Shown: positions 1 through 64,000 of the stretch, piece after piece
Layout of the letters: each line of letters starts with the position of its first letter
Numbering within the stretch: the stretch's first letter is position 1
Source: Pseudobdellovibrionaceae bacterium
GTDB lineage: Bacteria > Bdellovibrionota > Bdellovibrionia > Bdellovibrionales > Bdellovibrionaceae
Reading direction: 5' to 3'
Length of the DNA: 64,000 bases
Assembly (NCBI GenBank): GCA_044359815.1
Contig: JBIKLL010000001.1
Location: 32,001 to 96,000 of the forward strand
Translations under genes and position numbers: made by a program
Notes under the pieces: generated by a model
Seen by the model: the letters and a program-made list of their open reading frames with translations, nothing else
What the model was told of the DNA's origin: nothing
Databases searched by the model: none

Positions 1-381
1 AGGTGGCGGCTTGATAGGCATTTTTTCAACTGCTGAGCCGTCACCCTTTAATCCATCACCGTGGCAAAGCGCGCAGTGAGTAACGTAGTATTTTTGCCCA
101 GCCATTAAAGTTTCAGGATCCATGTTTCCAGCCATGGGATTTGGATTGGCTTTCGCGCCTTCAATGTCTTTTGCAAAACGATAGGGCTTAAATCCCACAG
201 GTACTGTGTGAGCCGGTGGAACCCGTGACCCGTTGTTGTCTGAAAAAGTTGCATCAAATTCTTGCGGCTTAACAGTGTCTTGTTCCATCATATCCTGAAT
301 CAATTCGATGTTTGGTTCTTTTTTGCTGGAGCATCCAACAACTAAAACCATGGCACTTAAAACAAATAAAAACTTACTCAT
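1..381 (-). CDS. actE: Alternative complex III subunit ActE, monoheme cytochrome c lipoprotein (3' end outside window)
   Basis: Hand translation from ATG at 381: MSKFLFVLSAMVLVVGC lipobox, IQDMMEQ..VKPQE, CALCH heme motif; directly follows actD. Confidence 0.8.
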   Translation of the reverse strand, partial: MSKFLFVLSAMVLVVGCSSKKEPNIELIQDMMEQDTVKPQEFDATFSDNNGSRVPPAHTVPVGFKPYRFAKDIEGAKANPNPMAGNMDPETLMAGQKYYVTHCALCHGDGLKGDGSAVEKMPIKPPP

Positions 382-382
382 G

Positions 383-901
383 CTAAAACTCCGTCCTTTT
401 GACTTCGCTCGCACCAGAAGACTTAAATACGTCCTCGATCTTTTTTTCGTCGTAGCCTTTGTCATCACTGGGGACAAAGATCGCAAACTTTGAGCAAGTC
501 AGATCAGGATGAATCACCGGCGGATCAACCTTGGGAAGTCCACAGGCACCTATCATTGCACCCACCGAAAAGAGTGCGGCAAATAAAATCGTGCATTCGA
601 AAATGATAGGAACAAATGCTGGCAAACTGAAAAACGGTTTACCGCCAACGTTGATGGGCCAATTGACAGCTGAAGTCCACCAAGTCAGCCAAAGGCCTCC
701 TGACAAACCAGCTAATCCTGCAAAAAAAGTTACGTAAGGAATCCAAGATCTTTTAATACCACAGGCTTCTTCCATCCCGTGCACCGGGTAAGGTGTGATG
801 GCATCAAATTTTACAAATCCCATTTCACGAATTTTTCGTGCTGCTTTTAAAGTTTCTTCCTCGCTAGTAAAAATACCAGCTATTCCTTTTTTGTAAGCCA
901 T
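383..901 (-). CDS. actD: Alternative complex III subunit ActD (DUF3341)
   Basis: TPYPVHG, WPINVGGKP..SLPAFVPIIFE motifs; two TM helices; follows actC. Confidence 0.88.
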   Translation of the reverse strand: MAYKKGIAGIFTSEEETLKAARKIREMGFVKFDAITPYPVHGMEEACGIKRSWIPYVTFFAGLAGLSGGLWLTWWTSAVNWPINVGGKPFFSLPAFVPIIFECTILFAALFSVGAMIGACGLPKVDPPVIHPDLTCSKFAIFVPSDDKGYDEKKIEDVFKSSGASEVKRTEF

Positions 902-2253
902 TAGTGTTTCCCCCCTTTACCAACATTCAATACGGGCTTCACCTCAGCAATAGAAATTGCTGGGAACACTCGCAAGTAAAGTAAGAACAAAGTTAAGAAC
1001 ATTCCAAAGCTTCCCAACAACACTCCGGTATCAAAAAAGCTCCAGGCGTAATTTCCCCAGCTGGCTGGTAAAAAGTCATGATGCAAACTGGTTACCGTGA
1101 TCACAAAACGCTCAAACCACATACCGATATTCACGCAAATTGAAATTGCAAACATCCAAGGAATGCTTCTTCTGATTTTTTGAAACCAGAAAAGCTGTGG
1201 AATTAGCACATTACATGTAACCATAACCCAATAGGACCACCCGTAGTCACCAAGGGCTCTGTTAAAGAACACTTCGCGCTCATACAAATTGCCCGAATAC
1301 CAAGCTATAAAAAACTCAGCTCCATAAGCGTAACCAACCATCAGACCTGTAGCCATGATGATTTTGTTCATGACCTCCATATGATCCAAGGTGATGTATT
1401 TTTTAAACTCAGGAAAACCAATCCTGACCAAAGTCATCAAAGTGATCACCATTCCAAATCCAGAAAAGATCGCACCGGCAACGAAATACGGTGGAAAGAT
1501 TGTCGTATGCCAACCTGGTAAATTAGAAACCGCAAAGTCAAAACTAACGATGGTGTGAACTGATAAAACCAGAGGTGTCGATAGACCTGCCAAAATCATA
1601 TAAACCATTTCGTAATGGCTCCAATCCCTGGCTGAACCTCTCCAACCCAGGGACAAAATTCCATAAATGCTTCTGCGCAGTTTTGTTTTTGCGCGGTCTC
1701 TGATCGTTGCAAAATCTGGAACCATACCCACATACCAAAAAACTATAGATACAGTGGCGTAGGTTGAAACCGCAAACACGTCCCACAGAAGCGGTGATCT
1801 GAAATTCACCCACAATGGTCCCCTTTGGTTAGGATAAGGCAAAAGCCAAAAATCCAACCATGGTCTTCCTGTGTGAAGCAGTGGGAACAATCCAGCTGTC
1901 ATAACTGCAAAAACAGTCATGGCCTCAGCAGTTCTGGCCACACTGGTGCGCCATTTTTGTCTGAACAAAAACAAAATCGCAGAAATCAAGGTTCCTGCGT
2001 GACCGATACCAATCCAAAACACGAAGGTGATGATCATGGTTCCCCAACCATTTGGATGATTCACACCCAATAGCCCCATCCCCTGAGTGATCACACAGGC
2101 TAAAATTACCAAATAAAACAGCAGTAAAGTTTTTGCTGACAAAAACATCCCGATCCAACCTTTTGATGGAAAGGTCTCAACGGGCTGGCAGATATCATCG
2201 GTTACATCTTTTAAAGTTTTATTGCCTAAAACGAGCGGATTACGATTAATCAT
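901..2253 (-). CDS. actC: Alternative complex III subunit ActC (NrfD/PsrC family membrane protein)
   Basis: [58 protein letters not shown] motifs. Confidence 0.92.
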
Positions 2254-5200
2254 GAGTGGCCACCCCCGTGTCCAGCTTCATTGCGGGTTGCTTGATTGTT
2301 ATTTCTGATTTTCGATAGGTACCGAACACTGGGTGCCGCATTGAATTCTTCGATCAATGCGTAGGCCCTTGGGTCTTCTTTAAATGCTTTCGCAACCTGA
2401 GATTCCGGATCATTTAAATCACCAAACACAATGGCGTCTGTTGGGCACACCTGCTGACAAGCTGTTTTAATATCGCCGTCTTTCAATGTTCGATTTTCGG
2501 ATTTAGCGTTGATTTTTTCGCCTTTGATTCTGTGTGTACAGAAGGTGCATTTTTCCATCACACCCCTCATACGTTGAGTCACATCAGGATTCAGAGCTAG
2601 GTGTAATGGTTTTTCAACCTTAGTTGCGTAATTAAACCAGTTAAATCTTCGAACTTTGTACGGGCAGTTGTTGGCACAGTATCTGGTTCCAACACATCTG
2701 TTGTAAACCATATCATTCAAGCCTTCAGAACTGTGAACCGTTGCCATAACTGGACAAACAGTTTCGCAAGGAGCGTTATCACAATGCTGACACATCACCG
2801 GTTGATAAACCGTTTCTGCATCCTGGGCATCGCCCACATAATACCGGTCAATGCGGATCCAATGCATTTCACGACCTTCTATCATATAGCGCTTGCCAAC
2901 AACAGGAATGTTGTTTTCAGATTGGCAGGCGATCACGCAGGCGTTGCAACCATTGCAAAGATTCAAATCAACTTTCATTCCCCACTTATGACCATTAAAA
3001 TTGTGTCCTGGCCACAGAGACCAGATGTGATGTTTGTGATTATTAGAGGCTGCGTCCTTTAAGTATTCTTGCAAAGTCGCTTCGACAACAATTTTGCGAC
3101 CCTGCATCGCATGTCCACCCTGAGGATTTGCTAGCGGGTATTTTTCAGAAGTCTTTTTTAAAGCCACTGAAACACCTGCTGCCACATTATTTTTAACTAA
3201 ACCAAATGCATTAAATCCAATTTTATTTCCAACTTTTCCTGCCCTTGTTCGACCATATCCAACAGGTATAGCAACCACTCCGTCATGCAGTCCCGGCTGA
3301 ACCTGTGCTGGCAATTTGATTTTCTGACCATCGATAGTCAGCTCCAGCACATCGCCCTCTTTAACCCCCAGCTTTTCAGCTGTAGCTAAAGAAATTGAGG
3401 CAAAGTTATCCCAAGCGATCTTACGAACCGGATCTGGCAATTCTTGCAGCCAAGAAATATTGGCATAGGTGCCATCCCCAAGAGCGATTGAAGAATAAAG
3501 TGCTAATTCGTATTCACTAGCGGCCACTGGTTTAACCAATGACAACGCATCTGATTTGAAACTTCTTTTTGATCCGCCACTACCCAGATCACCGGCCACT
3601 CCGTCTTGCAGAGCTTTTTCCCAAGCGTCTTCAAAGCCTTTTCCGCCACCGACTTTTGGTAACACTGATTCTTTCCAATAGCTTCGCACAACTTCATAAT
3701 TGTTTTCGCTAGATGAAATTTTCTTGCCTGCAATGTTTGACCATTTAATCAGACTGGTTTGAAAATCCCTAGTATCATACATGGGGCTGATCAAAGGTTG
3801 TTGTATAGAATAAACACCTTTTACAGCTTCCAAATCACCCCAGTTTTCCAATGGGTGATGATCGGGGGTTATGTAGTCTGCAAAAAATCCCGTTTCATCA
3901 TTTCTGTCACCAGTGTAAATCACCATTTCAGCTTTTTTCAATGCTTCGGTTAGCTGAGCTGTAGGAGCATTGTAAACAGGATTGGTTCTGTGAATCACAA
4001 CGGTTTTAATTTTACCGTCGTTCAAGTCTTTTGCCAAATCTGCCAAATCAGAATACCCAGACATCGATGTAAAGTAACTGTTGTGATCAACAGTGCTGCC
4101 ATCATTATCCAAAATCGAATTCAGGTAATTAACAGCAATCTGCAATCCCACTGCAGAACTGGTTTGCGTCGACAATCCACCTGCAACAACTAATGATTGG
4201 CCTTTGTTTTTCATCAAAGCTTCAGCAGCATCTGCAACTAATTTAGCTGCCGCTGGCTCCAAGGCTGCTGAACCTGAATTCATTTTGTTTCCAGAAATTT
4301 TTTCGATCAAAGCTTGAGCCACTGCCACCTGCTGGCTGGGTTTAATTTTTGCTCTTAGATCAGCGTTTGAACTGGTTAAAGAATAAGTTGAATCAAATGA
4401 TATTAACTGATTCATTTTGCTGGGGTCTTTGCGGCCCGAGCTAAATCCCCTGGCAAAAGCCGTCGGAGCTATCCAAGTCCCCAAAAAATCCGCATCAATA
4501 CTGACGATGACTTTTGCTTTATCAAATCTGTAATAAGGAACCACAGCTTCGCCGTAAGAAAGTTTTTGCCCTTGAGCAATGGCTTCATTGTTCAAAGGTT
4601 CATAGCTGTAATGTGTCCCAGACACAGCTTTGCAAAAATCGCTGATCAAGTTTTTTAAACTGGGGGATGAAACTCCACCAGTCAGCACAGCTACAGAGCC
4701 TTTTTTCAGTTGAGCGCCAATGGCCTCATCAGCCCGCTTCCAATCAGTGGAAATCGAATCATGATTTGATCTGGTTTTATTTTGCAAGTTTCTGATAGGG
4801 CCTTTGATTCTTTCAGGATCATACAATGATAAAATCGAAGCTTGGGCTCTGGCTGAGGTTGCCCCTTTGTTTAAAGGATGTTTGGGATTACCTTCGATTT
4901 TAATGGGTCTGCCGTCTTTTGATTTGACCAACAATCCCATGGGCTCGCTGCCATCAAAAAATGTTGAAGTGTAGTAATTGGCGATACCCAAAGTCACTTC
5001 TTCGGGTTGAGTATTATAAGGAACAATTTTTTGAACGGGCCTTCTGATACAGCCTGCTGTGGCCATCGCCAGTGATGCGCCCATCAGTTTCAAAAATTCT
5101 CGGCGTGCCCATCCCTCTTGCTGTGCGTTTTCAGCCCTAAGAGGAGATGTTTGAAATTCCTCTTCAGCTTTTTTGGCAAATTCAGGATCGTTTGACCATT

Positions 5201-5267
5201 GCTCTAAAGACAACCAATAGCGCGAATCCAGTTTTTCAGAGTTGGTAGTTGTTGTTTCATTTGTCAT
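2250..5267 (-). CDS. actB: Alternative complex III subunit ActB (molybdopterin-oxidoreductase-like domain fused to Fe-S domain)
   Basis: YWLSLEQ leader, Tat motif [17 protein letters not shown]-terminal Cys motifs ([36 protein letters not shown]). Confidence 0.92.
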
Positions 5268-5279
5268 CGTCTTTACCCT

Positions 5280-5825
5280 TTAGTGATGGCAGGTTGAACA
5301 GTTTAATGGTGCATTGTTTTCAGGTTGGCGGTGACAGTTCACACACCAGCCCATCGACAAATCAGAAAATTGTTCGACCACTTTCATGGTTTCAATTTGG
5401 CCGTGGCAAGTTTGGCAATTCACACCTTTATTAACGTGAGCCTGATGGGAAAATTTAACGTGTTCAGGCAGCATGTGAACCTTTACCCATTCAATAGATT
5501 TGCCGGCATCATAGGCTTCGCGCATTTTTTTGACATAAGGGCTGTCGGTTTTGACAGTTAAATGACAATTCATACAAGTGCTCAATGCAGGAATGATTGA
5601 GTGATTGGCTCGTTCAACCTGATTGTGACAATACTGACAATTTATTTTAAGTTGTCCTGCGTGCAGCGAATGATCGTAAGGAATAGGCTGTTCTGGCGCG
5701 TAGCCTTTATTGTAACCTATCCCATACTGAAATTTACAACCCGACAGAAAACTGATTGAGAAAAGGCCGGCGAACAAAACCAGAATCGCATTCTTTCGCA
5801 TAGCCAATCGCGGTGAAAATGACAT
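5280..5825 (-). CDS. actA: Alternative complex III subunit ActA, pentaheme cytochrome c
   Basis: Five CxxCH motifs (CQYCH, CMNCH, CQTCH, CVNCH, CSTCH); PEQPIPYDHSLH; first gene of the act operon. Confidence 0.9.
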   Translation of the reverse strand: MSFSPRLAMRKNAILVLFAGLFSISFLSGCKFQYGIGYNKGYAPEQPIPYDHSLHAGQLKINCQYCHNQVERANHSIIPALSTCMNCHLTVKTDSPYVKKMREAYDAGKSIEWVKVHMLPEHVKFSHQAHVNKGVNCQTCHGQIETMKVVEQFSDLSMGWCVNCHRQPENNAPLNCSTCHH

Positions 5826-5944
5826 GATGGTGCTCCAAAGATGTTAACTATTAATATCTCTAATAACTAATTTAAAAACCTTATTGAGCTACAAATCAAC
5901 TTTCTTTTTGAAATGTTTTTGATAATTGCTTTAGACAAAAAGCG

Positions 5945-7564
5945 TTAGGTTTTTGATTTTGATTCTCGATTTGCGATCACAACATACAAAACAAAAAGCA
6001 AATGTGCTGCCACAAATGTAGACACATACTCTACACCACCGGCGCCAAACCCGTAACTGTGAAGGCCTGCACCCAAAACAAAATTCACTCCATACCAAGC
6101 CATAATCACCAAAGAAAATGTCACAACAGCACTGGCCATCATGCCCAGATCCTTTATCAGTCCAACCATTCTTCCATGCAAAACTGCCAAATATCCCAGC
6201 AGCGCAATCAATGCCCAAGTTTCTTTCGGATCCCAGCCCCAAAATCTTCCCCAAGAATAATCCGCCCAAACGCCACCCAAAATTATTCCAGGTGCCAAAA
6301 GCGCAACTCCAATCTGAATTGATCGATAAATCGCAAGGACGATGGCTTTGTTTCTTTCAATGTTCATGTTTTTCTTTAAGTGTAAAATCAAACCAATATC
6401 GCCTAATACAAATGCCAGAACATGGACAGTTAACCACAGATTGCTTCGAAGCACAGGTTCCAGTGGAGTCAATGAGGCGTCCAAAACAGCCGGGGCTCTG
6501 TCGGCAATCGCCAGGCAAAACGCAGACACAATAGATCCTGCCAATAAAATAAACTTCCACCGATAAATGAGCTCTATGATGATGGCAAAAACCACGGCAC
6601 CAAATCCCACCCAAACAACGGTCTCATACATATTTGAAACTGGCGGACGCCCGGTTAAATACATTCTGTATCCAAAACCAACGAGATACAAAATCATCCC
6701 TATACCTGTAAAAAACCAGGCGGCTAAATACCCTTGGGGTTTATTAAAGATCCAAGAAATCATGACCCCTAAAGCCGACAAAATAAAAGCCCAACAAGCC
6801 CAACCAAAGGGGTGAAAAATATTGTAAGCCACCTCTGCATGAATCTGATTTTTAACATTATATAATTCTGCATTCTGAGCCTTTGCTAAGGCTCCAAAAC
6901 CCTCAACCTGTTCTTTAAGTCTGACGTTCACGCTGTTGATTTCTGCGGCTGGCTTGTTTTCCATTTTTGCCATCAATGATTCAACAAAGATTTTTGAAAT
7001 TTCTGAAAATTGAGTTTGAAACGTCTGATCCAAATCAGGCAATCCCAACCATTTGTCGCCTTCTTTGGGCGGCACAATCCTTATCAACCGGCCTGCAGCA
7101 ATTTCACGAAAAGTGAATAACTGATTTTCCAGCCTCTGAATTGATTGATAAAAAGGATCCAGCTTTTCTTTGCTTTCGCGCTTACTGCTCAGTTCTTGAA
7201 CCAGCAGCGGAAGTCTTTCATTACCCATAAGCTGATTAAACGAAAACAGGTTTTTACTGGCATCAAGCTTTAAAGCCTCTTTTAACTGCGAAAACTTAAC
7301 CTCAAAAAGATCTTTTTCTTGCCAAGCAGTTGGTTGCAAAATCCAAGTGAAAATAATTTCTGTGGCTGATTTTTTTTCGAAGGTCGGTTTTCCGTGAATC
7401 AAAAGCATAGACTCTCTGGCAAAACTTTGAAAGGGCTTAATACGGCCACCCTCTTGAATGGGCAGATAGTCTAGAGCATTTGATGATTCAAACAGAGCAT
7501 GCACTGCCAGAGGCGAAAAAATGCAAAAAAACAAAGCCACTACTTTTTGTTTCAATGATTTCAT
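5945..7564 (-). CDS. ccsA: Cytochrome c biogenesis protein CcsA (system II) with N-terminal soluble domain
   Basis: PPVSNMYE; WWD-domain motif WADYSWGRFWGWDPKETW; GLHSY. Confidence 0.88.
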   Translation of the reverse strand: MKSLKQKVVALFFCIFSPLAVHALFESSNALDYLPIQEGGRIKPFQSFARESMLLIHGKPTFEKKSATEIIFTWILQPTAWQEKDLFEVKFSQLKEALKLDASKNLFSFNQLMGNERLPLLVQELSSKRESKEKLDPFYQSIQRLENQLFTFREIAAGRLIRIVPPKEGDKWLGLPDLDQTFQTQFSEISKIFVESLMAKMENKPAAEINSVNVRLKEQVEGFGALAKAQNAELYNVKNQIHAEVAYNIFHPFGWACWAFILSALGVMISWIFNKPQGYLAAWFFTGIGMILYLVGFGYRMYLTGRPPVSNMYETVVWVGFGAVVFAIIIELIYRWKFILLAGSIVSAFCLAIADRAPAVLDASLTPLEPVLRSNLWLTVHVLAFVLGDIGLILHLKKNMNIERNKAIVLAIYRSIQIGVALLAPGIILGGVWADYSWGRFWGWDPKETWALIALLGYLAVLHGRMVGLIKDLGMMASAVVTFSLVIMAWYGVNFVLGAGLHSYGFGAGGVEYVSTFVAAHLLFVLYVVIANRESKSKT

Positions 7565-8967
7565 ATGCTGCCCACCTCAGGGGCCATTCTTCTGGTGATT
7601 TTTCGCTTGTTGTAAAACAATAGGATCACGCCAAGGGAAATCAAAAATGATCCTAAATATTTTAAAAATCTTCCGGGATCGTGATTGACCGACAAAATAG
7701 AACTTGTGGGATTTCCCATTTCATCTTCTTCAAAACTGGCTTGATAGAAAGTCAATCCTTTGTACTGCAAAGGTTCGTTCATCGAGATCAAATATTCTCC
7801 AATTTCCGGAACCTCCACCAAGCTTTGGTAGGACATGGCTCTATTGGTACCCTGGTATTTGCCAACTTCGAATTTTTTTAATTTTATAGGGACACCGATG
7901 TCGATTCTTTTGTTTCCGTAAGTTATTAAAAAAGCTGCCTGTTTTGAAAATATCTTCAGCACGTCATTTAACTGCATCCACAAAACTTGGTCCTGATAGG
8001 TAACCCTAATCGCACTCGTGGATAAAGGCGTTGGGTATTCCAAGGATTTAAAATCCCATTTTTCAGTGGCCTTATAAATATACCTTAAAATTTTGAGCTC
8101 AATATCCATCCAGTCGGTTTTGATTGCTTGACCTTCCTTTGCTCGCCCACTCAAAGTTTTTTTGTCCTGGTTTTTACTGAAAATAAAATACGAAAACTCT
8201 TTTTCATTGATGGGTTTAATGACAATTAAATTATCTTTAGGTTTTTCAGCGGGCGGTTCGCCAATCATAATAGTGGCAGGTCCCAGCTTTGTTTCAACGC
8301 TGTCAGTGTTTTTTCTTTGCAGCAGCCAATCGTTGGTGTTTACAAATTGATTGATCAATTGATATCTGACCGCCGCCCCCAGAGTCTCGTGCTGTCCTTC
8401 AACAATATTTCTTTGCGCAATCGCAAAAGGGATATAGTCATCAATTTTGATTTCCCCGTCATCCGTTGGAATAACTAGTGGTTTTTTATTAGGCGGATTT
8501 AGGTAAAAATCCACGTCTTTTTCAAAAACGGAAGCATACCGATCCCCTGTAAAAGTGGTCCAAACTTTTAATTCATTTTGAGGAATCACCACCAATTGAT
8601 TGGATTCGCCGTTTTTTAATCTCATAGTTCCATCGATGCCGGGTTCAATTTTAATTGAATCGGTTATTTTAAGACCATAACTGGTCAACAGAAACCCCAA
8701 AACCATGACGATGATTCCGATGTGGGCAAATATAAATGGAGCGTGCTTTTTTTGCCAAGGCCAGCGATCAACCATGACTGCTATCAAACTCAGGCACAAA
8801 ATACCAATAATCAGGGTCATAAACCAGGTCTTGTAAACAAGTTTGCCAGCTATCGAAGCATCATATTTTGCCTCTACAATAGTCCCCACTGCGGTCACAA
8901 TCGCCAAGGTGATTATTATAAATACAGCAAACTTGAGATTGGCAAAAAACTTAATCAATCGATTCAT
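7561..8967 (-). CDS. resB: Cytochrome c biogenesis protein ResB/CcsB
   Basis: N-terminal TM helices with AVGTIVE, FAHIG; ISMNEPLQYKGLTFYQASF; NHDPG; overlaps ccsA start; start placed at ATG 8967. Confidence 0.8.
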   Translation of the reverse strand: MNRLIKFFANLKFAVFIIITLAIVTAVGTIVEAKYDASIAGKLVYKTWFMTLIIGILCLSLIAVMVDRWPWQKKHAPFIFAHIGIIVMVLGFLLTSYGLKITDSIKIEPGIDGTMRLKNGESNQLVVIPQNELKVWTTFTGDRYASVFEKDVDFYLNPPNKKPLVIPTDDGEIKIDDYIPFAIAQRNIVEGQHETLGAAVRYQLINQFVNTNDWLLQRKNTDSVETKLGPATIMIGEPPAEKPKDNLIVIKPINEKEFSYFIFSKNQDKKTLSGRAKEGQAIKTDWMDIELKILRYIYKATEKWDFKSLEYPTPLSTSAIRVTYQDQVLWMQLNDVLKIFSKQAAFLITYGNKRIDIGVPIKLKKFEVGKYQGTNRAMSYQSLVEVPEIGEYLISMNEPLQYKGLTFYQASFEEDEMGNPTSSILSVNHDPGRFLKYLGSFLISLGVILLFYNKRKITRRMAPEVGSI

Positions 8968-9065
8968 GTGAACAGTTTTGTAACCCGTTATTGACCATAA
9001 TTCTACGAAATCCTGACACAATTTGACGCATTATTTTAGTACAGTTGAGTTAAGCAGGAGGTCTT

Positions 9066-9938
9066 ATGATTGATTCATTAAAACTATTTGCAAACAAAAT
9101 TCACAAGTTTGAACCCACTGTTTTTATCAAAATAAACAGAGGTTCGTACACCCTGAAATCAGTGACCACTAAATCAGAGCTGGCAAAAGTGTTTAAGTTT
9201 CGAGCAGACTCCCAAGAAATTCAAATTTTATCAGGAAGCAGATCAGCACTGCGATCAAAATTATCAGAAATGCTTGTGGATAAATTTGATAAAGACGCAG
9301 ATCATTTGATAATCACTGACAACAAAACTCAAAAAATTGTTTGCTCTGTTCGGTTGCACAAATGCCAAAACGGCACTCAATTGACTTTCAATTCGAAATT
9401 CAAAACTCAGAATCTTTTTGCTGATTCAGGAACTGTGATCGAGATCAGTCGGCTTTGCTTGGCAAAAAACTTCCCCATAAGTTCGATTAAAACTTTGTTA
9501 TGGAGAGGTGTAGCCAGTTTTCTGATCGAGAAAAAAGCGCAAAGATTAGTCAGCAGTGCCAACATTCAAACTGACAGTCCCAAATTAGCCGCCATCATAT
9601 ACAAACACCTGCAAATGGAAAACCGCATTCAAGAGGGGCTTTTTTGCCCACCTTCGGTAAAATATTTAATGCCCCAAATGGATTCATGGATTAATTTTCT
9701 GCGCAGACAGCTGACTGTAGACGAAATTGGCTTAGCTAAAGAGTTAATGTCTGAATTTTGCCGGTCGATGTTTAGTTTAGGTGGACTATTTGGTGGTGAA
9801 CCAGCCTATAATCCAGATACTAAATGCATTGAATTCTTGACGATCTTACCTGTTGAGAACTTAAATAGTAATTTGTGGAATCGCTATCAGCAAAATCCTT
9901 ATCATTACTTACAAACAGCTCCCCTGAGCGCAAGTTAA
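9066..9938 (+). CDS. GNAT-family N-acyltransferase, OlsB/hemolysin-like (diverged)
   Basis: DKFDKDADHLII, EISRLC, LLWRGVA, GGEPAYNPD; AGGAGG SD upstream. Confidence 0.6.
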   Translation: MIDSLKLFANKIHKFEPTVFIKINRGSYTLKSVTTKSELAKVFKFRADSQEIQILSGSRSALRSKLSEMLVDKFDKDADHLIITDNKTQKIVCSVRLHKCQNGTQLTFNSKFKTQNLFADSGTVIEISRLCLAKNFPISSIKTLLWRGVASFLIEKKAQRLVSSANIQTDSPKLAAIIYKHLQMENRIQEGLFCPPSVKYLMPQMDSWINFLRRQLTVDEIGLAKELMSEFCRSMFSLGGLFGGEPAYNPDTKCIEFLTILPVENLNSNLWNRYQQNPYHYLQTAPLSAS

Positions 9939-10945
9939 TCGAGAGCAAAATTCCGGAATGGAAAAACCTTGAAAGGGTTTTTCAAGACCTTGCCCCGTTT
10001 GGGAAAATCCATCATTTAGGCGTGTCCGTTTACAGAGGCCAGGAATTACCTTTGCTCGCCATGAGTTTTGGCAGCACTGATCCCTCGGCCCCGGTTTTAG
10101 GTATGTTTGGTGGAGTTCATGGGCTGGAACGAATAGGCTCACAGGTAGTGCTGTCATTGATGAGATCATTTTCTGAGCTGATGCTTTGGGATGAGATCGT
10201 AAAGCACGCGCTAACTAAAATCAGGATCGTATTTTTACCCATGATAAATCCCTGGGGCTTTTATAATTTCACTCGTTGCAATCCCAATGGCGTGGATTTG
10301 ATGCGAAACGCCCCTGTCGATTCCCCGGAAACGTCAAAGTACTTTTTGCCAGGGGGTCACAAGATCAGCTCTAAGCTTCCCTGGTACCGGGGCCTGGAAT
10401 TGGAGCCCGAGTCCCTGGCCGTTTTAAATTTTTGCAAAGAAAGTTTTTTTAAATCTGATTGCGTGGTCACCATTGATTGTCATTCAGGATTTGGGGTGCA
10501 AGATCAATTGTGGTTTCCCTATGCTAAAACCAAAAAACCCTTTCACCACCTGCCGGAAGCCTTTGCCCTGTTTAATAATTTTCGAACAACCTTTCCCCAT
10601 CATTTTTATAAAATCGAACCCCAGGCCTACACCACCCATGGTGATTTGTGGGATTATATTTATGATCAATATGTGGAACAGCATAAGGGCGTTTACATAC
10701 CCCTTTGCCTAGAAATGGGCTCCTACATGTGGGTGCGCAAAAATCCTTTTCAGTTTTTTTACAGTTTAGGGCACTACAATCCCATAAAGCCGCACAGACA
10801 GAAAAGAGTTCTGAGGCGGCATTTGACGCTTTTTGATTTTTTAATCCGCTCTTTGATTGTTTCGGGTAAATGGTCCAATCCATCAGCCGAGCAACGATTT
10901 AAATATCTGACTCATGCTATGGAGCTTTGGTATGCCGACAAGTAA
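9875..10945 (+). CDS. M14-family zinc carboxypeptidase
   Basis: GGVHGLE (HxxE), NPNGVDLMRN, IDCHSG, LEMG; start uncertain. Confidence 0.8.
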   Translation: MESLSAKSLSLLTNSSPERKLIESKIPEWKNLERVFQDLAPFGKIHHLGVSVYRGQELPLLAMSFGSTDPSAPVLGMFGGVHGLERIGSQVVLSLMRSFSELMLWDEIVKHALTKIRIVFLPMINPWGFYNFTRCNPNGVDLMRNAPVDSPETSKYFLPGGHKISSKLPWYRGLELEPESLAVLNFCKESFFKSDCVVTIDCHSGFGVQDQLWFPYAKTKKPFHHLPEAFALFNNFRTTFPHHFYKIEPQAYTTHGDLWDYIYDQYVEQHKGVYIPLCLEMGSYMWVRKNPFQFFYSLGHYNPIKPHRQKRVLRRHLTLFDFLIRSLIVSGKWSNPSAEQRFKYLTHAMELWYADK

Positions 10946-11672
10946 AAATTGGGTTTGGATCAGGGGACTAGGACGAGGGTCCGCCCATTGGGGTGAATTT
11001 GCATTGGAGTTTCCAAAACATTTTCCAAATGACACTGTCCAAATGATCGACTCTGCCGGCAATGGTGAGCGAACCCATGAACAAAGTTTTACTAGCATCA
11101 CCGAAACCCTGACTGATTTGCGCAGCCGCTGCCAGTTTGTAAAAGACAAAGTTCCTTTTAATCTGCTGTCAATTTCGCTGGGTGGAATGATCGCAGCTGA
11201 ATGGGCCCATCTGTTTCCCCAGGATTTAGCCTCGGTCACAATTATTAATTCAAGCGATGCGGGATCCAGCCATCCCTTTGAACGCATGCGCCCTTTGGCA
11301 TTAAGTTCCGTCCTAAAATTAGTGGCCATTGCTGACCCTTATCAACGCGAAAAAATTATTTTCGATCTGACTGTCAATTATCACCCCCGAAGGGACTATT
11401 GGATTGAAGAGTTCGCAAATCTGGAAGGAACCAGTAAAGCCAACTTATTGCGACAACTTTATAGCGCCGGAAAATACAGGTATCCGAAGATAAAACCGGA
11501 CGTCAAAATCTGTGTCGTAAATTCTATGGGGGATCGATTAGTGCATCCAGAGTGCAGTCTTAAAATCGCCAGCATGTGGGGGGTCCCGATATTTAGGACC
11601 GAACGCGAAGGTCACGATCTGCCCCAGGAAAACCCCATTTGGTTGTGCCAAACCCTTAAGAACTTTGTCTGA
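10932..11672 (+). CDS. Alpha/beta fold hydrolase
   Basis: RGLGR..HWG, SISLGG nucleophile elbow, DRLV, GHDLP; GGAG SD before ATG 10932. Confidence 0.8.
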   Translation: MPTSKNWVWIRGLGRGSAHWGEFALEFPKHFPNDTVQMIDSAGNGERTHEQSFTSITETLTDLRSRCQFVKDKVPFNLLSISLGGMIAAEWAHLFPQDLASVTIINSSDAGSSHPFERMRPLALSSVLKLVAIADPYQREKIIFDLTVNYHPRRDYWIEEFANLEGTSKANLLRQLYSAGKYRYPKIKPDVKICVVNSMGDRLVHPECSLKIASMWGVPIFRTEREGHDLPQENPIWLCQTLKNFV

Positions 11673-11750
11673 GCCGCTGATAAAAGCGCCGTTCTGGTAA
11701 ATCCGCAAAATACAGTTTTTTAAAATATATAAAATTATTTTTTATTTGCA

Positions 11751-11896
11751 GAATTATTTAGTTTTTAATTCTTTAACGTCTTGTGCAGCGAGCGCGCTTT
11801 GCGTATCGCAGGGGTGCGGCACCGCAGGTGAAGCGCTCCGCGAGACGAAATGCGGCCGTTAGCGAAAGACGTTAGAGAGTTAAAAATAGAAAATTC
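11751..11896 (+). repeat. Intergenic hairpin element carrying the X/Y module (short type 2-related)
   Basis: Arms 11751-11782 / 11866-11896 pair with G.T wobbles on +; inside, TGCAGCGAGCGCG opposite GCGGCCGTTAGCG as in the 31.8k and 46k elements; nested GC-rich hairpin. Confidence 0.8.
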
Positions 11897-11900
11897 AAAA

Positions 11901-12044
11901 AAACAGTTTTTTAAGTATCTAAATTTATTTTTACTTAAAAAGGTCCTCTGCGGAGCCTGGATGGCGGGGGCTTGCCCCGAGCAGAGAAGCAGGAGCTGTG
12001 ACCTTTTTAAGTAAAAATAAATTTAGATACTTAAAAAACAGTTT
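11901..12044 (+). repeat. Type 1 long hairpin element, copy 1
   Basis: Perfect 40-bp inverted repeat 11906-11945 / 12000-12039 around 54-nt core CTCTGCGGAGCCTGGATGGCGGGGGCTTGCCCCGAGCAGAGAAGCAGGAGCTGT. Confidence 0.95.
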
Positions 12045-12053
12045 ACAGAGGAT

Positions 12054-12701
12054 TTACCAGAGCCAGCCGACTGACAGCAGAAAGCTCAGATCGTTCCGGG
12101 TCGATTTTTCGATGTCCTCTTGATCTGCGGCTGAATAAAATCCGTTTTCAAAAGTCACTTCAGGTTTTTTGCTATAGCTGCGATACCCCAGCTCGACGGC
12201 CCCCCAGATATTTTCAACAAACAAACCTGCTGCTCCAATGACCGGATTGACGGCAAGTCCCTTACCGATTTGATAATCAGCATCTTGCAGATTCGTGATT
12301 TTTTTAAGCTTGGCACCATTGGTGCTGATCAAGCTGGCTCCGCCGTATAATTTCAAATTAAATTCGTCCCCTAATGGTGCCACTTGCTGTGACCAAAAAT
12401 AAAAATTCCCCCCGATTGAACTGACGGATCCTATTGCTGAAAATCCCAGCGAAAAATGCAGATCCAGATTTTGCAAAATAAAGTACTTAGCGCCGGCTCC
12501 AAAAATCCCATAGCTGGTATTCGCACCACCGCCCAAATCTGTGACAAATCTTTTGGCAGTTTTAATTTCAACAGTTTCTTTTCGAGCCTCGGTTTCTTCA
12601 GGATCTTTGATATCCTGATACCCTGGCAATTGGCAAAAAGCTTTACCCGATGTGAGGGTCAATAATACTGGAACCAAATATAAAGATATTTTTTTAATCA
12701 T
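12054..12701 (-). CDS. Hypothetical secreted protein, probable outer membrane beta-barrel
   Basis: Signal peptide, alternating beta-strand pattern, C-terminal aromatic (SVGWLW). Confidence 0.6.
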   Translation of the reverse strand: MIKKISLYLVPVLLTLTSGKAFCQLPGYQDIKDPEETEARKETVEIKTAKRFVTDLGGGANTSYGIFGAGAKYFILQNLDLHFSLGFSAIGSVSSIGGNFYFWSQQVAPLGDEFNLKLYGGASLISTNGAKLKKITNLQDADYQIGKGLAVNPVIGAAGLFVENIWGAVELGYRSYSKKPEVTFENGFYSAADQEDIEKSTRNDLSFLLSVGWLW

Positions 12702-12737
12702 TTAAAAAGCATAGCGATTGCTCAGAAACTGCGTCAA
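12702..12737 (-). promoter_or_regulatory. Sigma70-type promoter immediately ahead of the start codon (leaderless candidate)
   Basis: TTGACG-18nt-TATGCT-6nt-ATG(12701); no SD. Confidence 0.55.
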
Positions 12738-12777
12738 GCTCCTTGAGTATTGAATTATAAAAAGCTAGTTTTATTAA

Positions 12778-13581
12778 ATGCTGATGATCACAATCCCACA
12801 TTCCGGCGAACAAATCCCAGAAAATGCCAATTGGCTTAAAAAACTGCCCGAAGAAATTTTGATGTGTGACGTGGACCGTTTCGTCGATAGGCTTTATGAA
12901 CCCACGATTCAAAAATTAAATATCCCCTACATCAAAACCCAATGGCACCGTTACGCAGGCGATTTAAATCGATTGGCCGAAGACGTAGATTGCGATTCAG
13001 TTATTGGTAATCCCAATCCCAGTGGCCAATTTTCACGTGGGTTTATTTGGGTCAAAACCACGTTAAATTATAAACTTTTGCCCCAACCGATTTCAGCGAC
13101 TGATCACCAGCAACTGAAAGCTCTGATTTTTGACCCCTTTCATGCACAGATCAAAACGGTGTCGGAAACTTTATCAAAATCCCACAAAAATATTTATCAT
13201 TTGGATTTGCACTCGATGCCATCGGTGGGAACTTCTGAACACCGTGATCCAGGTGAAAAGCGTGCCGATATTGTCGTTAGCGACAGCAAGGGTAAAAGCT
13301 CCTCAAAAGCTTTTGTGGATTTAGTCATTTCCAGTTACAAAAACCAAGGCTTCAACGTGGCATACAATTGGCCCTATTTCGGTGGCCGTTTGACCGAAGC
13401 CTACGGTAAACCAACCCAGGGACATCACACTGTTCAGGTAGAGCTCAACAGAGGCCTTTATATGGATGAAACCAGCAAAAAGTGGCTCGATGGTAAAGCC
13501 TTAGACACTCAAAGCCGGTTATCTAAAGCCTTATCCAGTGTTTATGATGGTTTGAGGATTGCAGATAAGGCCATCATATAG
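12778..13581 (+). CDS. N-formylglutamate amidohydrolase family protein
   Basis: IPHSG, DRFVDRLY, DLNR, DLHSMPS, NWPYFGG, QVELNRGLY. Confidence 0.88.
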   Translation: MLMITIPHSGEQIPENANWLKKLPEEILMCDVDRFVDRLYEPTIQKLNIPYIKTQWHRYAGDLNRLAEDVDCDSVIGNPNPSGQFSRGFIWVKTTLNYKLLPQPISATDHQQLKALIFDPFHAQIKTVSETLSKSHKNIYHLDLHSMPSVGTSEHRDPGEKRADIVVSDSKGKSSSKAFVDLVISSYKNQGFNVAYNWPYFGGRLTEAYGKPTQGHHTVQVELNRGLYMDETSKKWLDGKALDTQSRLSKALSSVYDGLRIADKAII

Positions 13582-13623
13582 AGGGACTTAACAACAAAAG
13601 GTCCCTTAAATAAAGGGATTTAA

Positions 13624-15327
13624 ATGAAGTTGATCTCTGTCCTGGTATTTTTATTAGCTATTCAAAGTGAGGCCAGATTTTTATCTGCAGCTGAGCAATC
13701 GCTATTAGTGTCAGCCGAAAAAGGCGACCTGCAGGGCGTGGTGGATGCTATTAATCAAAAGGCCTCAATAAATGCTGCTGATTTTCATGACCATACGGCA
13801 CTGATGAAGGCTTCAGCCAAGGGGCACCTGGAAATCGTAAAATTACTTATCGAAAAAAGAGCCAATCTGAATCTTAAGGGCCTTGAAAAAGGCGCTGAAT
13901 CAACGTCTCACAAAAGCGACTCAGCTTTAATGATGGCCATTGATAGTGAAAAATACGATGTCGTCAAAGCTTTAGTTTTAGCAGGCGCTAACGTGAACCA
14001 AAAAGACATTATGCAAAGAACAGCCTTAGTAAAACTGATAGACAATTCCACCAATTTAAAACTCAAGAAAAAGATCAGCAAAGAAAAGCTTCTAGAGCTG
14101 GCAAAACTATTTATTGAGCACGGTGCTGATCTGAATTTGGGACGCAAAGAAGTCGTTCGAACAGATAAAAAAGGCAGATCCAAGACCACCATTGAATCAG
14201 AAGTTGAAACACCTTTGATGTTTGCAGCTGAAGGTGGACAGGCTGATTTGGTAGAATATTTGTTATCTCAAGGCGCTGATCCATCAATCAATGTATTGGA
14301 TCCACAAAATAACGACGTTGAAAATGCGATTGAGCTTGCAAAAGAAGCCAGAAAAAATCCTGAAAATAAAAAGTGTAAAATAACCAACACCGAAGCACTT
14401 AATTATTGTGATTACAAAAGGGTTATCCAGCTTTTAAATGACCCATCTTCTGCTGTTGGTGTAATGACACCATTTTTTGATATTCAATTGCTAGAGGCTG
14501 CAGAAAAAGGCAATTTAGCTGATATCGAAAAAGCTCTTCAGCAAGGCGCAAAAATTAATGCCCTGGATGAAGACGACGAAACCGCTTTGTATAAAACAGT
14601 AAAGACAAAAAATCTGCCGGCTGTTAAATTTCTGATTTCAAAAGGCGCTGACGTTAATTTAAAAACCACTCAAAGCGAAACTGCACTGTCTGCAGCTGTG
14701 GTCACTCAAAACTACGATATCATTAAAGCCATTGTTCAAGCCGGCAGTATGGCTGATCTGAAGGATCTGCAATTTAAAACTGCATTGATTGATCTGATAG
14801 ATGACGTTAATAAAGACGGCTACCGTTCATCGACGTTGTCACGAATGAATCAGTTTAATCTGATTCAAATGCTGATCGCTAAGGGCTCTAACCCCGAATA
14901 CGGTGTTAAATCAAAAACCGAAAAGCAAAAGGCAACAGAAGTCGTGATTATGTATTCGACTTTGTATACTGGCTTGATAGCTGCGGCTGATTTAGGAAAT
15001 GCTGATTTAGTCAGATACTTGCTTGCTACTAAAAGCCCCACGGGTCCTGCATTGGCTAATCCTGATGTGATCATCACAGATGACAGTTTGGATGTCTATG
15101 GCAGGGCTCTAGAGGTTGCTAAATACGTGGCCACTGATCCCACTGCTAAGAAAAATTGTAATCCTGGCAAGGCCGTGGCAGCCGGGGTTCACCCTTTGAA
15201 CGATCCTGATAATCAAAAACAATCAGTCAAAAACTACTGTGATTACCAAACTACGATTGATTTGCTGACCCAGGTCACCAAGGGAAAACCATTAGTCAGC
15301 AAATCTATGGAAAACGTCGAAGAGTAG
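13624..15327 (+). CDS. Secreted ankyrin-repeat protein
   Basis: Signal peptide; repeated TALM.A...GH.EIVKLLI..GA.VN ankyrin motifs; two duplicated modules each ending NYCDY. Confidence 0.85.
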   Translation: MKLISVLVFLLAIQSEARFLSAAEQSLLVSAEKGDLQGVVDAINQKASINAADFHDHTALMKASAKGHLEIVKLLIEKRANLNLKGLEKGAESTSHKSDSALMMAIDSEKYDVVKALVLAGANVNQKDIMQRTALVKLIDNSTNLKLKKKISKEKLLELAKLFIEHGADLNLGRKEVVRTDKKGRSKTTIESEVETPLMFAAEGGQADLVEYLLSQGADPSINVLDPQNNDVENAIELAKEARKNPENKKCKITNTEALNYCDYKRVIQLLNDPSSAVGVMTPFFDIQLLEAAEKGNLADIEKALQQGAKINALDEDDETALYKTVKTKNLPAVKFLISKGADVNLKTTQSETALSAAVVTQNYDIIKAIVQAGSMADLKDLQFKTALIDLIDDVNKDGYRSSTLSRMNQFNLIQMLIAKGSNPEYGVKSKTEKQKATEVVIMYSTLYTGLIAAADLGNADLVRYLLATKSPTGPALANPDVIITDDSLDVYGRALEVAKYVATDPTAKKNCNPGKAVAAGVHPLNDPDNQKQSVKNYCDYQTTIDLLTQVTKGKPLVSKSMENVEE

Positions 15328-15330
15328 TCC

Positions 15331-15512
15331 GAAACAGCGCTACCCTAAAAATAATTTCTAAAATCTAAATATTTTAAAGTACTTTAAAAGGTTACAGCAT
15401 CCTGCTTCATCCGCTCGGGCAGAGCCCCCGCCATCCTAGCTCCGCGGAGAACCATTTAAAGCAATTTAAAATATTTAGATTTTAGAAATTATTTTTAGGG
15501 CAGCGCTGTTTC
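15331..15512 (-). repeat. Type 1 long hairpin element, copy 2
   Basis: 63-bp inverted repeat 15331-15393 / 15450-15512 (4 mismatches); minus-strand core CTCCGCGGAGCTAGGATGGCGGGGGCTCTGCCCGAGCGGATGAAGCAGGATGCTGT. Confidence 0.95.
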
Positions 15513-15535
15513 AAACTGCCCTATTCGACGTTACT

Positions 15536-15958
15536 TTAAAACGGGATGTCGTCGTTTTGCTCAAAGCTAGGCTCAGGCCCAAAATCCTGGCTGTAATCAC
15601 CACCAGATTGAGTGGACCTTTCTGAGTTCGCACTTCCTAAAAACTGAACATTGTTAGCAACTATTTCTGTAGAATATTTCTTAACGCCACTGGGATCATC
15701 CCAGCTTCGAGTCTGCAATCGACCCTCAACATAGACTTGTCGCCCCTTAGACAGATGTTTAGCGCAGTTCTCGGCCTGTTTGCCCCACACCACCACACGG
15801 TGCCATTCGGTTTTTTCCTGCTTCTGTCCATCTTTGCTCAACCAAGATTCACTGGTTGCCACTGATAAACGGGCCACAGATTGACCACTGCCGACACTTT
15901 TTAGCTCGGGATCCTGACCTAAACGACCAACGATAATTACTTTGTTAACTCCTGACAT
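15536..15958 (-). CDS. ssb: Single-stranded DNA-binding protein
   Basis: [36 protein letters not shown]-terminal DDIPF; AAGGA SD before ATG 15958. Confidence 0.97.
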
Positions 15959-16060
15959 AATGTCCTTTCCGCCCAACCACACACGGTTGAGTCGCTTTGT
16001 GTTTGTTAAACACTGTCGTGACATAATAAAAGTGTCAAAGGGAAAAAATGTATTTACTGG

Positions 16061-17035
16061 TTACTGCAAAGCCCCAAAATTAGGGACCGATTCCGGACCG
16101 CTGGCGGATAATTTAAACTTAAATCGCGCCCCATCAGCAACAGGTGTTTTGTGCTGTTCAATAAAACTTAAAAACAATTTAGCCCTGTCTTCGAAACTTT
16201 TTTTGACTGTTATGTCGATATCAAAGGAATAACTGCCAGGCATGGGCATAATCCGGCCACCTAAATTCTGAATTTGCATCGACATGCCGCCTTTGATTGT
16301 CCCGGTGATTTCGTCAGCGCCTTTGCCAATCAGCCCTTGTTCAATCTGAAATCTGCCGGCCGATAGACGGCCCTTTAGCTGCAAACTGGAAACTTTAAGT
16401 TCTGGCAGATTCATTGGCCCCATGGGGGTGTTAACATTGCTTGGGGGAATTTCAAATTTCTCGACCTTTAAATCCACTTCCACATCTGGTTGCTCTTTAA
16501 AAGCAAAATCCGCAACGGCTGTGCTTTTTAAATCTAAATTTCCGCGCAAGGGAACCGGCAGATTCAATAATTCTTGCAAATCTTTTAAGGACAATTTCTC
16601 AGCTTCGATGGTGATTTTATTTTTCTCGACTCCATTTTCAGATTTGCCCCCTGAAGACAAACTGATATCCACATTTCCCTTTAAAAAACCCTTAGCATAC
16701 AAAGACCCACCAGGCTTTTGATAAATCAATGCAGATATTGAAGGCGACACGCTGATTTCGCCCACCGTGATGGCAGGGAAAGCCCGAGTTTCGACTGACA
16801 GATTTTCCAGATGTAATCCCATAGGCAAAATATTTATATCCATATGGTCAAACTGAACGTAAACCTGATTCTGGGTCGCTTTTGAAACCTGACTGGCCAC
16901 CAGATCAGACAAATCATCAAAGGGAAACAGTAAAAATAAAAACAGCAGAGTCGACAACAACGCCAAAGCAAATTTGGATTTATTGGACAAACACCACCTG
17001 AGGCCTATTTTTACGTATTCTAAGACCTGAGCCAT
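16061..17035 (-). CDS. gspN: Type II secretion system protein GspN
   Basis: N-terminal TM ending LFPFDDL; last gene of gsp operon. Confidence 0.7.
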   Translation of the reverse strand: MAQVLEYVKIGLRWCLSNKSKFALALLSTLLFLFLLFPFDDLSDLVASQVSKATQNQVYVQFDHMDINILPMGLHLENLSVETRAFPAITVGEISVSPSISALIYQKPGGSLYAKGFLKGNVDISLSSGGKSENGVEKNKITIEAEKLSLKDLQELLNLPVPLRGNLDLKSTAVADFAFKEQPDVEVDLKVEKFEIPPSNVNTPMGPMNLPELKVSSLQLKGRLSAGRFQIEQGLIGKGADEITGTIKGGMSMQIQNLGGRIMPMPGSYSFDIDITVKKSFEDRAKLFLSFIEQHKTPVADGARFKFKLSASGPESVPNFGALQ

Positions 17036-17694
17036 TATTTTTTACCCTTCTTGGGAGGCTCTGGTTCAGGCAAAGGCTCGATAATTTCTGGCACCTTTAA
17101 AACAATTAATCTGTAAATCACATCGTAATAACGTTCGTCCTCGCCGTTGGCGTTCATAATCATGTCTTTCATTTTCACCGAGGCACTGAGGGCCGTTAAC
17201 TGCTGACCCACGTCTATGATTTGCTTTAGGTTCAGTTTATTGACAACGACTTCAATGGTTCCATCAGACAACTCTTGCGGAAATAATCTTGAACCCAGTG
17301 GCACGGTCTCAACTGATTTTATCAAATCCTGCATGACCCGGCTGGCTTGCAGTTCAGTTTGAATCCGACTTTTCAGCGAATCAATAGGCGGAGGCATCGG
17401 AATTTCCGGGACCTCATTGGCTTCTTTGGCTGTTTTTAATAATTCCCTGATCAGACCTCGGCGTGATAAAAAATCTTCCACATTGGTCATAGACTGTGTC
17501 AGGTATCCCCATGGGGATGACAGAAAAATCAAAATAATCAAGACCACTGCAGAAATCGTCACAACTCTTTGCATGCTGGGACTTAAGTTTTCGTATTTGT
17601 CCTTCAGTTGCTGATAGGCTGCAGATTCTTCGGTTCGATCAACTAAAACCTTAAACTGTGATTGTAAATTATCGCGCAGATCTTGAAAATTCAT
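17035..17694 (-). CDS. Type II secretion system GspM-like protein
   Basis: YENLSP..QR followed by single TM and coiled coil; position after gspL. Confidence 0.6.
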   Translation of the reverse strand: MNFQDLRDNLQSQFKVLVDRTEESAAYQQLKDKYENLSPSMQRVVTISAVVLIILIFLSSPWGYLTQSMTNVEDFLSRRGLIRELLKTAKEANEVPEIPMPPPIDSLKSRIQTELQASRVMQDLIKSVETVPLGSRLFPQELSDGTIEVVVNKLNLKQIIDVGQQLTALSASVKMKDMIMNANGEDERYYDVIYRLIVLKVPEIIEPLPEPEPPKKGKK

Positions 17695-19358
17695 AATTTC
17701 TTCCCGGTCTGAATGCCGCGATCAACTTTGAAACTCATCGAAAACGGAAAGGTATTAGGTGGTCCTTGTCTGGTAGTGGGCGCCGTATTGACTTTGCCAT
17801 TCAAAGCCACTGCGCCCAAGTTTCTTTGCAGAACATTGATATCAGTTAATTTCCCAACAACGCCTTCAATAAAAACTGAATCGTCTTCAACCCTCAACGT
17901 CTTCACGCTGATTTGCATTTGTTCCCTGGGCGGAGCCGAGTCACTGATTCTTTTAACGATTTCAATGGCTGAATTCATCTGCGTAATACCTGCCAAAACT
18001 TTTAAATCCTGAATTTGTTTTTTCTGATCCTTAATGTATTTTCTGACTCCAGCCTCGTTAGCCTGTTTGCCTGATAGTTTTGCCACTGATTTAGCCTGAG
18101 CTTTCAATGCATCAGTGGCTTTATCAGCCAGTTCCAGGGACGCCGATTCCCTGAACAAAGAAAAAAAGTAAAAAACTAAAAACATGGCTGCCGACAATTG
18201 AATTGTTGGCCCCCATTGTTTCCAAACATTTTGAAAGGAATTAGATTGCCGAGCAAATTCTTGTCTTAAAAAATTAATCGCAGGATTTCTGGGTTTTTTA
18301 AATCCCTCAATGGCTAAGCCCAAAGCTATGCCAATTTTAGATTCTACTAAAATGTTTTTCTCGAATGGCAAATGGCCGTAATTAACCAAGGGATCAAATC
18401 GATTGACTGGGATTTCAATCATCTGCGTCAGCAGAGCCGAGATATTTCTGATATTGGCCACACCACCGCTGATCTGTACATTTTCAACTTCCACATTCAG
18501 ATCAGCTTTTAGCTCCAGCAATGTGATTTGCAGTTCGCGGCCCAGTTCTTTTAAACATTTGCTAATCACATCTGAAAACACAATTTGATCGTAAGAAGCA
18601 TTTTCCTTGGTTGGCAGCACAAACCCTTTGGTGTTGACCTCTTTGATGGCCTCCACATAGGGGATTTCATATTTTTGGGCGATGGCATCTGCCACTAATT
18701 TTCCGCCCCACAAAATGGTTCTGACATCGATTAGTTTTTGATTTTCAAATGTGCATACGATGGTTTTTGTATGGCCCAAAATTAAATTAATCTTGGCATG
18801 TCTGAGCTCTTTTGTGGGCCCCTCTTCCAGATTATAATTCGGATCCACAGATGGCGCCGCCATCCAATTTTCAACACAATTTGCAAATGCCAAGCCTTCC
18901 GGGGATAAAATATTAAGTTCAATCCCTGAATCTTTAAAAACATTTAAAACTTCTTGAACCCTCAGTTTGGGAGTTGCCACTGTCAGTGTTTCAGTTAGCT
19001 TTCCCCGAATGCGAATGATTTTGTTATCAAAGGCTGCATCTTCAGTGGCAAAAGGAACTTCTTCTTCAAGTTCAAATGGCAAACTTTTTAAAATTTTTAT
19101 TTTGTCCGAAAAGGGAAATAACTTGGTCCTGACACTGACTCTGTCTTGGCGCAATCCACACACAAATTTAGTCTTAGTCCCAGCGTATCTGGCTGCGACT
19201 TTTCGCAAAACTTCCAGAATTTCGATTTGCGAATCAAAGGCAGGGTTCTGCCCTAAAGTGTGCTCAAAATAGTCAGTAATGTGAAAACCTTTATTACTGC
19301 CCGTCAGCTCCACAATCTTGATACTGCTGGAACCTATGTCTATACCGATTGACTTCAC
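17691..19358 (-). CDS. gspL: Type II secretion GspL/PilM-like actin-fold protein
   Basis: IGIDIGSSSIKIVEL, ISGG, INFL..EF, then TM and periplasmic domain. Confidence 0.75.
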   Translation of the reverse strand: MKSIGIDIGSSSIKIVELTGSNKGFHITDYFEHTLGQNPAFDSQIEILEVLRKVAARYAGTKTKFVCGLRQDRVSVRTKLFPFSDKIKILKSLPFELEEEVPFATEDAAFDNKIIRIRGKLTETLTVATPKLRVQEVLNVFKDSGIELNILSPEGLAFANCVENWMAAPSVDPNYNLEEGPTKELRHAKINLILGHTKTIVCTFENQKLIDVRTILWGGKLVADAIAQKYEIPYVEAIKEVNTKGFVLPTKENASYDQIVFSDVISKCLKELGRELQITLLELKADLNVEVENVQISGGVANIRNISALLTQMIEIPVNRFDPLVNYGHLPFEKNILVESKIGIALGLAIEGFKKPRNPAINFLRQEFARQSNSFQNVWKQWGPTIQLSAAMFLVFYFFSLFRESASLELADKATDALKAQAKSVAKLSGKQANEAGVRKYIKDQKKQIQDLKVLAGITQMNSAIEIVKRISDSAPPREQMQISVKTLRVEDDSVFIEGVVGKLTDINVLQRNLGAVALNGKVNTAPTTRQGPPNTFPFSMSFKVDRGIQTGKKL

Positions 19359-19376
19359 ATGAAATCCTTTTCAAGT

Positions 19377-20603
19377 TTATCGCTCGTTCCAGTATACGAT
19401 TCGGGGCGGTCCCTTGGGAAGAGGTTCCTGCGGTTGCCCTGTATTTCCCTGAGGATTTGTGGGCGATGGATTGACATTGCTTCCATCATTGGGTTTAGGA
19501 GTGGATTTTATAATTGATTTTGCAACAGCTGTGGCTACAGAGCTGACATCAAAAACCACGACTGTGATTTCTTTTATATTGTTAGCGAATTCTCCTCGAC
19601 TAACGACCCGAAAGTTAAGCGCGGCATCAAATGCCAATGGCAAAGTTTCTTGCACTTCAGGTGGCACGTTGCCTCTGGATTGCGCGACAAAGGACCAGAA
19701 ATCCTGTTCGTTTGTAAAGGGCCCTCCGTTATCGGGATTGTCTCTTCTTTGCAAAATTAAATTCACAACTTCATCAGTCATCGATTTATCGATGGATTTT
19801 AAAACCTCTGGCGACGCATAGTTTGGATTAATGGCTCTTTGACCATAAACCGTTATGCGATCCTTCAGCATATCAAAAACAGTTTCAGTCATCCCTGCCA
19901 CCAAACGGATTTCGCCCACAGTTCTAAAAGCCCGATTGGGTGGATATCTTTCAGTGGTTTCCCCCAAAGATTCATACAATCTTCTTTCGTCCCCACCGTT
20001 CAGACTTTCCACATCCCCATCGACCCAATCAATCATGTTGTTGATGACTTCTTCAAATTTTAAATCTTCATTTTCGCGAGCCCATTCCTCGTCATTGGCT
20101 TTTTTGTTTTCAAAAATCCCCACTAGCAGTTTTTTCGTAGAATCTGCTAAAGCTTTAGAGGGAGAGGCCAAGTCATTCACATCAATTTTTGAACCTTCGT
20201 CGTAAATTTGGACCGAATAGGTCGCATCCATTTTAGATTCTTTTAATTGCGCGTTTAAAATATCCTGGTCGACAGTCAATGTATCCTCACCCAATACAGG
20301 GGGCCACATAAATGGAAAGCTCCAAACCAGATCCAACATTTTCATAAACTTAGGATTGGTTTTTCCTGCCATTGTTCTGGCTAGCGAGGCATAAATTTTT
20401 ATCCGCAGTAGACTTAATTGCACACCTGATTTCGCCGCGTAATAGGCTTTCAACCGACTGATGCTCTGAGCATGGATTCCGTATTCGACTGAAGTTTCAT
20501 AGGTGATTTCTGTCACCAAAAACAAAATAATAACCACGGTGAACATTGCCAGGATTATTGCCACACCTCTTTGGTTATTAAGCGGATTCTTGTATGATTT
20601 CAT
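19377..20603 (-). CDS. gspK: Type II secretion minor pseudopilin GspK
   Basis: QRGVAIIL prepilin-like end, AYYAAKSG, DEGSKIDVN, IDWVDGD, INPNYAS. Confidence 0.88.
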   Translation of the reverse strand: MKSYKNPLNNQRGVAIILAMFTVVIILFLVTEITYETSVEYGIHAQSISRLKAYYAAKSGVQLSLLRIKIYASLARTMAGKTNPKFMKMLDLVWSFPFMWPPVLGEDTLTVDQDILNAQLKESKMDATYSVQIYDEGSKIDVNDLASPSKALADSTKKLLVGIFENKKANDEEWARENEDLKFEEVINNMIDWVDGDVESLNGGDERRLYESLGETTERYPPNRAFRTVGEIRLVAGMTETVFDMLKDRITVYGQRAINPNYASPEVLKSIDKSMTDEVVNLILQRRDNPDNGGPFTNEQDFWSFVAQSRGNVPPEVQETLPLAFDAALNFRVVSRGEFANNIKEITVVVFDVSSVATAVAKSIIKSTPKPNDGSNVNPSPTNPQGNTGQPQEPLPKGPPRIVYWNER

Positions 20604-21424
20604 TGAGTCGCCTTTTCTTCGGGGTTATTGACAAACCGAATGGGCACAACAATTTGCATGGAAACTTTTTTCTTGCGCTCTTTTTCCCCCTGAGCAACAG
20701 TCAGCGAAATCTCTACTGCGTCAGGAAATTTTGCTTTGGGGTCTTTGATATTGAAAGCCCAATCATTGCTCCAATCCTGCTTGCCAATTCCGTAATACCG
20801 CAGTTTAAATTCTTCAATGCCGTCTAACAAAATCACTTCTTCTCCGCCCTTACCCACTTCACCCTCAGCCACTAAAGCCTCACGTCTGAGCAAACAGTTG
20901 GATGATCCCGATTCTTTCCCAGGTCTTTTGCAGCCCCTGACACTGTAACCGACTTTTACAAAATCAGCCTGCGAGGCTCCTTCTGTAACCCTGCTGGTGT
21001 TGAGTGTGACAAAAGCAATTTCATCTTCTTTTCCCAAAAAGCCTGTGACCGGACTGATTCGATTGGTCTTTTTCAGACACAAAGGATCGGCAGTGCCCTC
21101 GGGGCAAGGATAAGGGGCATTAGGATTGACGACGGGTTGTCCAGGTACAGAACTAGATGGTTTTGATAGTTGCAATTTCTTTTTTTTAATCAACTCAAAC
21201 ATTTCAACTTCTATATCTTGATAATGCATAATCAAATTTATATCTTTTTCGATAATTTTTAATGCATCTCGGACCTGCGACATCTGATCATTAGTTGTTT
21301 GAATTTTTATTTTGCTGGCGATGCCCTGCTGGATTGATTGGCTGGATAAAACAGTCAATGCAGCCATTATCATCAATACAATTAAAACTTCTAAAAGCGT
21401 AAATCCTTTATTGGATCTAACCAC
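20600..21424 (-). CDS. gspJ: Type II secretion minor pseudopilin GspJ
   Basis: KGFTLLEVLI N-methylation motif; position; GTG start inferred. Confidence 0.8.
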   Translation of the reverse strand: MVRSNKGFTLLEVLIVLMIMAALTVLSSQSIQQGIASKIKIQTTNDQMSQVRDALKIIEKDINLIMHYQDIEVEMFELIKKKKLQLSKPSSSVPGQPVVNPNAPYPCPEGTADPLCLKKTNRISPVTGFLGKEDEIAFVTLNTSRVTEGASQADFVKVGYSVRGCKRPGKESGSSNCLLRREALVAEGEVGKGGEEVILLDGIEEFKLRYYGIGKQDWSNDWAFNIKDPKAKFPDAVEISLTVAQGEKERKKKVSMQIVVPIRFVNNPEEKATQ

Positions 21425-21920
21425 CGGGCATCCCCACTTTGACGTCCTTGCTATAATCCACAAAATATGTGGTCACCGAATTGGTGAGGGGCTTTCCTGA
21501 TGGTGGCGTGAAGATCACCGTCACTGTCATTTCCTTGACTGATTTTGCAATAGTGTCTGTCAGCTGCTTGATAATACTGAGGGTCATCTCGTCGGCACCA
21601 CCGTCCTTTGAGGTCAACACCGTTGTTAAATCAGGAAACTCCAGTTTTTTGGATGTTAGTTTCCAAGTGTACTGCGGGTATTCGCTACCAAAATCATCTG
21701 ACCTGTCCTCGGGAATTTCATCCAAGGATTTATTTCTGTACTCGATTTCTAATTCTGTAATCTTTCGCTCAAGCAATGCCGCAATCTCAAATGATGTCTG
21801 AGTTTTTCTGAGTCTTGAAAATGCTGATCCCCAAGAATTTGCCAGCAGCAACAAGGCCCCTGACAAAATCATCATTGCCACCATGACTTCTATCAGTGTG
21901 AATCCCTTTTTTTTACTCAA
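21417..21920 (-). CDS. gspI: Type II secretion minor pseudopilin GspI
   Basis: KGFTLIEVMVA motif; position in operon. Confidence 0.8.
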   Translation of the reverse strand: MSKKKGFTLIEVMVAMMILSGALLLLANSWGSAFSRLRKTQTSFEIAALLERKITELEIEYRNKSLDEIPEDRSDDFGSEYPQYTWKLTSKKLEFPDLTTVLTSKDGGADEMTLSIIKQLTDTIAKSVKEMTVTVIFTPPSGKPLTNSVTTYFVDYSKDVKVGMPGG

Positions 21921-22566
21921 TCCTTAAATCCTTTAATCGGGTTTCTTTCTCGATCACATCTGTAAAACCAGTCAGCGGATTGATCACCAGGGTCCAATTG
22001 ACTTCTTTTTTATTGGTGATCAAAATGGCTGCTTTTTCAACCAAACCTTCTGGTGAAAAATAAACGTAGGCTTCGTTATCGCTATTCGCACCTGTACGCG
22101 ATGAGGTTTCAACAAAGCCAAAACTAAATCCATCAGGTAATTTTTTAACTCCTTTAAAAAATTTCTCGGATTTTGAAAAAGGATTTGAAGGAGCCTCGTC
22201 AGTGCCCACTGATTTGTCCTTTTCAGCTTTTATGGATTCATCGGTTTTTGCCAGTACATTTCCATTAGCGGCTTCAACCCAATAGCTGTAAGCACCGTCT
22301 TCCATTTTAAAAACTATTCTGTGGGTCATGTTTTTTACACGGGCTTCGTTTCGAACTTCTCGGGACAGAACCGATAAATGCCTAGCAACTGCTTTAACAT
22401 TATTTTGTGGGCTTTTTATCCTGGGGATCCCCAGCACAACAATGGTGCTCAGGATCGCCAGAACGATCATAATTTCTACTAAGGTAAATCCCTTAATACT
22501 ATTACTGTAATTCTTCAGCTGTGATGTCTTTGTTTTTACCATCACCGCCTTCTTTTCCATCAGCAC
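21913..22566 (-). CDS. gspH: Type II secretion minor pseudopilin GspH
   Basis: KGFTLVEIMIV motif, YFSPEG; start uncertain (overlaps gspG). Confidence 0.75.
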   Translation of the reverse strand: MLMEKKAVMVKTKTSQLKNYSNSIKGFTLVEIMIVLAILSTIVVLGIPRIKSPQNNVKAVARHLSVLSREVRNEARVKNMTHRIVFKMEDGAYSYWVEAANGNVLAKTDESIKAEKDKSVGTDEAPSNPFSKSEKFFKGVKKLPDGFSFGFVETSSRTGANSDNEAYVYFSPEGLVEKAAILITNKKEVNWTLVINPLTGFTDVIEKETRLKDLRIE

Positions 22567-22930
22567 CTAAACTCTTCAGGTTGTAAGTACCGCCGCTAGA
22601 TTCATAAACAAAACCATTTGACCATGCATCTGGTGGAACCTTTTTCATGTAAGGATCAGGTCCCCAGTTAGAACAAGCAGAATCAGCAGTGGATAACCCA
22701 TCTAAGCTGGGTGGGTATTTACCACAGTCGGTGTAATACAGATTTAGAGCTTGTGCGATTTGACCCATGATCAATTTAGTTTGGCTGAATTTTGATTTAT
22801 CCAATCGACTCATCACTGTTGGCAACAAAACTGCTGCCAGTCCACCGATAATCATCAACACGATCATGATTTCTAATAAGGTCATACCCTTTTGATTTAT
22901 TTTTTTTAAAGAACTGAAAATACCATTCAT
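22502..22930 (-). CDS. gspG: Type II secretion major pseudopilin GspG
   Basis: KGMTLLEIMIV, YP.SL.GL, WGP.Y, DAW, SLGADGKEGG.G...DI. Confidence 0.92.
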   Translation of the reverse strand: MNGIFSSLKKINQKGMTLLEIMIVLMIIGGLAAVLLPTVMSRLDKSKFSQTKLIMGQIAQALNLYYTDCGKYPPSLDGLSTADSACSNWGPDPYMKKVPPDAWSNGFVYESSGGTYNLKSLGADGKEGGDGKNKDITAEELQ

Positions 22931-22974
22931 AGTGAGTCCTCATTTCTGCAAAATGCTGATTAAGAAATCCTAGG

Positions 22975-24195
22975 CTAACCCGAAATATTTGTCATCTCAA
23001 ACATTGGAATCATTACGGCAAACACAATCATTCCAATGACAAATCCCATTATGACCATGACAACAGGACCCATAAGGCTTGTTAAACCCTCTACTTTATT
23101 TTTAACTTGAAAATCATAGGCATCTGATACTTGGATCAGCATGTTTTCCAAATCGCCTGTTTTTTCTCCAATGTTAACCATGTGAATCACCAGTGGTGGA
23201 AATTGTCCCGATTTTCTCAAGGGGCCAGCAATGGATTCCCCCTCTGAAATATTGCTTCTGGCGTCATCAATGGCTTTGGCGATCAATGCATTGTCCACAA
23301 CATTTCTGACAATCCCCATGGCGTTCAGCATAGGCACACCACCCGTCAACAATGTAGCCAGTGTTCTGGTAAATCTGGCCACGGCGACTAAGCGATTCAT
23401 GTCTCCAAAAAGAGGCATCTTCAGCGAAATGGCATCCCAGCTTTCTTTACCCGATGGAGTTCTTTTCCAATTCTGAAACAAAAAAAATGCTAACACCAAA
23501 ACACCTAAAATTATGTACCAGTAATTCACCATTATGGCGCTAAAATCAAAAACTATAGTCGTGTACCAAGGAAGCTTTAAATCCGGTCTGGATTCAAAAA
23601 TCGCTACCATTTTTGGAATCACAAAGACAAATAAAAATCCCAAAAGCCCCAGTGTCACCACCAGCATCAACACAGGGTATGTCAAAGCACTTTTGACTTT
23701 GGATTGCAGTTCATTTTGCGCTTCAGTAAATTCAGCTAACCTGATCAAAATAGTATCCAAGGTTCCCGACATTTCACCGGCTTCACACATAGTCACATAA
23801 ATGGGCGAAAAAATATTTGGATACCGGGACAAAGTTTTATAAAAGGGCGAGCCCTCATTGACCAGATTTTTACATTCGGCAACGACTTCTTTAAGGGTCG
23901 GATTTTCAACCTGTTCTGAAACCGCATTCAGAGCATCCACCAAGGGGATATTGGCTTTTAGCAATGTCGCCAGCTGACGAGTCATTAATGAAATGTCTTT
24001 AACACCAACCCGCTTTGAGCTTCCACCGCCCTTTTTCTTGGTGCCAGTGTCTACTCGTTTTTTGTCTTTCAAATCGACAACGTAAATCCCGTCTTTTTTC
24101 AATTTCACACGGGCTGCACGGATATTGTCAGCATCAATTATGCCTCTAGTATTTTTCCCATCCTTAGATAAACCTCGGTATTCAAATACAGGCAT
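22975..24195 (-). CDS. gspF: Type II secretion inner membrane protein GspF
   Basis: TRQLATLL, AGEMSGTLD, SALTYP, IGEKTGDL. Confidence 0.93.
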   Translation of the reverse strand: MPVFEYRGLSKDGKNTRGIIDADNIRAARVKLKKDGIYVVDLKDKKRVDTGTKKKGGGSSKRVGVKDISLMTRQLATLLKANIPLVDALNAVSEQVENPTLKEVVAECKNLVNEGSPFYKTLSRYPNIFSPIYVTMCEAGEMSGTLDTILIRLAEFTEAQNELQSKVKSALTYPVLMLVVTLGLLGFLFVFVIPKMVAIFESRPDLKLPWYTTIVFDFSAIMVNYWYIILGVLVLAFFLFQNWKRTPSGKESWDAISLKMPLFGDMNRLVAVARFTRTLATLLTGGVPMLNAMGIVRNVVDNALIAKAIDDARSNISEGESIAGPLRKSGQFPPLVIHMVNIGEKTGDLENMLIQVSDAYDFQVKNKVEGLTSLMGPVVMVIMGFVIGMIVFAVMIPMFEMTNISG

Positions 24196-24198
24196 AAA

Positions 24199-25887
24199 TT
24201 ATTGATCCAATTGTGTGTTTGAAATCAGCTCTTCAAAAGTTGTGATACCGCTGAGCACCTTTTGTATACCATGGTCCCTAAATGTTTTCATGCCATTTGC
24301 GGCTGCCATTTTTCTGATTGTTGCACCGTCTTTACGCTGCATGATCAAGGACCTAATCTCCTCGTTCATCACCAATAATTCGGCGATCACAGTTCGACCT
24401 ATATAACCCTTTTGATTGCATTGACTGCATCCGATGGCTTGGTGAGTGTTTGCTTTTGCAACATCAGCTCGTGTTAACCCAAAAGCATTTAATTCAAAAT
24501 CAGAGGGGGTGTATTTAGCTTTGCAATGGGGACACAGAACTCGGATCAGACGCTGAGCCACCACACCTAAAATCGATGTCGCAATTAAAAAAGGTTCTGC
24601 TCCAATATCAATCAACCTTGGAAAAGCTCCTGAAGCATCGTTGGCGTGGATGGTTGACAGCACTAAGTGACCCGTCAACGAGGCATTGATGGCAAGCTCT
24701 GCTGTTTCCAAATCCCTGATCTCACCCACCATTATAATATCTGGATCTTGACGTAAGAAGGCTCTTAAACCTGCAGCAAAGGTCAGACCTATTTTGGAAT
24801 TCACTTGCACTTGGCCAACTCCGTGAATCCTTTGCTCGACGGGGTCTTCGACGGTCAAAATATTTTCGCCAGGTTTATTTAGTTTTTGCAAACATCCATA
24901 CAAGGTCGTTGATTTACCAGAACCAGTAGGACCTGTAACAATTAAAATTCCGTAAGATCGTTGAATCAATTCATAAAGGGTTTTTAAAATCTCATCGCCA
25001 AAACCTAATTGTTCAAGTTCCAAAACCACATTGGATCTGTCCTGCAAACGCATCACGATGCGCTCGCCATGGGACGTCGGCACTGTGTTCATACGAATAT
25101 CAATGTCTTTACCGCCGACCTTTAACGGAATCCTACCATCCTGAGGAAGTCTTTTTTCGGCGATATTTAAATTGGCCATGACTTTAAGTCTTGAAGTGAT
25201 TGAGTTCTGTAATTTCTTGGGCGGCTTAAAAACATCAAACAACACCCCGTCTATTCTAAATCTGACGGACATGTCTTTTTCATAAGGTTCAACGTGAATA
25301 TCAGAGGCTTTTTCTTTAACCGCTCTGAACAGCAAAGAATTCACTAATTTAATGACGGGAGCATCGTCTTCACCGGCTTCCAACAAATCCACAATAGGAT
25401 CATCCAGATCATAATCTTCTTCTTCAATTTCCTCTAAACCTGCCAAATTAGCCGTGGATTTTTCATAAACCCTGTTAATGGCATCCTGGATTTTTTGTTG
25501 AGTGGTCACCAGCGGTCTGATTTTTTTGCCAAACATCACGCGCAAATCATCTAGGACTTTTAAATTAATAGGATTGCTGGTCAATGTGACCAATTGATCG
25601 CCCTCTTCCTTGTAAGGCAATATCCCATTTGATTTTGCAAAATTAATCGAGATCCCTCTGACTAAATCTGGAGAAATATCATTAACAGGAATGTCCTTGA
25701 TAAAATCAAACCCCATTTCTTTGCACAGCTCATGAACCAGCTCTTCAGCTGAAGAAAAATCTTTGGCGGACAAATTCTCACCAACAGAAGTGATCCCGTT
25801 ATAGGATGCCGTCCCCAGCACAACCTTGATCTGATCTTCAGTCATGGTTGTGCTTTTTAAAAGTAAGGTTTGAATATCTGTCGCCAT
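24199..25887 (-). CDS. gspE: Type II secretion ATPase GspE
   Basis: ASDIHVEP, Walker A GPTGSGKST, LRQDPDIIMVGEIRD, Zn-binding CxxC pairs. Confidence 0.95.
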   Translation of the reverse strand: MATDIQTLLLKSTTMTEDQIKVVLGTASYNGITSVGENLSAKDFSSAEELVHELCKEMGFDFIKDIPVNDISPDLVRGISINFAKSNGILPYKEEGDQLVTLTSNPINLKVLDDLRVMFGKKIRPLVTTQQKIQDAINRVYEKSTANLAGLEEIEEEDYDLDDPIVDLLEAGEDDAPVIKLVNSLLFRAVKEKASDIHVEPYEKDMSVRFRIDGVLFDVFKPPKKLQNSITSRLKVMANLNIAEKRLPQDGRIPLKVGGKDIDIRMNTVPTSHGERIVMRLQDRSNVVLELEQLGFGDEILKTLYELIQRSYGILIVTGPTGSGKSTTLYGCLQKLNKPGENILTVEDPVEQRIHGVGQVQVNSKIGLTFAAGLRAFLRQDPDIIMVGEIRDLETAELAINASLTGHLVLSTIHANDASGAFPRLIDIGAEPFLIATSILGVVAQRLIRVLCPHCKAKYTPSDFELNAFGLTRADVAKANTHQAIGCSQCNQKGYIGRTVIAELLVMNEEIRSLIMQRKDGATIRKMAAANGMKTFRDHGIQKVLSGITTFEELISNTQLDQ

Positions 25888-25902
25888 TTTTCCTATTCTA
25901 AT

Positions 25903-28251
25903 CTATCGCTGATTGGTTTCAACATTTCCCTCAGCTGGTGCAGTTTGTTGCGCCCTTAATTTGTCAGCCGTAGTACCAAATGGGTCTTTGCCGCCTGTCG
26001 CCTTTATATGATCAAGCCTGTCATCCAATTTTTTTGACAATAATTTATTAGCATCCTGCGAACTGCGGATGATTTTTGGAGTCAAAAATATTGTCATATT
26101 GGTTTTACTGACTCCCGTTTTTCTGGATTTAAACAGCCAACCAATAATGGGGATATCGCCCAGCAATGGCACCTTAAAAACATCTTCGGTTTGTTCGTCC
26201 TTCATCAATCCGCCCAGCACCGCGGTGTCACCATTGCGCACCACTATGTTGGTTTCAATCTTTCTGGTCGCCAGTGGTTGCACCTGAGTTTTAAAAGCTT
26301 CAACAGTCGTGATCTGACTGAGCTGCTTAACGCTGCTTTTTATTTCAAGCCTGATCGAATTCGACGTCGGACTGATAAATGGTTTTATCTTGAGCGAAAT
26401 ATTAGCATCTTCCAGTTGTGGTGTGACCACTGTCGCGGCTCCATTAACCCCAGGAGTCTGCGTAAAGCTTGTGGCAACCTTATCACCGACTTCGATCAAG
26501 GCCTCTTGATTATCTAGGGCCAAAATTTGTGGCGTCGATAAAATATTTGCGTTCGCGTTTTTCTTTAAGAAACTGATAAAACCCAGCAAACTGTTTATGG
26601 TTGTGGTCGTATTGTTGGTAGGATTTGTGATGGTAACTTTGTCATTGGAACCAAATCCCAACACTGTTCCTGTACCACCCTGAGGACTCATCAAATCTAA
26701 CAATGATGTGTTTAATCCATTGAATCCAACTTTGCCTGCACCTTCATTAAATTTGAAATACCCGATTTCATAGGCAAATGAATCCGTGGCTTTCATTTCC
26801 ATAATGATGGCTTCAACGTAAACTTGATCCCTTGGGATATCAATTTTTGCTAACAGATTTAACACCACTTCGTAATCTTGCTTGCTTGCCACAACAACAA
26901 GGGAATTTGTTCCTTTGTCAGCTGTGATTTTAACATCACCACCAAATATTTCCTGAGGCCCGGCAGCGACACCCGAAACCGGCGAAATAGCCGGCGGAGA
27001 TCCCGATGAACCTGATCCAGACGATCCTGTTGCTTTCGGACCAGCCTCTTTTGCGATTCCAGACAGAGTCTGAGCGATTTTTTCAGCGTCACCGTGTTTG
27101 ACGTAATACACGTACACGCCACCAGCATCCTCGGGTCTGATTCTGAAATCCAATTGCACTAATAATTTTCTGATTCTGGAAGTACCGGCTTTGTTACCAA
27201 CAACAATCAACGAATTCGTTCTGTCATCAGGAATAACCATATAATAGGCTGATCCCTGCGAACCTTGTGTTTGGTTTCTGGTGAATCTAGGCACTCCTGA
27301 AGAAAACGTACCACCCTGCCTGTTGTTGGTACTGTTTTGACCTTTGTTGACGATCTTATCAATCAGATCAGCAATGTCTTTTGCCTTTGCAAACTTGACC
27401 GGAATGACTTCCAATTGGTCTTCAAAACCAGGGATATCCAATTGGCTGATGATCTTCATGATGCGATCAATGTTCGAACCAAAATCTGAAATGATCAGTG
27501 AGTTGGTGGGTGAATAAATCGACATCTCACCATCTTTTGAAGTCAGAATCCTAAGCTCTTTGTTAATCAAATCGGCAGAAATATGCTTCAAATGAATGAT
27601 TCTGGTAATCATCTGATCGGCATTGGGATAATAGGTTCCCGAGTAAGTCTCAATGCTGTCACGTTGCGAATTTCTGGCAGATCTGATTTTCAAAAATCCA
27701 CCTGATGGAACAATGGCAAATCCATTGATCGCCAGTGCCGATAAAAAAGCTTTGTAGGCTTCTGCCACAGTGATTTTGCTGGGAGCTACAATCGTGATTT
27801 TACCCCTGACACCCTGATCGATGATAAAGTTTTTCCCGGTCAATTCACTGATGGCTTTCACGATGTCTGTGATATTAGCATCAACAAAATCAAAGCTTTC
27901 AATAATTTCAGGAAAATTATCATTGGTGATGTCTTCAATCCCAGCTTTAGCAAATTTGTCTTTTTGGGCTTTTGATAAAACTCCGCCCTCTTCCTTTTTG
28001 GCAGCAGGCCCTTGAGCGCTGTCAAAAGCACCTTGCGAATTTGAAAACCCACCCATTGAAGGCGGCGGCGGAGGTGGCGGCGGTGGGAAATTCCCACCTC
28101 GATTAAAATTACCCATCCCCGGTGGCGGCGGTGGATCCTCATCAAAATCATCAATCTGAGCAAAAACACTTTGCAGAACAAATAACTGCAACAGCAGCAT
28201 CAGCCCAAACATCCAGATCACTTTGCGAAAATTTTTAAAATTCATATCCAC
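25903..28251 (-). CDS. gspD: Type II secretion secretin GspD
   Basis: N domains (TNSLII, DRTNSLIV), QVYVEAIIME, KVPLLGDIPIIGWLF; proline-rich N-terminus. Confidence 0.93.
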   Translation of the reverse strand: MDMNFKNFRKVIWMFGLMLLLQLFVLQSVFAQIDDFDEDPPPPPGMGNFNRGGNFPPPPPPPPPSMGGFSNSQGAFDSAQGPAAKKEEGGVLSKAQKDKFAKAGIEDITNDNFPEIIESFDFVDANITDIVKAISELTGKNFIIDQGVRGKITIVAPSKITVAEAYKAFLSALAINGFAIVPSGGFLKIRSARNSQRDSIETYSGTYYPNADQMITRIIHLKHISADLINKELRILTSKDGEMSIYSPTNSLIISDFGSNIDRIMKIISQLDIPGFEDQLEVIPVKFAKAKDIADLIDKIVNKGQNSTNNRQGGTFSSGVPRFTRNQTQGSQGSAYYMVIPDDRTNSLIVVGNKAGTSRIRKLLVQLDFRIRPEDAGGVYVYYVKHGDAEKIAQTLSGIAKEAGPKATGSSGSGSSGSPPAISPVSGVAAGPQEIFGGDVKITADKGTNSLVVVASKQDYEVVLNLLAKIDIPRDQVYVEAIIMEMKATDSFAYEIGYFKFNEGAGKVGFNGLNTSLLDLMSPQGGTGTVLGFGSNDKVTITNPTNNTTTTINSLLGFISFLKKNANANILSTPQILALDNQEALIEVGDKVATSFTQTPGVNGAATVVTPQLEDANISLKIKPFISPTSNSIRLEIKSSVKQLSQITTVEAFKTQVQPLATRKIETNIVVRNGDTAVLGGLMKDEQTEDVFKVPLLGDIPIIGWLFKSRKTGVSKTNMTIFLTPKIIRSSQDANKLLSKKLDDRLDHIKATGGKDPFGTTADKLRAQQTAPAEGNVETNQR

Positions 28252-28253
28252 CC

Positions 28254-29156
28254 CTACTTAATTTTATAATTGTAATCAATTTTTTGACCGTCTCGTTCAA
28301 AGCTCAGGCTCAGATTGTTTGTATTTTTTAGAGAACCATAAAGCTCCATGGCCTTGGCTGGACTGTCGATTTTTTCTCCGTTCACTCCGCTCAGACAATC
28401 ACCCACTTGAAACTTTAACTGGGTATAGATGCTTCCAGGCTGAATGTTCAGAAACTTGTAGCATTCAATTTCACCGTTGGCGTTGCGCTTAGGAGCCATC
28501 GCTGCCTGCTGCAGAACTTGAGCCATATTAGCCGTGTATTTTAAAATATCTGCTCGCTTAACTTCGAAAGTATTCGGAGCAGTTTCCCTGACTTCTGAAT
28601 CGCCACCGCCGCCTGCCGCAGGAGCTGCTTGAGCAAAAGATAATTTACTGCCTTGAGTCTTCATCTCGATGTATTCAAGCCTGTTGTTATTGGTGTTTTG
28701 GAAAATAATTTTCCCGCGAAGCACTTCCTGCAACAAAGCCATGCCCTCGATGTCTCGTCCGGGTGAAAACGGCAGAACCGTGTTTTTGCTTTTGATTTCG
28801 ACATTTGCGATAGATTTTTTAGGATTGGAATGCACAATGGTCCCCACCAAGGTCAACGGCAAGCTTGACGGTACTGGAACATCATTTCGCTCACTGCCTG
28901 GAACCTCACCCTTAGGGACAATGGCATCAGGGATTTTGCCGTCCCAATTAAAAATATTCCTGGTCACAATCGTGTTTAGATAGGATCTGGAAACAGTCTG
29001 AGAGGTCACTTGTTTTTTGGGCTTACTGGGTGGAGGTTGAGTCGGGATCATCAGGTCCCGATAATTCATAATCATCAGGTCAGCAATGCAGTAGCCGATA
29101 AACACAAACAGCAAGTAAGGTGCTAAAGTTTTTGCGAAATTTCGAAATTCATTCAC
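28254..29156 (-). CDS. gspC: Type II secretion protein GspC (HR + PDZ)
   Basis: TM, RNIF, LTLVGTIV, C-terminal PDZ (GD.LSGVNG); first gene of operon. Confidence 0.85.
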   Translation of the reverse strand: MNEFRNFAKTLAPYLLFVFIGYCIADLMIMNYRDLMIPTQPPPSKPKKQVTSQTVSRSYLNTIVTRNIFNWDGKIPDAIVPKGEVPGSERNDVPVPSSLPLTLVGTIVHSNPKKSIANVEIKSKNTVLPFSPGRDIEGMALLQEVLRGKIIFQNTNNNRLEYIEMKTQGSKLSFAQAAPAAGGGGDSEVRETAPNTFEVKRADILKYTANMAQVLQQAAMAPKRNANGEIECYKFLNIQPGSIYTQLKFQVGDCLSGVNGEKIDSPAKAMELYGSLKNTNNLSLSFERDGQKIDYNYKIK

Positions 29157-29277
29157 GTCATCGTCCTTGATAACTGGTCCAGATAAAAATTCTACCTTTT
29201 GACGGAAGCCTAGTGTAGCTCAAACACCCGAACTCTACCTTAGGTCAGAGAGATTGAACCTAGCTGGCCCCTTTGCA

Positions 29278-29440
29278 AGTTGGTGAACTTAAAATTCAAA
29301 AAACTAAATCTATGATTTTACTAAAAAAGACCGCAGCTCCTGCTTCTCTGCTCGAGCAAGCTCCCGCCGTCCGGGCTCCGCAGAGGGTCTTTTTCAGTAA
29401 AATCATAGATTTAGTTTTTTGAATTTTAAGTTCACCAACT
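29278..29440 (-). repeat. Type 1 long hairpin element, copy 3
   Basis: 55-bp inverted repeat 29278-29332 / 29386-29440 (1 mismatch); minus-strand core CTCTGCGGAGCCCGGACGGCGGGAGCTTGCTCGAGCAGAGAAGCAGGAGCTGC. Confidence 0.95.
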
Positions 29441-29482
29441 CACCATGGTATTAGAATCAAATTAATGGACTATGGTCTGTAA

Positions 29483-29986
29483 CTAGAGCGCTAGTTGGTT
29501 TAAATCTTTCCCGGTTAATCGGTAAACGGTCCATTCATCCATGGGTTTTGCTCCCAATGACTTGTAAAAAGCAATGGCTCTTTCGTTCCAATTCAAAACT
29601 GACCAATCCAAACGTGGGCATCCGCTCTGCACAGCAATTTGTGCCAATCTGGCAAACAGATGTTTTCCAATTCCTAGGCTTCGAAACTGCGGCAAGACAA
29701 ATAGGTCTTCCAAATACATCCCAGGCTTTCCCAAAAAAGTTGAAAAGCTATTGAAATAAAGCGCAAACCCAACGCTTTCACCATTTCTGCGCGCCATTAA
29801 AACCTTAGCAAATTTATTTTCACCAAATAAATTTTGCCGCAACTGATCTGGATCCAACTTGACTTCATTTTCTAATTTTTCAAACTCTGCCAATTTATTA
29901 ATAAACAGGATAATGGTGGATAAATCGCTTTCGCTCGCAAATTCAATATTTAAAAGGCTTTTGTCAGACAATTCGATTGGGTTCAT
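29483..29986 (-). CDS. GNAT N-acetyltransferase (diamine/spermidine acetyltransferase-like)
   Basis: LAEFEKL, FSTFLGKPGMYLEDLFV, R..GIG, VLNWN..AI.FY..LGA. Confidence 0.88.
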   Translation of the reverse strand: MNPIELSDKSLLNIEFASESDLSTIILFINKLAEFEKLENEVKLDPDQLRQNLFGENKFAKVLMARRNGESVGFALYFNSFSTFLGKPGMYLEDLFVLPQFRSLGIGKHLFARLAQIAVQSGCPRLDWSVLNWNERAIAFYKSLGAKPMDEWTVYRLTGKDLNQLAL

Positions 29987-30076
29987 TACTAAGTCTATAC
30001 TGGACTTTCTAAAGACCCTGCAAGAAATTATTAATTTGTGATTCAATTCCTAACAAATTCATGGGAAGTTATTATT

Positions 30077-30673
30077 ATGAAAATCTACACAAAAACAGGC
30101 GATGATGGCAGCACCAGTTTATTAAGCGGAAAAAGAGTTTCCAAAGATCATTGGAGACTTCAGATTTACGGAGGCATTGATGAAATCAATAGCTTTCTGG
30201 GATTAGTCACAGCACTTCTGGAGGACAAAGGCCTATCCGCTGGCGGCTTGGAACGTCTTGAAAATTATGTTTATCGGATTCAAGGACAACTGTTTTGCTT
30301 GGGTTCCCATTTTGCTGCTGATGATATTAAAAAAGCTCTTGAACAAAAGATTTTACCTAAATTATCTGATCGTTGGATTACGGATATGGAAAAAGAAATC
30401 GATCTGATGCAAGAGGACCTGGAGCCCTTGAAAAATTTTGTACTGCCAGGGGGCAGCCGATCAGCCGGAGTTCTACATATGACCCGCAGTCTGTGCCGAC
30501 GTGTTGAGAGGGATTTAGTTGCAGCCAAAGACCAACTGGATCAGCAGTTGGATCTTTTTAATTTTTCGCAAAATTATTTAAATCGTCTGAGCGACCTGCT
30601 GTTTGTCGCGGCCAGATATTGCAATCACAAACAAGGCAAAAAAGATAAAATTTGGATCAAAGAAAAGGATTGA
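30077..30673 (+). CDS. Cob(I)alamin adenosyltransferase, PduO type
   Basis: MKIYTKTGDDG, YG.IDE.NS, FVLPGG, R..CRR.ER, YLNRLSD.LF. Confidence 0.92.
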   Translation: MKIYTKTGDDGSTSLLSGKRVSKDHWRLQIYGGIDEINSFLGLVTALLEDKGLSAGGLERLENYVYRIQGQLFCLGSHFAADDIKKALEQKILPKLSDRWITDMEKEIDLMQEDLEPLKNFVLPGGSRSAGVLHMTRSLCRRVERDLVAAKDQLDQQLDLFNFSQNYLNRLSDLLFVAARYCNHKQGKKDKIWIKEKD

Positions 30674-30675
30674 AA

Positions 30676-31803
30676 ATGCGTCTTGAGCTGACCAGTGAAA
30701 AAGACAATTTTAATCTGTGCGAATTTTTCGCAGGCTTTGGCCAGTCAGGGCTAATCGATGTCAAATACCTCAGACATCCCGATTTTTTTGGTCCTTTTAA
30801 AACTTTGTCGGACGAGTATAAAACCTTTTGCTTGCGGGACAACAATGACGAAATCCGAGCCACGGCATCATTTGTATTTCGGAAAGCTTTGATCGATGGC
30901 AAAGTTAAAAAAATTGCGACGGCCACCGACCTGAGGGTGGGACACGACAGAGACGTGATCATTCAGTGGAGCAAGCATTTTTTACCAGTGATGAAAAGTG
31001 TTATGAATGAGCACAAAGTGGATTTTATTTTTTCATCCATCAATTTGTCAGATCCTTTGTTTATGTCGACTTTTGTTCGCCCCAGGACAGCTAAACGACC
31101 CATGCCCAGATATTTTTTGTACCGAAAATTTAATTTGGTTTCCATACATGGCAGATACCCCTTAGCAAATAAAAAACTGGCTTCGATAAAAGTCGAACAC
31201 GCTACTGATGCAACGCTGGGTGAGCTCGCCCAATATGTGAAAAAACGCAGCCAGTACCGTCCTTTTGCTTCCGTGTGGGACGAAGAAAGCCTGCGCCAGA
31301 AGATTTCCAGACTGCCAGGTATGAATATCGAAGACATGCTGATCGCCAGATCTTCACGCGGTGAAATCTTGGGCTGCTTGGGTTACTGGAATCCACTGAA
31401 TGTGCAAAGCATAGTTCCATTGTCTTATTCTTTGAGAGCTCATAATTTCAGACAGATACTAAAATTTCTTTGGATGTTTGGATACACTCGCAGACTGACA
31501 AAACCCGTGGCCTCAACAGGGGTTGAGCGCCCTTTGGAATTCAAATATGTCTTAAACCTGCATTCTGACAATGAAGACGTTTTTGAAAGCCTGCTGTTTG
31601 AAGCCTTTAATTCCATCAGCAAAAGGGAATTTTTGTTGTATGCCCACTGCGAACACGATTACAGATTGTTGCCCCCGCTTGGTTGGGTTTCCGCCAGCAT
31701 ACCTTATGCTATGTACACAGTGGTTGGACCCGATCAAGAAATGCCTGATTTTTTAAACCCATCGATCGCTGTAAATCCCGAAGTCGAATCTCTTTGGATT
31801 TAA
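30676..31803 (+). CDS. Hypothetical protein, probable tandem GNAT-fold
   Basis: Long ORF coupled to pduO; Y.R.PDFF and DLRV motifs. Confidence 0.5.
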   Translation: MRLELTSEKDNFNLCEFFAGFGQSGLIDVKYLRHPDFFGPFKTLSDEYKTFCLRDNNDEIRATASFVFRKALIDGKVKKIATATDLRVGHDRDVIIQWSKHFLPVMKSVMNEHKVDFIFSSINLSDPLFMSTFVRPRTAKRPMPRYFLYRKFNLVSIHGRYPLANKKLASIKVEHATDATLGELAQYVKKRSQYRPFASVWDEESLRQKISRLPGMNIEDMLIARSSRGEILGCLGYWNPLNVQSIVPLSYSLRAHNFRQILKFLWMFGYTRRLTKPVASTGVERPLEFKYVLNLHSDNEDVFESLLFEAFNSISKREFLLYAHCEHDYRLLPPLGWVSASIPYAMYTVVGPDQEMPDFLNPSIAVNPEVESLWI

Positions 31804-32227
31804 AAACTGCTATATGACCCACCTGGCTTCGGCTAATTTGAATTTTAAAAAAATATTTCTATGATTTCACATCTTGTGAATACATCCAGCGAGCGCGACG
31901 TTTAATTTACCGCCGCATATCTCGTGTTACGTAAATGCAAAGATAATTTTTTTCACTATTTTTAGACACTCGCTAACGGCCGCGGGCTCATCTCTCGTAT
32001 TGAGTCATTAAATAAAAGCAATTTTTTTGCTTTTATTTAATGACTCAACACCAGATATGCCCCGCGCGCTCGCTGCATGTGTCTAAAAACAGTAAAAACA
32101 AATTATTTTTGCATTTACGCAATACGAGAGATGAGCTTGCGGCCGTTAGCGGGTATTCTCAAGGTGTGAAATCATAGAAATATTTTTTTAAAATTCAAAT
32201 TAGCCGAAGCCAAGTGGGCAGTTTTTA
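31801..32227. repeat. Type 2 rod-like palindromic element, copy 1
   Basis: Outer 66-bp IR 31818-31883 / 32153-32218 (3 mismatches), middle IR ~31925-31969 / 32079-32124, apical IR 32000-32021 / 32027-32048, separated by X/Y modules; outermost TAAAAACTGC/GCAGTTTTTA. Confidence 0.95.
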
Positions 32228-33334
32228 AAAATTAGCTCCAAAATCCAAATGATTTCTTTTGTAATCCCCAGTGCTTTGCGCATCAATATTGGTTTTTTGA
32301 TCAAACACAGATAGGGCCACATAGGATTTGGCACTCAGTTTATAACTGACTGAGGCCACGTAGCCCTTGGCAGAGGTATTGCCTTTAGCAAAGTCTGCAT
32401 CGGTAAACAGTCCCACAACAGAATCTTTTTCGATTTCTTGCTGTGAAAAATGCAAACCCCATTTGTCGATATTAAAAACCAATCCGTACGAGGTAGCTAC
32501 TGAATAGCTTAAAGCCTTAGTGTTTTCATTCATCTCATAAAATAATCCGATTTCGTAGTCTTCAGGCTTAAACTTAAGCTCAAACATTTTCTGCGAAATC
32601 ACAAACTCTGTAGGATAGTTTCCTGATGAATCAAAAGTGTTGTTTCCAGCTGTGGCTGTGGTCGCTCCTGAAACTAAATCCGATGGAGCGGTATTTTTAA
32701 TACCTACAAATTCGTACTGGCCAAAACCAAACATAACCGAATAAAACCCCTGCTTGAGAGTGTACAAAATCTGTCCCCCATTTATATCGTTGTCAGTTTG
32801 CTCGTTTCCGTTAGTGCTGTCGTAGTTTTCTCTGATTTTAAAGGTTGCTCCGTTCATCGCAAGTTCGTGTTCATTTTCAAACTTAACAAAATATTTTGCA
32901 GCAAACCCCTCAAAGGAAATATCCCGGTCAAACAGCATTTGATTTTTACCCGCAAAATAAAACGGACCTGGCTGCTTACCCAATAACAAATGCAAATCAC
33001 CAATGGCCTCGTAGTCAGCAAAAGCCTGATCTAACCCAATTGTGCGCTTAGGCATTCCCGGCGCATTGCGATCACCCAGGGTCTGATTGCTGCTGACTGC
33101 CTTTGTGCCCGTAGAGATTCTAAAGTTTGCCTTTAGATTCTCAGTGACTTCAGCCCCAACTCCTAAGCGAGCCATCAGCTGCTGAGAATTCTGCTGTTTG
33201 TTGGTTCCTACAGTTTCAGTTAAAAATCTGTATCTCAAATCACCATTGATTACAGGCTCAGCATAAACAGATAACGGGATAAACAAGGGTGTTAAAATCA
33301 ATGTCAGCAAAATTTTTAATTGAGCAGTTTGCAT
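32225..33334 (-). CDS. Putative porin
   Basis: Signal peptide, GDLRYR, ARLG, SSNQTLG, LDQAF, LFD.DISFEG, C-terminal Phe. Confidence 0.78.
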   Translation of the reverse strand: MQTAQLKILLTLILTPLFIPLSVYAEPVINGDLRYRFLTETVGTNKQQNSQQLMARLGVGAEVTENLKANFRISTGTKAVSSNQTLGDRNAPGMPKRTIGLDQAFADYEAIGDLHLLLGKQPGPFYFAGKNQMLFDRDISFEGFAAKYFVKFENEHELAMNGATFKIRENYDSTNGNEQTDNDINGGQILYTLKQGFYSVMFGFGQYEFVGIKNTAPSDLVSGATTATAGNNTFDSSGNYPTEFVISQKMFELKFKPEDYEIGLFYEMNENTKALSYSVATSYGLVFNIDKWGLHFSQQEIEKDSVVGLFTDADFAKGNTSAKGYVASVSYKLSAKSYVALSVFDQKTNIDAQSTGDYKRNHLDFGANF

Positions 33335-33531
33335 CCGGTACCTCTGTGGTTTGGAAAATTAAAATTCATTTTATGTGGCCTTATGCCTTTATAAACACTT
33401 CGCAATTGTAGGTAAATTTTCTTGTGACTGACAAATTCAATTGTGGGACTTAACAAGATGCAGATTGAATCCCAATAATTTGACATCACCCTGTTAAATG
33501 GCCAAGATATCAGCACAAGAGAGGTAACCCT

Positions 33532-33777
33532 ATGTCTGAAGATCTGCGTGCTGAATTAGAAAGACTTAAGAAAGAAAACGAAGCCCTTAAAACCAAGAAA
33601 CCCTCTCGCGGGACCATGTCCATGAAGGTCAGTGAAAAGGGAGCTCTTTCAGTATATGGTTTGGGCAGATTCCCGGTCACCTTGTACAAAGAACAGTGGC
33701 AGAAACTTTTAGCTATTTCAGAAGACATCAAAAAATTTATCGAAGAAAACGACGACCAGCTCAAAACCAAAGAATAG
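33532..33777 (+). CDS. Small hypothetical protein (coiled coil + KVSEKGALSVYGLGRFPVTLYKEQW)
   Basis: GAGG SD; motif recalled from conserved proteins of unknown function. Confidence 0.75.
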   Translation: MSEDLRAELERLKKENEALKTKKPSRGTMSMKVSEKGALSVYGLGRFPVTLYKEQWQKLLAISEDIKKFIEENDDQLKTKE

Positions 33778-33788
33778 CTTTAACAGAT

Positions 33789-34544
33789 TCAATCTATCTG
33801 ACTCATGATTCGTAAAACCAGTTTTCGCGGCAAGAATTTTATCAAAATCATCGCAAGTTTATTCATTGAACCACTGATGATATTGGGGCCACATTTGGCC
33901 CGCAGCGCCCGCCACAGGCATTGGGCAACCTGATCGGGATTTTGAGTTATCAATGACCGACGGTCTCGCTCACCCCCAGCACGGTTTCTAAATTCTGTCA
34001 GGGTCTTGCCAGGGTGAAGACTGCAAACAAAAATATTCTTAGACTTATATTGGCTGTACAAGGTTTCGGTAAACGAAGTCACAAAGGCTTTTGTGCCACT
34101 GTAAAGCCCCAGATTCGGCAAGGGTGCAAAGGCCAAAACCGAGGAAACATTCACCAATGCATCGCCTGATTTTGCTGTTTTTAAAAAACTGTAACTGATT
34201 TTAACCAGGGCACTGATATTCAGATCCAGGACCTCTTGGTGTTTATCCATCGGAATCTCTGTAAAAGCCCCCACTCCCCCCAGTCCCGCATTATTAATAC
34301 ATACATCAAAACTGTCAGCTGCAATACGGTCCAATACTTTTTGCAGTTCTTTGGGATTACACAAATCTGCTTTTATATAATCAAATTGGTTTTTAAAATC
34401 AGATTTCATCAATTCAAGTTTATCGCTATTTCTGGCCACACCCACTACGAAATAGTTTTCTTTAATAAACAGCTCTGTCAGTGATTTTCCAATGCCCTCG
34501 GTGACCCCTGTGATAAGGGCCGTTCCCTTAAAATTTGTTTTCAT
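33789..34544 (-). CDS. Short-chain dehydrogenase/reductase
   Basis: TGVTEGIG, NNAG, VSS, YSGTK. Confidence 0.92.
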   Translation of the reverse strand: MKTNFKGTALITGVTEGIGKSLTELFIKENYFVVGVARNSDKLELMKSDFKNQFDYIKADLCNPKELQKVLDRIAADSFDVCINNAGLGGVGAFTEIPMDKHQEVLDLNISALVKISYSFLKTAKSGDALVNVSSVLAFAPLPNLGLYSGTKAFVTSFTETLYSQYKSKNIFVCSLHPGKTLTEFRNRAGGERDRRSLITQNPDQVAQCLWRALRAKCGPNIISGSMNKLAMILIKFLPRKLVLRIMSQID

Positions 34545-34553
34545 TTAAAAATA

Positions 34554-35255
34554 CTAATTAAAGCTTTGCTCACAGGCAAAAGAAATTGATTGCGGGATCT
34601 GATCGATCATATTTTGAAGATGCCTGTCTTCCAATATATACTTGCCATACAAGATTTCAGCGGCATCCAAGGCTGTTTTAAAATAATCAACATCTTCAAA
34701 CCTGGGGGCATCGGGATTTACATCTCTGATCAAAATGTAAAACTTGATGGAGGGAAAAAGCCCCACAATCTCGCGATAAATCTGCTGATCCCAGGATGCA
34801 TTGTCTCCAATCAGCAAAACCTGATGGGGATGAACATCAGTAATCACCTTAAGCAGGCTAACTTTCTTGTGCTCATCAGGTTGATCAAAAATATTTCGCA
34901 AGTGCACAAAACCTCTAGGAAAAGAATTGAACTCTAAAAAATTATCATGCGAATCCCCCATAACTGCGTAGGGGGCATTACTGACGTAATAAATTAAGGA
35001 ATCAGGAATCGAAACCAATTGATGGTACAAAAATGCCATATTTTGCACGGCGTGGCCTGACGAAAAAGCTCTGACAACAGCTCTTGAAAACTTTAAAGTG
35101 CTGGATTCTTTTATTGTATCGTCTATATCTGAAATTATTAAAAACTGCGCAGAAGCGCTTTGAAAACTGAAAATAATGGTGAACAGTAAAATAAGGCCCT
35201 TAAGCTGCTTGATTGTGTGCATGTATGACACTGGTAATAGGTACTGTTTTTCCAA
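34554..35255 (-). CDS. App1-like phosphatidate phosphatase domain protein (HAD-like), secreted
   Basis: ISDIDDTIK, YVSNAP, LIGDN..D..IY; start uncertain. Confidence 0.75.
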   Translation of the reverse strand: MEKQYLLPVSYMHTIKQLKGLILLFTIIFSFQSASAQFLIISDIDDTIKESSTLKFSRAVVRAFSSGHAVQNMAFLYHQLVSIPDSLIYYVSNAPYAVMGDSHDNFLEFNSFPRGFVHLRNIFDQPDEHKKVSLLKVITDVHPHQVLLIGDNASWDQQIYREIVGLFPSIKFYILIRDVNPDAPRFEDVDYFKTALDAAEILYGKYILEDRHLQNMIDQIPQSISFACEQSFN

Positions 35256-35310
35256 TTGTAAACCTAAAATTCTGCTTTCTTAGAAATTCCGTCTCGGATA
35301 CACTAAAAAG

Positions 35311-35646
35311 ATGAAAAATCTTTTTGGTTATTCAGCTTTTATCTGCACTCTGATCGTTTTGCTGTCCTCTTGTTCGGCCTACAAATCTCAAGGCAGGAAA
35401 AATTTTGAAACAGATTCTGATGGCAGAACTGCTGGCGAGCTGAATGTGCAATCAATTGCCGATACCATGAGCCCTGAAAACCATGTTTATTTGGAAACAG
35501 AATCACAAAATCAGAAAAAATATTTTACTTTTTCCAAAGCCGAGCTGCTGAATGCACAATGCACAGAACTGTCGGCCGAATTACCCGTGATCTGCATTTC
35601 CGGGCAGGTTTACACCCTTTTAAGCGCAAAATTAATAGAGCCCTAA
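35311..35646 (+). CDS. Hypothetical lipoprotein
   Basis: Lipobox LLSSC; SAYKSQGRKNFE. Confidence 0.6.
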   Translation: MKNLFGYSAFICTLIVLLSSCSAYKSQGRKNFETDSDGRTAGELNVQSIADTMSPENHVYLETESQNQKKYFTFSKAELLNAQCTELSAELPVICISGQVYTLLSAKLIEP

Positions 35647-35648
35647 AA

Positions 35649-37880
35649 TTATTGATTATTGATCCGGCTGACGCCAATGACGCCTTTGATTTTTTGCAAA
35701 TCCAATAACACTTGGGTCAGCTGAGCCGTGTTTTTAACACTGACATCAAAAGTCGCTACCGCCTTTTGATCTCTGGTGGTTCTAACACTGGCATTGTGGA
35801 TATTGATACCTTGCAGGGCAAAAGCTTCACTCATGGATTTAAGCAATCCAGGCATATCCTGTGACACCACACGAACTCTGACTATCCTTTGTTGGCTGGC
35901 CTCTGAAACCTGAGTGTTCCATTCGATTTCAATCCTTCGCATTTGATCAAACTCAAAAGCTTTTTTGCAATCACTGCGATGAACCGAAATCCCCCTGCCC
36001 CGAGTGATAAATCCCACAATGGAATCCCCTGGGATTGGATCACAGCAACGGGCATAATGGACCAATACATCATCCATCCCGCTGACTGTTACCAATGAAG
36101 TTGATTTTTTATTTTTCTGAGCGGCACTCTTAAAAAACGTCTGCAACATTGAAGGCTGTGCAGAGTCTTCCTTTTCTTCTTTCTGAGTGCCGGATAAAAC
36201 TTCTGGCGCCAGTCTTTCCAGCACAAATTTTGGTTCTAATTTGCCGTAACCGATACGGACCAAAATTTCATCATCATCATGAATCCCATGATCTTTTTTG
36301 AGCTTTTCATAAAGCTCACCTTTAAGCCATTTTGCAGAGCTGGCTCCGAATTTTCTGAATTCCCTCTCCAATAATTCTTTGCCAACTACTAATGAACGCT
36401 TTCTTTGCTCTTCTTTCACAAAGACTCGGATTTTTGTTTTAGCTTTATTGGTGACACAAATTTTTAACCAGTCTTTTGATGGGGACTGAGTCTTCGAAGT
36501 TATCACTTCAACAGTGTCCCCATTTTGCAAGCGGTATTTCAGCGGCACCATCTTGCCGTTCACCCGAGCACCCACGCAGCGATTACCCAGCTCTGTATGC
36601 ACAGCATAGGCAAAATCTATGGGCGTTGAACCTTCTGGAAACTCTCGAACCTCACCCTTTGGTGTAAAAACATAAATTTCTTGTTCGAACAAATCTGTTT
36701 TAACCGTGTCCAAAAATTCATCGGCATTGCCAACTTGTTGGTGCAGTGAAACCAAATCTTTCAGCCACTCCGATTGCCTGAAAGTTTCATCCGAGATTTT
36801 GCCACGCTCTTTGTATTTCCAGTGGGCGGCGATACCTCGCTCAGCAATTAAATTCATGTCTTTTGTTCTGATTTGAATTTCAATCCGCTCACCCTCGGGA
36901 CCAAACACTGTCGTGTGCAGGGATTGGTAATTATTGACCTTGGGCATAGCGATAAAATCTTTGAACCGCCCAGGGATCGGCTTCCACAATGAATGTATCA
37001 GTCCCAAAACCTCATAGCATTGTGACAATGTATCTACGATCACCCTGAAAGCCAGCACGTCATAAACTTGTTCGTAATCAATATTTCTTGAATTCATTTT
37101 TCGATAGATGGACCACAGATGCTTGCTTCTGCCAAAAACATCAAAATTTTTAAACCCTGCTTTTTGCAATTCGGAGATGATCATGATCTTCACATCATCA
37201 ATGTATTTAGCCTGTTCCTGTTCGTCTTTTTGAACTTTTTGAGCCAGCTCATAATACCGATCAGGGTGCAAAAATTTAAAACTCAGATCTTCCAGCTCGA
37301 TTTTTAACGAGCTGATACCCATACGACTGGCCAAGGGACAATAAATTTCCAAAGTCTCTTGAGCAATCTGTGCTTGTTTTAAAAACGGCATTGAATGAAG
37401 GGTTCTCATGTTGTGTAAGCGGTCCGCCAGCTTAACTAAAATCACCCGAACGTCTTTTCCCATGGCGACGATCATCTTTCTGACGTTTTCGCCCTGCCGT
37501 TCACTAGTTGATTTAAACTGCATCTTAGAAAGCTTTGTAACCCCGTCCACCAACAGTGCAATGGTATCGCCAAATTGTGTACGGACTTCATCGATGGTTG
37601 CGTGAGTGTCTTCAACAGTGTCGTGCAATAGCCCTGTGACGATGGAATCCAAATCCAAATGCAAATCAGCCAGAATGCCTGCAACACAAAGCGGGTGTAA
37701 AATATAGGGCTCACCACTTCTTCTCATTTGACCTGAATGTGCTTTTTCCGAAAATTCGTAGGCTTTTTTAATCAAGGTTAAATCAGCAGCCGAATGGTAT
37801 GAGGTGATCTTTTCGCAAAGATCTTCTACCGATTTAAGGTCCTTTGAACTGATTTTATCTGAAGCAGCGAATTCAGCCAT
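35649..37880 (-). CDS. spoT: Bifunctional (p)ppGpp synthetase/hydrolase (long RSH)
   Basis: HSGQ.R.SGEPY, LHDTVED, YQSLHT, TGS and ACT domains; follows rpoZ. Confidence 0.95.
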   Translation of the reverse strand: MAEFAASDKISSKDLKSVEDLCEKITSYHSAADLTLIKKAYEFSEKAHSGQMRRSGEPYILHPLCVAGILADLHLDLDSIVTGLLHDTVEDTHATIDEVRTQFGDTIALLVDGVTKLSKMQFKSTSERQGENVRKMIVAMGKDVRVILVKLADRLHNMRTLHSMPFLKQAQIAQETLEIYCPLASRMGISSLKIELEDLSFKFLHPDRYYELAQKVQKDEQEQAKYIDDVKIMIISELQKAGFKNFDVFGRSKHLWSIYRKMNSRNIDYEQVYDVLAFRVIVDTLSQCYEVLGLIHSLWKPIPGRFKDFIAMPKVNNYQSLHTTVFGPEGERIEIQIRTKDMNLIAERGIAAHWKYKERGKISDETFRQSEWLKDLVSLHQQVGNADEFLDTVKTDLFEQEIYVFTPKGEVREFPEGSTPIDFAYAVHTELGNRCVGARVNGKMVPLKYRLQNGDTVEVITSKTQSPSKDWLKICVTNKAKTKIRVFVKEEQRKRSLVVGKELLEREFRKFGASSAKWLKGELYEKLKKDHGIHDDDEILVRIGYGKLEPKFVLERLAPEVLSGTQKEEKEDSAQPSMLQTFFKSAAQKNKKSTSLVTVSGMDDVLVHYARCCDPIPGDSIVGFITRGRGISVHRSDCKKAFEFDQMRRIEIEWNTQVSEASQQRIVRVRVVSQDMPGLLKSMSEAFALQGINIHNASVRTTRDQKAVATFDVSVKNTAQLTQVLLDLQKIKGVIGVSRINNQ

Positions 37881-37924
37881 GGTTCATCTGCCTTATCGGG
37901 AAATTACTTTGTGATCTTAAAAAC

Positions 37925-38170
37925 TTATGAGTTTTTATTCAGATCTTTTTCTATTTGGATTTCTGGCAAACCACGACTTGGGTCGGTATCAAATTCCACA
38001 TTGCCAGCTGCAACTTCACGAAGAGCTCCAACAATCATCTTATTGCCTTTGGTAGCAACAGTTTGTTCAGCCCCTTTCATAAGTTGTTTTGCGCGTTTGG
38101 CAACCAACAGGACTAAAGCAAATCGATTATGAACTTTGTCTAAACAATCTTCGACCGTTACACGAGCCAT
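37925..38170 (-). CDS. rpoZ: RNA polymerase omega subunit
   Basis: [16 protein letters not shown]...KRAKQL. Confidence 0.96.
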
Positions 38171-38236
38171 TTATGCACCCCAATACCTTTGACTGGAACT
38201 TTTATTAGTAACCAAACCAGAGGTCAAAAACTAATG

Positions 38237-38794
38237 CTATCTTAGTAAATCTTCAACGATTTTCTTAAAATTTAAATAAGAAGACTCAAACTCATCATTG
38301 ACCAGCGTGAAGTCAAATTTGTGGGCGTGTTCGATTTCCTTTTTGGCATTGGTCATTCGCACTTCCAAATCAGCTGGCACAGACCCCTGCCTCTTAATTA
38401 CGCGACGCCTTAACTCATCGATATTCGGAGGTAAAATAAATATTGTTTGAGCGTCTGGAAACTGCTTTTTAAAGGTAGCCGCCCCTTGCACGTCAATATC
38501 CATGATGACACATTTACCCTGAGCCCAGGCCTGATCGATTTGGTCCGATGGTGTTCCATACAAATTTCCATGCACTGTTGCCCATTCGATAAAGAAACCT
38601 TTTTTGATCTTTTCTTGAAATTCCTCAACCGAGATAAAAAAGTAAGGCTTACCCTGGCTTTCACCCACTCGCTGTTGCCGAGTCGTGCACGTAATAACGT
38701 CATACAGAGAAGGTATTTCCCTGCAAATCCGATCAACAAAACTGCTTTTGCCAGCCCCGCTGGGAGCGGCAACAATGATCATGCGATTTTTCAT
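38237..38794 (-). CDS. gmk: Guanylate kinase
   Basis: APSGAGKSS, TTR..R.GE, EWA.VHGNLYGT, DIDVQGA. Confidence 0.96.
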   Translation of the reverse strand: MKNRMIIVAAPSGAGKSSFVDRICREIPSLYDVITCTTRQQRVGESQGKPYFFISVEEFQEKIKKGFFIEWATVHGNLYGTPSDQIDQAWAQGKCVIMDIDVQGAATFKKQFPDAQTIFILPPNIDELRRRVIKRQGSVPADLEVRMTNAKKEIEHAHKFDFTLVNDEFESSYLNFKKIVEDLLR

Positions 38795-39672
38795 TCGACG
38801 TTTTGTACCTGCTCCCTCAGCCTTTCAATCAAAGTTTTTGCCTGAACCACGTTTTGAGTCAATTTTGACAAACTGCTTTTAGAACCAATGGTATTGATCT
38901 CTCGCAGCAGTTCCTGAGTGTAAAAATCCAATTTTTTACCCTGAGCTCCGCTTTCGTGAATCAATTTTGTGTAATTCTGAATGTGTTCTTTAAGGCGGCT
39001 CAGTTCCTCGTTGATATCTGATTTTTCAATCTGAATCACCACTTCCTGGGAAAGCCTTGATGAATCAATCTCTAAGCCCTCGAGCTTTGATTTTATTTTT
39101 TGCTCAAATTTCTCAAGCAAAATTTGATTGGCCTCTTCTCGTTCACTGTGAATTTTTTCGACGATGTTTTTAAGTTCACCTAGCAATTTTAAAATATCAT
39201 TAGTGACGCTTTTGCCTTCACGCAATCTTTCCTGATTGCAGGCACTGCAGGCCTTTTCAAATGCTTTCAATAATATCTTTTTCTCAGATCCCGACAGCAC
39301 AGGGCCCTGTTCCTTTTTGTAAACCATATCAGGAACTTTCATCAGTGTTTCAATACTGATATCCTGTTTAATATTCAGCTGCTGTGACAGTTTTTTTAAT
39401 TCAATGGCCAAGGACTTTGCCAAAGGATAATTCACCACTAACTGAAAATCCTTGCGACCAGGATTAGGCTTCACTGATACAAAAACATCAACAGTGCCCC
39501 GTCTGAAGGATTTTTCGATGATTTTTTTAAAATCCACTTCAGCTGCAAAAATTTCCTTGGGAACATGAAATCGCGTTTCCAAAAACCGGCCGTTCACAGA
39601 CCTGATACTGACTTCGTATTTAAAAGATTTAGAGTGTGATTCGCCCACCCCATAGCCAGTCATGCTTTTCAT
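38791..39672 (-). CDS. yicC: YicC/YloC family endoribonuclease
   Basis: MKSMTGYG, RSVNGRFLE, GKKLDF..QE..REINTIGSK, REQVQNVE. Confidence 0.92.
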   Translation of the reverse strand: MKSMTGYGVGESHSKSFKYEVSIRSVNGRFLETRFHVPKEIFAAEVDFKKIIEKSFRRGTVDVFVSVKPNPGRKDFQLVVNYPLAKSLAIELKKLSQQLNIKQDISIETLMKVPDMVYKKEQGPVLSGSEKKILLKAFEKACSACNQERLREGKSVTNDILKLLGELKNIVEKIHSEREEANQILLEKFEQKIKSKLEGLEIDSSRLSQEVVIQIEKSDINEELSRLKEHIQNYTKLIHESGAQGKKLDFYTQELLREINTIGSKSSLSKLTQNVVQAKTLIERLREQVQNVE

Positions 39673-39694
39673 TTTTCTATTTTTGAAGTGCAAA

Positions 39695-40621
39695 TCAAAG
39701 CCAGTCAACAATTGTCTTTAAAATACCCTTATGGTCCTGAAAATCGTAGCGAAGCATCGAACCATGCAGTTCGCGCTGATACCAAGTTCTTTGCTTTTTA
39801 GCGAGCTTCATAGTGGCTTGTACAATGTCAGCATGCAATTGAGTCTTGTCTATTTTTTCTACATCAAAACCGCATTGTTGCAGATGAAACAACGCTTGCT
39901 TATACCCCACCGATTGCAGTGCAGGAAAATCTAACCCCAGGGACTCTTTTACCGAAATTATTTCCTGCAAAATGCCCTCATTCAAAATTCTAACGGTACG
40001 ATCGGTAATCCTTTGTAACAAAACAGGTCTTGAAATCTGCAGTACAAATTCCTTAAACGGATAAGGAAATAATTTTTTTTGGGCAAGGACCAGCTCTGAA
40101 ACTTTCTTACCTGAAGACCTTAAAATCTCGACAGCTCTGCCGATTCGGTAATGATCATTAACATGTAGTTTTTTGTAAGTTTCAAAATCTTTTTCCTTAA
40201 TTTCTGACAGCAACCTCTCGGCACCACCTTCTGATCTCAGCTCAGTTTCAATGGAATCTTTGAGCTTTGAATCCCCAACTGGATTGTCATACATTCCAGT
40301 GATCAATGAATAGGTGTAAAATCCCGACCCTCCAACAATGACAGTCAGTTTTTTGCGGGTCTCCAGTTCCTTTAATAAATTTAAAACCTTTTTTGTAAAT
40401 TGCCCGGCTGTTAGGGGTTCGTCGATAGACTGAGTCCCAAACATGTAGTTTTCAAACCCTACCAGCTCACTCTGATTGGGCCTGGCTGACCCCACGCTCA
40501 ATTGATTATAAAATTGCAAGCTGTCACTGTTGATGATTGCCGCATCTGTTTTTTCGGCGATTTTAAACGCCAGTTCGGATTTGCCTGAGGCCGTCGGGCC
40601 CGAAATAAAAACGACTTTGAT
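39695..40621 (-). CDS. miaA: tRNA dimethylallyltransferase; frame extends upstream to include the P-loop, apparent ATC start
   Basis: In-frame IKVVFISGPTASGKSELA..INSDSLQFY upstream of listed ORF; VGGSGFY, SVGYKQ, LAKKQRTW; follows mutL. Confidence 0.9.
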   Translation of the reverse strand: MKVVFISGPTASGKSELAFKIAEKTDAAIINSDSLQFYNQLSVGSARPNQSELVGFENYMFGTQSIDEPLTAGQFTKKVLNLLKELETRKKLTVIVGGSGFYTYSLITGMYDNPVGDSKLKDSIETELRSEGGAERLLSEIKEKDFETYKKLHVNDHYRIGRAVEILRSSGKKVSELVLAQKKLFPYPFKEFVLQISRPVLLQRITDRTVRILNEGILQEIISVKESLGLDFPALQSVGYKQALFHLQQCGFDVEKIDKTQLHADIVQATMKLAKKQRTWYQRELHGSMLRYDFQDHKGILKTIVDWL

Positions 40622-40649
40622 ACCTGCTCCTGAAAATCAATTTTGAATA

Positions 40650-42467
40650 TTACAGCTTACGGCCAAATTCTTTTTCAATAAAATTAAAATCCCATTCAAT
40701 CCAAACGGGTCTGCCGTGGGGACAATAGCTTGATCCTTGAAATCGATCCATCTCCTTTAACAGAGCCTGCATTTCTTGCAGACTCATTGAATGCCCAGCT
40801 CTGATCACAGAATGACAAGACATCGTCGCAAAAATTTCCGACAAAGTTTTTTCAAATTCAAAACTGACACCAAAGGATTTAATCTTCTCGACGGCTTCGG
40901 CCATCACCTTGGGAACAATTCCATCAAACAACAATGACGGAATCGCCGTCACAGCCAAACTGGAAGGCCCCAATATTTCAAAAAACAAACCCAATCTGTT
41001 AAATGATTTTTGATGCTCGGCTAAAACTTCACAATCGCCCGTATCTAAATCAACCACAATGGGCATCAGCAATTGCTGCGATTCCATATTCTGCAACCGC
41101 CACCCCTGCCAGAGCTTTTCATAACCAACCCGTTCATGGGCAGCATGCTGATCAATCAAAAACATTTTTTCAGCCGATTGCGCCAAAATATAAGTCAAAT
41201 GAACCTGTCCGATGACCTGCAGTTTTGACCAGAACTCACCATCAACATTTGATTCAGAATTTACTTTATCTGGAGTGGCGTTAGGCCTTAATTCTTCCAG
41301 ACTTCTAATGTCAAAATGAGCACTGACATTATTTTTTGGGTCACTGTTGAAAGCTTGAAAGCTGACTTTTTTAATTTGAGTGTCATTAATTCCCCAATCC
41401 ATTTGCTGATGTGACTCAACAGGTTTGGGTTCACCAGGAACAAAGCTTTCTGCTTTATTCTGTTGGATTTTGCGATCGGTATTGTCAGCTTTGGGTGATC
41501 TTAGGTGCGAGCTTATTAGGTGATACAGTCTTCTGAAAACAGCTTGAGGATCTTGAAACTTCACCACAGACTTAGTCGGATGCACGTTAACATCAATGGA
41601 CTCAGGATCAACTTCGATCCAAACCACACACTGAGGGTATTCACCTTGCATTAGAAAAGTTCGAAACCCTTCAAAAATAGCCGCCATCAAGGACTTATCC
41701 TGAATCCACCGATTCTGAGCAAACAACCAGATATTTTTAGAGGTCTTTGCTGCAAATCTTGGCTCAGCGATCACGGCTTCGATTTTAATTCCTTGCTCTG
41801 AATGTGTCAGGGTTATGGGTTGCTGCAGATCCAAAACCTGCTTGACCCTCTCAGATCTGGATTCAGCTGATTTCCAAAAATACTCAAGCCGCCCTTCAAT
41901 CAACAGTTTAAATTCCACTTCTGGGTGGGACAGGGCTGTGGCCTTGATCACCTGTTTCATTTGCTGAATTTCAGCGCTAGCAGATTTTAAAAATTTTAAT
42001 CTGGCTGGAACATTTTCAAATAAATTATTAATTTCTACAACGGTGCCTGGCACAGTTGATGTGGACTTGATATTTGATTGCGAGCCAAAATCGCTATCTA
42101 ACTGAAAACCTGAATCAGCATCTTGTGTTCTGGTTTTCAATCTGACTTTTGAAACACTGCTGATGCTTGACAGAGCCTCTCCTCTAAAACCAAAGGTCTT
42201 CAGCTTCCACAAATCTTCTGAGTTTTGAATTTTACTGGTGGAATGCCTGGACAAACACCTTTGCAAATCTTCAGATTCCATACCGATACCATCATCGGTT
42301 ACTTTGACAGATCTTCCCCCATCAGTGATTTCGATAATGATTTTTTGAGCCTCGGCATCCAGTGAGTTTTCGATCAGTTCCTTCAGCATATGAGAAGGCC
42401 TCTCGACAACTTCCCCGGCTGCGATCTGATCAATTACTGATGACTCTAATTGATGAATTTTCCCCAC
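40650..42467 (-). CDS. mutL: DNA mismatch repair protein MutL
   Basis: IAAGEVVERP, GFRGEAL, DVNVHPTK, DQHAAHER, CPHGRP; GTG start inferred. Confidence 0.95.
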   Translation of the reverse strand: MGKIHQLESSVIDQIAAGEVVERPSHMLKELIENSLDAEAQKIIIEITDGGRSVKVTDDGIGMESEDLQRCLSRHSTSKIQNSEDLWKLKTFGFRGEALSSISSVSKVRLKTRTQDADSGFQLDSDFGSQSNIKSTSTVPGTVVEINNLFENVPARLKFLKSASAEIQQMKQVIKATALSHPEVEFKLLIEGRLEYFWKSAESRSERVKQVLDLQQPITLTHSEQGIKIEAVIAEPRFAAKTSKNIWLFAQNRWIQDKSLMAAIFEGFRTFLMQGEYPQCVVWIEVDPESIDVNVHPTKSVVKFQDPQAVFRRLYHLISSHLRSPKADNTDRKIQQNKAESFVPGEPKPVESHQQMDWGINDTQIKKVSFQAFNSDPKNNVSAHFDIRSLEELRPNATPDKVNSESNVDGEFWSKLQVIGQVHLTYILAQSAEKMFLIDQHAAHERVGYEKLWQGWRLQNMESQQLLMPIVVDLDTGDCEVLAEHQKSFNRLGLFFEILGPSSLAVTAIPSLLFDGIVPKVMAEAVEKIKSFGVSFEFEKTLSEIFATMSCHSVIRAGHSMSLQEMQALLKEMDRFQGSSYCPHGRPVWIEWDFNFIEKEFGRKL

Positions 42468-42490
42468 AGACTCTTTATTAATAGATATTA

Positions 42491-43384
42491 CTAAAACGGC
42501 AATTGCAGCGAGGTTGCTAGGCCGTAATAATGCATTTGCTCCCAAAAATACTGGATTTCGCCGCGCAACGACACGCTGCCCAACTTAACTCCAACACCCA
42601 AATTAAATGCGGCTCCAAACGCCATATCATCCATTGAATAATTTTTGTCACGTCCATTAACCGCCATTTCAACATTAAACTTTGAATACTTAAATTGAGG
42701 GCCAAATCCAAAAAATGACATCGTGTCTTTTGACTGGGGAAACACCGTAGAAAATAAAAAATTGCCTATAAAAATCCATCCCCCAGCGGGCTTTCTCGTC
42801 CCCAGTTCGTAATACTTTGGAGCTCCTGGATGATACAAAAAATTTAATTCTGTCGTCATTTCACCTTCAACAACAATGTCGGGCCCCGACATTTTCAGAC
42901 CGTAAAATCCCAGCCCAGCTGTCGGCTTAAGTGTCATGGTTTCTTCACGGTAATTCAGGTAGCTGTATTGCAATCCAATAAATCGGGTCAGCGTATAAGG
43001 CCTTTTGGAATTTCTGTCTTTGGTTTCACTCTTTTCCTGAGCCTTGGCGACTTCCTCAGGTTGATTTTTGGTTTCTTTTTTCCGCTTGGGTAAATTTAAG
43101 GGTTTGATATCCGTGTCGGCAATATACCCAATGACTTTGTTACTGACTTTGATTCGATAAAAAGCGCCGTTAAAAATCTTAGATGAAATCTCAAACTCAC
43201 GTCCTGCATTGACATAGGTTAATACAGGGGCATCAAAATCGGCATTCTTGTAAACAGCAGCTCCATTATTGACTATTTTTGCCTTATATACGGCAAACTT
43301 TTTTGATTGTGCGCTGACAGCGCTGCCAATAAAAATCAAACTCAAAAATAAAAATGTTAAACTATTTTGAATTTTAAATGCCAT
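42491..43384 (-). CDS. Secreted protein with SH3b-like N-domain and probable beta-barrel C-domain
   Basis: Signal peptide; VYK.ADFDAPV...FYRI....GYIAD; beta-strand-rich C-terminus ending in Phe. Confidence 0.6.
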   Translation of the reverse strand: MAFKIQNSLTFLFLSLIFIGSAVSAQSKKFAVYKAKIVNNGAAVYKNADFDAPVLTYVNAGREFEISSKIFNGAFYRIKVSNKVIGYIADTDIKPLNLPKRKKETKNQPEEVAKAQEKSETKDRNSKRPYTLTRFIGLQYSYLNYREETMTLKPTAGLGFYGLKMSGPDIVVEGEMTTELNFLYHPGAPKYYELGTRKPAGGWIFIGNFLFSTVFPQSKDTMSFFGFGPQFKYSKFNVEMAVNGRDKNYSMDDMAFGAAFNLGVGVKLGSVSLRGEIQYFWEQMHYYGLATSLQLPF

Positions 43385-44091
43385 ACACGCACAAGGGCCT
43401 CAATCACAATTTTTAGGGACATTTTGCTTTTTCCAAGTCGTCTTTCCTCAAAGACGATAGGTGTCTCGGCACCTTTGAAACCAGCTTTTAAAGCGCGGTA
43501 TTTAAGTTCGATTTGAAAACTGTAACCATTGGATTGAATTTCATTTATGCCAATTTTATTTAAAACCTTTGTTTGCCAAGCATTAAATCCCCCGGTCCAA
43601 TCATTGATGGGAAATCCCAAAATCAATCTGGAATAAATTCCACCGGCTTTCGAGATCAGCTTTCTAAACAACCCCCAATTCACAGTGCTACCACCCTGAA
43701 CATATCTGGATCCAATTGCAAAATCATTCTCAGTCGCAGCAGCAACGACTTTACCTAAATCCATGGGTCTGTGTGAAAAGTCCGCGTCCATTTCAACTAA
43801 AATTTCAAATCCATTTTTAACACCCCATTCAAAACCTGCCACATAGGCTCTACCCAAGCCGTCTTTCTTAGCTCGCGCCAATAAATGAACCTGAGGATCT
43901 TGCAGATTTTTAACCAGCTGACCCGTCCCATCCGGCGAATTATCATCAACAACTAAAATACTGTAGGATGGTTGCAGTTTTCTGATTTCTGCAATGATCA
44001 GTAGAATGTTTTCTTTTTCATTATAAGTTGGGATGATAATTAATGTTTTCACTCTGATTGACAGTGGATCACGAGAATCTGAAATTTTCAA
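43357..44091 (-). CDS. Polyprenol monophosphomannose synthase-like GT2 glycosyltransferase
   Basis: IIPTYNE, VVDDNSPDGT, EMDADFSH, GSRY, GYSFQIE. Confidence 0.9.
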   Translation of the reverse strand: MKISDSRDPLSIRVKTLIIIPTYNEKENILLIIAEIRKLQPSYSILVVDDNSPDGTGQLVKNLQDPQVHLLARAKKDGLGRAYVAGFEWGVKNGFEILVEMDADFSHRPMDLGKVVAAATENDFAIGSRYVQGGSTVNWGLFRKLISKAGGIYSRLILGFPINDWTGGFNAWQTKVLNKIGINEIQSNGYSFQIELKYRALKAGFKGAETPIVFEERRLGKSKMSLKIVIEALVRVWHLKFKIV

Positions 44092-44568
44092 TCAGACTTG
44101 GCGCGAAATCATCGAACCTTTTTGAGTTTTCTTTGATTTTTCTAAAACTTCTTTTCTGTGTTTAGAAATTGTTGGTAGCTTTAGCGGATTCGCTAAAATT
44201 GTTTCTGGCCTTGCTTTACGCTCATCTAACTTTAATTTGACTTTTACAGCTGCTTTTTCTGGTTCCTTTAAATACAAAATGGGATCAAATCCACAGTTTT
44301 TACAGACCATCGAAATCCGCCATCTCATGCTGACAAATAACTCTGACACCAAGGCAAACACCGCCCAAATGATCAATCCCATGGGATGAATTTCTCTGAA
44401 AAGCACATACATAATGCTCACAGCCCCCAAAAAAGAAACTGCAAAATTCACCGCTGATACTGACTTTTTTTTGTAGATAGTTCGTTCTGATTTGCAAAAG
44501 GCGCAATAGCATCGTGTCCGATTCAAAACACTGTCAAACACACTAATCAAACTGCCTTTTTTTGCCAT
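44092..44568 (-). CDS. Hypothetical membrane protein with CxxC pairs flanking two TM helices
   Basis: CAFC ... 2 TM ... CKNCGFDP. Confidence 0.65.
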   Translation of the reverse strand: MAKKGSLISVFDSVLNRTRCYCAFCKSERTIYKKKSVSAVNFAVSFLGAVSIMYVLFREIHPMGLIIWAVFALVSELFVSMRWRISMVCKNCGFDPILYLKEPEKAAVKVKLKLDERKARPETILANPLKLPTISKHRKEVLEKSKKTQKGSMISRQV

Positions 44569-44649
44569 CTCAATTTATTGTAGCAAAGATTTGGTCTAGG
44601 ATTCCATTGCTGATTTTGTTGATGGGGCTTTTTTTGTTACAATCTTGGT

Positions 44650-45303
44650 ATGAGTACATACAAGTCCACAATTAAAAAAGCGATTCTGATTCTGATGACT
44701 GCTTTCAGCTGGACCCAGGTCCAGGCGCAGGATTACCAAGAGCAAAGTTACGATGACCTTCTGAATGAATTAACCAGCAGAAGCAAACGCACTCAATCTT
44801 ACTATGCCAATGAATCATTAGACTCGATCAAGATTCATGTGGGCTTTGGAGCACTGGCTTCAGCCAACAAAATAAAAATGCTAGATAAAACTTTTATCAA
44901 AGAACAATCGGGATTTCAGCTTTCGATGGGTTTGGATTTGTTTTCACAGAACTGGGCCACAGAAATCGTGATAAGAAACTTTGGTCAAACCACTTCGGCT
45001 TCCGAAATCAGAAGTCTTCGCGAATATGATTTAACAGTTCTGTTCAAAGACAAACTGGAAAACCAAATGGGATACAGATTGGGAATGGGATTGGGAACTC
45101 GTTATTTACGCATATCTGACAATCTCAATAATATTTTCGTGGACAGCTCCACACCCACCGGAGTGCTCTTTATTGGAGCAGAAGCCTTTCTGAGTCAGTA
45201 TTTAAGCTTCATTTTTGATTTAGGCACTCGAACTGCCTTAATTTCAGACACAGTCGATAAGAATTCTATTGATTTAGGTCTGAGTCTTGTAACAAACTTT
45301 TAA
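44650..45303 (+). CDS. Hypothetical outer membrane beta-barrel protein
   Basis: Signal peptide, beta-strand pattern, terminal Phe. Confidence 0.6.
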   Translation: MSTYKSTIKKAILILMTAFSWTQVQAQDYQEQSYDDLLNELTSRSKRTQSYYANESLDSIKIHVGFGALASANKIKMLDKTFIKEQSGFQLSMGLDLFSQNWATEIVIRNFGQTTSASEIRSLREYDLTVLFKDKLENQMGYRLGMGLGTRYLRISDNLNNIFVDSSTPTGVLFIGAEAFLSQYLSFIFDLGTRTALISDTVDKNSIDLGLSLVTNF

Positions 45304-45309
45304 TAATCT

Positions 45310-45906
45310 ATGGATTTAAGCTTTATTAAAAACAACGACATCAGGGACACCTGCGAGTCCATCCTCAAATTTTTGAGACATCCCATAGAACAAGTAAAAT
45401 TTATTCCCGATTGGTCATGGCGAAGGGTCTTGATCAGTATTTGTGTTTTATCAGCCTTATCAGGTTTTTTAAAAAACTTAATTATCGGTAGCTCTCTGAT
45501 TGCTGTCTTGAGCATCATCTCCAATCCCATTTTGACTTTATTGATGATTTTAACTTCTTGTGTTTTTTTCTATTACAGTCTGCAGGTTTTCCTGAATAAA
45601 ACAGTGGATTTTAAAAAGCTTTTTGTTCTGTTGTTTTTTGCAAACCTGCCTCTGATATTTTTTCAAGTGCTTGCAGAGGTCATCGCCCCTGTTACTTTGA
45701 TTGGTCTGCTTTTTTCATGCTTTATCACCATTGTTGGAATCCACGAAAACTTTGGTGTCGAGAAAAAATGGGCCTTCAGGATAGTAGGAGCCGCCTACGG
45801 AGTCTTGTTTGCGGTTTGGATAGCTGGCCAGATCAAATCGTTACGGCTTGAAGAAAAGTTTGAATCCAAAATCGACAAAGCCCCTATGGTGGAACTCAAC
45901 AAATAA
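45310..45906 (+). CDS. Yip1-like membrane protein
   Basis: FL.HP start, five hydrophobic helices. Confidence 0.55.
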   Translation: MDLSFIKNNDIRDTCESILKFLRHPIEQVKFIPDWSWRRVLISICVLSALSGFLKNLIIGSSLIAVLSIISNPILTLLMILTSCVFFYYSLQVFLNKTVDFKKLFVLLFFANLPLIFFQVLAEVIAPVTLIGLLFSCFITIVGIHENFGVEKKWAFRIVGAAYGVLFAVWIAGQIKSLRLEEKFESKIDKAPMVELNK

Positions 45907-45931
45907 AATTCTGTCGTAAAAACAATAACTC

Positions 45932-46346
45932 GCCTGCCTGGCTGTGCGGTTATTTTCTGAAACCAGATTTTGTATTTTCAAATGTTTCTTTATTTTATAC
46001 CTTGTGAATACTTGCTAACGGCCGCAAGCTCATCTCTCGTATTGCATAAATACAAAGATAATTTGTTTTTACTGTTTTTAGACACATGCAGCGAGCGTGC
46101 GGGGCATATCTGGTGTTGAGTCATTTTATAAAAGCAAAAAGATTGCTTTTATAAAATGACTCAACACGAGAGATGAGCCCGCGGCCGTTAGCGAGTGTCT
46201 AAAAATAGTGAAAAAAATTATCTTTTCATTTACGCATCACGAGATATGCCATGCGCGCTCGCAAATGTATTCACAAGGTATAAAATAAAGAAACATTTGA
46301 AAATACAAAATCTGGTTTCAGAAAATAACCGCACAGCCAAGTGGGC
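45932..46346. repeat. Type 2 rod-like palindromic element, copy 2 (inverted relative to copy 1)
   Basis: Perfect 73-bp IR 45939-46011 / 46267-46339; interior closely matches reverse complement of 31884-32152; right end GCCAAGTGGGC shared with copy 1. Confidence 0.95.
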
Positions 46347-46359
46347 TAGATGTTACCTA

Positions 46360-46803
46360 TTAGACGCCGGTTGAACCAAAGCCATGTGCACCACGCTCGG
46401 TTTCAGTCAAAACTTCCACCAATTTGAAATCGACTTGCACAATGGGTGTAACAACCAGCTGAGCAATGCGATCTTGATCATTAATCACAAAATCCTCTTG
46501 TCCCAGATTAATCAAAATAATTTTAACCTCACCGCGAAAATCAGCATCAATAGTTCCAGGTGAATTCACCAATGAAATTCCATTTTTAATAGCCAATCCG
46601 CTGCGAGGCCTCGCCTGAATTTCCATTCCCAAAGGAATTTCAAAACTCAATCCTGTTGGGATCAGAGATCTTTGACCTGGTTTAAGAATAAGTTTTTCTG
46701 ACAACTGCGCTCTAACATCAAACCCACTGGCCCCTTTTGACTGATAGGCTGGCAGTTCACCTTTAAAATGAGCTAATTTTGTAACCTTTAATACTGTCCC
46801 CAC
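46360..46803 (-). CDS. dut: dUTP diphosphatase
   Basis: GASGFD, RPRSGLA, NSPGTIDADFRGE, RIAQLV, RG..GFGSTG. Confidence 0.96.
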   Translation of the reverse strand: MGTVLKVTKLAHFKGELPAYQSKGASGFDVRAQLSEKLILKPGQRSLIPTGLSFEIPLGMEIQARPRSGLAIKNGISLVNSPGTIDADFRGEVKIILINLGQEDFVINDQDRIAQLVVTPIVQVDFKLVEVLTETERGAHGFGSTGV

Positions 46804-46814
46804 AATGCCTCCCT

Positions 46815-48098
46815 CTATTTTCTGATTTTCTTGCTAAAATCCCAATCTAAAAACCAATCTTCCATTTCTTTGACTTTTGCACCCATCAAATAAGCGCCCA
46901 CGTTTTTTAAATCCCAATATTCGTGCATAAAATCATGCATCGAGCTGACACTGACTGCTTTTAATTCTGAAATAATCTCATCGACCGGTTTGTATTTTCT
47001 AAAAACCATTTCATTAACACCTAATGATTGCATACGATTTTCAACATCATCCGCGCCCAATTTTAAACTGCCGATCACTTGGGTCTTAAACATTTCAATC
47101 GATTTTTTATTTATCAGTTTGTCTATACCCTGCATCTGCTTTGTGACTTCAGTAAAAATATCTTTCATATTGTTAGGCTCGCTGGCCGCATAAACAGTCA
47201 ACAAACCAAAATCAACAAAGGTATTTAAAAAAGAATAAATAGTGTAGGACAGCCCCTTACGCTCACGCACACTTTGATACAGTGTCGAGGTCATTCCTCC
47301 GCCCAAAAGTGCGTTCAAAACAAAAGCTTCAAACCGATGTGAGTTCTTAAAGCTAGTACTGGATAACCCGACCAACATATGTGTTTGTTCAGTGGGCTTT
47401 TCCTTGGTCTTTCTAAAACCCTTAAACAACGGAGGCCTTCTGGACAGCTTGGTATGAAAACTTCTTTTACCTTTTCTAAAAAGCTTCTGAGTTTTTTCAG
47501 AAATTTCTTTGTGTCCAATATTGCCAGCTGCCGAAACAATAATGCTGGCAGGGCTGTAGGCTTTTTTATAAAAACTATTTACTTTTTGTCGGGTCATCGC
47601 TTGGATCGATTCAACTGTTCCCAGGATAGGCTTGGCCAGTGAATGGCCTTTGAGACCTTCCTCCAAAAAAAAGTCATAAATCAGTTCATCCAGCTCATCA
47701 TCAGACATAGTGATTTCTTGCAAAATCACAGATTTTTCCAATTCAAAATTTCTGGGTCCCATATCCATATTCAGAACCAAATCTGACAGGACGTCTAAGG
47801 CCTTTTCCCAATAATCCTTAAGAACCATTGCATGATAACAAGTGTATTCACGTGTGGTGAACGCATTCAGGTCACCACCGACTTCTTCTAATGATTTAGC
47901 GATTTCATAGGCTGATCTGGTTTTTGTACCTTTAAAAACCATGTGCTCTAGCAAATGGGAGATTCCACCCAGACCCTTTGGTTCATCCCGAGTACCCCGT
48001 TCAACCCAAATGCCTATGGAAACGGCTTCTGTGTGAGAATGATTTTCTGTAACCACTCTCACACCGCTATCCAGCACTGTTCTGTCAAATTTTGCCAT
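46815..48098 (-). CDS. M16 family (pitrilysin-like) zinc peptidase
   Basis: HLLEHMVFKGT (HxxEH), LNAFT.RE, LGGGM.S.L.Q.VRE.KGL.Y. Confidence 0.92.
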   Translation of the reverse strand: MAKFDRTVLDSGVRVVTENHSHTEAVSIGIWVERGTRDEPKGLGGISHLLEHMVFKGTKTRSAYEIAKSLEEVGGDLNAFTTREYTCYHAMVLKDYWEKALDVLSDLVLNMDMGPRNFELEKSVILQEITMSDDELDELIYDFFLEEGLKGHSLAKPILGTVESIQAMTRQKVNSFYKKAYSPASIIVSAAGNIGHKEISEKTQKLFRKGKRSFHTKLSRRPPLFKGFRKTKEKPTEQTHMLVGLSSTSFKNSHRFEAFVLNALLGGGMTSTLYQSVRERKGLSYTIYSFLNTFVDFGLLTVYAASEPNNMKDIFTEVTKQMQGIDKLINKKSIEMFKTQVIGSLKLGADDVENRMQSLGVNEMVFRKYKPVDEIISELKAVSVSSMHDFMHEYWDLKNVGAYLMGAKVKEMEDWFLDWDFSKKIRK

Positions 48099-50203
48099 TA
48101 TTGTTTTTCGAGCAAGACTTTTCTAGACAATTTTATTCTGCCAGCTCTATCAACGTCTAATACCTTAACGTCGATGGTTTCGCCTTCTTGTAATACTTCC
48201 CCCACGCTTCTGATTCTTTCATGGGCGATTTCAGATATGTGCAACAGACCCTGAGTGTTTGGCAAAATCTCTACAAAGGCTCCAAAGTCAGCAATTTTAA
48301 CGACTTTACCCTTATAGGTTTTTCCAACTTCAGCTTCTGCACAAATGTCATTGATGATTGCAATGGCTTTTTGAGTCGCTTCAGGATCTGAAGCTGCAAT
48401 GTGAATAGTTCCATCGTCTTCGATTTCAATTTTCACACCTGTAGATTCAGTGATTCCACGAATGACTTTACCACCAGCACCAATAACTTCTCTGATTTTA
48501 TCTGGATGAATCTTGATGGTTTCAATTCTAGGAGCAAATTGTGAAATCTGTCCCCGTGGACTTGAAATCACTTTTTCCATTTCTCTTAAAATATGCAGAC
48601 GGCCTTCTTTAGCCTGAGCCAAAGCTTGTTCCATCACAGCGAAAGAAACTGAATCAATTTTGATATCCATTTGAACTGAAGTGATCCCAGCCGCTGTACC
48701 AGCAACTTTAAAATCCATATCACCTAAATGATCTTCATCACCTAAAATATCCGTTAATACGGCAACTTTATCGCCTTCTTTAATCAGACCCATGGCAATA
48801 CCGGCTACATTTCCCTTAATAGGGACACCCGCATCCAATAATCCTAAAATTCCACTGCAAACTGTTCCCATTGAGCTGGATCCATTAGATTCCAAAACTT
48901 CGGCAACAATTCTGATTGTGTAAGGGAATTTTTCAAAATCTGGTAACACGGCCTTGATAGCTCTTTCAGCCAAGTTCCCGTGACCAATTTCACGACGTCC
49001 TTGACCACCATATCTGCCGGTTTCACCCACAGAAAAAGGAGGGAAATTATAATGCAGTAAAAATTTACGTTTTTGCATTCCCATCAGTGAATCAATCATT
49101 TGCTCATCGTCACCAGTGCCCAATGTCACAGTACCTAACACTTGAGTTTCCCCACGTGTGAACAATCCACTGCCGTGAGTTCTTGGCAACAAACCCACTT
49201 CACAAGCAATCGGTCTGACCTGATTTAATTTACGACCATCAATACGGTAGCTTTGATTTAAAATATTGCTTCGAGCAATTTTGTATTTCAAATCTTCCAA
49301 TATAACTAAAATTTCTTTTTGCCTTTGAGACTTCAATTTATCATCTGCAATTGGCGCTAATACTTTTTCAAAAGCTGTGTTTTTTGCAGTATCAAACAAT
49401 TGATACCTTTCACCTTTATCTTTGGTTTTAAATGCTTTTTCCAAAATAGGAGTCAACACGCCTTCAATTTCTTTTTTGGCAGTTTCATCAATTTTTTTAG
49501 CTTCAAATTTCATTTTTGCTTTTGAACCAGTTTTTTCACGCAGCTCATCTTGTGCGTTCAACAAAGGTTCCAAAGACTGATGACCAAATTTTAATGCTGA
49601 CAGCATATCGCTTTCAGAAACAAACTTAGTTTCACCTTCCACCATCAAAATACCTTGCTTGGTTCCAGCAACAACTATGTCTAAATCAGATCGTTCAAGC
49701 TGTGAAGGAGACGGATTGGCAATCCACTGTCCATCAATCCTGCCAACCAATACAGAAGCAACTGGTCCCAAAAACGGAATGTCGCTGATATGTAAAGCCG
49801 CTGATGCGCCAACACTGGCTAACATTGAAACCGGAAATTCACCATCGGCTGACAACACCGTTGCCACGACCTGAGTGTCATTCATATACCCTTCAGGAAA
49901 TTTAGGTCTGATAGGTCTGTCAATCAACCTAGCAGTTAAAACTGCATCGTTTGTTGGTTTACCTTCACGTTTAAAATAACCACCTGGGATTTTACCTGTG
50001 GCATAAAATTTTTCTTGGTATTCAACCATCAACGGAAAATAATCTCCGTCACTGGCCTCACGATCAGCCACCGCTGTCACCAAAACGATGTTATTACCGC
50101 TGCTCACTAGCACTGAACCATTAGCTTGCTTTGCTAATCGTCCCGTTTCGATAGTGATTTGCTTTCCTCCTACTGAGGTCGTCACTGTTGTCTTCATTCG
50201 CAC
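48098..50203 (-). CDS. pnp: Polyribonucleotide nucleotidyltransferase
   Basis: ETGRLAKQA, RREIGHG, LESNGSSSM, GDMDFKVAGT, KH and S1 domains. Confidence 0.97.
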   Translation of the reverse strand: MRMKTTVTTSVGGKQITIETGRLAKQANGSVLVSSGNNIVLVTAVADREASDGDYFPLMVEYQEKFYATGKIPGGYFKREGKPTNDAVLTARLIDRPIRPKFPEGYMNDTQVVATVLSADGEFPVSMLASVGASAALHISDIPFLGPVASVLVGRIDGQWIANPSPSQLERSDLDIVVAGTKQGILMVEGETKFVSESDMLSALKFGHQSLEPLLNAQDELREKTGSKAKMKFEAKKIDETAKKEIEGVLTPILEKAFKTKDKGERYQLFDTAKNTAFEKVLAPIADDKLKSQRQKEILVILEDLKYKIARSNILNQSYRIDGRKLNQVRPIACEVGLLPRTHGSGLFTRGETQVLGTVTLGTGDDEQMIDSLMGMQKRKFLLHYNFPPFSVGETGRYGGQGRREIGHGNLAERAIKAVLPDFEKFPYTIRIVAEVLESNGSSSMGTVCSGILGLLDAGVPIKGNVAGIAMGLIKEGDKVAVLTDILGDEDHLGDMDFKVAGTAAGITSVQMDIKIDSVSFAVMEQALAQAKEGRLHILREMEKVISSPRGQISQFAPRIETIKIHPDKIREVIGAGGKVIRGITESTGVKIEIEDDGTIHIAASDPEATQKAIAIINDICAEAEVGKTYKGKVVKIADFGAFVEILPNTQGLLHISEIAHERIRSVGEVLQEGETIDVKVLDVDRAGRIKLSRKVLLEKQ

Positions 50204-50238
50204 TCCTTACTGTATGATTTCTTGTTAAAATGCTTTGG

Positions 50239-50508
50239 CTATTTACGAATATCCAATTCACCCAACAAATCGGAGTACCTTTTAAGATTGGTTCTTTTTA
50301 AATAGTCTAACAATTTTCTTCTTTGATTTACGGCTTTCATCATTCCTCTGCGGCCGTGAAAATCTTTTTTGTGTTCATTGAAATGATTTGTCATTTCATT
50401 GATTTTTGCAGTCAACAGGGCCACTTGAACTTCTGATGATCCAGTGTCCAGATTGGCTCGTTGGAATTTCTTAATGATTTGCTCTTTTTGCGCTTTTTTG
50501 ACCGCCAT
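50239..50508 (-). CDS. rpsO: 30S ribosomal protein S15
   Basis: [29 protein letters not shown]. Confidence 0.97.
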
Positions 50509-50643
50509 TAAAGTCTCCTTTTTTTACATTGTTTTACAATGTTCTTTCAGTTGTTTATTGATTCCAATTTACCGTCATGGCTGTCGGTAAACTCGAATAG
50601 GCTTTTCTATCGTTATTTCAAACATTTGGTCAATGCTTACCTG

Positions 50644-51549
50644 TTAATATTTAAAGACTCTTTTCAGATAAAATCCCTTTTGTTGATCAAGACCCACTAT
50701 CGCCAGCAGTCTTCCTGAGGTCGATGATTGAATTTGCACAAATTCATCGTTTTTAGGATCAAATCCCCTGATCAATTCGGTTCTTAGAGTAGCTCCAATC
50801 TGACCGTTTTTTAGCAGCTGCTCTTCAAATCCAGAAACTTTAAAAACTTTAACATTGGGCAAGGCTTCTTCGATTTTAACATAGGCTTCTGTGTTAACCA
50901 GACTGCTGATTCCATGCAGATCATGCAAACTGATGGCTTTATCTAAATCAAAAGGCTCAGATGAAACCCTTTCCAAAGCTGTCATGGTTGCCCCACAACC
51001 CAGTTTTTTACCGATTTGGCTGACCAGAGATCTGATATAACTGCCTTTTGAACATGAAACTTCAAATTCAATAATTGGATTTTCAAAGTAGCTTATTTTT
51101 AAATCCCAAAATTTCATCACTTTTTTAGGAAGCTCAACTTCTTTACCGTCTCGAGCGTATTCGTAAAGCTTTTTGCCGTTTTTTTTGATGGCAGAATATA
51201 TTGGAACTTCCAGGTCGAAAGTTCCCTGCATAGACAGTATCGAATCTCTTATGGCTTCCTCTGATTCGGTAACGTCTGTTTCATTCACTACGTTCCCAGT
51301 CACATCGTAACTGTCAGTTTCAACACCCAACTGCATCCTGACCCAATACTTTTTATTTCCGTCAGTGATGTACTGAGATAATTTTGTCGCTTCACCACAG
51401 GTCAAAACTAATAATCCAGAAGCTATTGGATCCAATGTTCCGCAATGGCCGACTTCTTTAGTTCGTAAAATTTTTCTGACACCAGCAACAATATCATGAC
51501 TGGTAGGGCCAGCCTGTTTGTTCACCAATAACAAACCATTAAAATTCAT
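50644..51549 (-). CDS. truB: tRNA pseudouridine-55 synthase
   Basis: TSHD.V, GHCGTLDP.ASG, YSAIK..GKKLYEYAR, CSKGSYIRSL. Confidence 0.95.
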   Translation of the reverse strand: MNFNGLLLVNKQAGPTSHDIVAGVRKILRTKEVGHCGTLDPIASGLLVLTCGEATKLSQYITDGNKKYWVRMQLGVETDSYDVTGNVVNETDVTESEEAIRDSILSMQGTFDLEVPIYSAIKKNGKKLYEYARDGKEVELPKKVMKFWDLKISYFENPIIEFEVSCSKGSYIRSLVSQIGKKLGCGATMTALERVSSEPFDLDKAISLHDLHGISSLVNTEAYVKIEEALPNVKVFKVSGFEEQLLKNGQIGATLRTELIRGFDPKNDEFVQIQSSTSGRLLAIVGLDQQKGFYLKRVFKY

Positions 51550-51557
51550 AGGATTTC

Positions 51558-51917
51558 CTACTGTGGGTTGGGTGAATGGATCTGACTCAATAGTGATTCA
51601 ATTTTTAGAATGTATTCAGTCGTCTCGTCAGAGTGAAAACTCAATACGGGACAATACCGCATCGGGAGTTCTTTAGACAGATGTCTTTGAATCTGAACTC
51701 TTTCATCATTAATAGCTCCAAGGCTAGTTTCTAAATCTTCAGCACTTCCTAAAACGCTAATGAAAACCCTTGCTGATTTGAGATCACCTGGCATCTTAAC
51801 TTTTGAAACTGTCACTATGCCCTTTAAAGGCAGTCGGCAACCTCGTAACAGATAATTAGCAACGATCTGTTGCACTTGGCTTTCAGCCTGTTGTACGCGT
51901 TTTGAATCTTTTTGCAC
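51558..51917 (-). CDS. rbfA: Ribosome-binding factor A
   Basis: VTV..V....DLKSARVF.S, MRY.P.LSF..D; between infB and truB. Confidence 0.88.
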   Translation of the reverse strand: MQKDSKRVQQAESQVQQIVANYLLRGCRLPLKGIVTVSKVKMPGDLKSARVFISVLGSAEDLETSLGAINDERVQIQRHLSKELPMRYCPVLSFHSDETTEYILKIESLLSQIHSPNPQ

Positions 51918-51966
51918 GCAAACCTCTTTTAAGAAAGTTTTAAATCACTGATCTAATCTTTTAAAT

Positions 51967-54690
51967 TTATAATCCCAGTTCTTTGGCGACTTCTTCCTTT
52001 ACAAAAGTTTCAATCACATCGCCGACTTTAACATCGTTAAAGTTCTCAATACCGATACCGCACTCAAAGCCCTGTTGAACTTCCTTGGCATCATCCTTAA
52101 ATCGTCTCAGTGATGAAATCTTACCTTCGTAAACAATTTTTCCGTCACGAATAAGTCTAGCCAAGTTAGATCTCTGAATCTTTCCATCCAGTACGGCACA
52201 ACCAGCAATGGTTCCGATTTTTGGAACACCAAAGGTGTTTCTGACTTCGGCTCTACCCATGACTTTTTCAACCACATCTGGAGTCAACAGACCCTGCATG
52301 GCTTTTTTCATTTCATCCATTAACTCATAAACAATGGTGTAAGTCCTAACATCAACCCCAAGACGTTTAGCCTCTTGCGAGCCGCCACCGTCTGGTCTGA
52401 CATTGAACCCAACCACAATTCCCTTGGCCGTGGACGCCAACAAGACATCTGATTCTGTGATCCCGCCGACTGCTGAATGTATGATTCTGACTTTAACTTC
52501 AGGTGTTGATAATTTAGAGAACATGCCCTGAATGGCTTCCAAAGATCCCGCAACGTCGGCTTTCAAAATAACCGATAATTCTTTGACGTCACCTTGTTTG
52601 ACCTTAGAAAAAATCTCCTCAAGGGACATTTTAGTAGTCACTGTTTTGTCTTTAAGAATTTTTTCTCTTCTCATTCTGACCGCTTCTTCGGCTGTTTTTT
52701 CGTCAGCGACAATATCAAATCTGTCACCGGCAGCCGGCACGTCGTCTAATCCCAACAAGGCCACAGGTGCTCCTGGAAGAGCTTCGTTTACTTTTTCGCC
52801 CCTATCGTTTGTAAGACTTCGAACTTTACCTTTACAAATCCCAGCAACTACAAAATTTCCAACCCTTACAGTTCCATCTTTGACCAGCAATGTGGCCACG
52901 GGTCCTCTGCCTTTTTCCAGTTTGGACTCGATCACGATTCCAGTACCTGGCAATGAAGGACTTGCTTTTAAATCAGAAACTTCGGTAACCAACATGATTT
53001 GCTCAAGCAATTCATCTATCCCTGTTTTCTTAACAGCAGAGACGTTCACAAAAATCGTTTGTCCGCCCCATTCCTCGGGAACAATTTCGTATTCAGTTAA
53101 TTGTTTTTTAATTCTATCAGGATTTGCGCCTGGCTTATCCATTTTGTTAACTGCAACTATTATTGGAACATTGGCAGCTTTGGCATGACTGACGGCTTCC
53201 ACCGTCTGAGGCATAACACCATCGTCAGCAGCAACAACAACAATTGCAATGTCAGTTACATTGGCACCACGGGCACGCATGGAAGTGAAAGCTTCGTGAC
53301 CGGGAGTATCTAGAAATGTGATTACAGAGCCATCATCCCGCTTAACCTGGTAGGCACCGATGTGCTGAGTGATACCACCGGCTTCTCCGGCTGCAACCTT
53401 GGCATTTCTGATTGCATCTAATAATGAAGTCTTACCATGATCCACGTGTCCCATAACGGTGACAACTGGAGGTCTTAAAACCTTTTCTACGTTTTCTGAC
53501 TGAGTGGTCTTGGCAATTAATTCTTCGGCTGTTTGATAAACGTTTTGTGCTTCGAAATGAAAATCCTGAACTATCAATGCAATGGTATCAAAATCCAACG
53601 AGGTATTAATCATCGCCGTGACACCATTTTTCATCAATACTTTGATCAGCTCAGGGGCTTTAACTCCCATAGCGACAGCTAAGTCAGCCACTTTCATGGT
53701 TTGATTGACTTTAACTATACGTTTTGAGGCCTTGGGTTTTGTAATCTGTGTTTGCATGGCAGGCCTGCTGAGAAGATTTTTTTTCTTCTTGGGTTGAAAG
53801 ACCATTTCGCGCTTTCTGAATTCAGAAGCATCAAAGTGCTGTAATGCACCTTCTTCAGCGGGCTTTGCTGGGCCACCTTCATTCAGTGTTTTAACCCTTC
53901 GCTTGTCATCTTTCCGTTTTGAATAATCATCTTCTTCTGCAGGAACCTCGGGCACTGTGGGTGCTGCCTGAAAAAATCCGGCTCTAACGTGGCCCTTAGG
54001 TCGGTTGCCACCAGCCTGAGGTGCTGGGCCCCTGCGGTCCTTTGATTGTTGGCTACCAGCAGGTGCTGAAACCCGACTTAAATCCATTCTGCCGATAATA
54101 TTTCTCTTTTGAACAGGAGCATCACTGGAAATTCCACTGGCTCCGATTGCGACTTCTTTCTTACGAGCAGGAGTCGCAACTTTTTTCTCAGGTTCTTCAG
54201 CGGCTGCAGGTTTAACTGACTTTTCAACAGTTTTTTCTGCAGGCTTTAAAACCTCTTCAACCTTTTCAACAACTTCAGCTGGCTGAACTGCAGCTTCAAC
54301 AACTTCAGGTTTTACCTCATCAGTTTTTGCTTTTCTGCGAACAACAGTGGATGCGGATATTGCATCAACTGCCTTGGCTGCCGTTTTAGTTACTGTTTTT
54401 GCAACGGGAGCCACAGGTTTGGCTGCTGGGGCTTTGGTAGCTGCCGTTTTTACGGCCGCTTTTTTAGCAGGAGCCGCTTCAGTTTTTTTGCGAGTGGCTG
54501 TTTTTTTGGCCCCAGAATCTTTTTTAGTATCTGATCCTTCCAATTTTTCTTTAAGCGCCGAAAGCAACTCAGGCTCCAATTCAGCCATATGAGATTTAAC
54601 CGGCAATTTCCACTCTCTGATTTTTTCCATCAGTGCCAGCGGAGTCATACCGATTTCTTTAGCGTATTCAAAAACCTTTGGATTAGACAC
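51967..54690 (-). CDS. infB: Translation initiation factor IF-2
   Basis: RPPVVTVMGHVDHGKTSLLD, DTPGHEAF, NKMD, SLRRFKDD. Confidence 0.98.
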   Translation of the reverse strand: MSNPKVFEYAKEIGMTPLALMEKIREWKLPVKSHMAELEPELLSALKEKLEGSDTKKDSGAKKTATRKKTEAAPAKKAAVKTAATKAPAAKPVAPVAKTVTKTAAKAVDAISASTVVRRKAKTDEVKPEVVEAAVQPAEVVEKVEEVLKPAEKTVEKSVKPAAAEEPEKKVATPARKKEVAIGASGISSDAPVQKRNIIGRMDLSRVSAPAGSQQSKDRRGPAPQAGGNRPKGHVRAGFFQAAPTVPEVPAEEDDYSKRKDDKRRVKTLNEGGPAKPAEEGALQHFDASEFRKREMVFQPKKKKNLLSRPAMQTQITKPKASKRIVKVNQTMKVADLAVAMGVKAPELIKVLMKNGVTAMINTSLDFDTIALIVQDFHFEAQNVYQTAEELIAKTTQSENVEKVLRPPVVTVMGHVDHGKTSLLDAIRNAKVAAGEAGGITQHIGAYQVKRDDGSVITFLDTPGHEAFTSMRARGANVTDIAIVVVAADDGVMPQTVEAVSHAKAANVPIIVAVNKMDKPGANPDRIKKQLTEYEIVPEEWGGQTIFVNVSAVKKTGIDELLEQIMLVTEVSDLKASPSLPGTGIVIESKLEKGRGPVATLLVKDGTVRVGNFVVAGICKGKVRSLTNDRGEKVNEALPGAPVALLGLDDVPAAGDRFDIVADEKTAEEAVRMRREKILKDKTVTTKMSLEEIFSKVKQGDVKELSVILKADVAGSLEAIQGMFSKLSTPEVKVRIIHSAVGGITESDVLLASTAKGIVVGFNVRPDGGGSQEAKRLGVDVRTYTIVYELMDEMKKAMQGLLTPDVVEKVMGRAEVRNTFGVPKIGTIAGCAVLDGKIQRSNLARLIRDGKIVYEGKISSLRRFKDDAKEVQQGFECGIGIENFNDVKVGDVIETFVKEEVAKELGL

Positions 54691-54725
54691 TCATTCTCCT
54701 TTTACTGTGTTTTTCAATGTTGTAA

Positions 54726-56114
54726 CTATTCTCTGTCCCCAGATTCTAATTTTTCAAGTTCTTGTTTTAATCTGAGGTCTGCCTGTGATTTAGCATCAGA
54801 AGCAGTTTTCGTAGCTTGCGCAGCTGGGGAAATCGGAACTGGAATCCCCTCTTTTTCGTATTTTTCAACAACAGATTTTGCGTCTTGAATCAGCTTTTCA
54901 GCTTTTTCAGGATTGTCATAACCTGGGATGGTTAGAACTTCTTCGGCCGCAGCTTCAGCTACAGATTTAAAGCTTCCAAATCCTGATTGAAAAATATTTT
55001 GAGCCATAGTTTCGCTCATACCTGGGATCAACATCAGATTAAAAATAGATTCAGCGGTTCTAGAAGAGGCTGCAGATTCAGAGATAATATCAATCTTCCA
55101 ACCCACAAGCTTTGATGCCAAGCGAACATTTTGACCTTTTTTACCAATGGCCAAACTGAGCTGACTGTCAGGAACGACGACTTCAAGCTCTTTGTTTTCT
55201 TCATCCAAAAAGACCCTTGAAATTTCAGCGGGTGCTAAAGCATTGCAAGCAAATCTTGTGACGTCCTCATCCCATGGAACGATATCAATTTTTTCACCAC
55301 GTAATTCTTGAACTATATTTTGAACCCGGGTTCCCTTCATACCAACACAAGCGCCCACCGGATCAACTGATTGATCTTTGGTTTTCACAGCGATCTTTGC
55401 TCTTTGCCCAGGTTCTCGGGCAGCAGCCATGACCTCGACGATGCCTTCGTAAATTTCAGGAACTTCCATTTCAAATAATTTAATTAAATATCTTTCATCG
55501 GCTCGGGACATGATAATCTGAGGCCCCTTGGTGGTTTGTCTAACCTCAGACAAATAACCCTGAATTCTGTCGCCCGGTTTGTACACTTCTCCAGGTATTT
55601 GTTCACGTGGCGGAATGTAGGCCTCTGTTCGCCCCAAATCCACAACGATGGCTCCTCTTTCAACCCGTCTGGCGATGCCGGAAGCAATTTCACCCTTACG
55701 TTGTTCAAACTCATTAAAAATAATTTCTCGCTCAGCATCCCTGACCTTTTGCAAAATGATTTGCTTGGCCGTTTGGGCTGCGATCCTTCCCAAGTCACCA
55801 CTTTCCAACTTTATACCAATTGAATCACCCAACTGAGCTGCGGGATCCAACTTTAAAGCGTCATCCATTGTGATTTCGACTTCTTCATCAACAAAGGCTT
55901 CTTTGGTAACGACTTCTTTGTATTCAAACAATTCCACTTCACCACTGTCTTCGTTGTAAGAAGCTTCGATGTCGCGGTAAGTTCCGTATTTTTTGCGAGC
56001 GGCAACCAACATACCCTGTGTCACGGCCTCAACCACAACCTGGCGGTCGATACCTTTATCTTTACCAACCTGTTCAATCACTCGCGCCAATTCTGAAAAC
56101 ATATTTTCTGCCAT
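54726..56114 (-). CDS. nusA: Transcription termination factor NusA
   Basis: GRIAAQTAKQ, EVPEI, DPVGACVG, LSLAIGKKGQNVRLA. Confidence 0.97.
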   Translation of the reverse strand: MAENMFSELARVIEQVGKDKGIDRQVVVEAVTQGMLVAARKKYGTYRDIEASYNEDSGEVELFEYKEVVTKEAFVDEEVEITMDDALKLDPAAQLGDSIGIKLESGDLGRIAAQTAKQIILQKVRDAEREIIFNEFEQRKGEIASGIARRVERGAIVVDLGRTEAYIPPREQIPGEVYKPGDRIQGYLSEVRQTTKGPQIIMSRADERYLIKLFEMEVPEIYEGIVEVMAAAREPGQRAKIAVKTKDQSVDPVGACVGMKGTRVQNIVQELRGEKIDIVPWDEDVTRFACNALAPAEISRVFLDEENKELEVVVPDSQLSLAIGKKGQNVRLASKLVGWKIDIISESAASSRTAESIFNLMLIPGMSETMAQNIFQSGFGSFKSVAEAAAEEVLTIPGYDNPEKAEKLIQDAKSVVEKYEKEGIPVPISPAAQATKTASDAKSQADLRLKQELEKLESGDRE

Positions 56115-56124
56115 AAACTTTCCT

Positions 56125-56655
56125 TTAGTTTAATTTCTTCTTTGGTTTTTTAGTCTCTTTAAAGTCAAAAACTAACTTTGCCTTTTCAATCGCTTTAAGT
56201 GGAATTTTGATCTTCTCTACTTCAAAACGTATTTCAACTTTGCCTTCAACCACAGCTTCAATAAAACCATTGAGCTGTTTAGAATTTTTATTAACTTCCT
56301 GAGCTTCAATTCCCAATTGTTCAATACTCTGGTCCAACTTAAGCCAAATCTTTTGACCCACTGCCTTTTCAAAGTGCCATTGCTTTTTTAAGCGGCGATC
56401 CAACCCAGGTGAAGACACTTCCAAGTGATAATTACCCCCAGGTATTGTGTCTTCAACATCCAACAGCAAATTCAAACCTCTTGAAACCCTCGCGCAATCT
56501 TCGACCCCTATCCCACCTTCGCGGTCAATGGTCACCCTTAAAGTTCGACCCTGACCCAAACTCAAAAATTCGATGTCATATAAAACGCAGCCCTCGCGTG
56601 AGGCCACTTGATCTGCTAATTCTTCGATTTTCTTTATTGTTTCTTCTTTTAACAA
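56125..56655 (-). CDS. rimP: Ribosome maturation factor RimP
   Basis: LRVTID, DC..VSR, Y.LEVSSPGLDR.L; TTG start at 56655 inferred from AGGGA SD. Confidence 0.93.
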   Translation of the reverse strand: MLKEETIKKIEELADQVASREGCVLYDIEFLSLGQGRTLRVTIDREGGIGVEDCARVSRGLNLLLDVEDTIPGGNYHLEVSSPGLDRRLKKQWHFEKAVGQKIWLKLDQSIEQLGIEAQEVNKNSKQLNGFIEAVVEGKVEIRFEVEKIKIPLKAIEKAKLVFDFKETKKPKKKLN

Positions 56656-56670
56656 AATGTTCCCTGCACC

Positions 56671-56698
56671 AAAAAAAAGTGGGCTGTCTCCAGCCCAC
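56671..56698 (-). promoter_or_regulatory. rimP leader terminator-like hairpin
   Basis: GTGGGCTG-GAGA-CAGCCCAC followed by T8, just upstream of rimP; resembles the known rimP leader. Confidence 0.75.
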
Positions 56699-56742
56699 CC
56701 AAGGGCCATTGGATACCAATCTTCATGAGTCTAAGCAAGCAC

Positions 56743-57177
56743 TTACAATCTAAAGTTCATTAATACGGCCGATTGACCATCAGAGTAGTAAGATTTTCTT
56801 TCGCCCACTTTCACAAAGCCTAAATTTTGATAAAAAATCTGAGCTCCCGTATTAAGCACATGCAGTTCAAGCCAGACTTCATCAATAGCATCTAAGTTTT
56901 TGATTATACTTAAATATTGTTCAAAAATAGCCTTGCCAATCCTCTGCCTTTGACACTGGGGATTGACTGCAAATGCCAAAATCTCGCTGACCTTATCTTG
57001 CAACGAGTAGATGACGAATCCTTTTATAAACTGATCCCAAAAAACCAGGCATTTTTGTTTCTTCAACCAAGCCCTTAAGGTGATTTCGCTCCAGTCTGAA
57101 GCCGGCGAGTTCAGAACCTGGGCAATCTTAAGAATTTCATCGGTGTCTGAAGGCTTAAAACTACGGATTGTTATCAA
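56743..57177 (-). CDS. RimI-like GNAT acetyltransferase
   Basis: EIL.FAV.P..QR..IG, WLE....N..A..FY..LGF..VG.RK.YY.DG..A. Confidence 0.8.
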   Translation of the reverse strand: MITIRSFKPSDTDEILKIAQVLNSPASDWSEITLRAWLKKQKCLVFWDQFIKGFVIYSLQDKVSEILAFAVNPQCQRQRIGKAIFEQYLSIIKNLDAIDEVWLELHVLNTGAQIFYQNLGFVKVGERKSYYSDGQSAVLMNFRL

Positions 57178-57808
57178 GATTTTTAACCTTGTATTTGCGC
57201 TTTAAAACCTCAAACCAATCCTTTAGCTTTTCCTGGGTTTGCTCTTGTCTTAAAAATTCCTTAATTGTGCCTTTAACTTGGTCATAGGGCAAACCGCTGA
57301 ATTTAACCTGATTTCTTTCATAATAACTGCGCCCCTCTTCATCAGAAATAACCTGATTGGCAGTTTCGGCCTTAAATTTTAAAAAGGCCCGAGTCCTGTA
57401 TTTTAAATTAATAATGGATTCGACCTCGGATTCTTCGACTTCCAAATCCTTCCAGGCCTCAATGGGCTTTAAAATAGCAATGGCTTTTTTAGATTTGTCT
57501 TTGATGATTTCCTTTTCAATGTGAGCCACTGAAAAATTCTCGGCCTCTTCATTGACCATCATTTCTAGCATTTTTTGATTGAGTTGTTTTTTAAAAGGCT
57601 CTGATTGCTCATCCAGCCCCCAACCCGTTTTAGGTATTTTATTGACCGGAGTGTTTTCAAAAGTCAGAGCTTTATCAATATAAAAACTGATTTTAACCTG
57701 TCTGGATGTGATCACGTTTTTACCCACAACACCCACAGATCGGGTCACTATTTTTGCCTGGGCAGACAGGGCTCCAAAAAACAAAAGGCCTGATAAAATA
57801 AATTTCAT
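57161..57808 (-). CDS. Hypothetical secreted protein, SurA/PrsA N-terminal-like
   Basis: Signal peptide; V.R.VG.VG..VIT; YYE.N..KF; W...LKRKYKV end. Confidence 0.55.
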   Translation of the reverse strand: MKFILSGLLFFGALSAQAKIVTRSVGVVGKNVITSRQVKISFYIDKALTFENTPVNKIPKTGWGLDEQSEPFKKQLNQKMLEMMVNEEAENFSVAHIEKEIIKDKSKKAIAILKPIEAWKDLEVEESEVESIINLKYRTRAFLKFKAETANQVISDEEGRSYYERNQVKFSGLPYDQVKGTIKEFLRQEQTQEKLKDWFEVLKRKYKVKNLDNNP

Positions 57809-57846
57809 CAGGCCATTATGCCAAACTTTAAATATTTGTCACAACT

Positions 57847-58971
57847 TTAAAAAGTCGCCTTACCCACTATACCCAATACATAGTAATTGATTTTTTCAAT
57901 TGGGGTATCGTTTCTTAGATAAATCCTCTGATAAGACTGTTGAAAGCCTTTGTTCACACGGCTTGAAAGGTTGTACATGTATCTGAAATCAACGCCTAGT
58001 GAAAAACCTTTTGCAACATCTAAATCCAGACCCGTTACCAAACCAAAATCAATGGCTTGAGAAGACGTCGTATCGCTAGTAATAGCAAACTGCGTATCAG
58101 TAAATGATCTGTATGTGTAAGCCATCAAACCACCTAATACGGGCTTCAATGTGCCTTCAAAAAATCTGTACTTGGCAGCAATCGCGCCTTGGTACTGATT
58201 CATATCAGTGATTCTGGGAATGTATTCACCTGTGAACGGATCGAAGGCACCTTCACGTTGCTCAACCTGGTAGTTTGAGTAAATAAAAGAGCCTTCAACA
58301 TTCAAACCGCTCTCTGAGTTTTGCCCAACAGCAAATCCCATCGAATACTGGCCTCTTACGTTAATAGCATTTGGGTAATCCGACATACCAAACAAAGCAC
58401 CGACGTACATTTTTTTGGATTCAGACTCTTTTTCTGGCTTCATAGACGCAACAGTAGCTACGATTTCATTGTGAAGCATTTCTTTGTCTATGTGATTTTC
58501 TTTTTCTTCTTTAACAACAACTGGAGTTGCAACAACTACAGCTGGAGTATGAACAACTTCTTCGTTTTGAAACTTGTTGCCAAACAACCTTTCAGCACGT
58601 TTTTTCTCGTCTTCGATACGCGCCTGCTCTAGCTTTTCAACGATGCCTTGCTCAGTAGCAACTTCGGCATCTTGTCGGGCCTTACGCATTTTTTCAGCAC
58701 GGCTTTCAGTTAAAGGCGAAGCCTCTATATATGTAGTGGGCTGCTTTTGAACTCTCACTGTGCTTTCCTGAGTTTGACCTGACAATTGCGAAGGATTTGA
58801 TTGCACATTCACCTGAACTTGACTTGCCGCAGTTGGTGATTGAACCCTCGTTGATCTTTTGTTGGCATCATACATTTGATCCAACTCATTATTGATGTCC
58901 TCATCAAACGATTGAGCCAATGCCATAGAAAACGGCATCAACATAGTTATTAATAGAACTGATTGCTTCAT
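57847..58971 (-). CDS. Outer membrane beta-barrel protein with coiled-coil N-domain
   Basis: Signal peptide, coiled coil, C-terminal barrel strands ending in Phe; GAGGAG SD. Confidence 0.7.
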   Translation of the reverse strand: MKQSVLLITMLMPFSMALAQSFDEDINNELDQMYDANKRSTRVQSPTAASQVQVNVQSNPSQLSGQTQESTVRVQKQPTTYIEASPLTESRAEKMRKARQDAEVATEQGIVEKLEQARIEDEKKRAERLFGNKFQNEEVVHTPAVVVATPVVVKEEKENHIDKEMLHNEIVATVASMKPEKESESKKMYVGALFGMSDYPNAINVRGQYSMGFAVGQNSESGLNVEGSFIYSNYQVEQREGAFDPFTGEYIPRITDMNQYQGAIAAKYRFFEGTLKPVLGGLMAYTYRSFTDTQFAITSDTTSSQAIDFGLVTGLDLDVAKGFSLGVDFRYMYNLSSRVNKGFQQSYQRIYLRNDTPIEKINYYVLGIVGKATF

Positions 58972-59337
58972 AGAGATTCTCCTCTCAAAATATAAGGCAA
59001 CTTAACTCATTTTAACGCTTTTTGTCAATTTAATAACTTATTGAAAGTAGGGAACTATTTTATAAGAATTAAAAGCTGTAATTTGTATCAATTTCCTGTC
59101 AAAACAATGGTCAGTTTTGGCAGCACAAAGTGCAAATTGCCAAGGCTTTTCCAATCATTGATCTGAATCTTGGCAGTTTTCATGGAACCGGGATTTAAAC
59201 GCAACTGGCACAAAGGATTTGGGGACTGAAAAATATGAAACTTAGGCTGACACTGAAGTTTGCACAGGATATTTCAAAAAATCGCGTTAATTCTTGTAAC
59301 CTGGGACATTATGAATTTAAATCCGATTTCAATTTGT

Positions 59338-59423
59338 GGCCTTGTGGCGGAATTGGTAGACGCGCACGACTCAAAATCGTGTATCCTTCGGATGTGGGAG
59401 TTCGATTCTCCCCGAGGCCACCA
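59338..59423 (+). tRNA. tRNA-Leu (anticodon CAA)
   Basis: Acceptor GGCCTTG/CGAGGCC + ACCA; D-loop GGAATTGGTAGAC; anticodon arm CACGA-CTCAAAA-TCGTG; long variable arm; GTTCGATT. Confidence 0.96.
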
Positions 59424-60112
59424 TGTTAGCATTCTTTGTAAATCGAATATTTTTAGCTGCGTTTTTCCTGACAACAGTGCGGTTCATATTTGCAGGCTGC
59501 CTGATTGCTTTTAACCACTTAGGCTGGCTGACCGTAAACCAAGTCCCCATAGAAGAGCTTAAAGAACCTTTTTTTCACATTATGTTTATGGGATTTAGGT
59601 TTGATTTAGTTGTCGTTGGTTTTGCTTTTTCGGTGATTTGGCTTTTGTGGAATCCCGTTTTTATGGAATTTTTAAGGTCGTCAATTTTTTCGCTCACTAA
59701 TTTAATTTTTTCTTTCTTAGTGGGATTTATGGCTATTTTGTATGTTATCGGATTCACCTTTTTAATTCGGTATGGTTTTCACCCGCGAGAAGTGCTTTCG
59801 GCGAACACTTGGAATCACTTTTTTTATATTTCTGATTTTAATCCAATACAAATTACCAGTTTCATTTTGGTTGGTTTGATTTTAATGGCAGCTGCGACAT
59901 GGTATTCAAATGGCGGTTGGTATTCTGATGAATACGTAGACGTGCATTTTGGAAATTGGATAATCACTGGCATCGTTTTGTTTGTCTGCGCCCGTGGCAC
60001 TATTGGCACCCATCATCTGAGGCGCGAAGATTGCGAACTGACACAATCTAAAACAATCACAGAATTTTGTCTGAATCCAATTTGGACCTATGATAAACCC
60101 ATAAATCCCTAA
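59423..60112 (+). CDS. Membrane protein resembling the TM N-terminal part of LTA-synthase/sulfatase proteins
   Basis: Five TM helices, GFRFDL, ARGT, LNP motifs; no catalytic domain. Confidence 0.55.
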   Translation: MLAFFVNRIFLAAFFLTTVRFIFAGCLIAFNHLGWLTVNQVPIEELKEPFFHIMFMGFRFDLVVVGFAFSVIWLLWNPVFMEFLRSSIFSLTNLIFSFLVGFMAILYVIGFTFLIRYGFHPREVLSANTWNHFFYISDFNPIQITSFILVGLILMAAATWYSNGGWYSDEYVDVHFGNWIITGIVLFVCARGTIGTHHLRREDCELTQSKTITEFCLNPIWTYDKPINP

Positions 60113-60121
60113 GGAGGCAGC

Positions 60122-60829
60122 ATGATTTTTGAAGCTCTTTTTAAAGGATTTGTAGATGTGTTTCACCCAAAAATGCTTAAAAATCTTTTTTTATTTAGCA
60201 TTATTATGGTGGTCTTTTGGATTTTGACCAGTTGGTTTGCCAGCTCACAGATTGTTGATTTGCTGCAATGGCTTTCCCAGTATTTCACACGGTTTGAAAA
60301 GGAGCTGAATGAAGCCACACTGATGATTTCTGAAAATCAATGGGGGCTCAAGTTTGTAGCATTTTTTGTGCTGGGATTGATTCTGTCACCTGTGATCTGG
60401 CTACTTTCAACCATCGTATTTTCTGTGCTTTTAGTGCAGTGGTCAGTCAGTTTTTTGAAGAAGACTCATTATCCAGATATCCCTGCATCTGCATCGCTGA
60501 TTCAGCTCAGGTTGCTAAGAGCCAATTTGTACTACTTTGTTTTGCTGATTTTATTTTCACCGCTGTTTTTATTGCTGTATTTCTTCCCGCCTTTAGGCCC
60601 TCTGGTCGTAGCTGCCTGGAGCTCCTTTGTAACCGCAAAATTATTGGGTCAAGAAATGGAAATTGAAATGTTTGGCAGTGACCAAAAAAAACTGTTCAGT
60701 GACAAATTCACATCCCTGTTTTTTGTTTCATTTTTTATTTCTTTGGCAAGCCACATACCATTTGTGATTTTGATTGCACCACTTTGGCTCGCATTGTCGA
60801 TTGGACATATCTTAAAAAAAGCATCTTAG
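60122..60829 (+). CDS. EI24/CysZ-like membrane protein
   Basis: Multi-TM, HYP motif, IPFV..IAP; AAGGAGG SD. Confidence 0.6.
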   Translation: MIFEALFKGFVDVFHPKMLKNLFLFSIIMVVFWILTSWFASSQIVDLLQWLSQYFTRFEKELNEATLMISENQWGLKFVAFFVLGLILSPVIWLLSTIVFSVLLVQWSVSFLKKTHYPDIPASASLIQLRLLRANLYYFVLLILFSPLFLLLYFFPPLGPLVVAAWSSFVTAKLLGQEMEIEMFGSDQKKLFSDKFTSLFFVSFFISLASHIPFVILIAPLWLALSIGHILKKAS

Positions 60830-61320
60830 GATTTTTTGATTCTTTGCTTTACCGATAAATGCAGCTGAAATTCGGCAACCTTTTCAGTCATGCTTTTGCT
60901 GGGAACGATAGCATAAGAATGAAACAGTTTGGTTTCCCGTTGTTTGGTGTTGATGCAAAGATCGATCAGCTCCTCAACCCCTTGACCCTGTTCGCAAACA
61001 AAATAAACATCACCTTCTGCTCGCTTTAAAAACTGCGCTTGAAAATCCTTGAACAGAAAATCAACCTTGAGTTTTCTTCTTTGAATGATTTCGACAGCCT
61101 TAAAAGCAACACACAGCTCACCACCAATACACAATGCTCCAAAATACATCGCATTGAGATGGTTTTTAGTCTTTCTGGATAATGGAATCTTGATGATGGT
61201 TTTATCTGGCCCCAGTTCAATCACTGAAGGCTGAACCCACCAAATCAATGGCAGCTTCAAAAAAGTAAAAAATCGTAAAAAGGCTGTGGCTTTTAAACTG
61301 TCAAAATTAAATAAACTCAT
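60826..61320 (-). CDS. Hotdog-fold (DUF4442/PaaI-like) protein
   Basis: TKNHLNAMYFGAL, FLKRAEGDV. Confidence 0.8.
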   Translation of the reverse strand: MSLFNFDSLKATAFLRFFTFLKLPLIWWVQPSVIELGPDKTIIKIPLSRKTKNHLNAMYFGALCIGGELCVAFKAVEIIQRRKLKVDFLFKDFQAQFLKRAEGDVYFVCEQGQGVEELIDLCINTKQRETKLFHSYAIVPSKSMTEKVAEFQLHLSVKQRIKKS

Positions 61321-61397
61321 AGAACAAATCTAAATCTGTAAATCCGTTTTGACCAGCATAAAAAAGCCGGGTCCTGCATCAGCGTCAATAAAACTTT

Positions 61398-61439
61398 AAC
61401 TGGCCAGCTTCGCCTTCGATTAATTTAAATTTTAAAAAA
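61398..61439 (+). repeat. Solitary degenerate outer arm of the type 2 element
   Basis: AACTGGCCAGCTTCGCCTTCGATTAATTTAAATTTTAAAAAA vs reverse complement of the 32.2k end AACTGCCCACTTGGCTTCGGCTAATTTGAATTTTAAAAAA. Confidence 0.55.
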
Positions 61440-61469
61440 CAAGATTCACTTCTTAATTTGATGTTTATC

Positions 61470-61500
61470 AAAAAAATCGGCGGACCTAAGCCCGCCGATT
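61470..61500 (-). terminator. Rho-independent terminator
   Basis: AATCGGCGG/CCGCCGATT stem followed by T-run on minus strand, downstream of 61555-62568 gene. Confidence 0.75.
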
Positions 61501-61554
61501 CTACTCTTATGATAAAGAGTGTTGAATTGCCATCTCCCCATATCTAAATACTAA

Positions 61555-62568
61555 TTATTTAGATGTCCCTCTTTTTTCACGTCTTGCAGACTCATGAGAT
61601 ACTTTTGCAGCAGCTCTAAGTCCTAAAGTCGTCGTGTCTGCGCCCCCTGAAACCCATGTTTTTCTGACCTCTGGTCCAAACATTAGGTATTTTCCGACTT
61701 GGAATTTATAGGCCAAGCCAAGCTCTTTTGCGTTGTTATCAATCAATTGATAATCAACAACAACTGTACCAGCTGAAACTTTCATACTGGCTCCCACTTG
61801 AGCAGCGTATTCTGAATTTGGATGAGCAGGATTGTTTTTAAATTTAATCCCCTGTGCCCAAATTTCGTACCCACCCTCAGTGTTTGAATACACTAAACCA
61901 AGGCTGTATCTTTTTTCATTATCAGAACTGCCAGCAGTTTCTTGAGTCATTGCCGACATCTGAGCTTTAAGTTCCTTGGTAATTTTAGCTGTGACCTTTA
62001 CTGACAAACCTTTTTCATCAGCAATGTCAAAATCATCAGCTCCGTTTTCATAGACACTCAAGGCAACTTGCTCGATCACGTCTAAAACATTCACTGGAAC
62101 TAAAAATGTCAGACCGATTTTATATTTATTTTCGGCGACACCATTTCCGTACAGCAAACTGTCTTCGGGAATAGCTAATTGATCAATGCGTTGACCAAAA
62201 GCCATTCTCTGTTTACCCGCAATCATCACGACTCTGGTTGTACCCAAAGCTTCACCCAATTCATATCGAACACTTAGGTCCTCAACGATTTGAGCAATTT
62301 CAAGACGGGTCAAATCTTGTGATTCTCCGTCTTTCACCAGCAACTGCGTTGCTTTTATTTTTGCATACAGTTCTAGCCCTTTAGCTAAAACCATATTGAA
62401 CTTCACTATAGCTCGCCCACGAACATTCAGTTCGTAGTCGTTAGCGCTCTTGCCAGTCATATCCATTTGAACTGTAGCATCTACTTTGCGATCCCATGGC
62501 GCATTTTGCGCGATGGCTGTTGTTGTTAATCCTGTTAACAACAATGATGTTAGAATGTGTTTTGTCAC
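61555..62568 (-). CDS. Hypothetical secreted porin-like beta-barrel protein
   Basis: Signal peptide, AGKQ..AFG, amphipathic strands; AAGGGGG SD before GTG. Confidence 0.6.
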   Translation of the reverse strand: MTKHILTSLLLTGLTTTAIAQNAPWDRKVDATVQMDMTGKSANDYELNVRGRAIVKFNMVLAKGLELYAKIKATQLLVKDGESQDLTRLEIAQIVEDLSVRYELGEALGTTRVVMIAGKQRMAFGQRIDQLAIPEDSLLYGNGVAENKYKIGLTFLVPVNVLDVIEQVALSVYENGADDFDIADEKGLSVKVTAKITKELKAQMSAMTQETAGSSDNEKRYSLGLVYSNTEGGYEIWAQGIKFKNNPAHPNSEYAAQVGASMKVSAGTVVVDYQLIDNNAKELGLAYKFQVGKYLMFGPEVRKTWVSGGADTTTLGLRAAAKVSHESARREKRGTSK

Positions 62569-62642
62569 ATTTTCCCCCTTAGGTTGGTTAGTGGTTTTAT
62601 TTTCCCCATCACGAAATCAATTTTCGTGTTTTTCCCAGCATT

Positions 62643-62658
62643 ACAATTACAGTGCCAA
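62643..62658 (-). promoter_or_regulatory. Possible sigma54 (-24/-12) promoter
   Basis: TTGGCAC-TGTAA-TTGT (consensus TGGCAC-N5-TTGC, one mismatch), 75 nt upstream of the 62568 start. Confidence 0.4.
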
Positions 62659-62901
62659 GTTTCAGCACCTGTTGATTTTGATTTGAAGCTGTTTTTCAAA
62701 ACTCACCGGGAATTTTTTGCTTTTCAAAAAAGCGCAGAAAGTCACCTGCGACCAGATTTGCTGAAGGATTTCAGGAACTTCTTTTTTTTACGCGACTGTG
62801 TACCAATTTTTGACACTTGATAAATCTTTACATTTTAAACTTTCATTCATTTTTATTTTTCCGTGATGGTGGCAGTATCCAAAAAATGTTTGGGGGGAAA
62901 C

Positions 62902-63912
62902 ATGAGAATAAATAAACATTTTGTTTTTGTTTTTTGCTTAGCCATTTCTTACTCGGCCTCAGCATTGGATTTATCCTGGAGTCACAATGGCTCTAAAATG
63001 CCCACTGATTTAATTAATCAATTACTTAAACATCAAGACCTAACGGTGCTGGACAATTACTTTGGAGTTGTTGATTGCTCCGTTGAGGACTTTCAGTATG
63101 ATACTGAGCTTTCCATCCAACAAAAATTAGCCTTGATAGATAAAGCACAAAACCGAGAAAGTTTTTGCGAGGCCGCTCAAGCCTATTATTCACTGACAAC
63201 GGAATTTTTGCCTCACAACATTTATGGGTACGTTGGATCGATTATCAATCTGATTTTGGCCAGGGACTATGTCTCGGCCACTGACACAGCCAACGAATTT
63301 TTATCACGCCACAATCACAGTCAAAATGAACAATCCGTCAGAGTTTTGCTGCTGATTGCGGCCTATCACAGATCTTTGGATGAAGGCATTCAATTTAACC
63401 AAGTCAAAACAGCTGACTTTTTAGGTCTGCATGCAGACCAAGTTCCCAAAAAAGAGCTTTCATACAATCTGAGCGTTCGCAGTTATTTGGAATTATTTCC
63501 AAAGGGGCAATACATAGAACTGGTTAATAAAATGCAAAAAAACGCTCGCATACAATATTGCCGTCATCAACTGAATGTGGCCTCCTATCGAATTCAGCGA
63601 AATGACTATGTTGCAGCCATCGAAGTCCTAGATCCCGTACTGAAAAATTACGGCTATTTGACTGAAATTTTGCCTGAAGCTCTTTATCTGGAGGTTGCTG
63701 CGCAATCTGGGCTGTCTAAAGCGGTTTTGCATACGGATTCAATTGAAGACACAAAAATCTGGATGTGGACCGGCCAGGAACCTGGTTCGCCGATAGATAG
63801 AAAGAAAATTTCACTATCAGCTTGGGAAAGCGCCACTGATTTTGCAAAATCATTGAAAGCAAAATTTCCTGCAAGCTCGTGGAATAAAAAAGCCCAAGAT
63901 TTATTGAAATAA
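62902..63912 (+). CDS. BamD/TPR-like secreted protein
   Basis: Signal peptide; helical repeats, YL..FP.G.Y, VA.Y.....DY.AAI, EALY, L..KFP.S.W..KA..L. Confidence 0.55.
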   Translation: MRINKHFVFVFCLAISYSASALDLSWSHNGSKMPTDLINQLLKHQDLTVLDNYFGVVDCSVEDFQYDTELSIQQKLALIDKAQNRESFCEAAQAYYSLTTEFLPHNIYGYVGSIINLILARDYVSATDTANEFLSRHNHSQNEQSVRVLLLIAAYHRSLDEGIQFNQVKTADFLGLHADQVPKKELSYNLSVRSYLELFPKGQYIELVNKMQKNARIQYCRHQLNVASYRIQRNDYVAAIEVLDPVLKNYGYLTEILPEALYLEVAAQSGLSKAVLHTDSIEDTKIWMWTGQEPGSPIDRKKISLSAWESATDFAKSLKAKFPASSWNKKAQDLLK

Positions 63913-64000
63913 ATTTTGTACCCAACAATATTCTGGAAGATTCCATGACAGACTGTTTGCTGTCATTGGGCTTTTATGCTACGCCCTGTGTTGAAGCTAG

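Follow-up and report, generated by a model that had tools for sequence, protein, structure and literature searches.

The REP/BIME/REPIN-RAYT systems of enterobacteria and Pseudomonas are built on short non-coding palindromic repeats that occur tens to hundreds of times at the 3′ ends of genes, form hairpins, and are lineage-specific in sequence. The hairpins described here are alike in these respects. In REPINs the paired arms are conserved and the loop varies, whereas the reverse is found here. The type 2 tip, unlike REP sequences, has been conserved between genera, at loci that are inherited. The sole typical RAYT-like gene of the source genome has another repeat family, and not the hairpins, at its flanks. 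The RAYT analogy drawn in the original prediction is not supported. MITEs such as Correia/NEMIS, ERIC, RUP, and BOX are likewise non-autonomous, dispersed intergenic repeats of 100–400 bp that can fold. The present hairpins differ from them in having neither conserved terminal inverted repeats nor regular target duplication, and their outermost arm bases differ in every copy.

Covariation-defined RNA families of the Rfam type, including the long-stem 6S and Y RNAs, have conserved loops and junctions with variable yet paired helices and tolerate G:U pairs on one strand only, as do the elements analyzed here. The closing stem is in this case unusually long (24–94 bp) and nearly perfect, and the element has become a 62-copy repeat in one genome, with a putative transcript. 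A search of Rfam returned no family at threshold, in agreement with the earlier view that the family was possibly undescribed.

Hairpins of the Window

The window, which is the whole 64-kb stretch of DNA analyzed, was examined with an inverted-repeat search and by direct reading of the sequence, and the arm coordinates were taken from both. All six hairpins were located at the predicted positions. For five of them the inverted-repeat search gave arms of 45–88 nt with complementarities of 89–98%, and it found arms of at least 40 nt at 89% or more at no further locus in the window.

The type 1 hairpin at 11751–11896 (+ strand) has a core at about 11779–11869 and short, G:U-rich arms in which only 19 of 21 positions form Watson–Crick pairs. 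Its module is bounded by TGCAGCGAGCGCGC and GCGGCCGTTAGCGA. The predicted RNA fold of the + strand (−73.1 kcal/mol, z = −8.95) is more stable than that of the − strand (−47.6 kcal/mol) because many of the pairs are G:U.

Three hairpins belong to type 2. The first, at 11901–12044, has 45-nt arms (11901–11945 and 12000–12044) that are 98% complementary, with 44 of 45 positions paired, and a core at 11944–12001 that is sense on the + strand. Its fold of −73.2 kcal/mol (z = −12.1) is equalled by none of 200 shuffles. In the second, at 15321–15522, the arms (15321–15393 and 15450–15522) are 73 nt long and 89% complementary, the core (15392–15451) is sense on the − strand, and the left arm starts within the final codons of the ORF at 13624–15327. 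The third, at 29278–29440, has 55-nt arms (29278–29332 and 29386–29440; 98%, 54 of 55 paired) and a core at 29332–29386 that is sense on the − strand.

The remaining two are type 3 composites. The element at 31801–32227 (− strand) has 66-nt arms at 31818–31883 and 32153–32218 with a complementarity of 95%. Its outer arms enclose an outer module that lies in one orientation. Inside this follow an AT-rich stem, the inner module (31965–32079), which is sense on the − strand, and, at the center, a hairpin. The element at 45924–46354 (+ strand) is nested in the same way, with 88-nt arms at 45924–46011 and 46267–46354 (93%) and an inner module at 46085–46199 that is sense on the + strand. The words said to be common to the arms were read at 29310 and 31859. 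The proposal of one modular family is supported by the module ends TGCAGCGAGCGYGC and GCGGCCGTTAGCGA, which types 1 and 3 have in common, and by the independence of arm similarity from core type (rho = 0.04).

Copies and Arms across the Genome

The source genome, that of a predatory-type bacterium, contains 62 type 2 cores, 55 of which have arms of 35–82 nt, and 10 type 1 units. Type 3 matches of at least 100 nt are present on 52 of 125 contigs, and the second module, that of types 1 and 3, is represented by 52 full units and 124 partial HMM matches. Well over 100 hairpin copies lie between genes, and both type 2 and the second module have multiplied here. The second module is nearly specific to the source lineage.

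The prediction that the arms differ and the cores are conserved holds genome-wide for the 55 type 2 copies. Core identity averages 75.8% and reaches 92.8% to the nearest neighbor. For the inner 40 nt of the arm, the mean identity between copies is 62.8% (52.5% for shuffled arms), that to the nearest neighbor is 76.7%, and the maximum is 92.5%. The arms are nevertheless not unrelated, since 45.7% of arm pairs lie above the 99th percentile of shuffled arms; they are diverged homologues. Within a copy, arm complementarity averages 97.0%.

A Structured Tip in Type 2

In the type 2 core, the long stem is accompanied by a 4-bp helix that covaries and by a pair of small hairpins whose loops contain GGA. 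The order of elements is stem P1, the 4-bp helix, the hairpin GCC-NGGAN-GGC, a variable hairpin, and the hairpin RGC-NGGAN-GCY. Covariation was evaluated with an alignment of 46 local and 4 foreign copies against 500 shuffles. Paired cells amount to 95.7% vs 82.6% in the shuffles, 20 of 28 pairs are changed on both sides, and no shuffle reached the observed value for any measure. Among 30 matches from relatives, the N of CUC-N-GC and its partner form every one of the four Watson–Crick pairs, and the stem of the first GGA hairpin occurs in six different paired forms. Fitting to the model has biased alignment A2 toward the model's structure.

The arms of 29 foreign copies (1169 pairs) contain 29 G:T, no A:C, and 43 other mismatches, counts that are not independent because 10 of the 29 loci represent one orthologous site and 6 another, so that about 15 separate events are estimated. 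Of the two strands, the sense strand has the better fold in 24 of the 29 foreign copies (p = 7e-5); for the local type 2 copies the figure is 38 of 55 (p = 6e-4). Type 1 arms have 14 G:T vs 2 A:C mismatches, and the sense strand is the more stable in 9 of 9. The foreign bias indicates that the fold of one single strand is under selection. This strand is most likely RNA; in single-stranded DNA, too, no mismatch is milder than G:T, and the signature therefore does not prove RNA. Covariation and wobble bias together lend weight to the structured-RNA alternative of the original prediction. The type 2 tip is a conserved structured motif that was previously undescribed and is not a private repeat.

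With a confidence slightly above even, we favor the reading that the elements are long stems of free sequence carrying a conserved asymmetric tip, that the type 2 tip acts as a folded single strand, and that the families have multiplied in this genome. The part preserved across copies and species would then be the tip, working in one orientation, most likely as RNA transcribed at gene ends.

The GGA loops also suggest a putative binding module or decoy for CsrA, in which two GGA-loop hairpins are displayed on a long stem. According to a recent report, CsrA recognizes GGA-containing hairpin loops, and the CsrA of B. bacteriovorus is functional with very little known of its targets (PMC13443453, 2026). 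The source genome has a csrA gene, both short hairpins of the tip show NGGAN loops, and the first keeps its GGA in 28 of 30 foreign copies. CsrB/RsmZ-type RNAs similarly present GGA in the loops of short hairpins, but the type 2 element has only two such loops and no sequence similarity to them. The csrA gene adjoins fliW, an arrangement in which the known antagonist is a protein and not an RNA. Furthermore, a GGA within a loop of five bases is a short motif, both GGA hairpins are missing in 6 of the 62 local copies, and the second is missing in 13. CsrA binding by the tip is graded as improbable.

Placement Relative to Genes

Four of the five loci in the window lie between convergent genes in the ORF list, as predicted. 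The hairpins at 11751–12044 are enclosed by ORFs 10914–11672(+) and 12054–12701(−), the one at 15321–15522 by 13624–15327(+) and 15536–16024(−), the one at 31801–32227 by 30652–31803(+) and 32225–33334(−), and the one at 45924–46354 by 45310–45906(+) and 46360–46803(−). The fifth, at 29278–29440, is 43 nt downstream of ORF 29483–30046(−). Genome-wide, 158 long-palindrome loci were placed in convergent (90), tandem (47), or divergent (6) spacers or at contig ends (15), with none inside ORFs; convergent spacers account for 427 of 2591. Tolerance of the copies is almost confined to the 3′ ends of genes.

Placement between convergent genes is also typical of two-way intrinsic terminators. The type 2 consensus, TTTAAAAAGGTC-core-GACCTTTTTAA, has the shape of one (A5-GGTC...GACC-T5), in which two GC clamps flank a structured loop, preceded by an A-run and followed by a T-run. 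It differs in that the loop is a 54-nt conserved structure and the stems run 40–80 bp past the clamp. In types 1 and 3 the polarity is reversed, with a T-run before the stem and an A-run after it, and the elements of GC-rich relatives have no T-run. We infer a role as terminator or stabilizer. Relative to the upstream gene, the type 2 core is sense in 10 tandem contexts and antisense in another 10, a poor fit to an RNA that depends on read-through, and only 6 of 55 arms contain promoter-like hexamers, which counts against the favored reading.

The 15 contig-end loci, and the many contigs that break within type 3 copies, would be expected if the palindromes were artefacts of short-read assembly. 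Relatives whose genomes are closed in a single contig contain hairpins of the same kind, type 3 copies recur at the same sites in an independent metagenome assembly, and one hairpin in a relative is spanned by RNA-library contigs. We give an assembly artefact practically no credence.

Distribution and Inheritance in Relatives

Covariance model R1 matches 50 of 151 same-family genomes in 18 of 41 genera, with 1–12 copies each. By genus, 29 of 32 genomes are matched in g9 and 0 of 33 in g3. In a phylum sample, 13 of 151 genomes are matched, the motif reaching a few other families, and the tip is kept in the one match inspected outside the family (G122, family f6). An element adjacent to prpD/prpB is present in 10 g9 species; at these loci, the left arms are 64% and the tips 82% identical, and 29–44 of 49 stem positions are paired. 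A type 2 hairpin in the source genome likewise follows prpB by 6 nt and is antisense to the operon as in the g9 relatives. No promoter was found at the prp locus for this favored, antisense strand, which again weighs against the reading preferred above. In one relative, the element is covered continuously with prpD by RNA-library contigs from four runs in four studies; these contigs reveal neither strand nor ends, and DNA may occur in RNA libraries.

Possible Signs of Mobility

The prediction of a mobile system stood in part. The families are amplified, with 62 type 2 copies here vs 1–12 in relatives. At the nested site of the window, a 12-bp direct repeat, ACAGTTTTTTAA, is present at 11713–11724(+) and at 11903–11914(+), the latter being the start of the type 2 left arm. 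It is the longest direct repeat across the type 1 flanks, and its copies bracket the type 1 element together with about 30 nt of additional sequence. The inverted-repeat search also gave an outer palindrome at 11693–12061 (31-nt arms at 11693–11723 and 12031–12061, 81%) that encloses both hairpins, so that type 1 interrupts a once longer type 2 left arm. At the orthologous site of a sister organism, another interior is found within the same outer arm. A transposition mechanism and an empty site are the unsupported part of the claim.

These features would suit selfish, non-autonomous DNA hairpins that move as folded single-stranded DNA, with the tip as the recognition site of an HUH/Y1 single-strand transposase and the strand bias marking the active DNA strand rather than RNA. 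The rise in copy number within one lineage, to 62 for one family and above 50 for another, fits, as do the nesting and the swapped interior, and so do nine Y1-type matches in the genome, eight of them copies of a divergent 206-aa HUH ORF. Direct repeats (12 bp and 21 bp) flank 2 of 10 type 1 copies. The module helices keep conserved mismatches, which we take to resemble the imperfect hairpins read by IS200/IS605 transposases. Against this, the long palindromes lie at least 4.6 kb from the eight divergent HUH genes where the contig has any, and conservation between these gene copies is confined to the ORF and about 70 bp upstream. The RAYT-like gene has another repeat at its flanks, no TnpB was found in the genome, and neither conserved termini nor target duplications were seen at 55 type 2 copies. 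In 10 species of g9 the element has stayed at the same loci and its tip is strongly conserved, which is unexpected for a parasite's binding site. Selfish DNA is considered unlikely, and any route of copy spread would be conjectural.

Maintenance of the Stems

Quasipalindrome template switching, described in E. coli, is a mutational process that makes imperfect inverted repeats perfect in one step. It is not an element family, and it leaves the conserved asymmetric tips and the wobble bias of relatives unexplained. Arm-to-arm switching of this kind, which corresponds to the mechanism of the original prediction, may be the main reason that the local stems are perfect, with selection acting on the tip only. 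Pairing within copies (97%) exceeds identity to the nearest other copy (77%), which suggests that correction at the DNA level probably adds to selection. Close arms differ, among other changes, by transversions present on both arms, and the six copies lacking both GGA hairpins still have arms that are 98–100% paired. Local type 2 arm mismatches are nearly unbiased (35 G:T, 20 A:C, and 39 other; p = 0.058), as are those of the type 3 outer arms (41 vs 45), which leaves room for such correction. The remaining mismatches, 55 transition-type and 39 transversion-type, resemble a raw mutation spectrum, and AT-rich multi-copy relatives have arms of 30–94 bp with 0–1 mismatch. GC-rich relatives, however, keep the architecture with G:U but not A:C mismatches, as expected for selection on the fold and not for copying, and in relatives the pattern is seen at inherited loci present in one copy. 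Because switching would tend to symmetrize the asymmetric tip, selection must act too. We regard switching as the main cause as a serious contender, at somewhat less than even chances. Selection alone is a weak explanation for perfect stems of 60–80 bp, and we infer that the local stems are kept perfect partly by arm-to-arm correction.

In most relatives, the type 2 motif occurs as a locus of low copy number that is inherited vertically, and its stem evolves through compensatory changes. The tip is an ancient structured motif that belongs to this bacterial family and extends beyond it, and the hairpin copies of the source genome probably function as RNA 3′-end hairpins or are tolerated in that capacity.

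Long Hairpins in the Window and in the Genome

The six long hairpins of the original prediction were all confirmed in the window (G000:C124:32001-96000) by reading of the sequence and by an inverted-repeat search. One belongs to type 1 (11751-11896), three to type 2 (11901-12044, 15321-15522, and 29278-29440), and two to type 3 (31801-32227 and 45924-46354). Watson–Crick arms of 45–88 nt with 89–98% complementarity are found in five of the six. The pairing of the type-1 element at 11751-11896 is mostly G:U, and the fold is −73.1 kcal/mol for the plus strand versus −47.6 kcal/mol for the minus strand. The predicted gene context also agrees with the ORF list: four loci occupy spacers between convergent ORFs and the fifth lies 43 nt past an ORF.

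The genome under study (G000) is a 2.95-Mb draft of 125 contigs with 41% G+C and 91% completeness. Iterated nhmmer searches with the 64-nt core as the query identified 62 copies of the type-2 core. The arms are 35–82 nt in 55 of these copies and shorter than 35 nt in the remaining 7, one of which is cut by a contig end. Types 1 and 3 contain one common module that starts with TGCAGCGAGCGYGC and ends with GCGGCCGTTAGCGA, and this second module is represented by 52 full units and 124 partial HMM matches. Ten full units, those of type 1, have a GC-rich interior, and the other 42, which are the inner units of type 3, have a central hairpin that is AT-rich. Type-3 elements are nested composites: in place of its central hairpin, an outer unit contains an AT-rich stem and, oriented the other way, an inner unit. 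Type-3 matches of at least 100 nt appear on 52 of the 125 contigs, frequently at contig ends, so that the repeat counts are minimum values. These repeats interrupt short-read assemblies of this lineage. Inverted repeats with arms of at least 30 nt amount to 237 pairs at 158 loci (39.8 kb in total), a figure that takes in an unrelated repeat family flanking a RAYT-like gene.

Placement relative to genes was determined with a crude gene set built from 2716 ORFs. The 158 long-palindrome loci are distributed over convergent spacers (90), tandem spacers (47), divergent spacers (6), and contig ends (15), with none inside an ORF; genome-wide, only 427 of 2591 spacers are convergent. For type 2 alone (n = 62) the corresponding numbers are 34 convergent, 20 tandem, 2 divergent, and 6 at contig ends, and the tandem-context cores are 10 sense and 10 antisense to the flanking genes. 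The local type-2 consensus, TTTAAAAAGGTC...GACCTTTTTAA, reads as an A-run and a GC clamp, then the structured tip, then a second GC clamp and a T-run. In outline, these local elements would resemble a two-way intrinsic terminator. The A-run/T-run form is absent from types 1 and 3 and from the GC-rich relatives. An inward promoter (TTGNNN-N15-18-TANNNT) was found in only 6 of 55 type-2 arms, which rules it out as a general feature of the arms.

Variable Stems and Conserved Tips

The contrast between variable arms and conserved cores was borne out in the 55 type-2 copies. The inner 40 nt of the arm has a mean between-copy identity of 62.8%, versus 75.8% for the cores, which are 92.8% identical to their nearest neighbors. 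Nearest-neighbor identity of the inner 40 nt averages 76.7%, with a maximum of 92.5%. Shuffled arms give 52.5% identity, and 45.7% of the arm pairs lie beyond the 99th percentile of the shuffles; this excess marks the type-2 arms as diverged homologues rather than unrelated DNA. Arm similarity and core similarity are uncorrelated (rho = 0.04), and differing core variants can sit on close arms. Conservation of the arms is limited to the innermost stretch (AAAAAGGTC / TTTAAAAAGGTC), and the outermost 12 nt differ among all 55 copies listed. No flanking direct repeats or duplications were seen on reading these 55 copies. The homology of the inner 40 nt between copies speaks against copying of the arms from neighboring host DNA; a host origin could apply at most to the outermost bases, which are specific to each copy.

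Within a copy, the two arms are on average 97.0% complementary. The arms thus diverge by at least 23% from the nearest copy and yet carry approximately 3% mismatches, and most arm changes must have been matched on the opposite arm. Simple decay after copying would leave far more than 3% arm mismatches.

Palindromes built from the arms without a core were also sought. Among the 21 long palindromes with loops shorter than 40 nt (237 palindromes in all), one candidate was obtained. This palindrome (G000:C58:44894-44968) has perfect 33-bp arms like those of the type-2 family, a 9-nt loop, and no core, and could represent a derivative, either empty or deleted. Since this candidate is the only one, insertion of cores into a pre-existing arm family was ruled out as a simple account.

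The Type-2 Tip in Related Genomes

The structured motif at the type-2 tip is old. BLAST searches with whole elements against 40 relatives gave chance-level matches only. The 76-nt core was searched against 400 genomes of the phylum and gave short matches, of which five inspected were chance-like; a weak match in G135, a closed genome from another genus, led to real homologues, with a tip that is homologous and arms that are GC-rich. A search of genome contigs with a degenerate 18-mer from the tip recovered at least 120 stretches and was uninformative, the matches listed being mostly from other phyla and many from high-GC organisms such as actinomycetes.

The consensus fold of 46 local copies and 4 copies from relatives consists of stem P1, a 4-bp helix of CYGC with GCRG, the hairpin GCC-NGGAN-GGC, a variable hairpin, and the hairpin RGC-NGGAN-GCY. 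In this 50-copy alignment, 95.7% of the cells are paired versus 82.6% in shuffles, both sides have changed at 20 of 28 pairs, and none of 500 shuffles reaches the observed values; the copies are related by descent. Sliding the partners by 1–3 columns reduces the pairing to 34–48%. The 30 matches from relatives (29 genomes) include all four Watson–Crick forms for one pair of the 4-bp helix and six paired forms for the stem of the first GGA hairpin, and 28 of the 30 keep the GGA loop; the alignment of these matches was fitted to the covariance model (R1) and is biased toward the structure of that model. Compensatory helix changes across lineages, as expected for a structured RNA, are therefore present in the type-2 tip. 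The unpaired parts of the tip are plainly conserved in sequence, despite the model-fitted alignment.

Within the family of the genome under study, R1 has matches in 50 of 151 genomes, distributed over 18 of 41 genera. The distribution by genus is uneven, with matches in 29 of 32 genomes of genus g9 and in 0 of 33 of genus g3. The copy number outside the genome under study is 1–12 per genome. An even sample of the phylum gave matches in 13 of 151 genomes, four other families included, and the tip is kept in the one inspected. In G135, two opposed type-2-like hairpins lie approximately 400 bp apart between convergent ORFs of 325 and 329 amino acids (locus L036, 1478-2016). Hairpin pairs at the same spacing are seen in the related genomes G161, G171, and G225.

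Inherited Loci and Strand Bias

At 29 loci in relatives, the stems extend 24–94 bp. The arm mismatches on the tip-sense strand among 1169 pairs are 29 G:T, 0 A:C, and 43 other, where 10 loci represent one site by prpD/prpB and 6 represent a dnaX-adjacent site, so that the counts are not independent; the G:T signal is estimated to comprise approximately 15 separate events, with none of the opposite kind. All of the arm mismatches in G135 are G:T on this strand. Tolerance of G:U but not of A:C on one strand, as expected for a structured RNA, is thus seen in the relatives (29 versus 0) and also in the type-1 arms (14 versus 2). Folding favors the sense strand in 24 of 29 copies from relatives (p = 7e-5) and, locally, in 38 of 55 (p = 6e-4). 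The fold of one strand is selected at the inherited loci.

The prp site was compared in 10 species of g9. The left arms are on average 64% identical and the tips 82%, and 29–44 of 49 stem positions are paired. The pattern of variable stem and conserved tip therefore arises here from compensatory changes at a site passed on vertically, and transposition plays no part in it. In the genome under study, prpD and prpB are also adjacent, and a type-2 hairpin begins 6 nt past prpB with its tip antisense to the operon, as in g9. The segment directly after prpB (G000:C14:12451-13081) contains the type-2 hairpin, a truncated type-1 unit, and a full type-1 hairpin.

The g9 prp element and prpD are spanned continuously by RNA-library contigs from four runs in four studies, these contigs being without strand, end, or level information. 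The X5 and X6 contigs end at 1661 and 1731, past the hairpin. A 43-nt stretch of the prpD/prpB spacer in G171 (locus L118, 1837-1879) recurs on unrelated RNA contigs with different flanks in all four runs, and apparently represents another short repeat dispersed through that genome.

Three results are new here: the cross-genome model of the tip, the inherited loci, and the one-strand wobble bias. Together they favor, as the conserved entity, a folded single strand that is most likely RNA.

Mismatches in the Genome under Study and Possible Correction of the Arms

The mismatches in the local type-2 arms are almost unbiased, with 35 G:T, 20 A:C, and 39 other (p = 0.058). The type-3 outer arms have 41 G:T versus 45 A:C, and the middle stems have 53 versus 66. 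A strong bias is found only within the conserved modules, where the inner unit of type 3 has 121 G:T versus 29 A:C; in the outer unit, which has the opposite orientation, the bias is reversed (22 versus 40). The type-1 arms show a bias as well. Both GGA hairpins are missing from six type-2 copies, the arms of which are still 49–70 nt long and 98–100% paired. The AT-rich relatives with multiple copies have arms of 30–94 bp with 0–1 mismatch. The near-unbiased local mismatches, the near-perfect arms of the GGA-less copies, and those of the AT-rich relatives suggest that DNA-level copying from arm to arm adds to selection in the proliferating lineages.

Spread, Turnover, and Candidate Mobilizing Genes

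When the model of the second module (R2) was searched against 151 genomes, two were matched: the genome under study and one other, with a weak match that resembles the type-1 interior only. The second module is nearly private to this genome. Three metagenome contigs were obtained from an organism that is 87–96% identical in the flanks, and two of them carry type-3 copies at the same sites as in G000. The third contig is near-identical to G000 over approximately 160 aligned columns that cover the end of the gene, the outer arm, and the outer module, and it differs throughout in the interior stem and inner unit. This comparison suggests that interiors can be exchanged within constant arms. Direct repeats of 12 bp enclose the type-1 element of the window together with approximately 30 additional nt, inside the former, longer left arm of the adjacent type-2 hairpin. 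Direct repeats of at least 12 bp are found at 2 of 10 type-1 copies, the second being 21 bp, and at least two type-1 copies lie inside outer palindromes.

The proposed analogy to RAYT-mobilized repeats was not supported. The one typical RAYT-like ORF (G000:C8:9501-10136) has on its two sides inverted copies of another repeat, which contains GAGACCGTACGAC and is present in 41 copies when one mismatch is allowed, and no mobilizing enzyme for the hairpins emerged. This 211-aa RAYT/IS200-like Y1 gene lies outside the window (locus L017, approximately 1212-2019; G000:C8:9479-10286), has HFH and YxxxQ-type motifs, and sits between inverted copies of AAAAGAGACCGTACGACTTTTTCTGTCTACAG; elsewhere in the genome the AAAAGAGACCGTACGACTTTTTCTGTCTACAG repeat forms approximately 18 inverted pairs, 100–350 bp apart. 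The gene and its repeat are a classical REPIN/RAYT-like system that is separate from these hairpins.

A divergent Y1 ORF of 206 amino acids with a weak Y1_Tnp match (E ~5e-5) and an HLH motif is present in eight copies (loci L018-L024 and G000:C8:23373-24056). Conservation among them covers the ORF and approximately 70 bp upstream, with no conserved end hairpins, and long palindromes, where the contig has any, are 4.6 kb or more distant. In L018 (contig G000:C23), a tandem array of the 9-nt unit AACTATCTA is found directly upstream of the Y1 ORF at 201-821. No TnpB domain was found in this 91% complete genome. An association with RAYT or TnpB was rejected on the basis of the different RAYT flanks, the distance of the Y1 ORFs from the palindromes, and the negative TnpB search.

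Comparison with Described Systems

The conserved sequence of REPIN/REP elements is in the paired arms and the loop varies, whereas these hairpins show the reverse (arms 62.8%, cores 75.8%). REPIN/REP systems also have a cognate RAYT flanked by the repeats, and the hairpins described here flank none. MITEs have conserved terminal inverted repeats and a target-site duplication, whereas the outer arm bases differ here in 55 of 55 type-2 copies. Genomes with IS200/IS605-derived elements encode TnpA and/or TnpB with matching end hairpins, a combination not found in G000.

A search of the window with Rfam 15 at the gathering score returned one match, the tRNA gene at 59338-59420 (RF00005, 57.7 bits), and no hairpin family. 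Relaxing the limit to E values as high as 10 added nothing but generic hairpin matches below threshold, to microRNA precursors, in agreement with the expectation that the hairpins have no described Rfam counterpart. The literature consulted on Bdellovibrio palindromic repeats, non-coding RNA, and sRNA, which excludes most subscription journals, contains no description of these hairpins. The original prediction was correct in its observations, both for the set of elements and for the pattern of arms and cores; its interpretation is partly supported, with the structured motif upheld and the link to RAYT not.

A Possible Role in CsrA Binding and Implications

As in CsrB/RsmZ-like RNAs, several GGA loop motifs are present, with two NGGAN loops per tip, and the genome has a csrA gene (G000:C116:45828-45986). 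The csrA reading frame (76 amino acids) adjoins fliW (183 amino acids) on the same strand (loci L129 and L294; G000:C116:45179-45986). According to one report, CsrA targets in the predatory group are almost unknown (PMC13443453). Binding of CsrA by the two GGA loops is the boldest idea offered for the motif, not the preferred one. In its full form, the type-2 tip would be an undescribed phylum-wide structured RNA that binds CsrA through the GGA hairpins and acts as a decoy on a very long stem, expanded here to a 62-copy family with stems perfected by hairpin-templated DNA correction. This full form is improbable; if true, it would describe an RNA gene behaving as a mobile element.

Eight attack-phase sRNAs are listed by Karunker 2013 (PMC3627812). 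The coordinates of these sRNAs coincide with none of the R1 matches in G171, a relative resembling the lab strain, on the assumption that both genomes have common coordinates.

The type-2 tip provides a concrete conserved RNA-like motif for a group with only a handful of reported non-coding RNAs. The long near-perfect stems are a natural system for the upkeep of palindromes, whether by selection or by arm-to-arm correction. An asymmetric conserved tip on a stem that varies freely yet stays paired occurs in some genomes as a quiet locus passed on by descent and in others as a repeat that proliferates. This architecture bridges structured RNAs and the palindromic repeats of intergenic DNA, two kinds of element that are mostly handled separately.

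Follow-up and report, generated by a model that had tools for sequence, protein, structure and literature searches.

The question raised by this locus is what a long hairpin that recurs between genes is for, and whether its function resides in a folded strand, in its spread as DNA or in the ending of transcripts. The window, i.e. the whole stretch of 64,000 nucleotides of Pseudobdellovibrionaceae DNA that was analysed, holds three such hairpins, which share a G+C-rich core of 53-56 nt and carry A+T-rich inverted arms of 45-73 nt on each side. The explanation favoured here, with a confidence somewhat above even, is that the genome contains about 62 intergenic long-hairpin repeats, the tip of which is a diverged three-hairpin form of the TwoAYGGAY motif, and that the folded strand has a function, as had been proposed.

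All three copies reported in the original prediction are present, with inverted arms, at the following positions. Copy 1 (11901..12044, plus strand) consists of a 5' arm (11901-11945), a core (11946-11999) and a 3' arm (12000-12044), the 45-nt arms being 98% complementary. Within its core, helix P1 pairs CTCTGC (11946-11951) with GCAGAG (11981-11986), and its span (11946..11986) encloses hairpin A (11955..11965; GCC-UGGAU-GGC, with GGA inside the loop) and the G+C-rich hairpin B (11967..11978; GGGG-CUUG-CCCC, lacking GGA); hairpin C (11988..11997; AGC-AGGA-GCU) follows and provides the second GGA loop. Copy 2 (15313..15532, minus strand; core 15394-15449) has arms of 73 nt (15321-15393 and 15450-15522) that are 89% complementary, with weaker pairing extending to 15313/15532, and is found between the stop codons of an ankyrin-repeat gene (plus strand, stop 15325-15327) and ssb (minus strand, end 15536). 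Copy 3 (29278..29440, minus strand; core 29333-29385) has 55-nt arms (29278-29332 and 29386-29440), 98% complementary, and follows a GNAT acetyltransferase gene (29483-30046, minus strand) in the sense orientation. The covariance model of the core, R1, scores copies 1, 2 and 3 at 102.6, 84.7 and 94.7 bits, and shuffles of the window give an expectation of 0.00 occurrences for the copy 1 core written as a 49-nt pattern. At Rfam gathering thresholds the sole match in the window is a tRNA. Plant microRNA-precursor models match the copies on both strands, and were discarded as reflecting long A+U-rich hairpins only.

These copies belong to a large family. A profile built from the three window cores finds 63 places in the 2.95-Mb genome at E<0.01, and R1 gives 62 matches; arms of 44-149 nt could be delimited for 57 copies, of which 45 are of type 1 and 12 of type 2. 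The family is present at low copy number in relatives and is expanded in this genome. Nine of 24 other genera of the bacterial family contain the element, at 2-12 copies each, and one genus, sampled in six genomes, has 1-2 copies in every one of them; related genomes overall thus have 1-12 copies, versus about 62 here. Among the matches listed, the named carriers are all Bdellovibrio. In a pattern scan across genome contigs, 74 of the 80 loci among the matches listed are chance matches in G+C-rich genomes. Five Bdellovibrio genomes share an orthologous locus at which the core has been conserved; the inner arms there have entirely different sequences and nevertheless pair. Assembled contigs from four sequencing runs gave patchy cover by relatives, including one contig with the same 61-nt core and different arms; such contigs carry no information on the strand or level of expression, and no RNA data set was listed for a related Bdellovibrio locus.

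The core folds into a basal stem bearing P1, with hairpins A and B inside it, and hairpin C. In the 45 type 1 copies, 95.4% of the cells of this fold are paired and 24 of the 35 pairs have changed on both sides; none of 500 shuffles scored as high, and slid controls gave 36-50%. In 17 copies from other genomes, aligned by fitting to the model, pairing reaches 92.9% and 30 of the 35 pairs show compensatory change. Covariation is present in all five helices, within the genome as well as across genera, which bears out the proposal of a conserved multibranch module on a long stem. The compensatory change from CTCTGC/GCAGAG to CTCCGC/GCGGA, to which attention had been drawn, is both real and general: P1 pair 23-59 is U-A in 23 and C-G in 22 of the 45 copies, without a single non-pair, and other genera add G-C and A-U, for a total of four Watson-Crick types. 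Hairpins A (GCC-YGGAY-GGC) and B (GGGC-NNN-GCCC) exist as described and covary; in B, G-C is replaced by A-U at two pairs, and the stem sequence is free to vary between genera. The supposed 3' tail, however, is itself a third hairpin (C, AGC-AGGA-GCU), whose closing pair in the 45 copies is A-U (35), G-C (9) or G-U (1). Similarly, two of the three GGA motifs that had been counted do lie in loops, some 35 nt apart, and are conserved across genera, whereas the one in the GCGGAG junction is specific to this genome. The loop of hairpin A retains GGA in 42 of the 45 type 1 copies and in 17/17 copies of other genomes, and that of hairpin C in 33/45 and 16/17, respectively. Both are kept in 32 type 1 copies, and the other 13 are without at least one. 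The 12 type 2 copies possess a different 3' module and no hairpin C, and several are also devoid of hairpin A, such that one or both loop GGAs have been lost in 25 of the 57 copies.

The original prediction had also used wobble pairs as an indication of the functional strand. This holds for the inner 20 bp of the stem, where G.U exceeds A.C by 22:2 (p=3.6e-5), but not further out, where successive intervals give 4:4, 18:21 and 41:27. For core and inner stem together the ratio is 29:4. Some of the G.U pairs recur at one position and may share descent, so that the excess partly rests on these, and in copies from other genomes the excess is absent (5 versus 4). Divided by gene context, the ratios are 6:0 (sense-tandem), 1:1 (antisense-tandem) and 16:1 (the rest), numbers too small to use. 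Each window copy has its more stable fold on the sense strand (-41.7, -29.5 and -41.1 kcal/mol for copies 1-3, against -40.3, -21.4 and -34.7 kcal/mol for the antisense strand). A single preferred strand, as had been suggested, is indicated by the inner-stem excess and by sub-threshold TwoAYGGAY matches that fall on the core-sense strand only. The same G.U bias would be expected from a folded DNA strand as from RNA.

TwoAYGGAY, a motif listed by Weinberg et al. 2010 (PMC2864571), is the closest known family, and the hairpin tip is probably a diverged, three-hairpin version of this class and a new variant in the Bdellovibrio lineage, to judge by sequence and predicted fold. No Rfam model matches better than its RF01731, which recognizes the core-sense strand only; the seven RF01731 matches in this genome score 24.4-34.5 bits (copy 1 being the highest), none above the 43-bit gathering threshold. 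In relatives, one of ten copies matches at E<0.1, with 35.7 bits. A sequence from the same phylum, G157, bridges the two models, scoring 49.1 bits with RF01731, above 43, and 47.4 bits with R1 over its full length. In both families a basal stem, elongated and A+U-rich as in the Rfam model consensus, bears hairpins with (A)YGGAY-type terminal loops; both are multi-copy and intergenic, with very uneven copy number across genomes, and for TwoAYGGAY, too, CsrA binding has been proposed and no function demonstrated. The present elements differ in having three hairpins rather than two, with an additional helix, P1, enclosing both hairpin A and hairpin B, the latter devoid of GGA, in the sub-threshold scores of all own-genome copies, and in arms of 44-149 nt whose sequence is distinct in every copy. 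The window copies have CUGGAU, UAGGAU or CCGGAC in one loop and CAGGAG or CAGGAU in the other, and exact AYGGAY in none of the three; AUGGAU does occur in hairpin A of eight copies of this genome (including L038, L040-L042 and L048-L050; L037 has AAGGAU) and in hairpin C of 3/17 copies from other genomes. Extended TwoAYGGAY forms, and accepted members with lineage-specific extra hairpins, are described in the available part of a preprint (10.64898/2026.09.22.753630). Pseudomonas TwoAYGGAY elements, by the same partial account, have arrays of 5-6-nt repeats upstream and REP arrays downstream; an unsystematic look at the present copies noticed neither.

The protein that might recognize such loops is a further question. 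A single csrA gene, scoring 90.5 bits with PF02599, is present in the genome, located in a flgK-flgL-csrA-fliW flagellar cluster. CsrA may be the best candidate partner of the two GGA loops, by analogy. In csrA-fliW systems the known CsrA antagonist is a protein, FliW, rather than an RNA. The idea is weakened because csrA adjoins fliW and because of the 25/57 copies that lost loop GGAs. Binding of CsrA to TwoAYGGAY has been proposed, though not validated, according to what is available of PMC4333381 and of preprint 10.64898/2026.09.22.753630, and the CsrA of B. bacteriovorus is reported to be active in a reporter assay (PMC13443453, available in part). The sRNAs of the CsrB/RsmY/RsmZ type (general knowledge and the available text of PMC4333381) resemble the present elements in displaying GGA in short hairpin loops in a genome with csrA. 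They differ in that each copy here has only two loop GGAs, in that the copies are dispersed repeats known from DNA alone, as opposed to one or two dedicated genes, and in that csrA is here paired with fliW.

The position of the copies relative to genes is highly regular. All 57 are intergenic, and stop codons directly precede them, in agreement with the suggestion that they lie at gene 3' ends; the distance from hairpin end to stop codon is 0-27 nt in most tandem cases. Both neighbouring genes are available for 52 copies; 31 of these are situated in convergent gene pairs and none in divergent ones (genome-wide baselines 16.2%, p=1.7e-12, and 16.8%, p=1.2e-4). The further proposal of a 3'-UTR element of consistent polarity fails because of this convergent enrichment and because the copies face either way in tandem pairs, where the core is sense to the preceding gene in 10 and antisense in 11 of 21; the element conserved in five Bdellovibrio genomes, between prpD and prpB, is likewise antisense. 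In the antisense cases a sense RNA would therefore require its own promoter. Promoter-like matches (at least 9/12) directed inward were found in the 5' arm of 9/57 copies and outward ones in 3/57, and a scan of the window for promoter-like and terminator-like sites gave counts equal to those of shuffles. A search for empty sites with ssb in metagenome contigs recovered 80 loci, none with the element, the best relative being 78% identical.

The arms follow rules of their own. Within a copy, non-complementarity of the arms is 3.4%, against a divergence of 24% between them and the arms of the closest other copy, and in 56 of 57 copies the within-copy value is the lower of the two; the core diverges from its nearest counterpart by 6.5%. 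In 37/57 copies the arms reach at least 10 nt past any inter-copy homology, and the arms of type 2 copies are as perfect as those of the remainder. Together with the strand data, this points to selection on one strand in the core and inner stem and to strand-neutral concerted evolution in the outer stem, and hence to a DNA-level mechanism. Intrastrand template switching is known for quasi-palindromes. It is conceivable, if rather unlikely, that the element is at heart a self-templating palindrome growing outward, with the core alone under sequence selection and the 62 copies forming a distributed CsrA decoy. One arm would be recopied from the other during replication by intrastrand template switching, and such repeated recopying would allow rapid sequence drift within each copy without loss of near-perfect pairing between its arms. 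The palindrome would extend into unique flanking DNA until it met the neighbouring genes, sometimes rewriting their last codons, and the three-hairpin core may dock CsrA, thereby placing decoy copies at transcript ends. Where arms overlap gene ends (for instance C103 and C33:10613), the outer pairing is imperfect, and these cases therefore provide no proof of outward copying.

Two other explanations deny the core a function in RNA. The repeat may be selfish DNA of the REPIN/MITE type that an HUH/Y1 transposase copies in the form of a single-stranded DNA hairpin; the core would then be the recognition site of the enzyme and the inner-stem G.T excess would reflect the folding of one DNA strand. 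Such an origin, improbable but deserving consideration, would accommodate the 62 copies against 1-12 in relatives, their strictly intergenic location, the perfect arms of copies lacking GGA loops, and the reading of the Pseudomonas TwoAYGGAY expansion as mobile-element-like in the available part of preprint 10.64898/2026.09.22.753630. The layout of a REPIN is nevertheless the reverse of a structured, conserved centre with variable arms, despite the shared features of REP/REPIN elements, namely dispersed intergenic hairpins at gene 3' ends, complementary arms and copy number varying between relatives. A classical MITE can be rejected: each of the 57 copies has hairpin ends of its own, neither common termini nor a target-site duplication were found, and boundary direct repeats are of 0-3 nt in 55/57 (0 nt in 18, 2 nt in 28, 3 nt in 9, 4 nt in 1 and 7 nt in 1). 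Candidate enzymes do exist, i.e. a RAYT-like protein (NF047646, 72.4 bits versus a cut-off of 80) and a 211-aa weak relative of Y1_Tnp in eight genomic copies. The repeat flanking the RAYT-like gene (G000:C8:9501-10160), however, is a 40-nt inverted one from a different family, itself of 54 copies, and the gene was rejected as cognate. The 211-aa family was rejected as mobilizer for want of consistent adjacency and co-occurrence (41 genomes); two complete genomes with the element (2 and 9 copies) yielded no 211-aa homologue with the query used, and many genomes with the protein are without the element. Retention of the core at the orthologous locus in five Bdellovibrio genomes, and of both loop GGAs across genera, is also unexpected of junk.

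If only the long stem mattered, as a terminator or a hairpin protecting 3' ends, the core would be a passive spacer that stabilises the palindrome. The copies do abut stop codons in both orientations, with 31/52 between convergent and 0/52 between divergent genes, and the outer arms have no strand bias. Hairpins also occur 3' of ssb, the site of copy 2, in the eight related metagenome loci examined, several of them being ordinary terminators bordered by runs of A or T. A passive spacer, however, would preserve neither the covarying fold of three hairpins nor the GGA of two loops from one genus to another, and would not diverge from its nearest copy by far less than the arms do. The T-run signature is also weak (at least 3 T at the 3' boundary in 25/56 copies versus 29% of random 12-mers), and a consensus terminator scan flagged none of the three window elements, its sole match inside them being a short stem in the copy 3 core. 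This explanation is considered very unlikely.

The favoured reading, a diverged TwoAYGGAY tip acting on a folded strand, would combine several of these features. The active form of the element would be a single strand, most likely RNA, that is read in the core-sense direction and folds, and its two GGA loops may dock a dimeric RNA-binding protein, for which CsrA is the leading candidate. The free orientation relative to neighbouring genes would be accounted for if the long symmetric stem acted as, or replaced, a two-way transcript-end hairpin. Complementarity of the outer arms would be kept by a concerted process at the DNA level, probably intrastrand template switching or conversion, and not by base-by-base selection, and many of the 62 copies may be decaying passengers of the expansion. 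Elements of the TwoAYGGAY type are widespread, sometimes reaching hundreds of copies per genome, and have no demonstrated function. The subfamily of the Bdellovibrio lineage offers a convenient test bed, since cultured predators carry 1-2 copies at conserved loci and an uncultured relative about 62, and function and expansion are therefore separable for study. A CsrA-binding RNA, if demonstrated in the Bdellovibrio lineage, would be new.

The window contains three related elements, at 11901-12044 (+), about 15313-15532 (-) and 29278-29440 (-) (copies 1-3), and the matching cores and inverted arms described in the original prediction are confirmed at these positions. Each consists of a G+C-rich core of 53-56 nt enclosed by inverted arms rich in A+T (45, 73 and 55 nt long and 98%, 89% and 98% complementary, respectively); the cores align well with one another, and the arms only close to the core. 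A profile of the three cores identified 63 places at E<0.01 in the source assembly to which the window belongs (2.95 Mb, 41% G+C, 125 contigs), and a covariance model built afterwards (R1) recovered 62. Arms of 44-149 nt flank 57 copies, entire hairpins reaching about 340 nt, and the remaining six are truncated or cut by contig ends. The core is modular: 45 copies are of type 1, as in the window, and twelve are of type 2 (e.g., C33:10613-10681, C39:5636-5704 and C4:1101-1161, by contig of the source genome, G000), whose longer, different 3' module (...GAGCRAYYUGAG..CGAUACGAAAYAAAGAGCUGU) replaces the 3' side of helix P1 plus hairpin C. Hairpin A is missing from about ten copies. The similarity of arms across core types suggests that modules may have been exchanged between copies of the family.

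The alignment of the 45 type-1 copies yields an inner basal stem of 18 bp, helix P1 (CUCYGC/GCRGAG) and three hairpins, A (GCC-YGGAY-GGC), B (GGGC-NNN-GCCC) and C (AGC-AGGA-GCU). The multibranch fold proposed originally is upheld in that its helices covary, both in the source genome and in 17 copies from other genomes; what had been taken for a tail is hairpin C. Within the source genome, 95.4% of cells are paired, versus 82.2% in shuffles and 36-50% with partners slid, both sides have changed at 24 of 35 pairs, and none of 500 shuffles matches any measure, all of these counts overstating the number of events because the copies are kin. The compensatory change noticed in P1 holds throughout the type-1 copies, 23 having U-A and 22 having C-G, and all four Watson-Crick types occupy this position among the 17 copies from other genomes. 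The latter provide the stronger test, with 92.9% pairing, 30 of 35 pairs compensatory and at least two such pairs in every helix, in an alignment that leans towards structure since it was fitted to the model. Single-sequence folding prefers the core-sense strand, which reads the core as basal stem, P1 and hairpins A, B and C, in copies 1, 2 and 3; the z-score for copy 2 alone (-1.25) is not significant.

A bias of wobble pairs had also been proposed to mark the functional strand, and it is present near the core: G.U exceeds A.C by 29 to 4 in the core plus inner stem and by 22:2 in the arms up to 20 bp from the core (p=3.6e-5), some G.U pairs recurring at one position among copies. It disappears farther out (4:4, 18:21 and 41:27 in successive outward bins) and in the copies from other genomes (5:4). 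With moderate support, we read this as selection acting on the core-sense single strand in the core and inner stem and not in the outer stem; a folded DNA strand would give rise to an identical asymmetry.

All 57 copies are intergenic by our crude gene calls (ORFs of 100 aa or more that do not overlap). Both neighbouring genes are available for 52 of them; convergent pairs flank 31 and divergent pairs none, against genome-wide junction baselines of 16.2% (p=1.7e-12) and 16.8% (p=1.2e-4). For 14 of the 21 tandem copies, the hairpin end either overlaps the stop codon of the gene directed towards it or is no more than about 30 nt away; the spacer to the next gene start is longer, whichever way the core faces. 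Taken whole, the hairpin thus sits where transcripts end. The direction of the core relative to neighbouring genes is not fixed, tandem copies being split between 10 core-sense and 11 core-antisense. Of the original interpretation, a structured module carried by a long stem and selected on one strand is retained; a polar placement in 3' UTRs is abandoned.

The arms evolve differently from the core. Over the inner 45 nt, an arm differs on average by 24% from the closest arm of other copies and by 38% from a typical copy, versus 3.4% of positions non-complementary to its own partner. For 56 of 57 copies the own-partner value is the smaller one; the core diverges from its nearest copy by 6.5%. 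Pairing outruns detectable between-copy homology by at least 10 nt in 37 of 57 copies, and G+C, 11-17% in the inner arms, climbs to the genome average of about 40% at their outer ends. The boundaries of the 57 copies show neither common termini nor duplicated target sites, and certain arms overlap the final codons of flanking genes. From arms that are diverged between copies, complementary within them and devoid of shared ends, we infer a DNA-level concerted process that would keep them complementary, such as template switching or conversion inside the palindrome. Nested inverted repeats of another, unrelated family (arms 31-87 nt) are present in the window at 31862-32171 and 45980-46262, and a similar stretch flanks an element copy on contig C20.

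R1 matches occur in nine of 24 further genera belonging to the family of the source genome (2-12 copies), in none of 16 genomes that represent other families of the order, where stricter filters were applied, and in at least 10 of the 150 genomes sampled phylum-wide besides the source genome, all six of one genus among them (at least 1-2 copies each). A sequence-pattern scan of species-representative genomes gave at least 80 loci; among the 80 matches listed, six match R1, all of them Bdellovibrio records (strains s4 and kdesi of B. bacteriovorus, three isolates assigned to Bdellovibrio sp. and a MAG). Five Bdellovibrio genomes share one orthologous locus, the prpD-prpB spacer, in which the element runs antisense to the two genes (L061:1457-1638 in genome G008, aligned with L150, L153, L113 and L105); the core there is near-identical, and the inner arms, unrelated from species to species, pair within each. 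A 398-nt contig from two aquatic sequencing runs (X4, X5) carries the same 61-nt core as L061:1515-1575, with 2 differences, and its arms differ from those of L061 yet complement each other, again combining a conserved core with variable arms. The element was found at none of 80 related metagenome ssb loci; short hairpins lie downstream of ssb in the eight examined, several being ordinary terminators.

Two mobile-gene families were considered as partners of the element and rejected. A RAYT-like gene of 219 aa (G000:C8:9501-10160, - strand; L071:1234-1893; NF047646, 72.4 bits vs a cut-off of 80) is flanked instead by a 40-nt inverted repeat (L071:1207-1246 and 1985-2024) of a separate REP-like family (AAAAGAGACCGTACGACTTTTTCTGTCTACAG), whose 54 genome copies often form inverted pairs with a spacing of 100-350 bp. 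A 211-aa ORF weakly matching Y1_Tnp/HUH showed no linkage to the element; it is present in eight diverged copies (C23:186-821, C48:48162-48797, C56:2966-3616, C47:11949-12584, C49:93316-93951, C100:633-1268, C125:2378-3013 and C8:23373-24140) that are 87-92% identical to the C48 copy, are each preceded by a short tandem-repeat array of differing unit, and have multi-copy homologues in 24 of 40 related genomes. CsrA is a candidate binder. The genome has one csrA gene, in a flagellar cluster ordered flgK(C-terminus)-flgL-like-csrA-fliW (L001, G000:C116:44328-47486), and B. bacteriovorus CsrA is described as active in a heterologous reporter assay, its regulon being little known (PMC13443453). 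The loop GGA is kept across genera in 17/17 copies for hairpin A and 16/17 for hairpin C; in the source genome, both are present in 32 of 45 type-1 copies, all 12 type-2 copies lack hairpin C, and many copies are probably decaying.

At the Rfam gathering score, nothing in the window passes, the element included, except a tRNA gene (59338-59420, +). The best match under permissive filters is TwoAYGGAY (RF01731), an RNA motif with GGA-bearing loops, at 34.5 bits versus a threshold of 43 and on the core-sense strand only; the source genome has seven such matches (24-34.5 bits), none above threshold. One of 151 phylum genomes, G157, holds an above-threshold match (49.1 bits), and the same sequence matches R1 over its full length (47.4 bits); real sequences thus exist that both models recognise. 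TwoAYGGAY has been tabulated among probable RNAs without a known function (PMC2864571) and put forward, in an unvalidated proposal, as a candidate CsrA-binding small RNA (PMC4333381). A preprint whose main text does not mention Bdellovibrio (10.64898/2026.09.22.753630) portrays it as multi-copy, extended in lineage-specific ways and, in Pseudomonas, expanded in a "mobile-element-like" manner. A literature search on intergenic palindromic repeats in Bdellovibrio found no description of such elements. We read the family, on these model matches, as a diverged TwoAYGGAY subfamily, which by Rfam's own criterion is not a member. The element is a newly seen variant of a broader TwoAYGGAY-like kind that is already known and uncharacterised.

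Follow-up and report, generated by a model that had tools for sequence, protein, structure and literature searches.

The window, that is, the whole stretch of 64,000 nucleotides that was analysed, carries a rod at 31799-32229 between two convergent ORFs, and its parts can be read from the sequence in the order arm-X-M-rcY-hairpin-rcX-M'-Y-arm. The original prediction had claimed this order (outer arm, X, middle arm, rc(Y), hairpin, rc(X), middle arm', Y, outer arm'), and it is indeed present. An inverted-repeat search recovered the outer arms as a repeat of 66 nt with 95% complementarity, and outside them lies an extra perfect pair of 12 nt (31799-31810 with 32218-32229, 100% complementary). 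The left gene ends (stop codon 31801-31803) inside the left half of this palindrome, and the right gene (stop codon 32225-32227, minus strand) inside the right half. A run of A, a stem and a run of T make the outer palindrome resemble a two-way terminator stem. The features are:

30652..31803, plus strand: left flanking ORF, 383 aa, no Pfam family; its end lies within the palindrome
31799..31810, no strand: copy-specific outer palindrome, left half TTTAAAAACTGC (inverted repeat of 12 nt, 100%)
31811..31818, no strand: unpaired 8-nt segment TATATGAC between flank palindrome and terminal arm (from the fold)
31819..31883, plus strand: left outer arm, terminal part T followed by arm A, with GAATAC at its end (inverted repeat, helix 1)
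31884..31922, plus strand: outer X box, long form, whose 13-nt insert is a small local hairpin
31923..31970, plus strand: middle arm M, nearly constant across copies (95.3% mean pairwise identity)
31971..31995, minus strand: inner Y box, rc(Y) on the plus strand (100% identity, 23 copies)
31996..32052, no strand: conserved stem S (GAGTCAT/ATGACTC) and variable apical hairpin, here of the short type (apical part 50.3%)
32053..32076, minus strand: inner X box, rc(X) on the plus strand (consensus match)
32077..32126, plus strand: middle arm M' (inverted repeats; 94.7% identity)
32127..32151, plus strand: outer Y box (consensus match; 98.7% identity)
32152..32217, plus strand: right outer arm, A' and T' (inverted repeat)
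32218..32229, no strand: copy-specific outer palindrome, right half GCAGTTTTTAAA (inverted repeat)
32225..33334, minus strand: right flanking ORF, 369 aa, Porin_5, converging on the rod
45969..46309, minus strand: second compound copy, also flanked by convergent ORFs (box matches; contig 77969-78309)

The Y consensus was found four times in the window against 0.00 expected, with 0 mismatches at 31971-31995 (minus) and 32127-32151 (plus), and in the second copy at 46013-46037 (minus) and 46169-46193 (plus). For the X consensus there were two matches against 0 expected, at 32053-32076 (minus, 0 mismatches) and 46088-46111 (plus, 1 mismatch). The outer X at 31884-31922 gave no match to the X consensus at up to 3 mismatches in the window search, because it is of the "long" X form with its 13-nt insert. 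An ORF of 45 aa over S'-rcX-M'-Y was rejected as a gene; on reading, its frame stops after 6 codons in simple units.

Unit architecture, conservation and folding

The basic unit of this repeat consists of a variable arm, an X box, a conserved stem, a variable apical hairpin, a Y box and a second variable arm, and the copy in the window is made of two such units, nested in opposite orientation. As a result of this nesting, each DNA strand has one 5'-X..Y-3' and one 5'-rcY..rcX-3' module, which bears out, for the nested copy in the window, the expectation of one X/Y module per strand. The middle arm M is a diverged arm of the inner unit; in another strain its place is taken by a longer arm, of A type. 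The metagenome-assembled genome (MAG) also has simple units, each with a single X and a single Y, and copies measure 240-440 nt. In nearly all units X faces Y rather than its own complement: regular expressions found 129 X-type and 126 Y-type boxes in the MAG, with X paired with Y in 89 of the 93 nearest-nested box pairs, and the long form accounts for 28 of the 129 X cores. By reading, the X and Y boxes are about 65% alike, and X and rc(Y) have common sub-motifs, with GC-rich cores that contain palindromic hexamers amid AT-rich DNA.

The boxes and middle arms are 95-100% identical across copies (boxes 96-100%), and mean pairwise identity is 80-81.8% for outer arm A, about 50% for the apical stem and 36-37.6% for the termini T. 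The outer arms and apical stems have strongly diverged while their complementarity was kept, including through double transversions and matched indels; the left outer arm at 31819..31883, for one, varies in sequence across copies and remains complementary to the right arm. In an alignment of 23 copies and 172 pairs, in which 95.1% of cells are paired overall, 64 pairs showed changes on both sides, compared with 34.6 in shuffles (0 of 500 reached 64) and 20-29 in slid controls. These changes fall in 48 of 76 pairs of the outer helix and 13 of 41 of the apical helix, and in only 3 of 55 pairs of the helix formed by X:Y and the middle arms, where 38 of the 55 pairs never vary across the 23 copies. 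The claim that the X/Y mismatches are retained while the neighbouring stems stay fully paired thus holds genome-wide for the mismatches, over these 23 copies; the stems are about 91-97% paired. The alternative Watson-Crick pair types comprise 36 of the transversion type and 30 of the transition type, and transversion-type changes at such a frequency fit templated DNA copying better than stepwise compensation in RNA. At the foot of the module, TT/AA is replaced by CC/GG in the same four of the 23 copies (pairs 114-402 and 115-401: UA in 19, CG in 4). A local hairpin within the Y box (CYYGC..GCRRG) was considered and rejected; its variants covary with the X side and not with each other.

When folded, each strand forms a single rod, as had been expected, at -227.1 kcal/mol (z -21.4) and -244.5 kcal/mol (z -24.8), and none of 100 shuffles folded as well. 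Single boxes fold weakly alone, at -1.3 to -1.5 kcal/mol as DNA. In the simple unit the 5'-X..Y-3' strand is more stable than its complement by 21.5 kcal/mol with RNA parameters and 13.2 kcal/mol with DNA parameters, and forms 22 Watson-Crick and 3 G.U pairs in its module, compared with 20 and 0 on the complement. RNA energy prefers the minus strand of the element in 25 of 29 compound copies, and the arm mismatches, G.T 51 versus A.C 27 in copies that are not independent, favour the plus strand. Because these two trends disagree and the copies share descent, they support no conclusion on strand preference.

Distribution, strain comparison and candidate enzymes

The element occupies about 94 places in the 2.95-Mb MAG (completeness 91%), which comes from a lake and probably belongs to Bdellovibrionota; many of these places are at contig ends (blastn), and the repeats explain many of its contig breaks. 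The 24 sequencing runs listed are all recorded as DNA, 23 as lake water metagenomes and 1 as "metagenome". Contigs assembled from four runs break off at the edges of the repeat, near 31853 and 32183, none spans the rod, and in all four runs the contig depth summed over the repeat amounts to roughly 10-200 times that of the unique flanks. One contig joint, from 31879 to 32120, probably reflects a contig that belongs to another copy. Crude ORF calls place 19 of 28 copies between convergent, 8 between tandem and 1 between divergent ORFs; copies lie mostly 8-70 nt from stop codons, and none of 29 is inside a long ORF. The repeats sit at the 3' ends of genes, mostly between convergent ones. Palindromy continues into the flanks beyond the arms at p<=0.01 in 7 and at p<=0.05 in 11 of 28 copies. 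No recurrent neighbouring protein was found, the biggest cluster holding 3 of 286. Inward-facing promoter-like hexamers occur in the arms 6 times versus 1.9 expected, a count that is doubled because the arms are inverted copies, and these hexamers vary across copies.

A DNA search across the family found the element in none of 181 other genomes. In 24 of the 181 there were just matches of 20-47 nt (E 1e-4 to 0.01), which we took as chance: the two that were read are the end of a coding sequence that resembles ribosomal protein L20, with an AT-rich tail and no boxes. Blastn against plasmids and phages gave no match to the element, and the exact box pattern occurred 0 times in genome contigs, 0 times in viral contigs, and at 9 loci of one metagenome assembly.

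Seven loci could be compared with metagenome contigs of a related strain. At shared loci the interior was flipped or exchanged and the arms were unchanged. In three of the seven the other box type stands beside the same arm; two of these switches were seen in alignments, with flank identities of 98% and 84%, and the third in box order only. At the remaining loci the interior differs in three of the seven and is the same in one. The contigs of the four runs and the 28 flank pairs showed neither an empty site nor a target duplication or excision product, so that mobility is inferred from dispersal alone; the 28 pairs were compared with no empty site to define the ends of the element, and a target duplication is not evident in them. 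Relatives offered no empty site either, since the best porin homologue, at 36% identity, is too distant for synteny.

A Pfam Y1_Tnp profile search of the MAG gave 9 matches, of which one is a RAYT-like gene and the other 8 are paralogues about 203 aa long, and a protein search with one of these paralogues added 2 further distant members. No boxes lie within 3 kb of the 8 paralogues or the RAYT-like gene, and a high-copy repeat of any kind lies within 700 nt of only 2 of the 10 Y1-like genes (8 paralogues and 2 distant members). The RAYT-like gene (G000:C8:9768-10106) is flanked by a different repeat of 33 nt. Of 40 relatives, 24 have the Y1 family, and the element is absent from them; one relative with many Y1 paralogues has 17 matches. 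Searches of the MAG for IS110, DDE_3, DDE_Tnp_1 and TnpB gave 0 matches and for rve 1, in a type of assembly from which insertion sequences are often absent. The predatory bacteria in question seem almost without ordinary insertion sequences. The HUH Y1 proteins are the only candidate enzymes found, and their link to the repeats is conjecture.

Comparison with known repeats and interpretation

Several known systems share part of this architecture. Repeats of the ERIC, Correia and RPE types are whole-length imperfect palindromes, lineage-restricted and co-transcribed with neighbouring genes. The present element resembles these MITE-like repeats in its whole-length imperfect palindrome and restriction to a lineage, but departs from them in its strict hetero-box rule, its nesting and its invariant boxes beside diverged arms, and no DDE partner was found. 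In the BIMEs of E. coli, REP types y and z alternate in orientation and form mosaics together with accessory motifs, and BIMEs are bound by IHF, gyrase or Pol I. Higher-order composites are found here as well, but they are nested, not side by side or tandem, and the two box types, which face each other in 89 of 93 pairs, are not themselves palindromic. The attC sites of cassette arrays, 57-141 nt long and located beside an integrase, act as a folded single strand in which extrahelical bases give strand choice around a variable palindromic centre. The rod is like them in its folded single strand with extrahelical bases and in its variable palindromic centre, and unlike them in that copies are dispersed rather than arrayed and, at 240-440 nt, about three times as long.

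The hallmarks of REP/REPIN-RAYT systems are a short self-folding imperfect palindrome preceded by GTAG and a cognate RAYT gene flanked by the repeats. The boxes described here are neither self-folding nor associated with GTAG, which is absent from the printed X and Y boxes on either strand; their repeats flank no RAYT gene, and the RAYT-like gene has its own 33-nt REP. Like REPINs, the element is high-copy and extragenic (94 places; 0 of 29 copies in a long ORF), and it has two conserved inverted ends that form a hairpin around a variable spacer with compensatory changes, much as conserved ends and a less conserved spacer in which compensatory changes are common are described for REPINs (PMC3116915). 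Its conserved stem irregularities also have a counterpart in REPs, where conserved stem mismatches are required for TnpAREP activity on the folded single strand and recognition is strand-specific; attC is named in the same source (PMC8266576). The comparison to REP hairpins made in the original prediction was apt in kind, as regards conserved ends, compensatory spacer and stem mismatches (PMC3116915, PMC8266576). The differences lie in size, 240-440 nt here versus 71 bp between two invariant 16-mers in a group I REPIN (PMC3116915), and in the ends: X and Y are distinct boxes paired to one another, not two copies of one self-folding REP.

On a modest balance of probability, we interpret the rod as a lineage-specific, high-copy, non-autonomous hairpin DNA repeat of the REPIN/BIME-like kind, with a putative cis-recognition pair of X and Y boxes. 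As selfish DNA, such elements would spread, or would formerly have spread, into one another and into hairpins or terminator-like sites. The likeness of their arms may be kept mainly by DNA-level exchange between the halves of the palindrome, through recombination or template switching, and the interior flips may be the visible trace of this exchange. X and Y are too unlike for homogenisation and yet conserved in every copy, from which we infer a cis-acting module; it could be read by a trans-acting protein, and the most plausible substrate for this is the folded single strand, in which the X/Y mismatches would give strand polarity. Why the middle arms, mere stems in the rod, hardly vary is left unexplained by the REPIN-like model.

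A function in host RNA is the less likely proposal that co-transcribed rods at 3' ends act as two-way terminators, exonuclease barriers or RNase III substrates, with the X:Y internal loops as a putative site for an RNA-binding protein and the nesting giving each transcript one module. The location of 19 of 28 copies between convergent ORFs, mostly 8-70 nt from stops, agrees with this, but purifying selection against promoter insertions would give the same location bias; and the window rod is bracketed by AAAAA-CTGC...GCAG-TTTTT, but a terminator scan of 31600-32450 gave 0 sites. Strong folding of both strands, the 3 extra G.U pairs in the module of the 5'-X..Y-3' strand and the excess of G.T over A.C arm mismatches (51 and 27, in non-independent copies) would also suit an RNA. 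However, double transversions (36 types) at least as numerous as transition-type changes (30), together with matched indels, are unusual for stepwise RNA compensation, and the interior is flipped or replaced between close strains, which argues against a locus-specific adapted RNA. Less probable again are giant REPIN-like elements moved as folded ssDNA by the divergent, multi-copy HUH Y1 family that is widespread in Bdellovibrionota. Insertion at the tips of hairpins, that is, of terminators and of other copies, would then build nested rods; the asymmetric X:Y duplex would be the strand-selective recognition structure, and the nested compound a derived form with X:Y on both strands, usable whichever is single-stranded.

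If the boxes were instead bound as duplex DNA by a host protein such as a nucleoid protein, gyrase or a regulator, as in the BIMEs of E. coli, with the arms incidental, their conservation at 96-100%, the sub-motifs common to X and rc(Y) and the GC-rich palindromic-hexamer cores in AT-rich DNA would be expected; but this quite improbable reading leaves unexplained the facing of X and Y (89 of 93), the covariation across the module (foot TT/AA to CC/GG) and the maintained complementarity of the stems. It is doubtful to a still greater degree that we see an ordinary DDE-derived MITE with terminal inverted repeats and target duplication. The entire element is an inverted repeat, and by reading TA or TTAA is frequent near its ends, but the conserved boxes are internal rather than terminal, no consistent target duplication is evident in the 28 flank pairs, no coding partner adjoins the copies, and DDE_3, DDE_Tnp_1, IS110 and TnpB have 0 matches and rve 1 in a MAG that is 91% complete. 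An RNA replicon, viroid-like or carrying a ribozyme, is close to refuted and extremely improbable, as is a module that cleaves itself in both polarities. Both strands do fold like rods, but the Rfam search of 31000-33000 listed 20 matches up to E=10, none at the gathering score, and these are generic microRNA-precursor hairpin models and a few weak others, with no ribozyme family among them. The proposed likeness to viroid-type RNAs is likewise not supported; this is a repeat of chromosomal DNA, dispersed over about 94 places whose flanks are unique, and it shows no viroid-like sign. Of the proposed recognition or catalytic unit, the conserved, polar and imperfect X:Y duplex stands, and the catalytic part is left without a ribozyme match.

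The REPIN/BIME-like repeat offers, at about 94 places, a well-resolved case of a hairpin repeat with a lopsided conserved core and stems that change in step, and it stands out by its strict two-box rule, the nesting of unit in unit and interiors that are flipped or swapped between strains with flanks of 96-98% identity. Should the box pair be read on folded ssDNA, the family would provide a simple substrate for finding the enzyme, and it could also show how palindromic repeats persist and spread in predatory bacteria.

Architecture of the rod and pairing of its boxes

The rod, a hairpin-forming repeat of about 400 nt, is located between two convergent ORFs, and the window sequence bears out the order of boxes in the original prediction, with X and Y as two unlike conserved boxes that face each other across the stem. 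No match to the X and Y consensus is expected by chance in the window. The outer X of the rod (31884-31922) was missed by the consensus search because it contains a 13-nt insert. The features in the window are as follows.

30652-31803, + strand: left flanking ORF, 383 aa, without a Pfam family
31971-31995, - strand: Y box, consensus with 0 mismatches
32053-32076, - strand: X box, consensus match
32127-32151, + strand: Y box, consensus with 0 mismatches
32225-33334, - strand: right flanking ORF, Porin_5
46088-46111: X box of a second copy in the window
46013-46037 and 46169-46193: Y boxes of the second copy

The outer arms (66 nt) are 95% complementary, and a 12-nt perfect pair (31799-31810 with 32218-32229), in which both stop codons lie, encloses the whole rod. 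When the two strands were folded, as the original prediction had called for, each formed a single rod (-227.1 and -244.5 kcal/mol; z -21 and -25). Both outer arms also carry inward-facing sigma-70-like hexamers, TTGAAT-16-TATGAT (window 31838-31865, +, and 32198-32171, -), which, if used, would give convergent transcripts of the rod interior.

Simple units exist elsewhere in G000, the metagenome-assembled genome (MAG) that contains the window, for example on its contigs C62 (2037-2160) and C107 (28857-28980). Each runs from a variable arm with a GAATAC end through the X box, the stem GGTGTTGAGTCAT and an apical hairpin that varies around a conserved AT-rich centre, and returns through the stem, the Y box and GTATTC to a variable arm. 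The window copy is a compound, with an inner unit held in the opposite orientation within an outer unit, and what serves as its "middle arm" comes from the inner unit, whose arm has become shorter and diverged. In other compounds the middle arm is longer and of the ordinary arm type, and at one shared locus it is short in a related strain versus long in G000.

Genome-wide, our own regular expressions found 93 clusters, with 129 boxes of the X type and 126 of the Y type. X lies opposite Y in 89 of the 93 nearest-nested pairs, the exceptions being three Y:Y and one X:X, and 69 boxes, many of them at contig ends, were left without a partner. By eye, X and the reverse complement of Y are related, about 65% alike, so that the X:Y duplex is imperfectly paired. 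Folding of a simple unit favours the 5'-X..Y-3' strand over its complement by 21.5 kcal/mol as RNA or 13.2 kcal/mol as DNA; the module on this strand has 22 Watson-Crick plus 3 G.U pairs, compared with 20 and none in the complement. It follows from this asymmetry that each strand of a compound presents one tighter and one looser module, which upholds the proposal of one module per strand. In an alternative fold, the inner reverse-complemented Y and the outer Y form a perfect duplex of 29 positions (columns 200-228 with 372-400 of A1, our alignment of 23 compounds; window 31971-31999 with 32123-32151). RNAalifold favours this alternative, and the rod is favoured when single sequences are folded. 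The outer X is likewise perfectly complementary to the inner reverse-complemented X, and thus the compound can adopt a long-range pairing that competes with the rod and is incompatible with it.

Conservation, covariation and interior flips

Table. Mean pairwise identity among the 23 compound copies of alignment A1
Inner reverse-complemented Y: 100%
Outer Y: 98.7%
Inner reverse-complemented X: 95.8%
Middle arms M / M': 95.3% / 94.7%
Outer arms A / A': 81.8% / 79.9%
Apical variable part: 50.3%
Terminal parts of the outer arms T / T': 37.6% / 34.9%

Over alignment A1, 95.1% of cells are paired in the rod structure. Both sides have changed in 64 of 172 pairs (shuffle mean 34.6; 0 of 500 shuffles reach 64), and sliding the partner by 1-3 columns as a control gave 20-29 such pairs. 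These changes fall in 48 of 76 pairs of the outer helix, 13 of 41 apical pairs and 3 of 55 pairs in X:Y plus M. The feet of X and Y co-vary from TT/AA to CC/GG in the same 4 of the 23 aligned copies (pairs 114-402 and 115-401), and pairing across the X:Y module is supported by these joint changes. Alternative Watson-Crick pair types are of the transversion type in 36 cases versus the transition type in 30, and matched one-base indels occur in A/T runs of both arms. Among outer-arm mismatches of 26 compound copies, read on the outer X-to-Y strand, 51 were G.T versus 27 A.C, an excess that persists despite interior flipping relative to the arms.

Boxes were also present on nine contigs from one metagenome assembly, seven of which have unique flanks in common with G000 (84-98% identity). 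At the C110 locus (98%) the arms are the same; the metagenome has a full compound in one orientation, and in G000 the unit points the other way and is shortened by a deletion that runs between an ATGCAA motif in M and its direct repeat in M'. The G000 form (C110:638-725, compared with L032:398-654 of the related strain) reads arm, long X, 22 nt, Y, arm. The interior is again reversed at the C49 locus (84%), where the apical type differs, and box order suggests that it may be likewise reversed at the C102 locus. Of the four remaining shared loci, three show a different interior content or X form and one shows no change. Among the 10 copies of A1 with a long hairpin, 2 have the AT-rich apical centre turned round with respect to the boxes; in the three simple units it has the majority direction.

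Genomic context, distribution and rival readings

Neighbouring ORFs, called crudely as the longest non-overlapping ORFs of at least 90 aa, were convergent in 19, tandem in 8 and divergent in 1 of the 28 copies that have an ORF on each side. The distance from stop codon to copy is mostly 8-70 nt, and by these crude calls no copy lies within a long ORF. A rival, less likely reading takes the rods as RNA terminators or stabilisers. Inverted repetition continues outside a fixed 78-nt arm: taking 50 nt per side, 7 of 28 copies have flanks that are inverted repeats with p<=0.01, and 11 with p<=0.05. The AAAAACTGC...GCAGTTTTT pair of the window copy exemplifies a palindrome extending past the arms. 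The left flank of the copy at C48 28220-28637 ends, by eye, in a tRNA-like 3' part (GGTTCAAATCC...CCA), and this copy would lie directly 3' of a tRNA gene.

A 441-nt stretch matches 94 places in G000 (2.95 Mb, 125 contigs), many of them contig ends. The Atlas taxa for one protein of this genome make the organism a probable member of Bdellovibrionota. In four lake-water metagenome runs, contigs stop at the repeat edges and the repeat exceeds the unique flanks in summed contig depth by a factor of roughly 10 to 200. The repeat was not found in 40 relatives from other genera and families (one marginal 34-nt match only) or in 181 other genomes of the family (marginal matches of 20-47 nt only); two of the latter were inspected and rejected as copies, since they cover the terminal part of a coding sequence and contain no boxes. 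The plasmids and phages searched gave no repeat match, and the exact box pattern occurs neither in viral contigs nor among 185,579 species, one genome each. Further rival readings, all unlikely, take the boxes as a duplex DNA site read by a host protein, or the rods as ordinary MITEs or as viroid-like RNA. No protein family recurs beside the copies, the largest cluster holding 3 of 286 neighbouring ORFs, and the MAG (91% complete) has no match for IS110, DDE_3, DDE_Tnp_1 or TnpB and one for rve.

Candidate enzymes and relation to REP sequences

A search of the MAG with Pfam Y1_Tnp (HUH) gave nine matches, namely one RAYT-like gene and eight paralogues.

L041:1501-1839 (C8:9768-10106 of G000), - strand: RAYT-like gene, NCBIfam REP_Tyr_transpos
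L049:1501-2109 and seven places on C48, C23, C100, C47, C125, C56 and C8 of G000: Y1 paralogues

The RAYT-like gene scores 72.5 bits, under the cut-off of 80, and has on both sides a separate 33-nt palindromic repeat, distinct from the rods, with numerous genome matches, often as inverted pairs; nearly all of the 91 non-self matches of its 3.3-kb region fall at the two repeat places. Gene and repeat together resemble a classical REP/RAYT system, separate from the rods. The paralogues are divergent HUH Y1 proteins of about 203 aa with HLH and YFEANH motifs, 87-93% identical to the query paralogue; a protein search with one added two distant paralogues in the MAG, and the closest solved relative is the ISDra2 transposase (E only 0.9). 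We rejected recent insertion-sequence copies as an explanation, because conservation outside the ORF covers only about 80 nt upstream; no element ends were found at these loci. Downstream of one paralogue (C23:820-940) is an approximately 40-nt tandem repeat (..GTAGTGATTTTATTGAACACCAAAAATAT..) that bears no relation to the rods. Y1 is the sole multi-copy DNA-handling enzyme family that we found, and its link to the rods is weak, since no X or Y box was found near the RAYT-like gene or any Y1-like gene of the MAG, and since 24 of 40 relatives without the element also have the family, frequently as multiple copies, one closed genome giving as many as 17 matches.

The rod family is an interspersed palindromic repeat, in kind like REP, BIME and REPIN sequences. 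In PMC3116915, REPINs have conserved ends, a less conserved spacer and common compensatory changes, and the rods follow the same logic as described there. According to PMC8266576, TnpAREP requires conserved stem mismatches, and it reads the folded REP on a single strand only. The rods differ in size, in having two unlike boxes paired with each other, in their nesting, in the lack of GTAG and in that no RAYT is flanked by them. We found no literature on such repeats in Bdellovibrionota, which does not prove that none has been printed.

Because double transversions are abundant, indels are matched and flips are observed, we think that the complementarity of the arms may be kept largely through DNA-level exchange between the palindrome halves. 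The near-invariance of the middle arms falls outside what such exchange, together with cis-acting boxes, accounts for. The X and Y boxes themselves would be too dissimilar for homogenisation by half-to-half exchange; that every copy nonetheless conserves them suggests a function of the boxes in cis.
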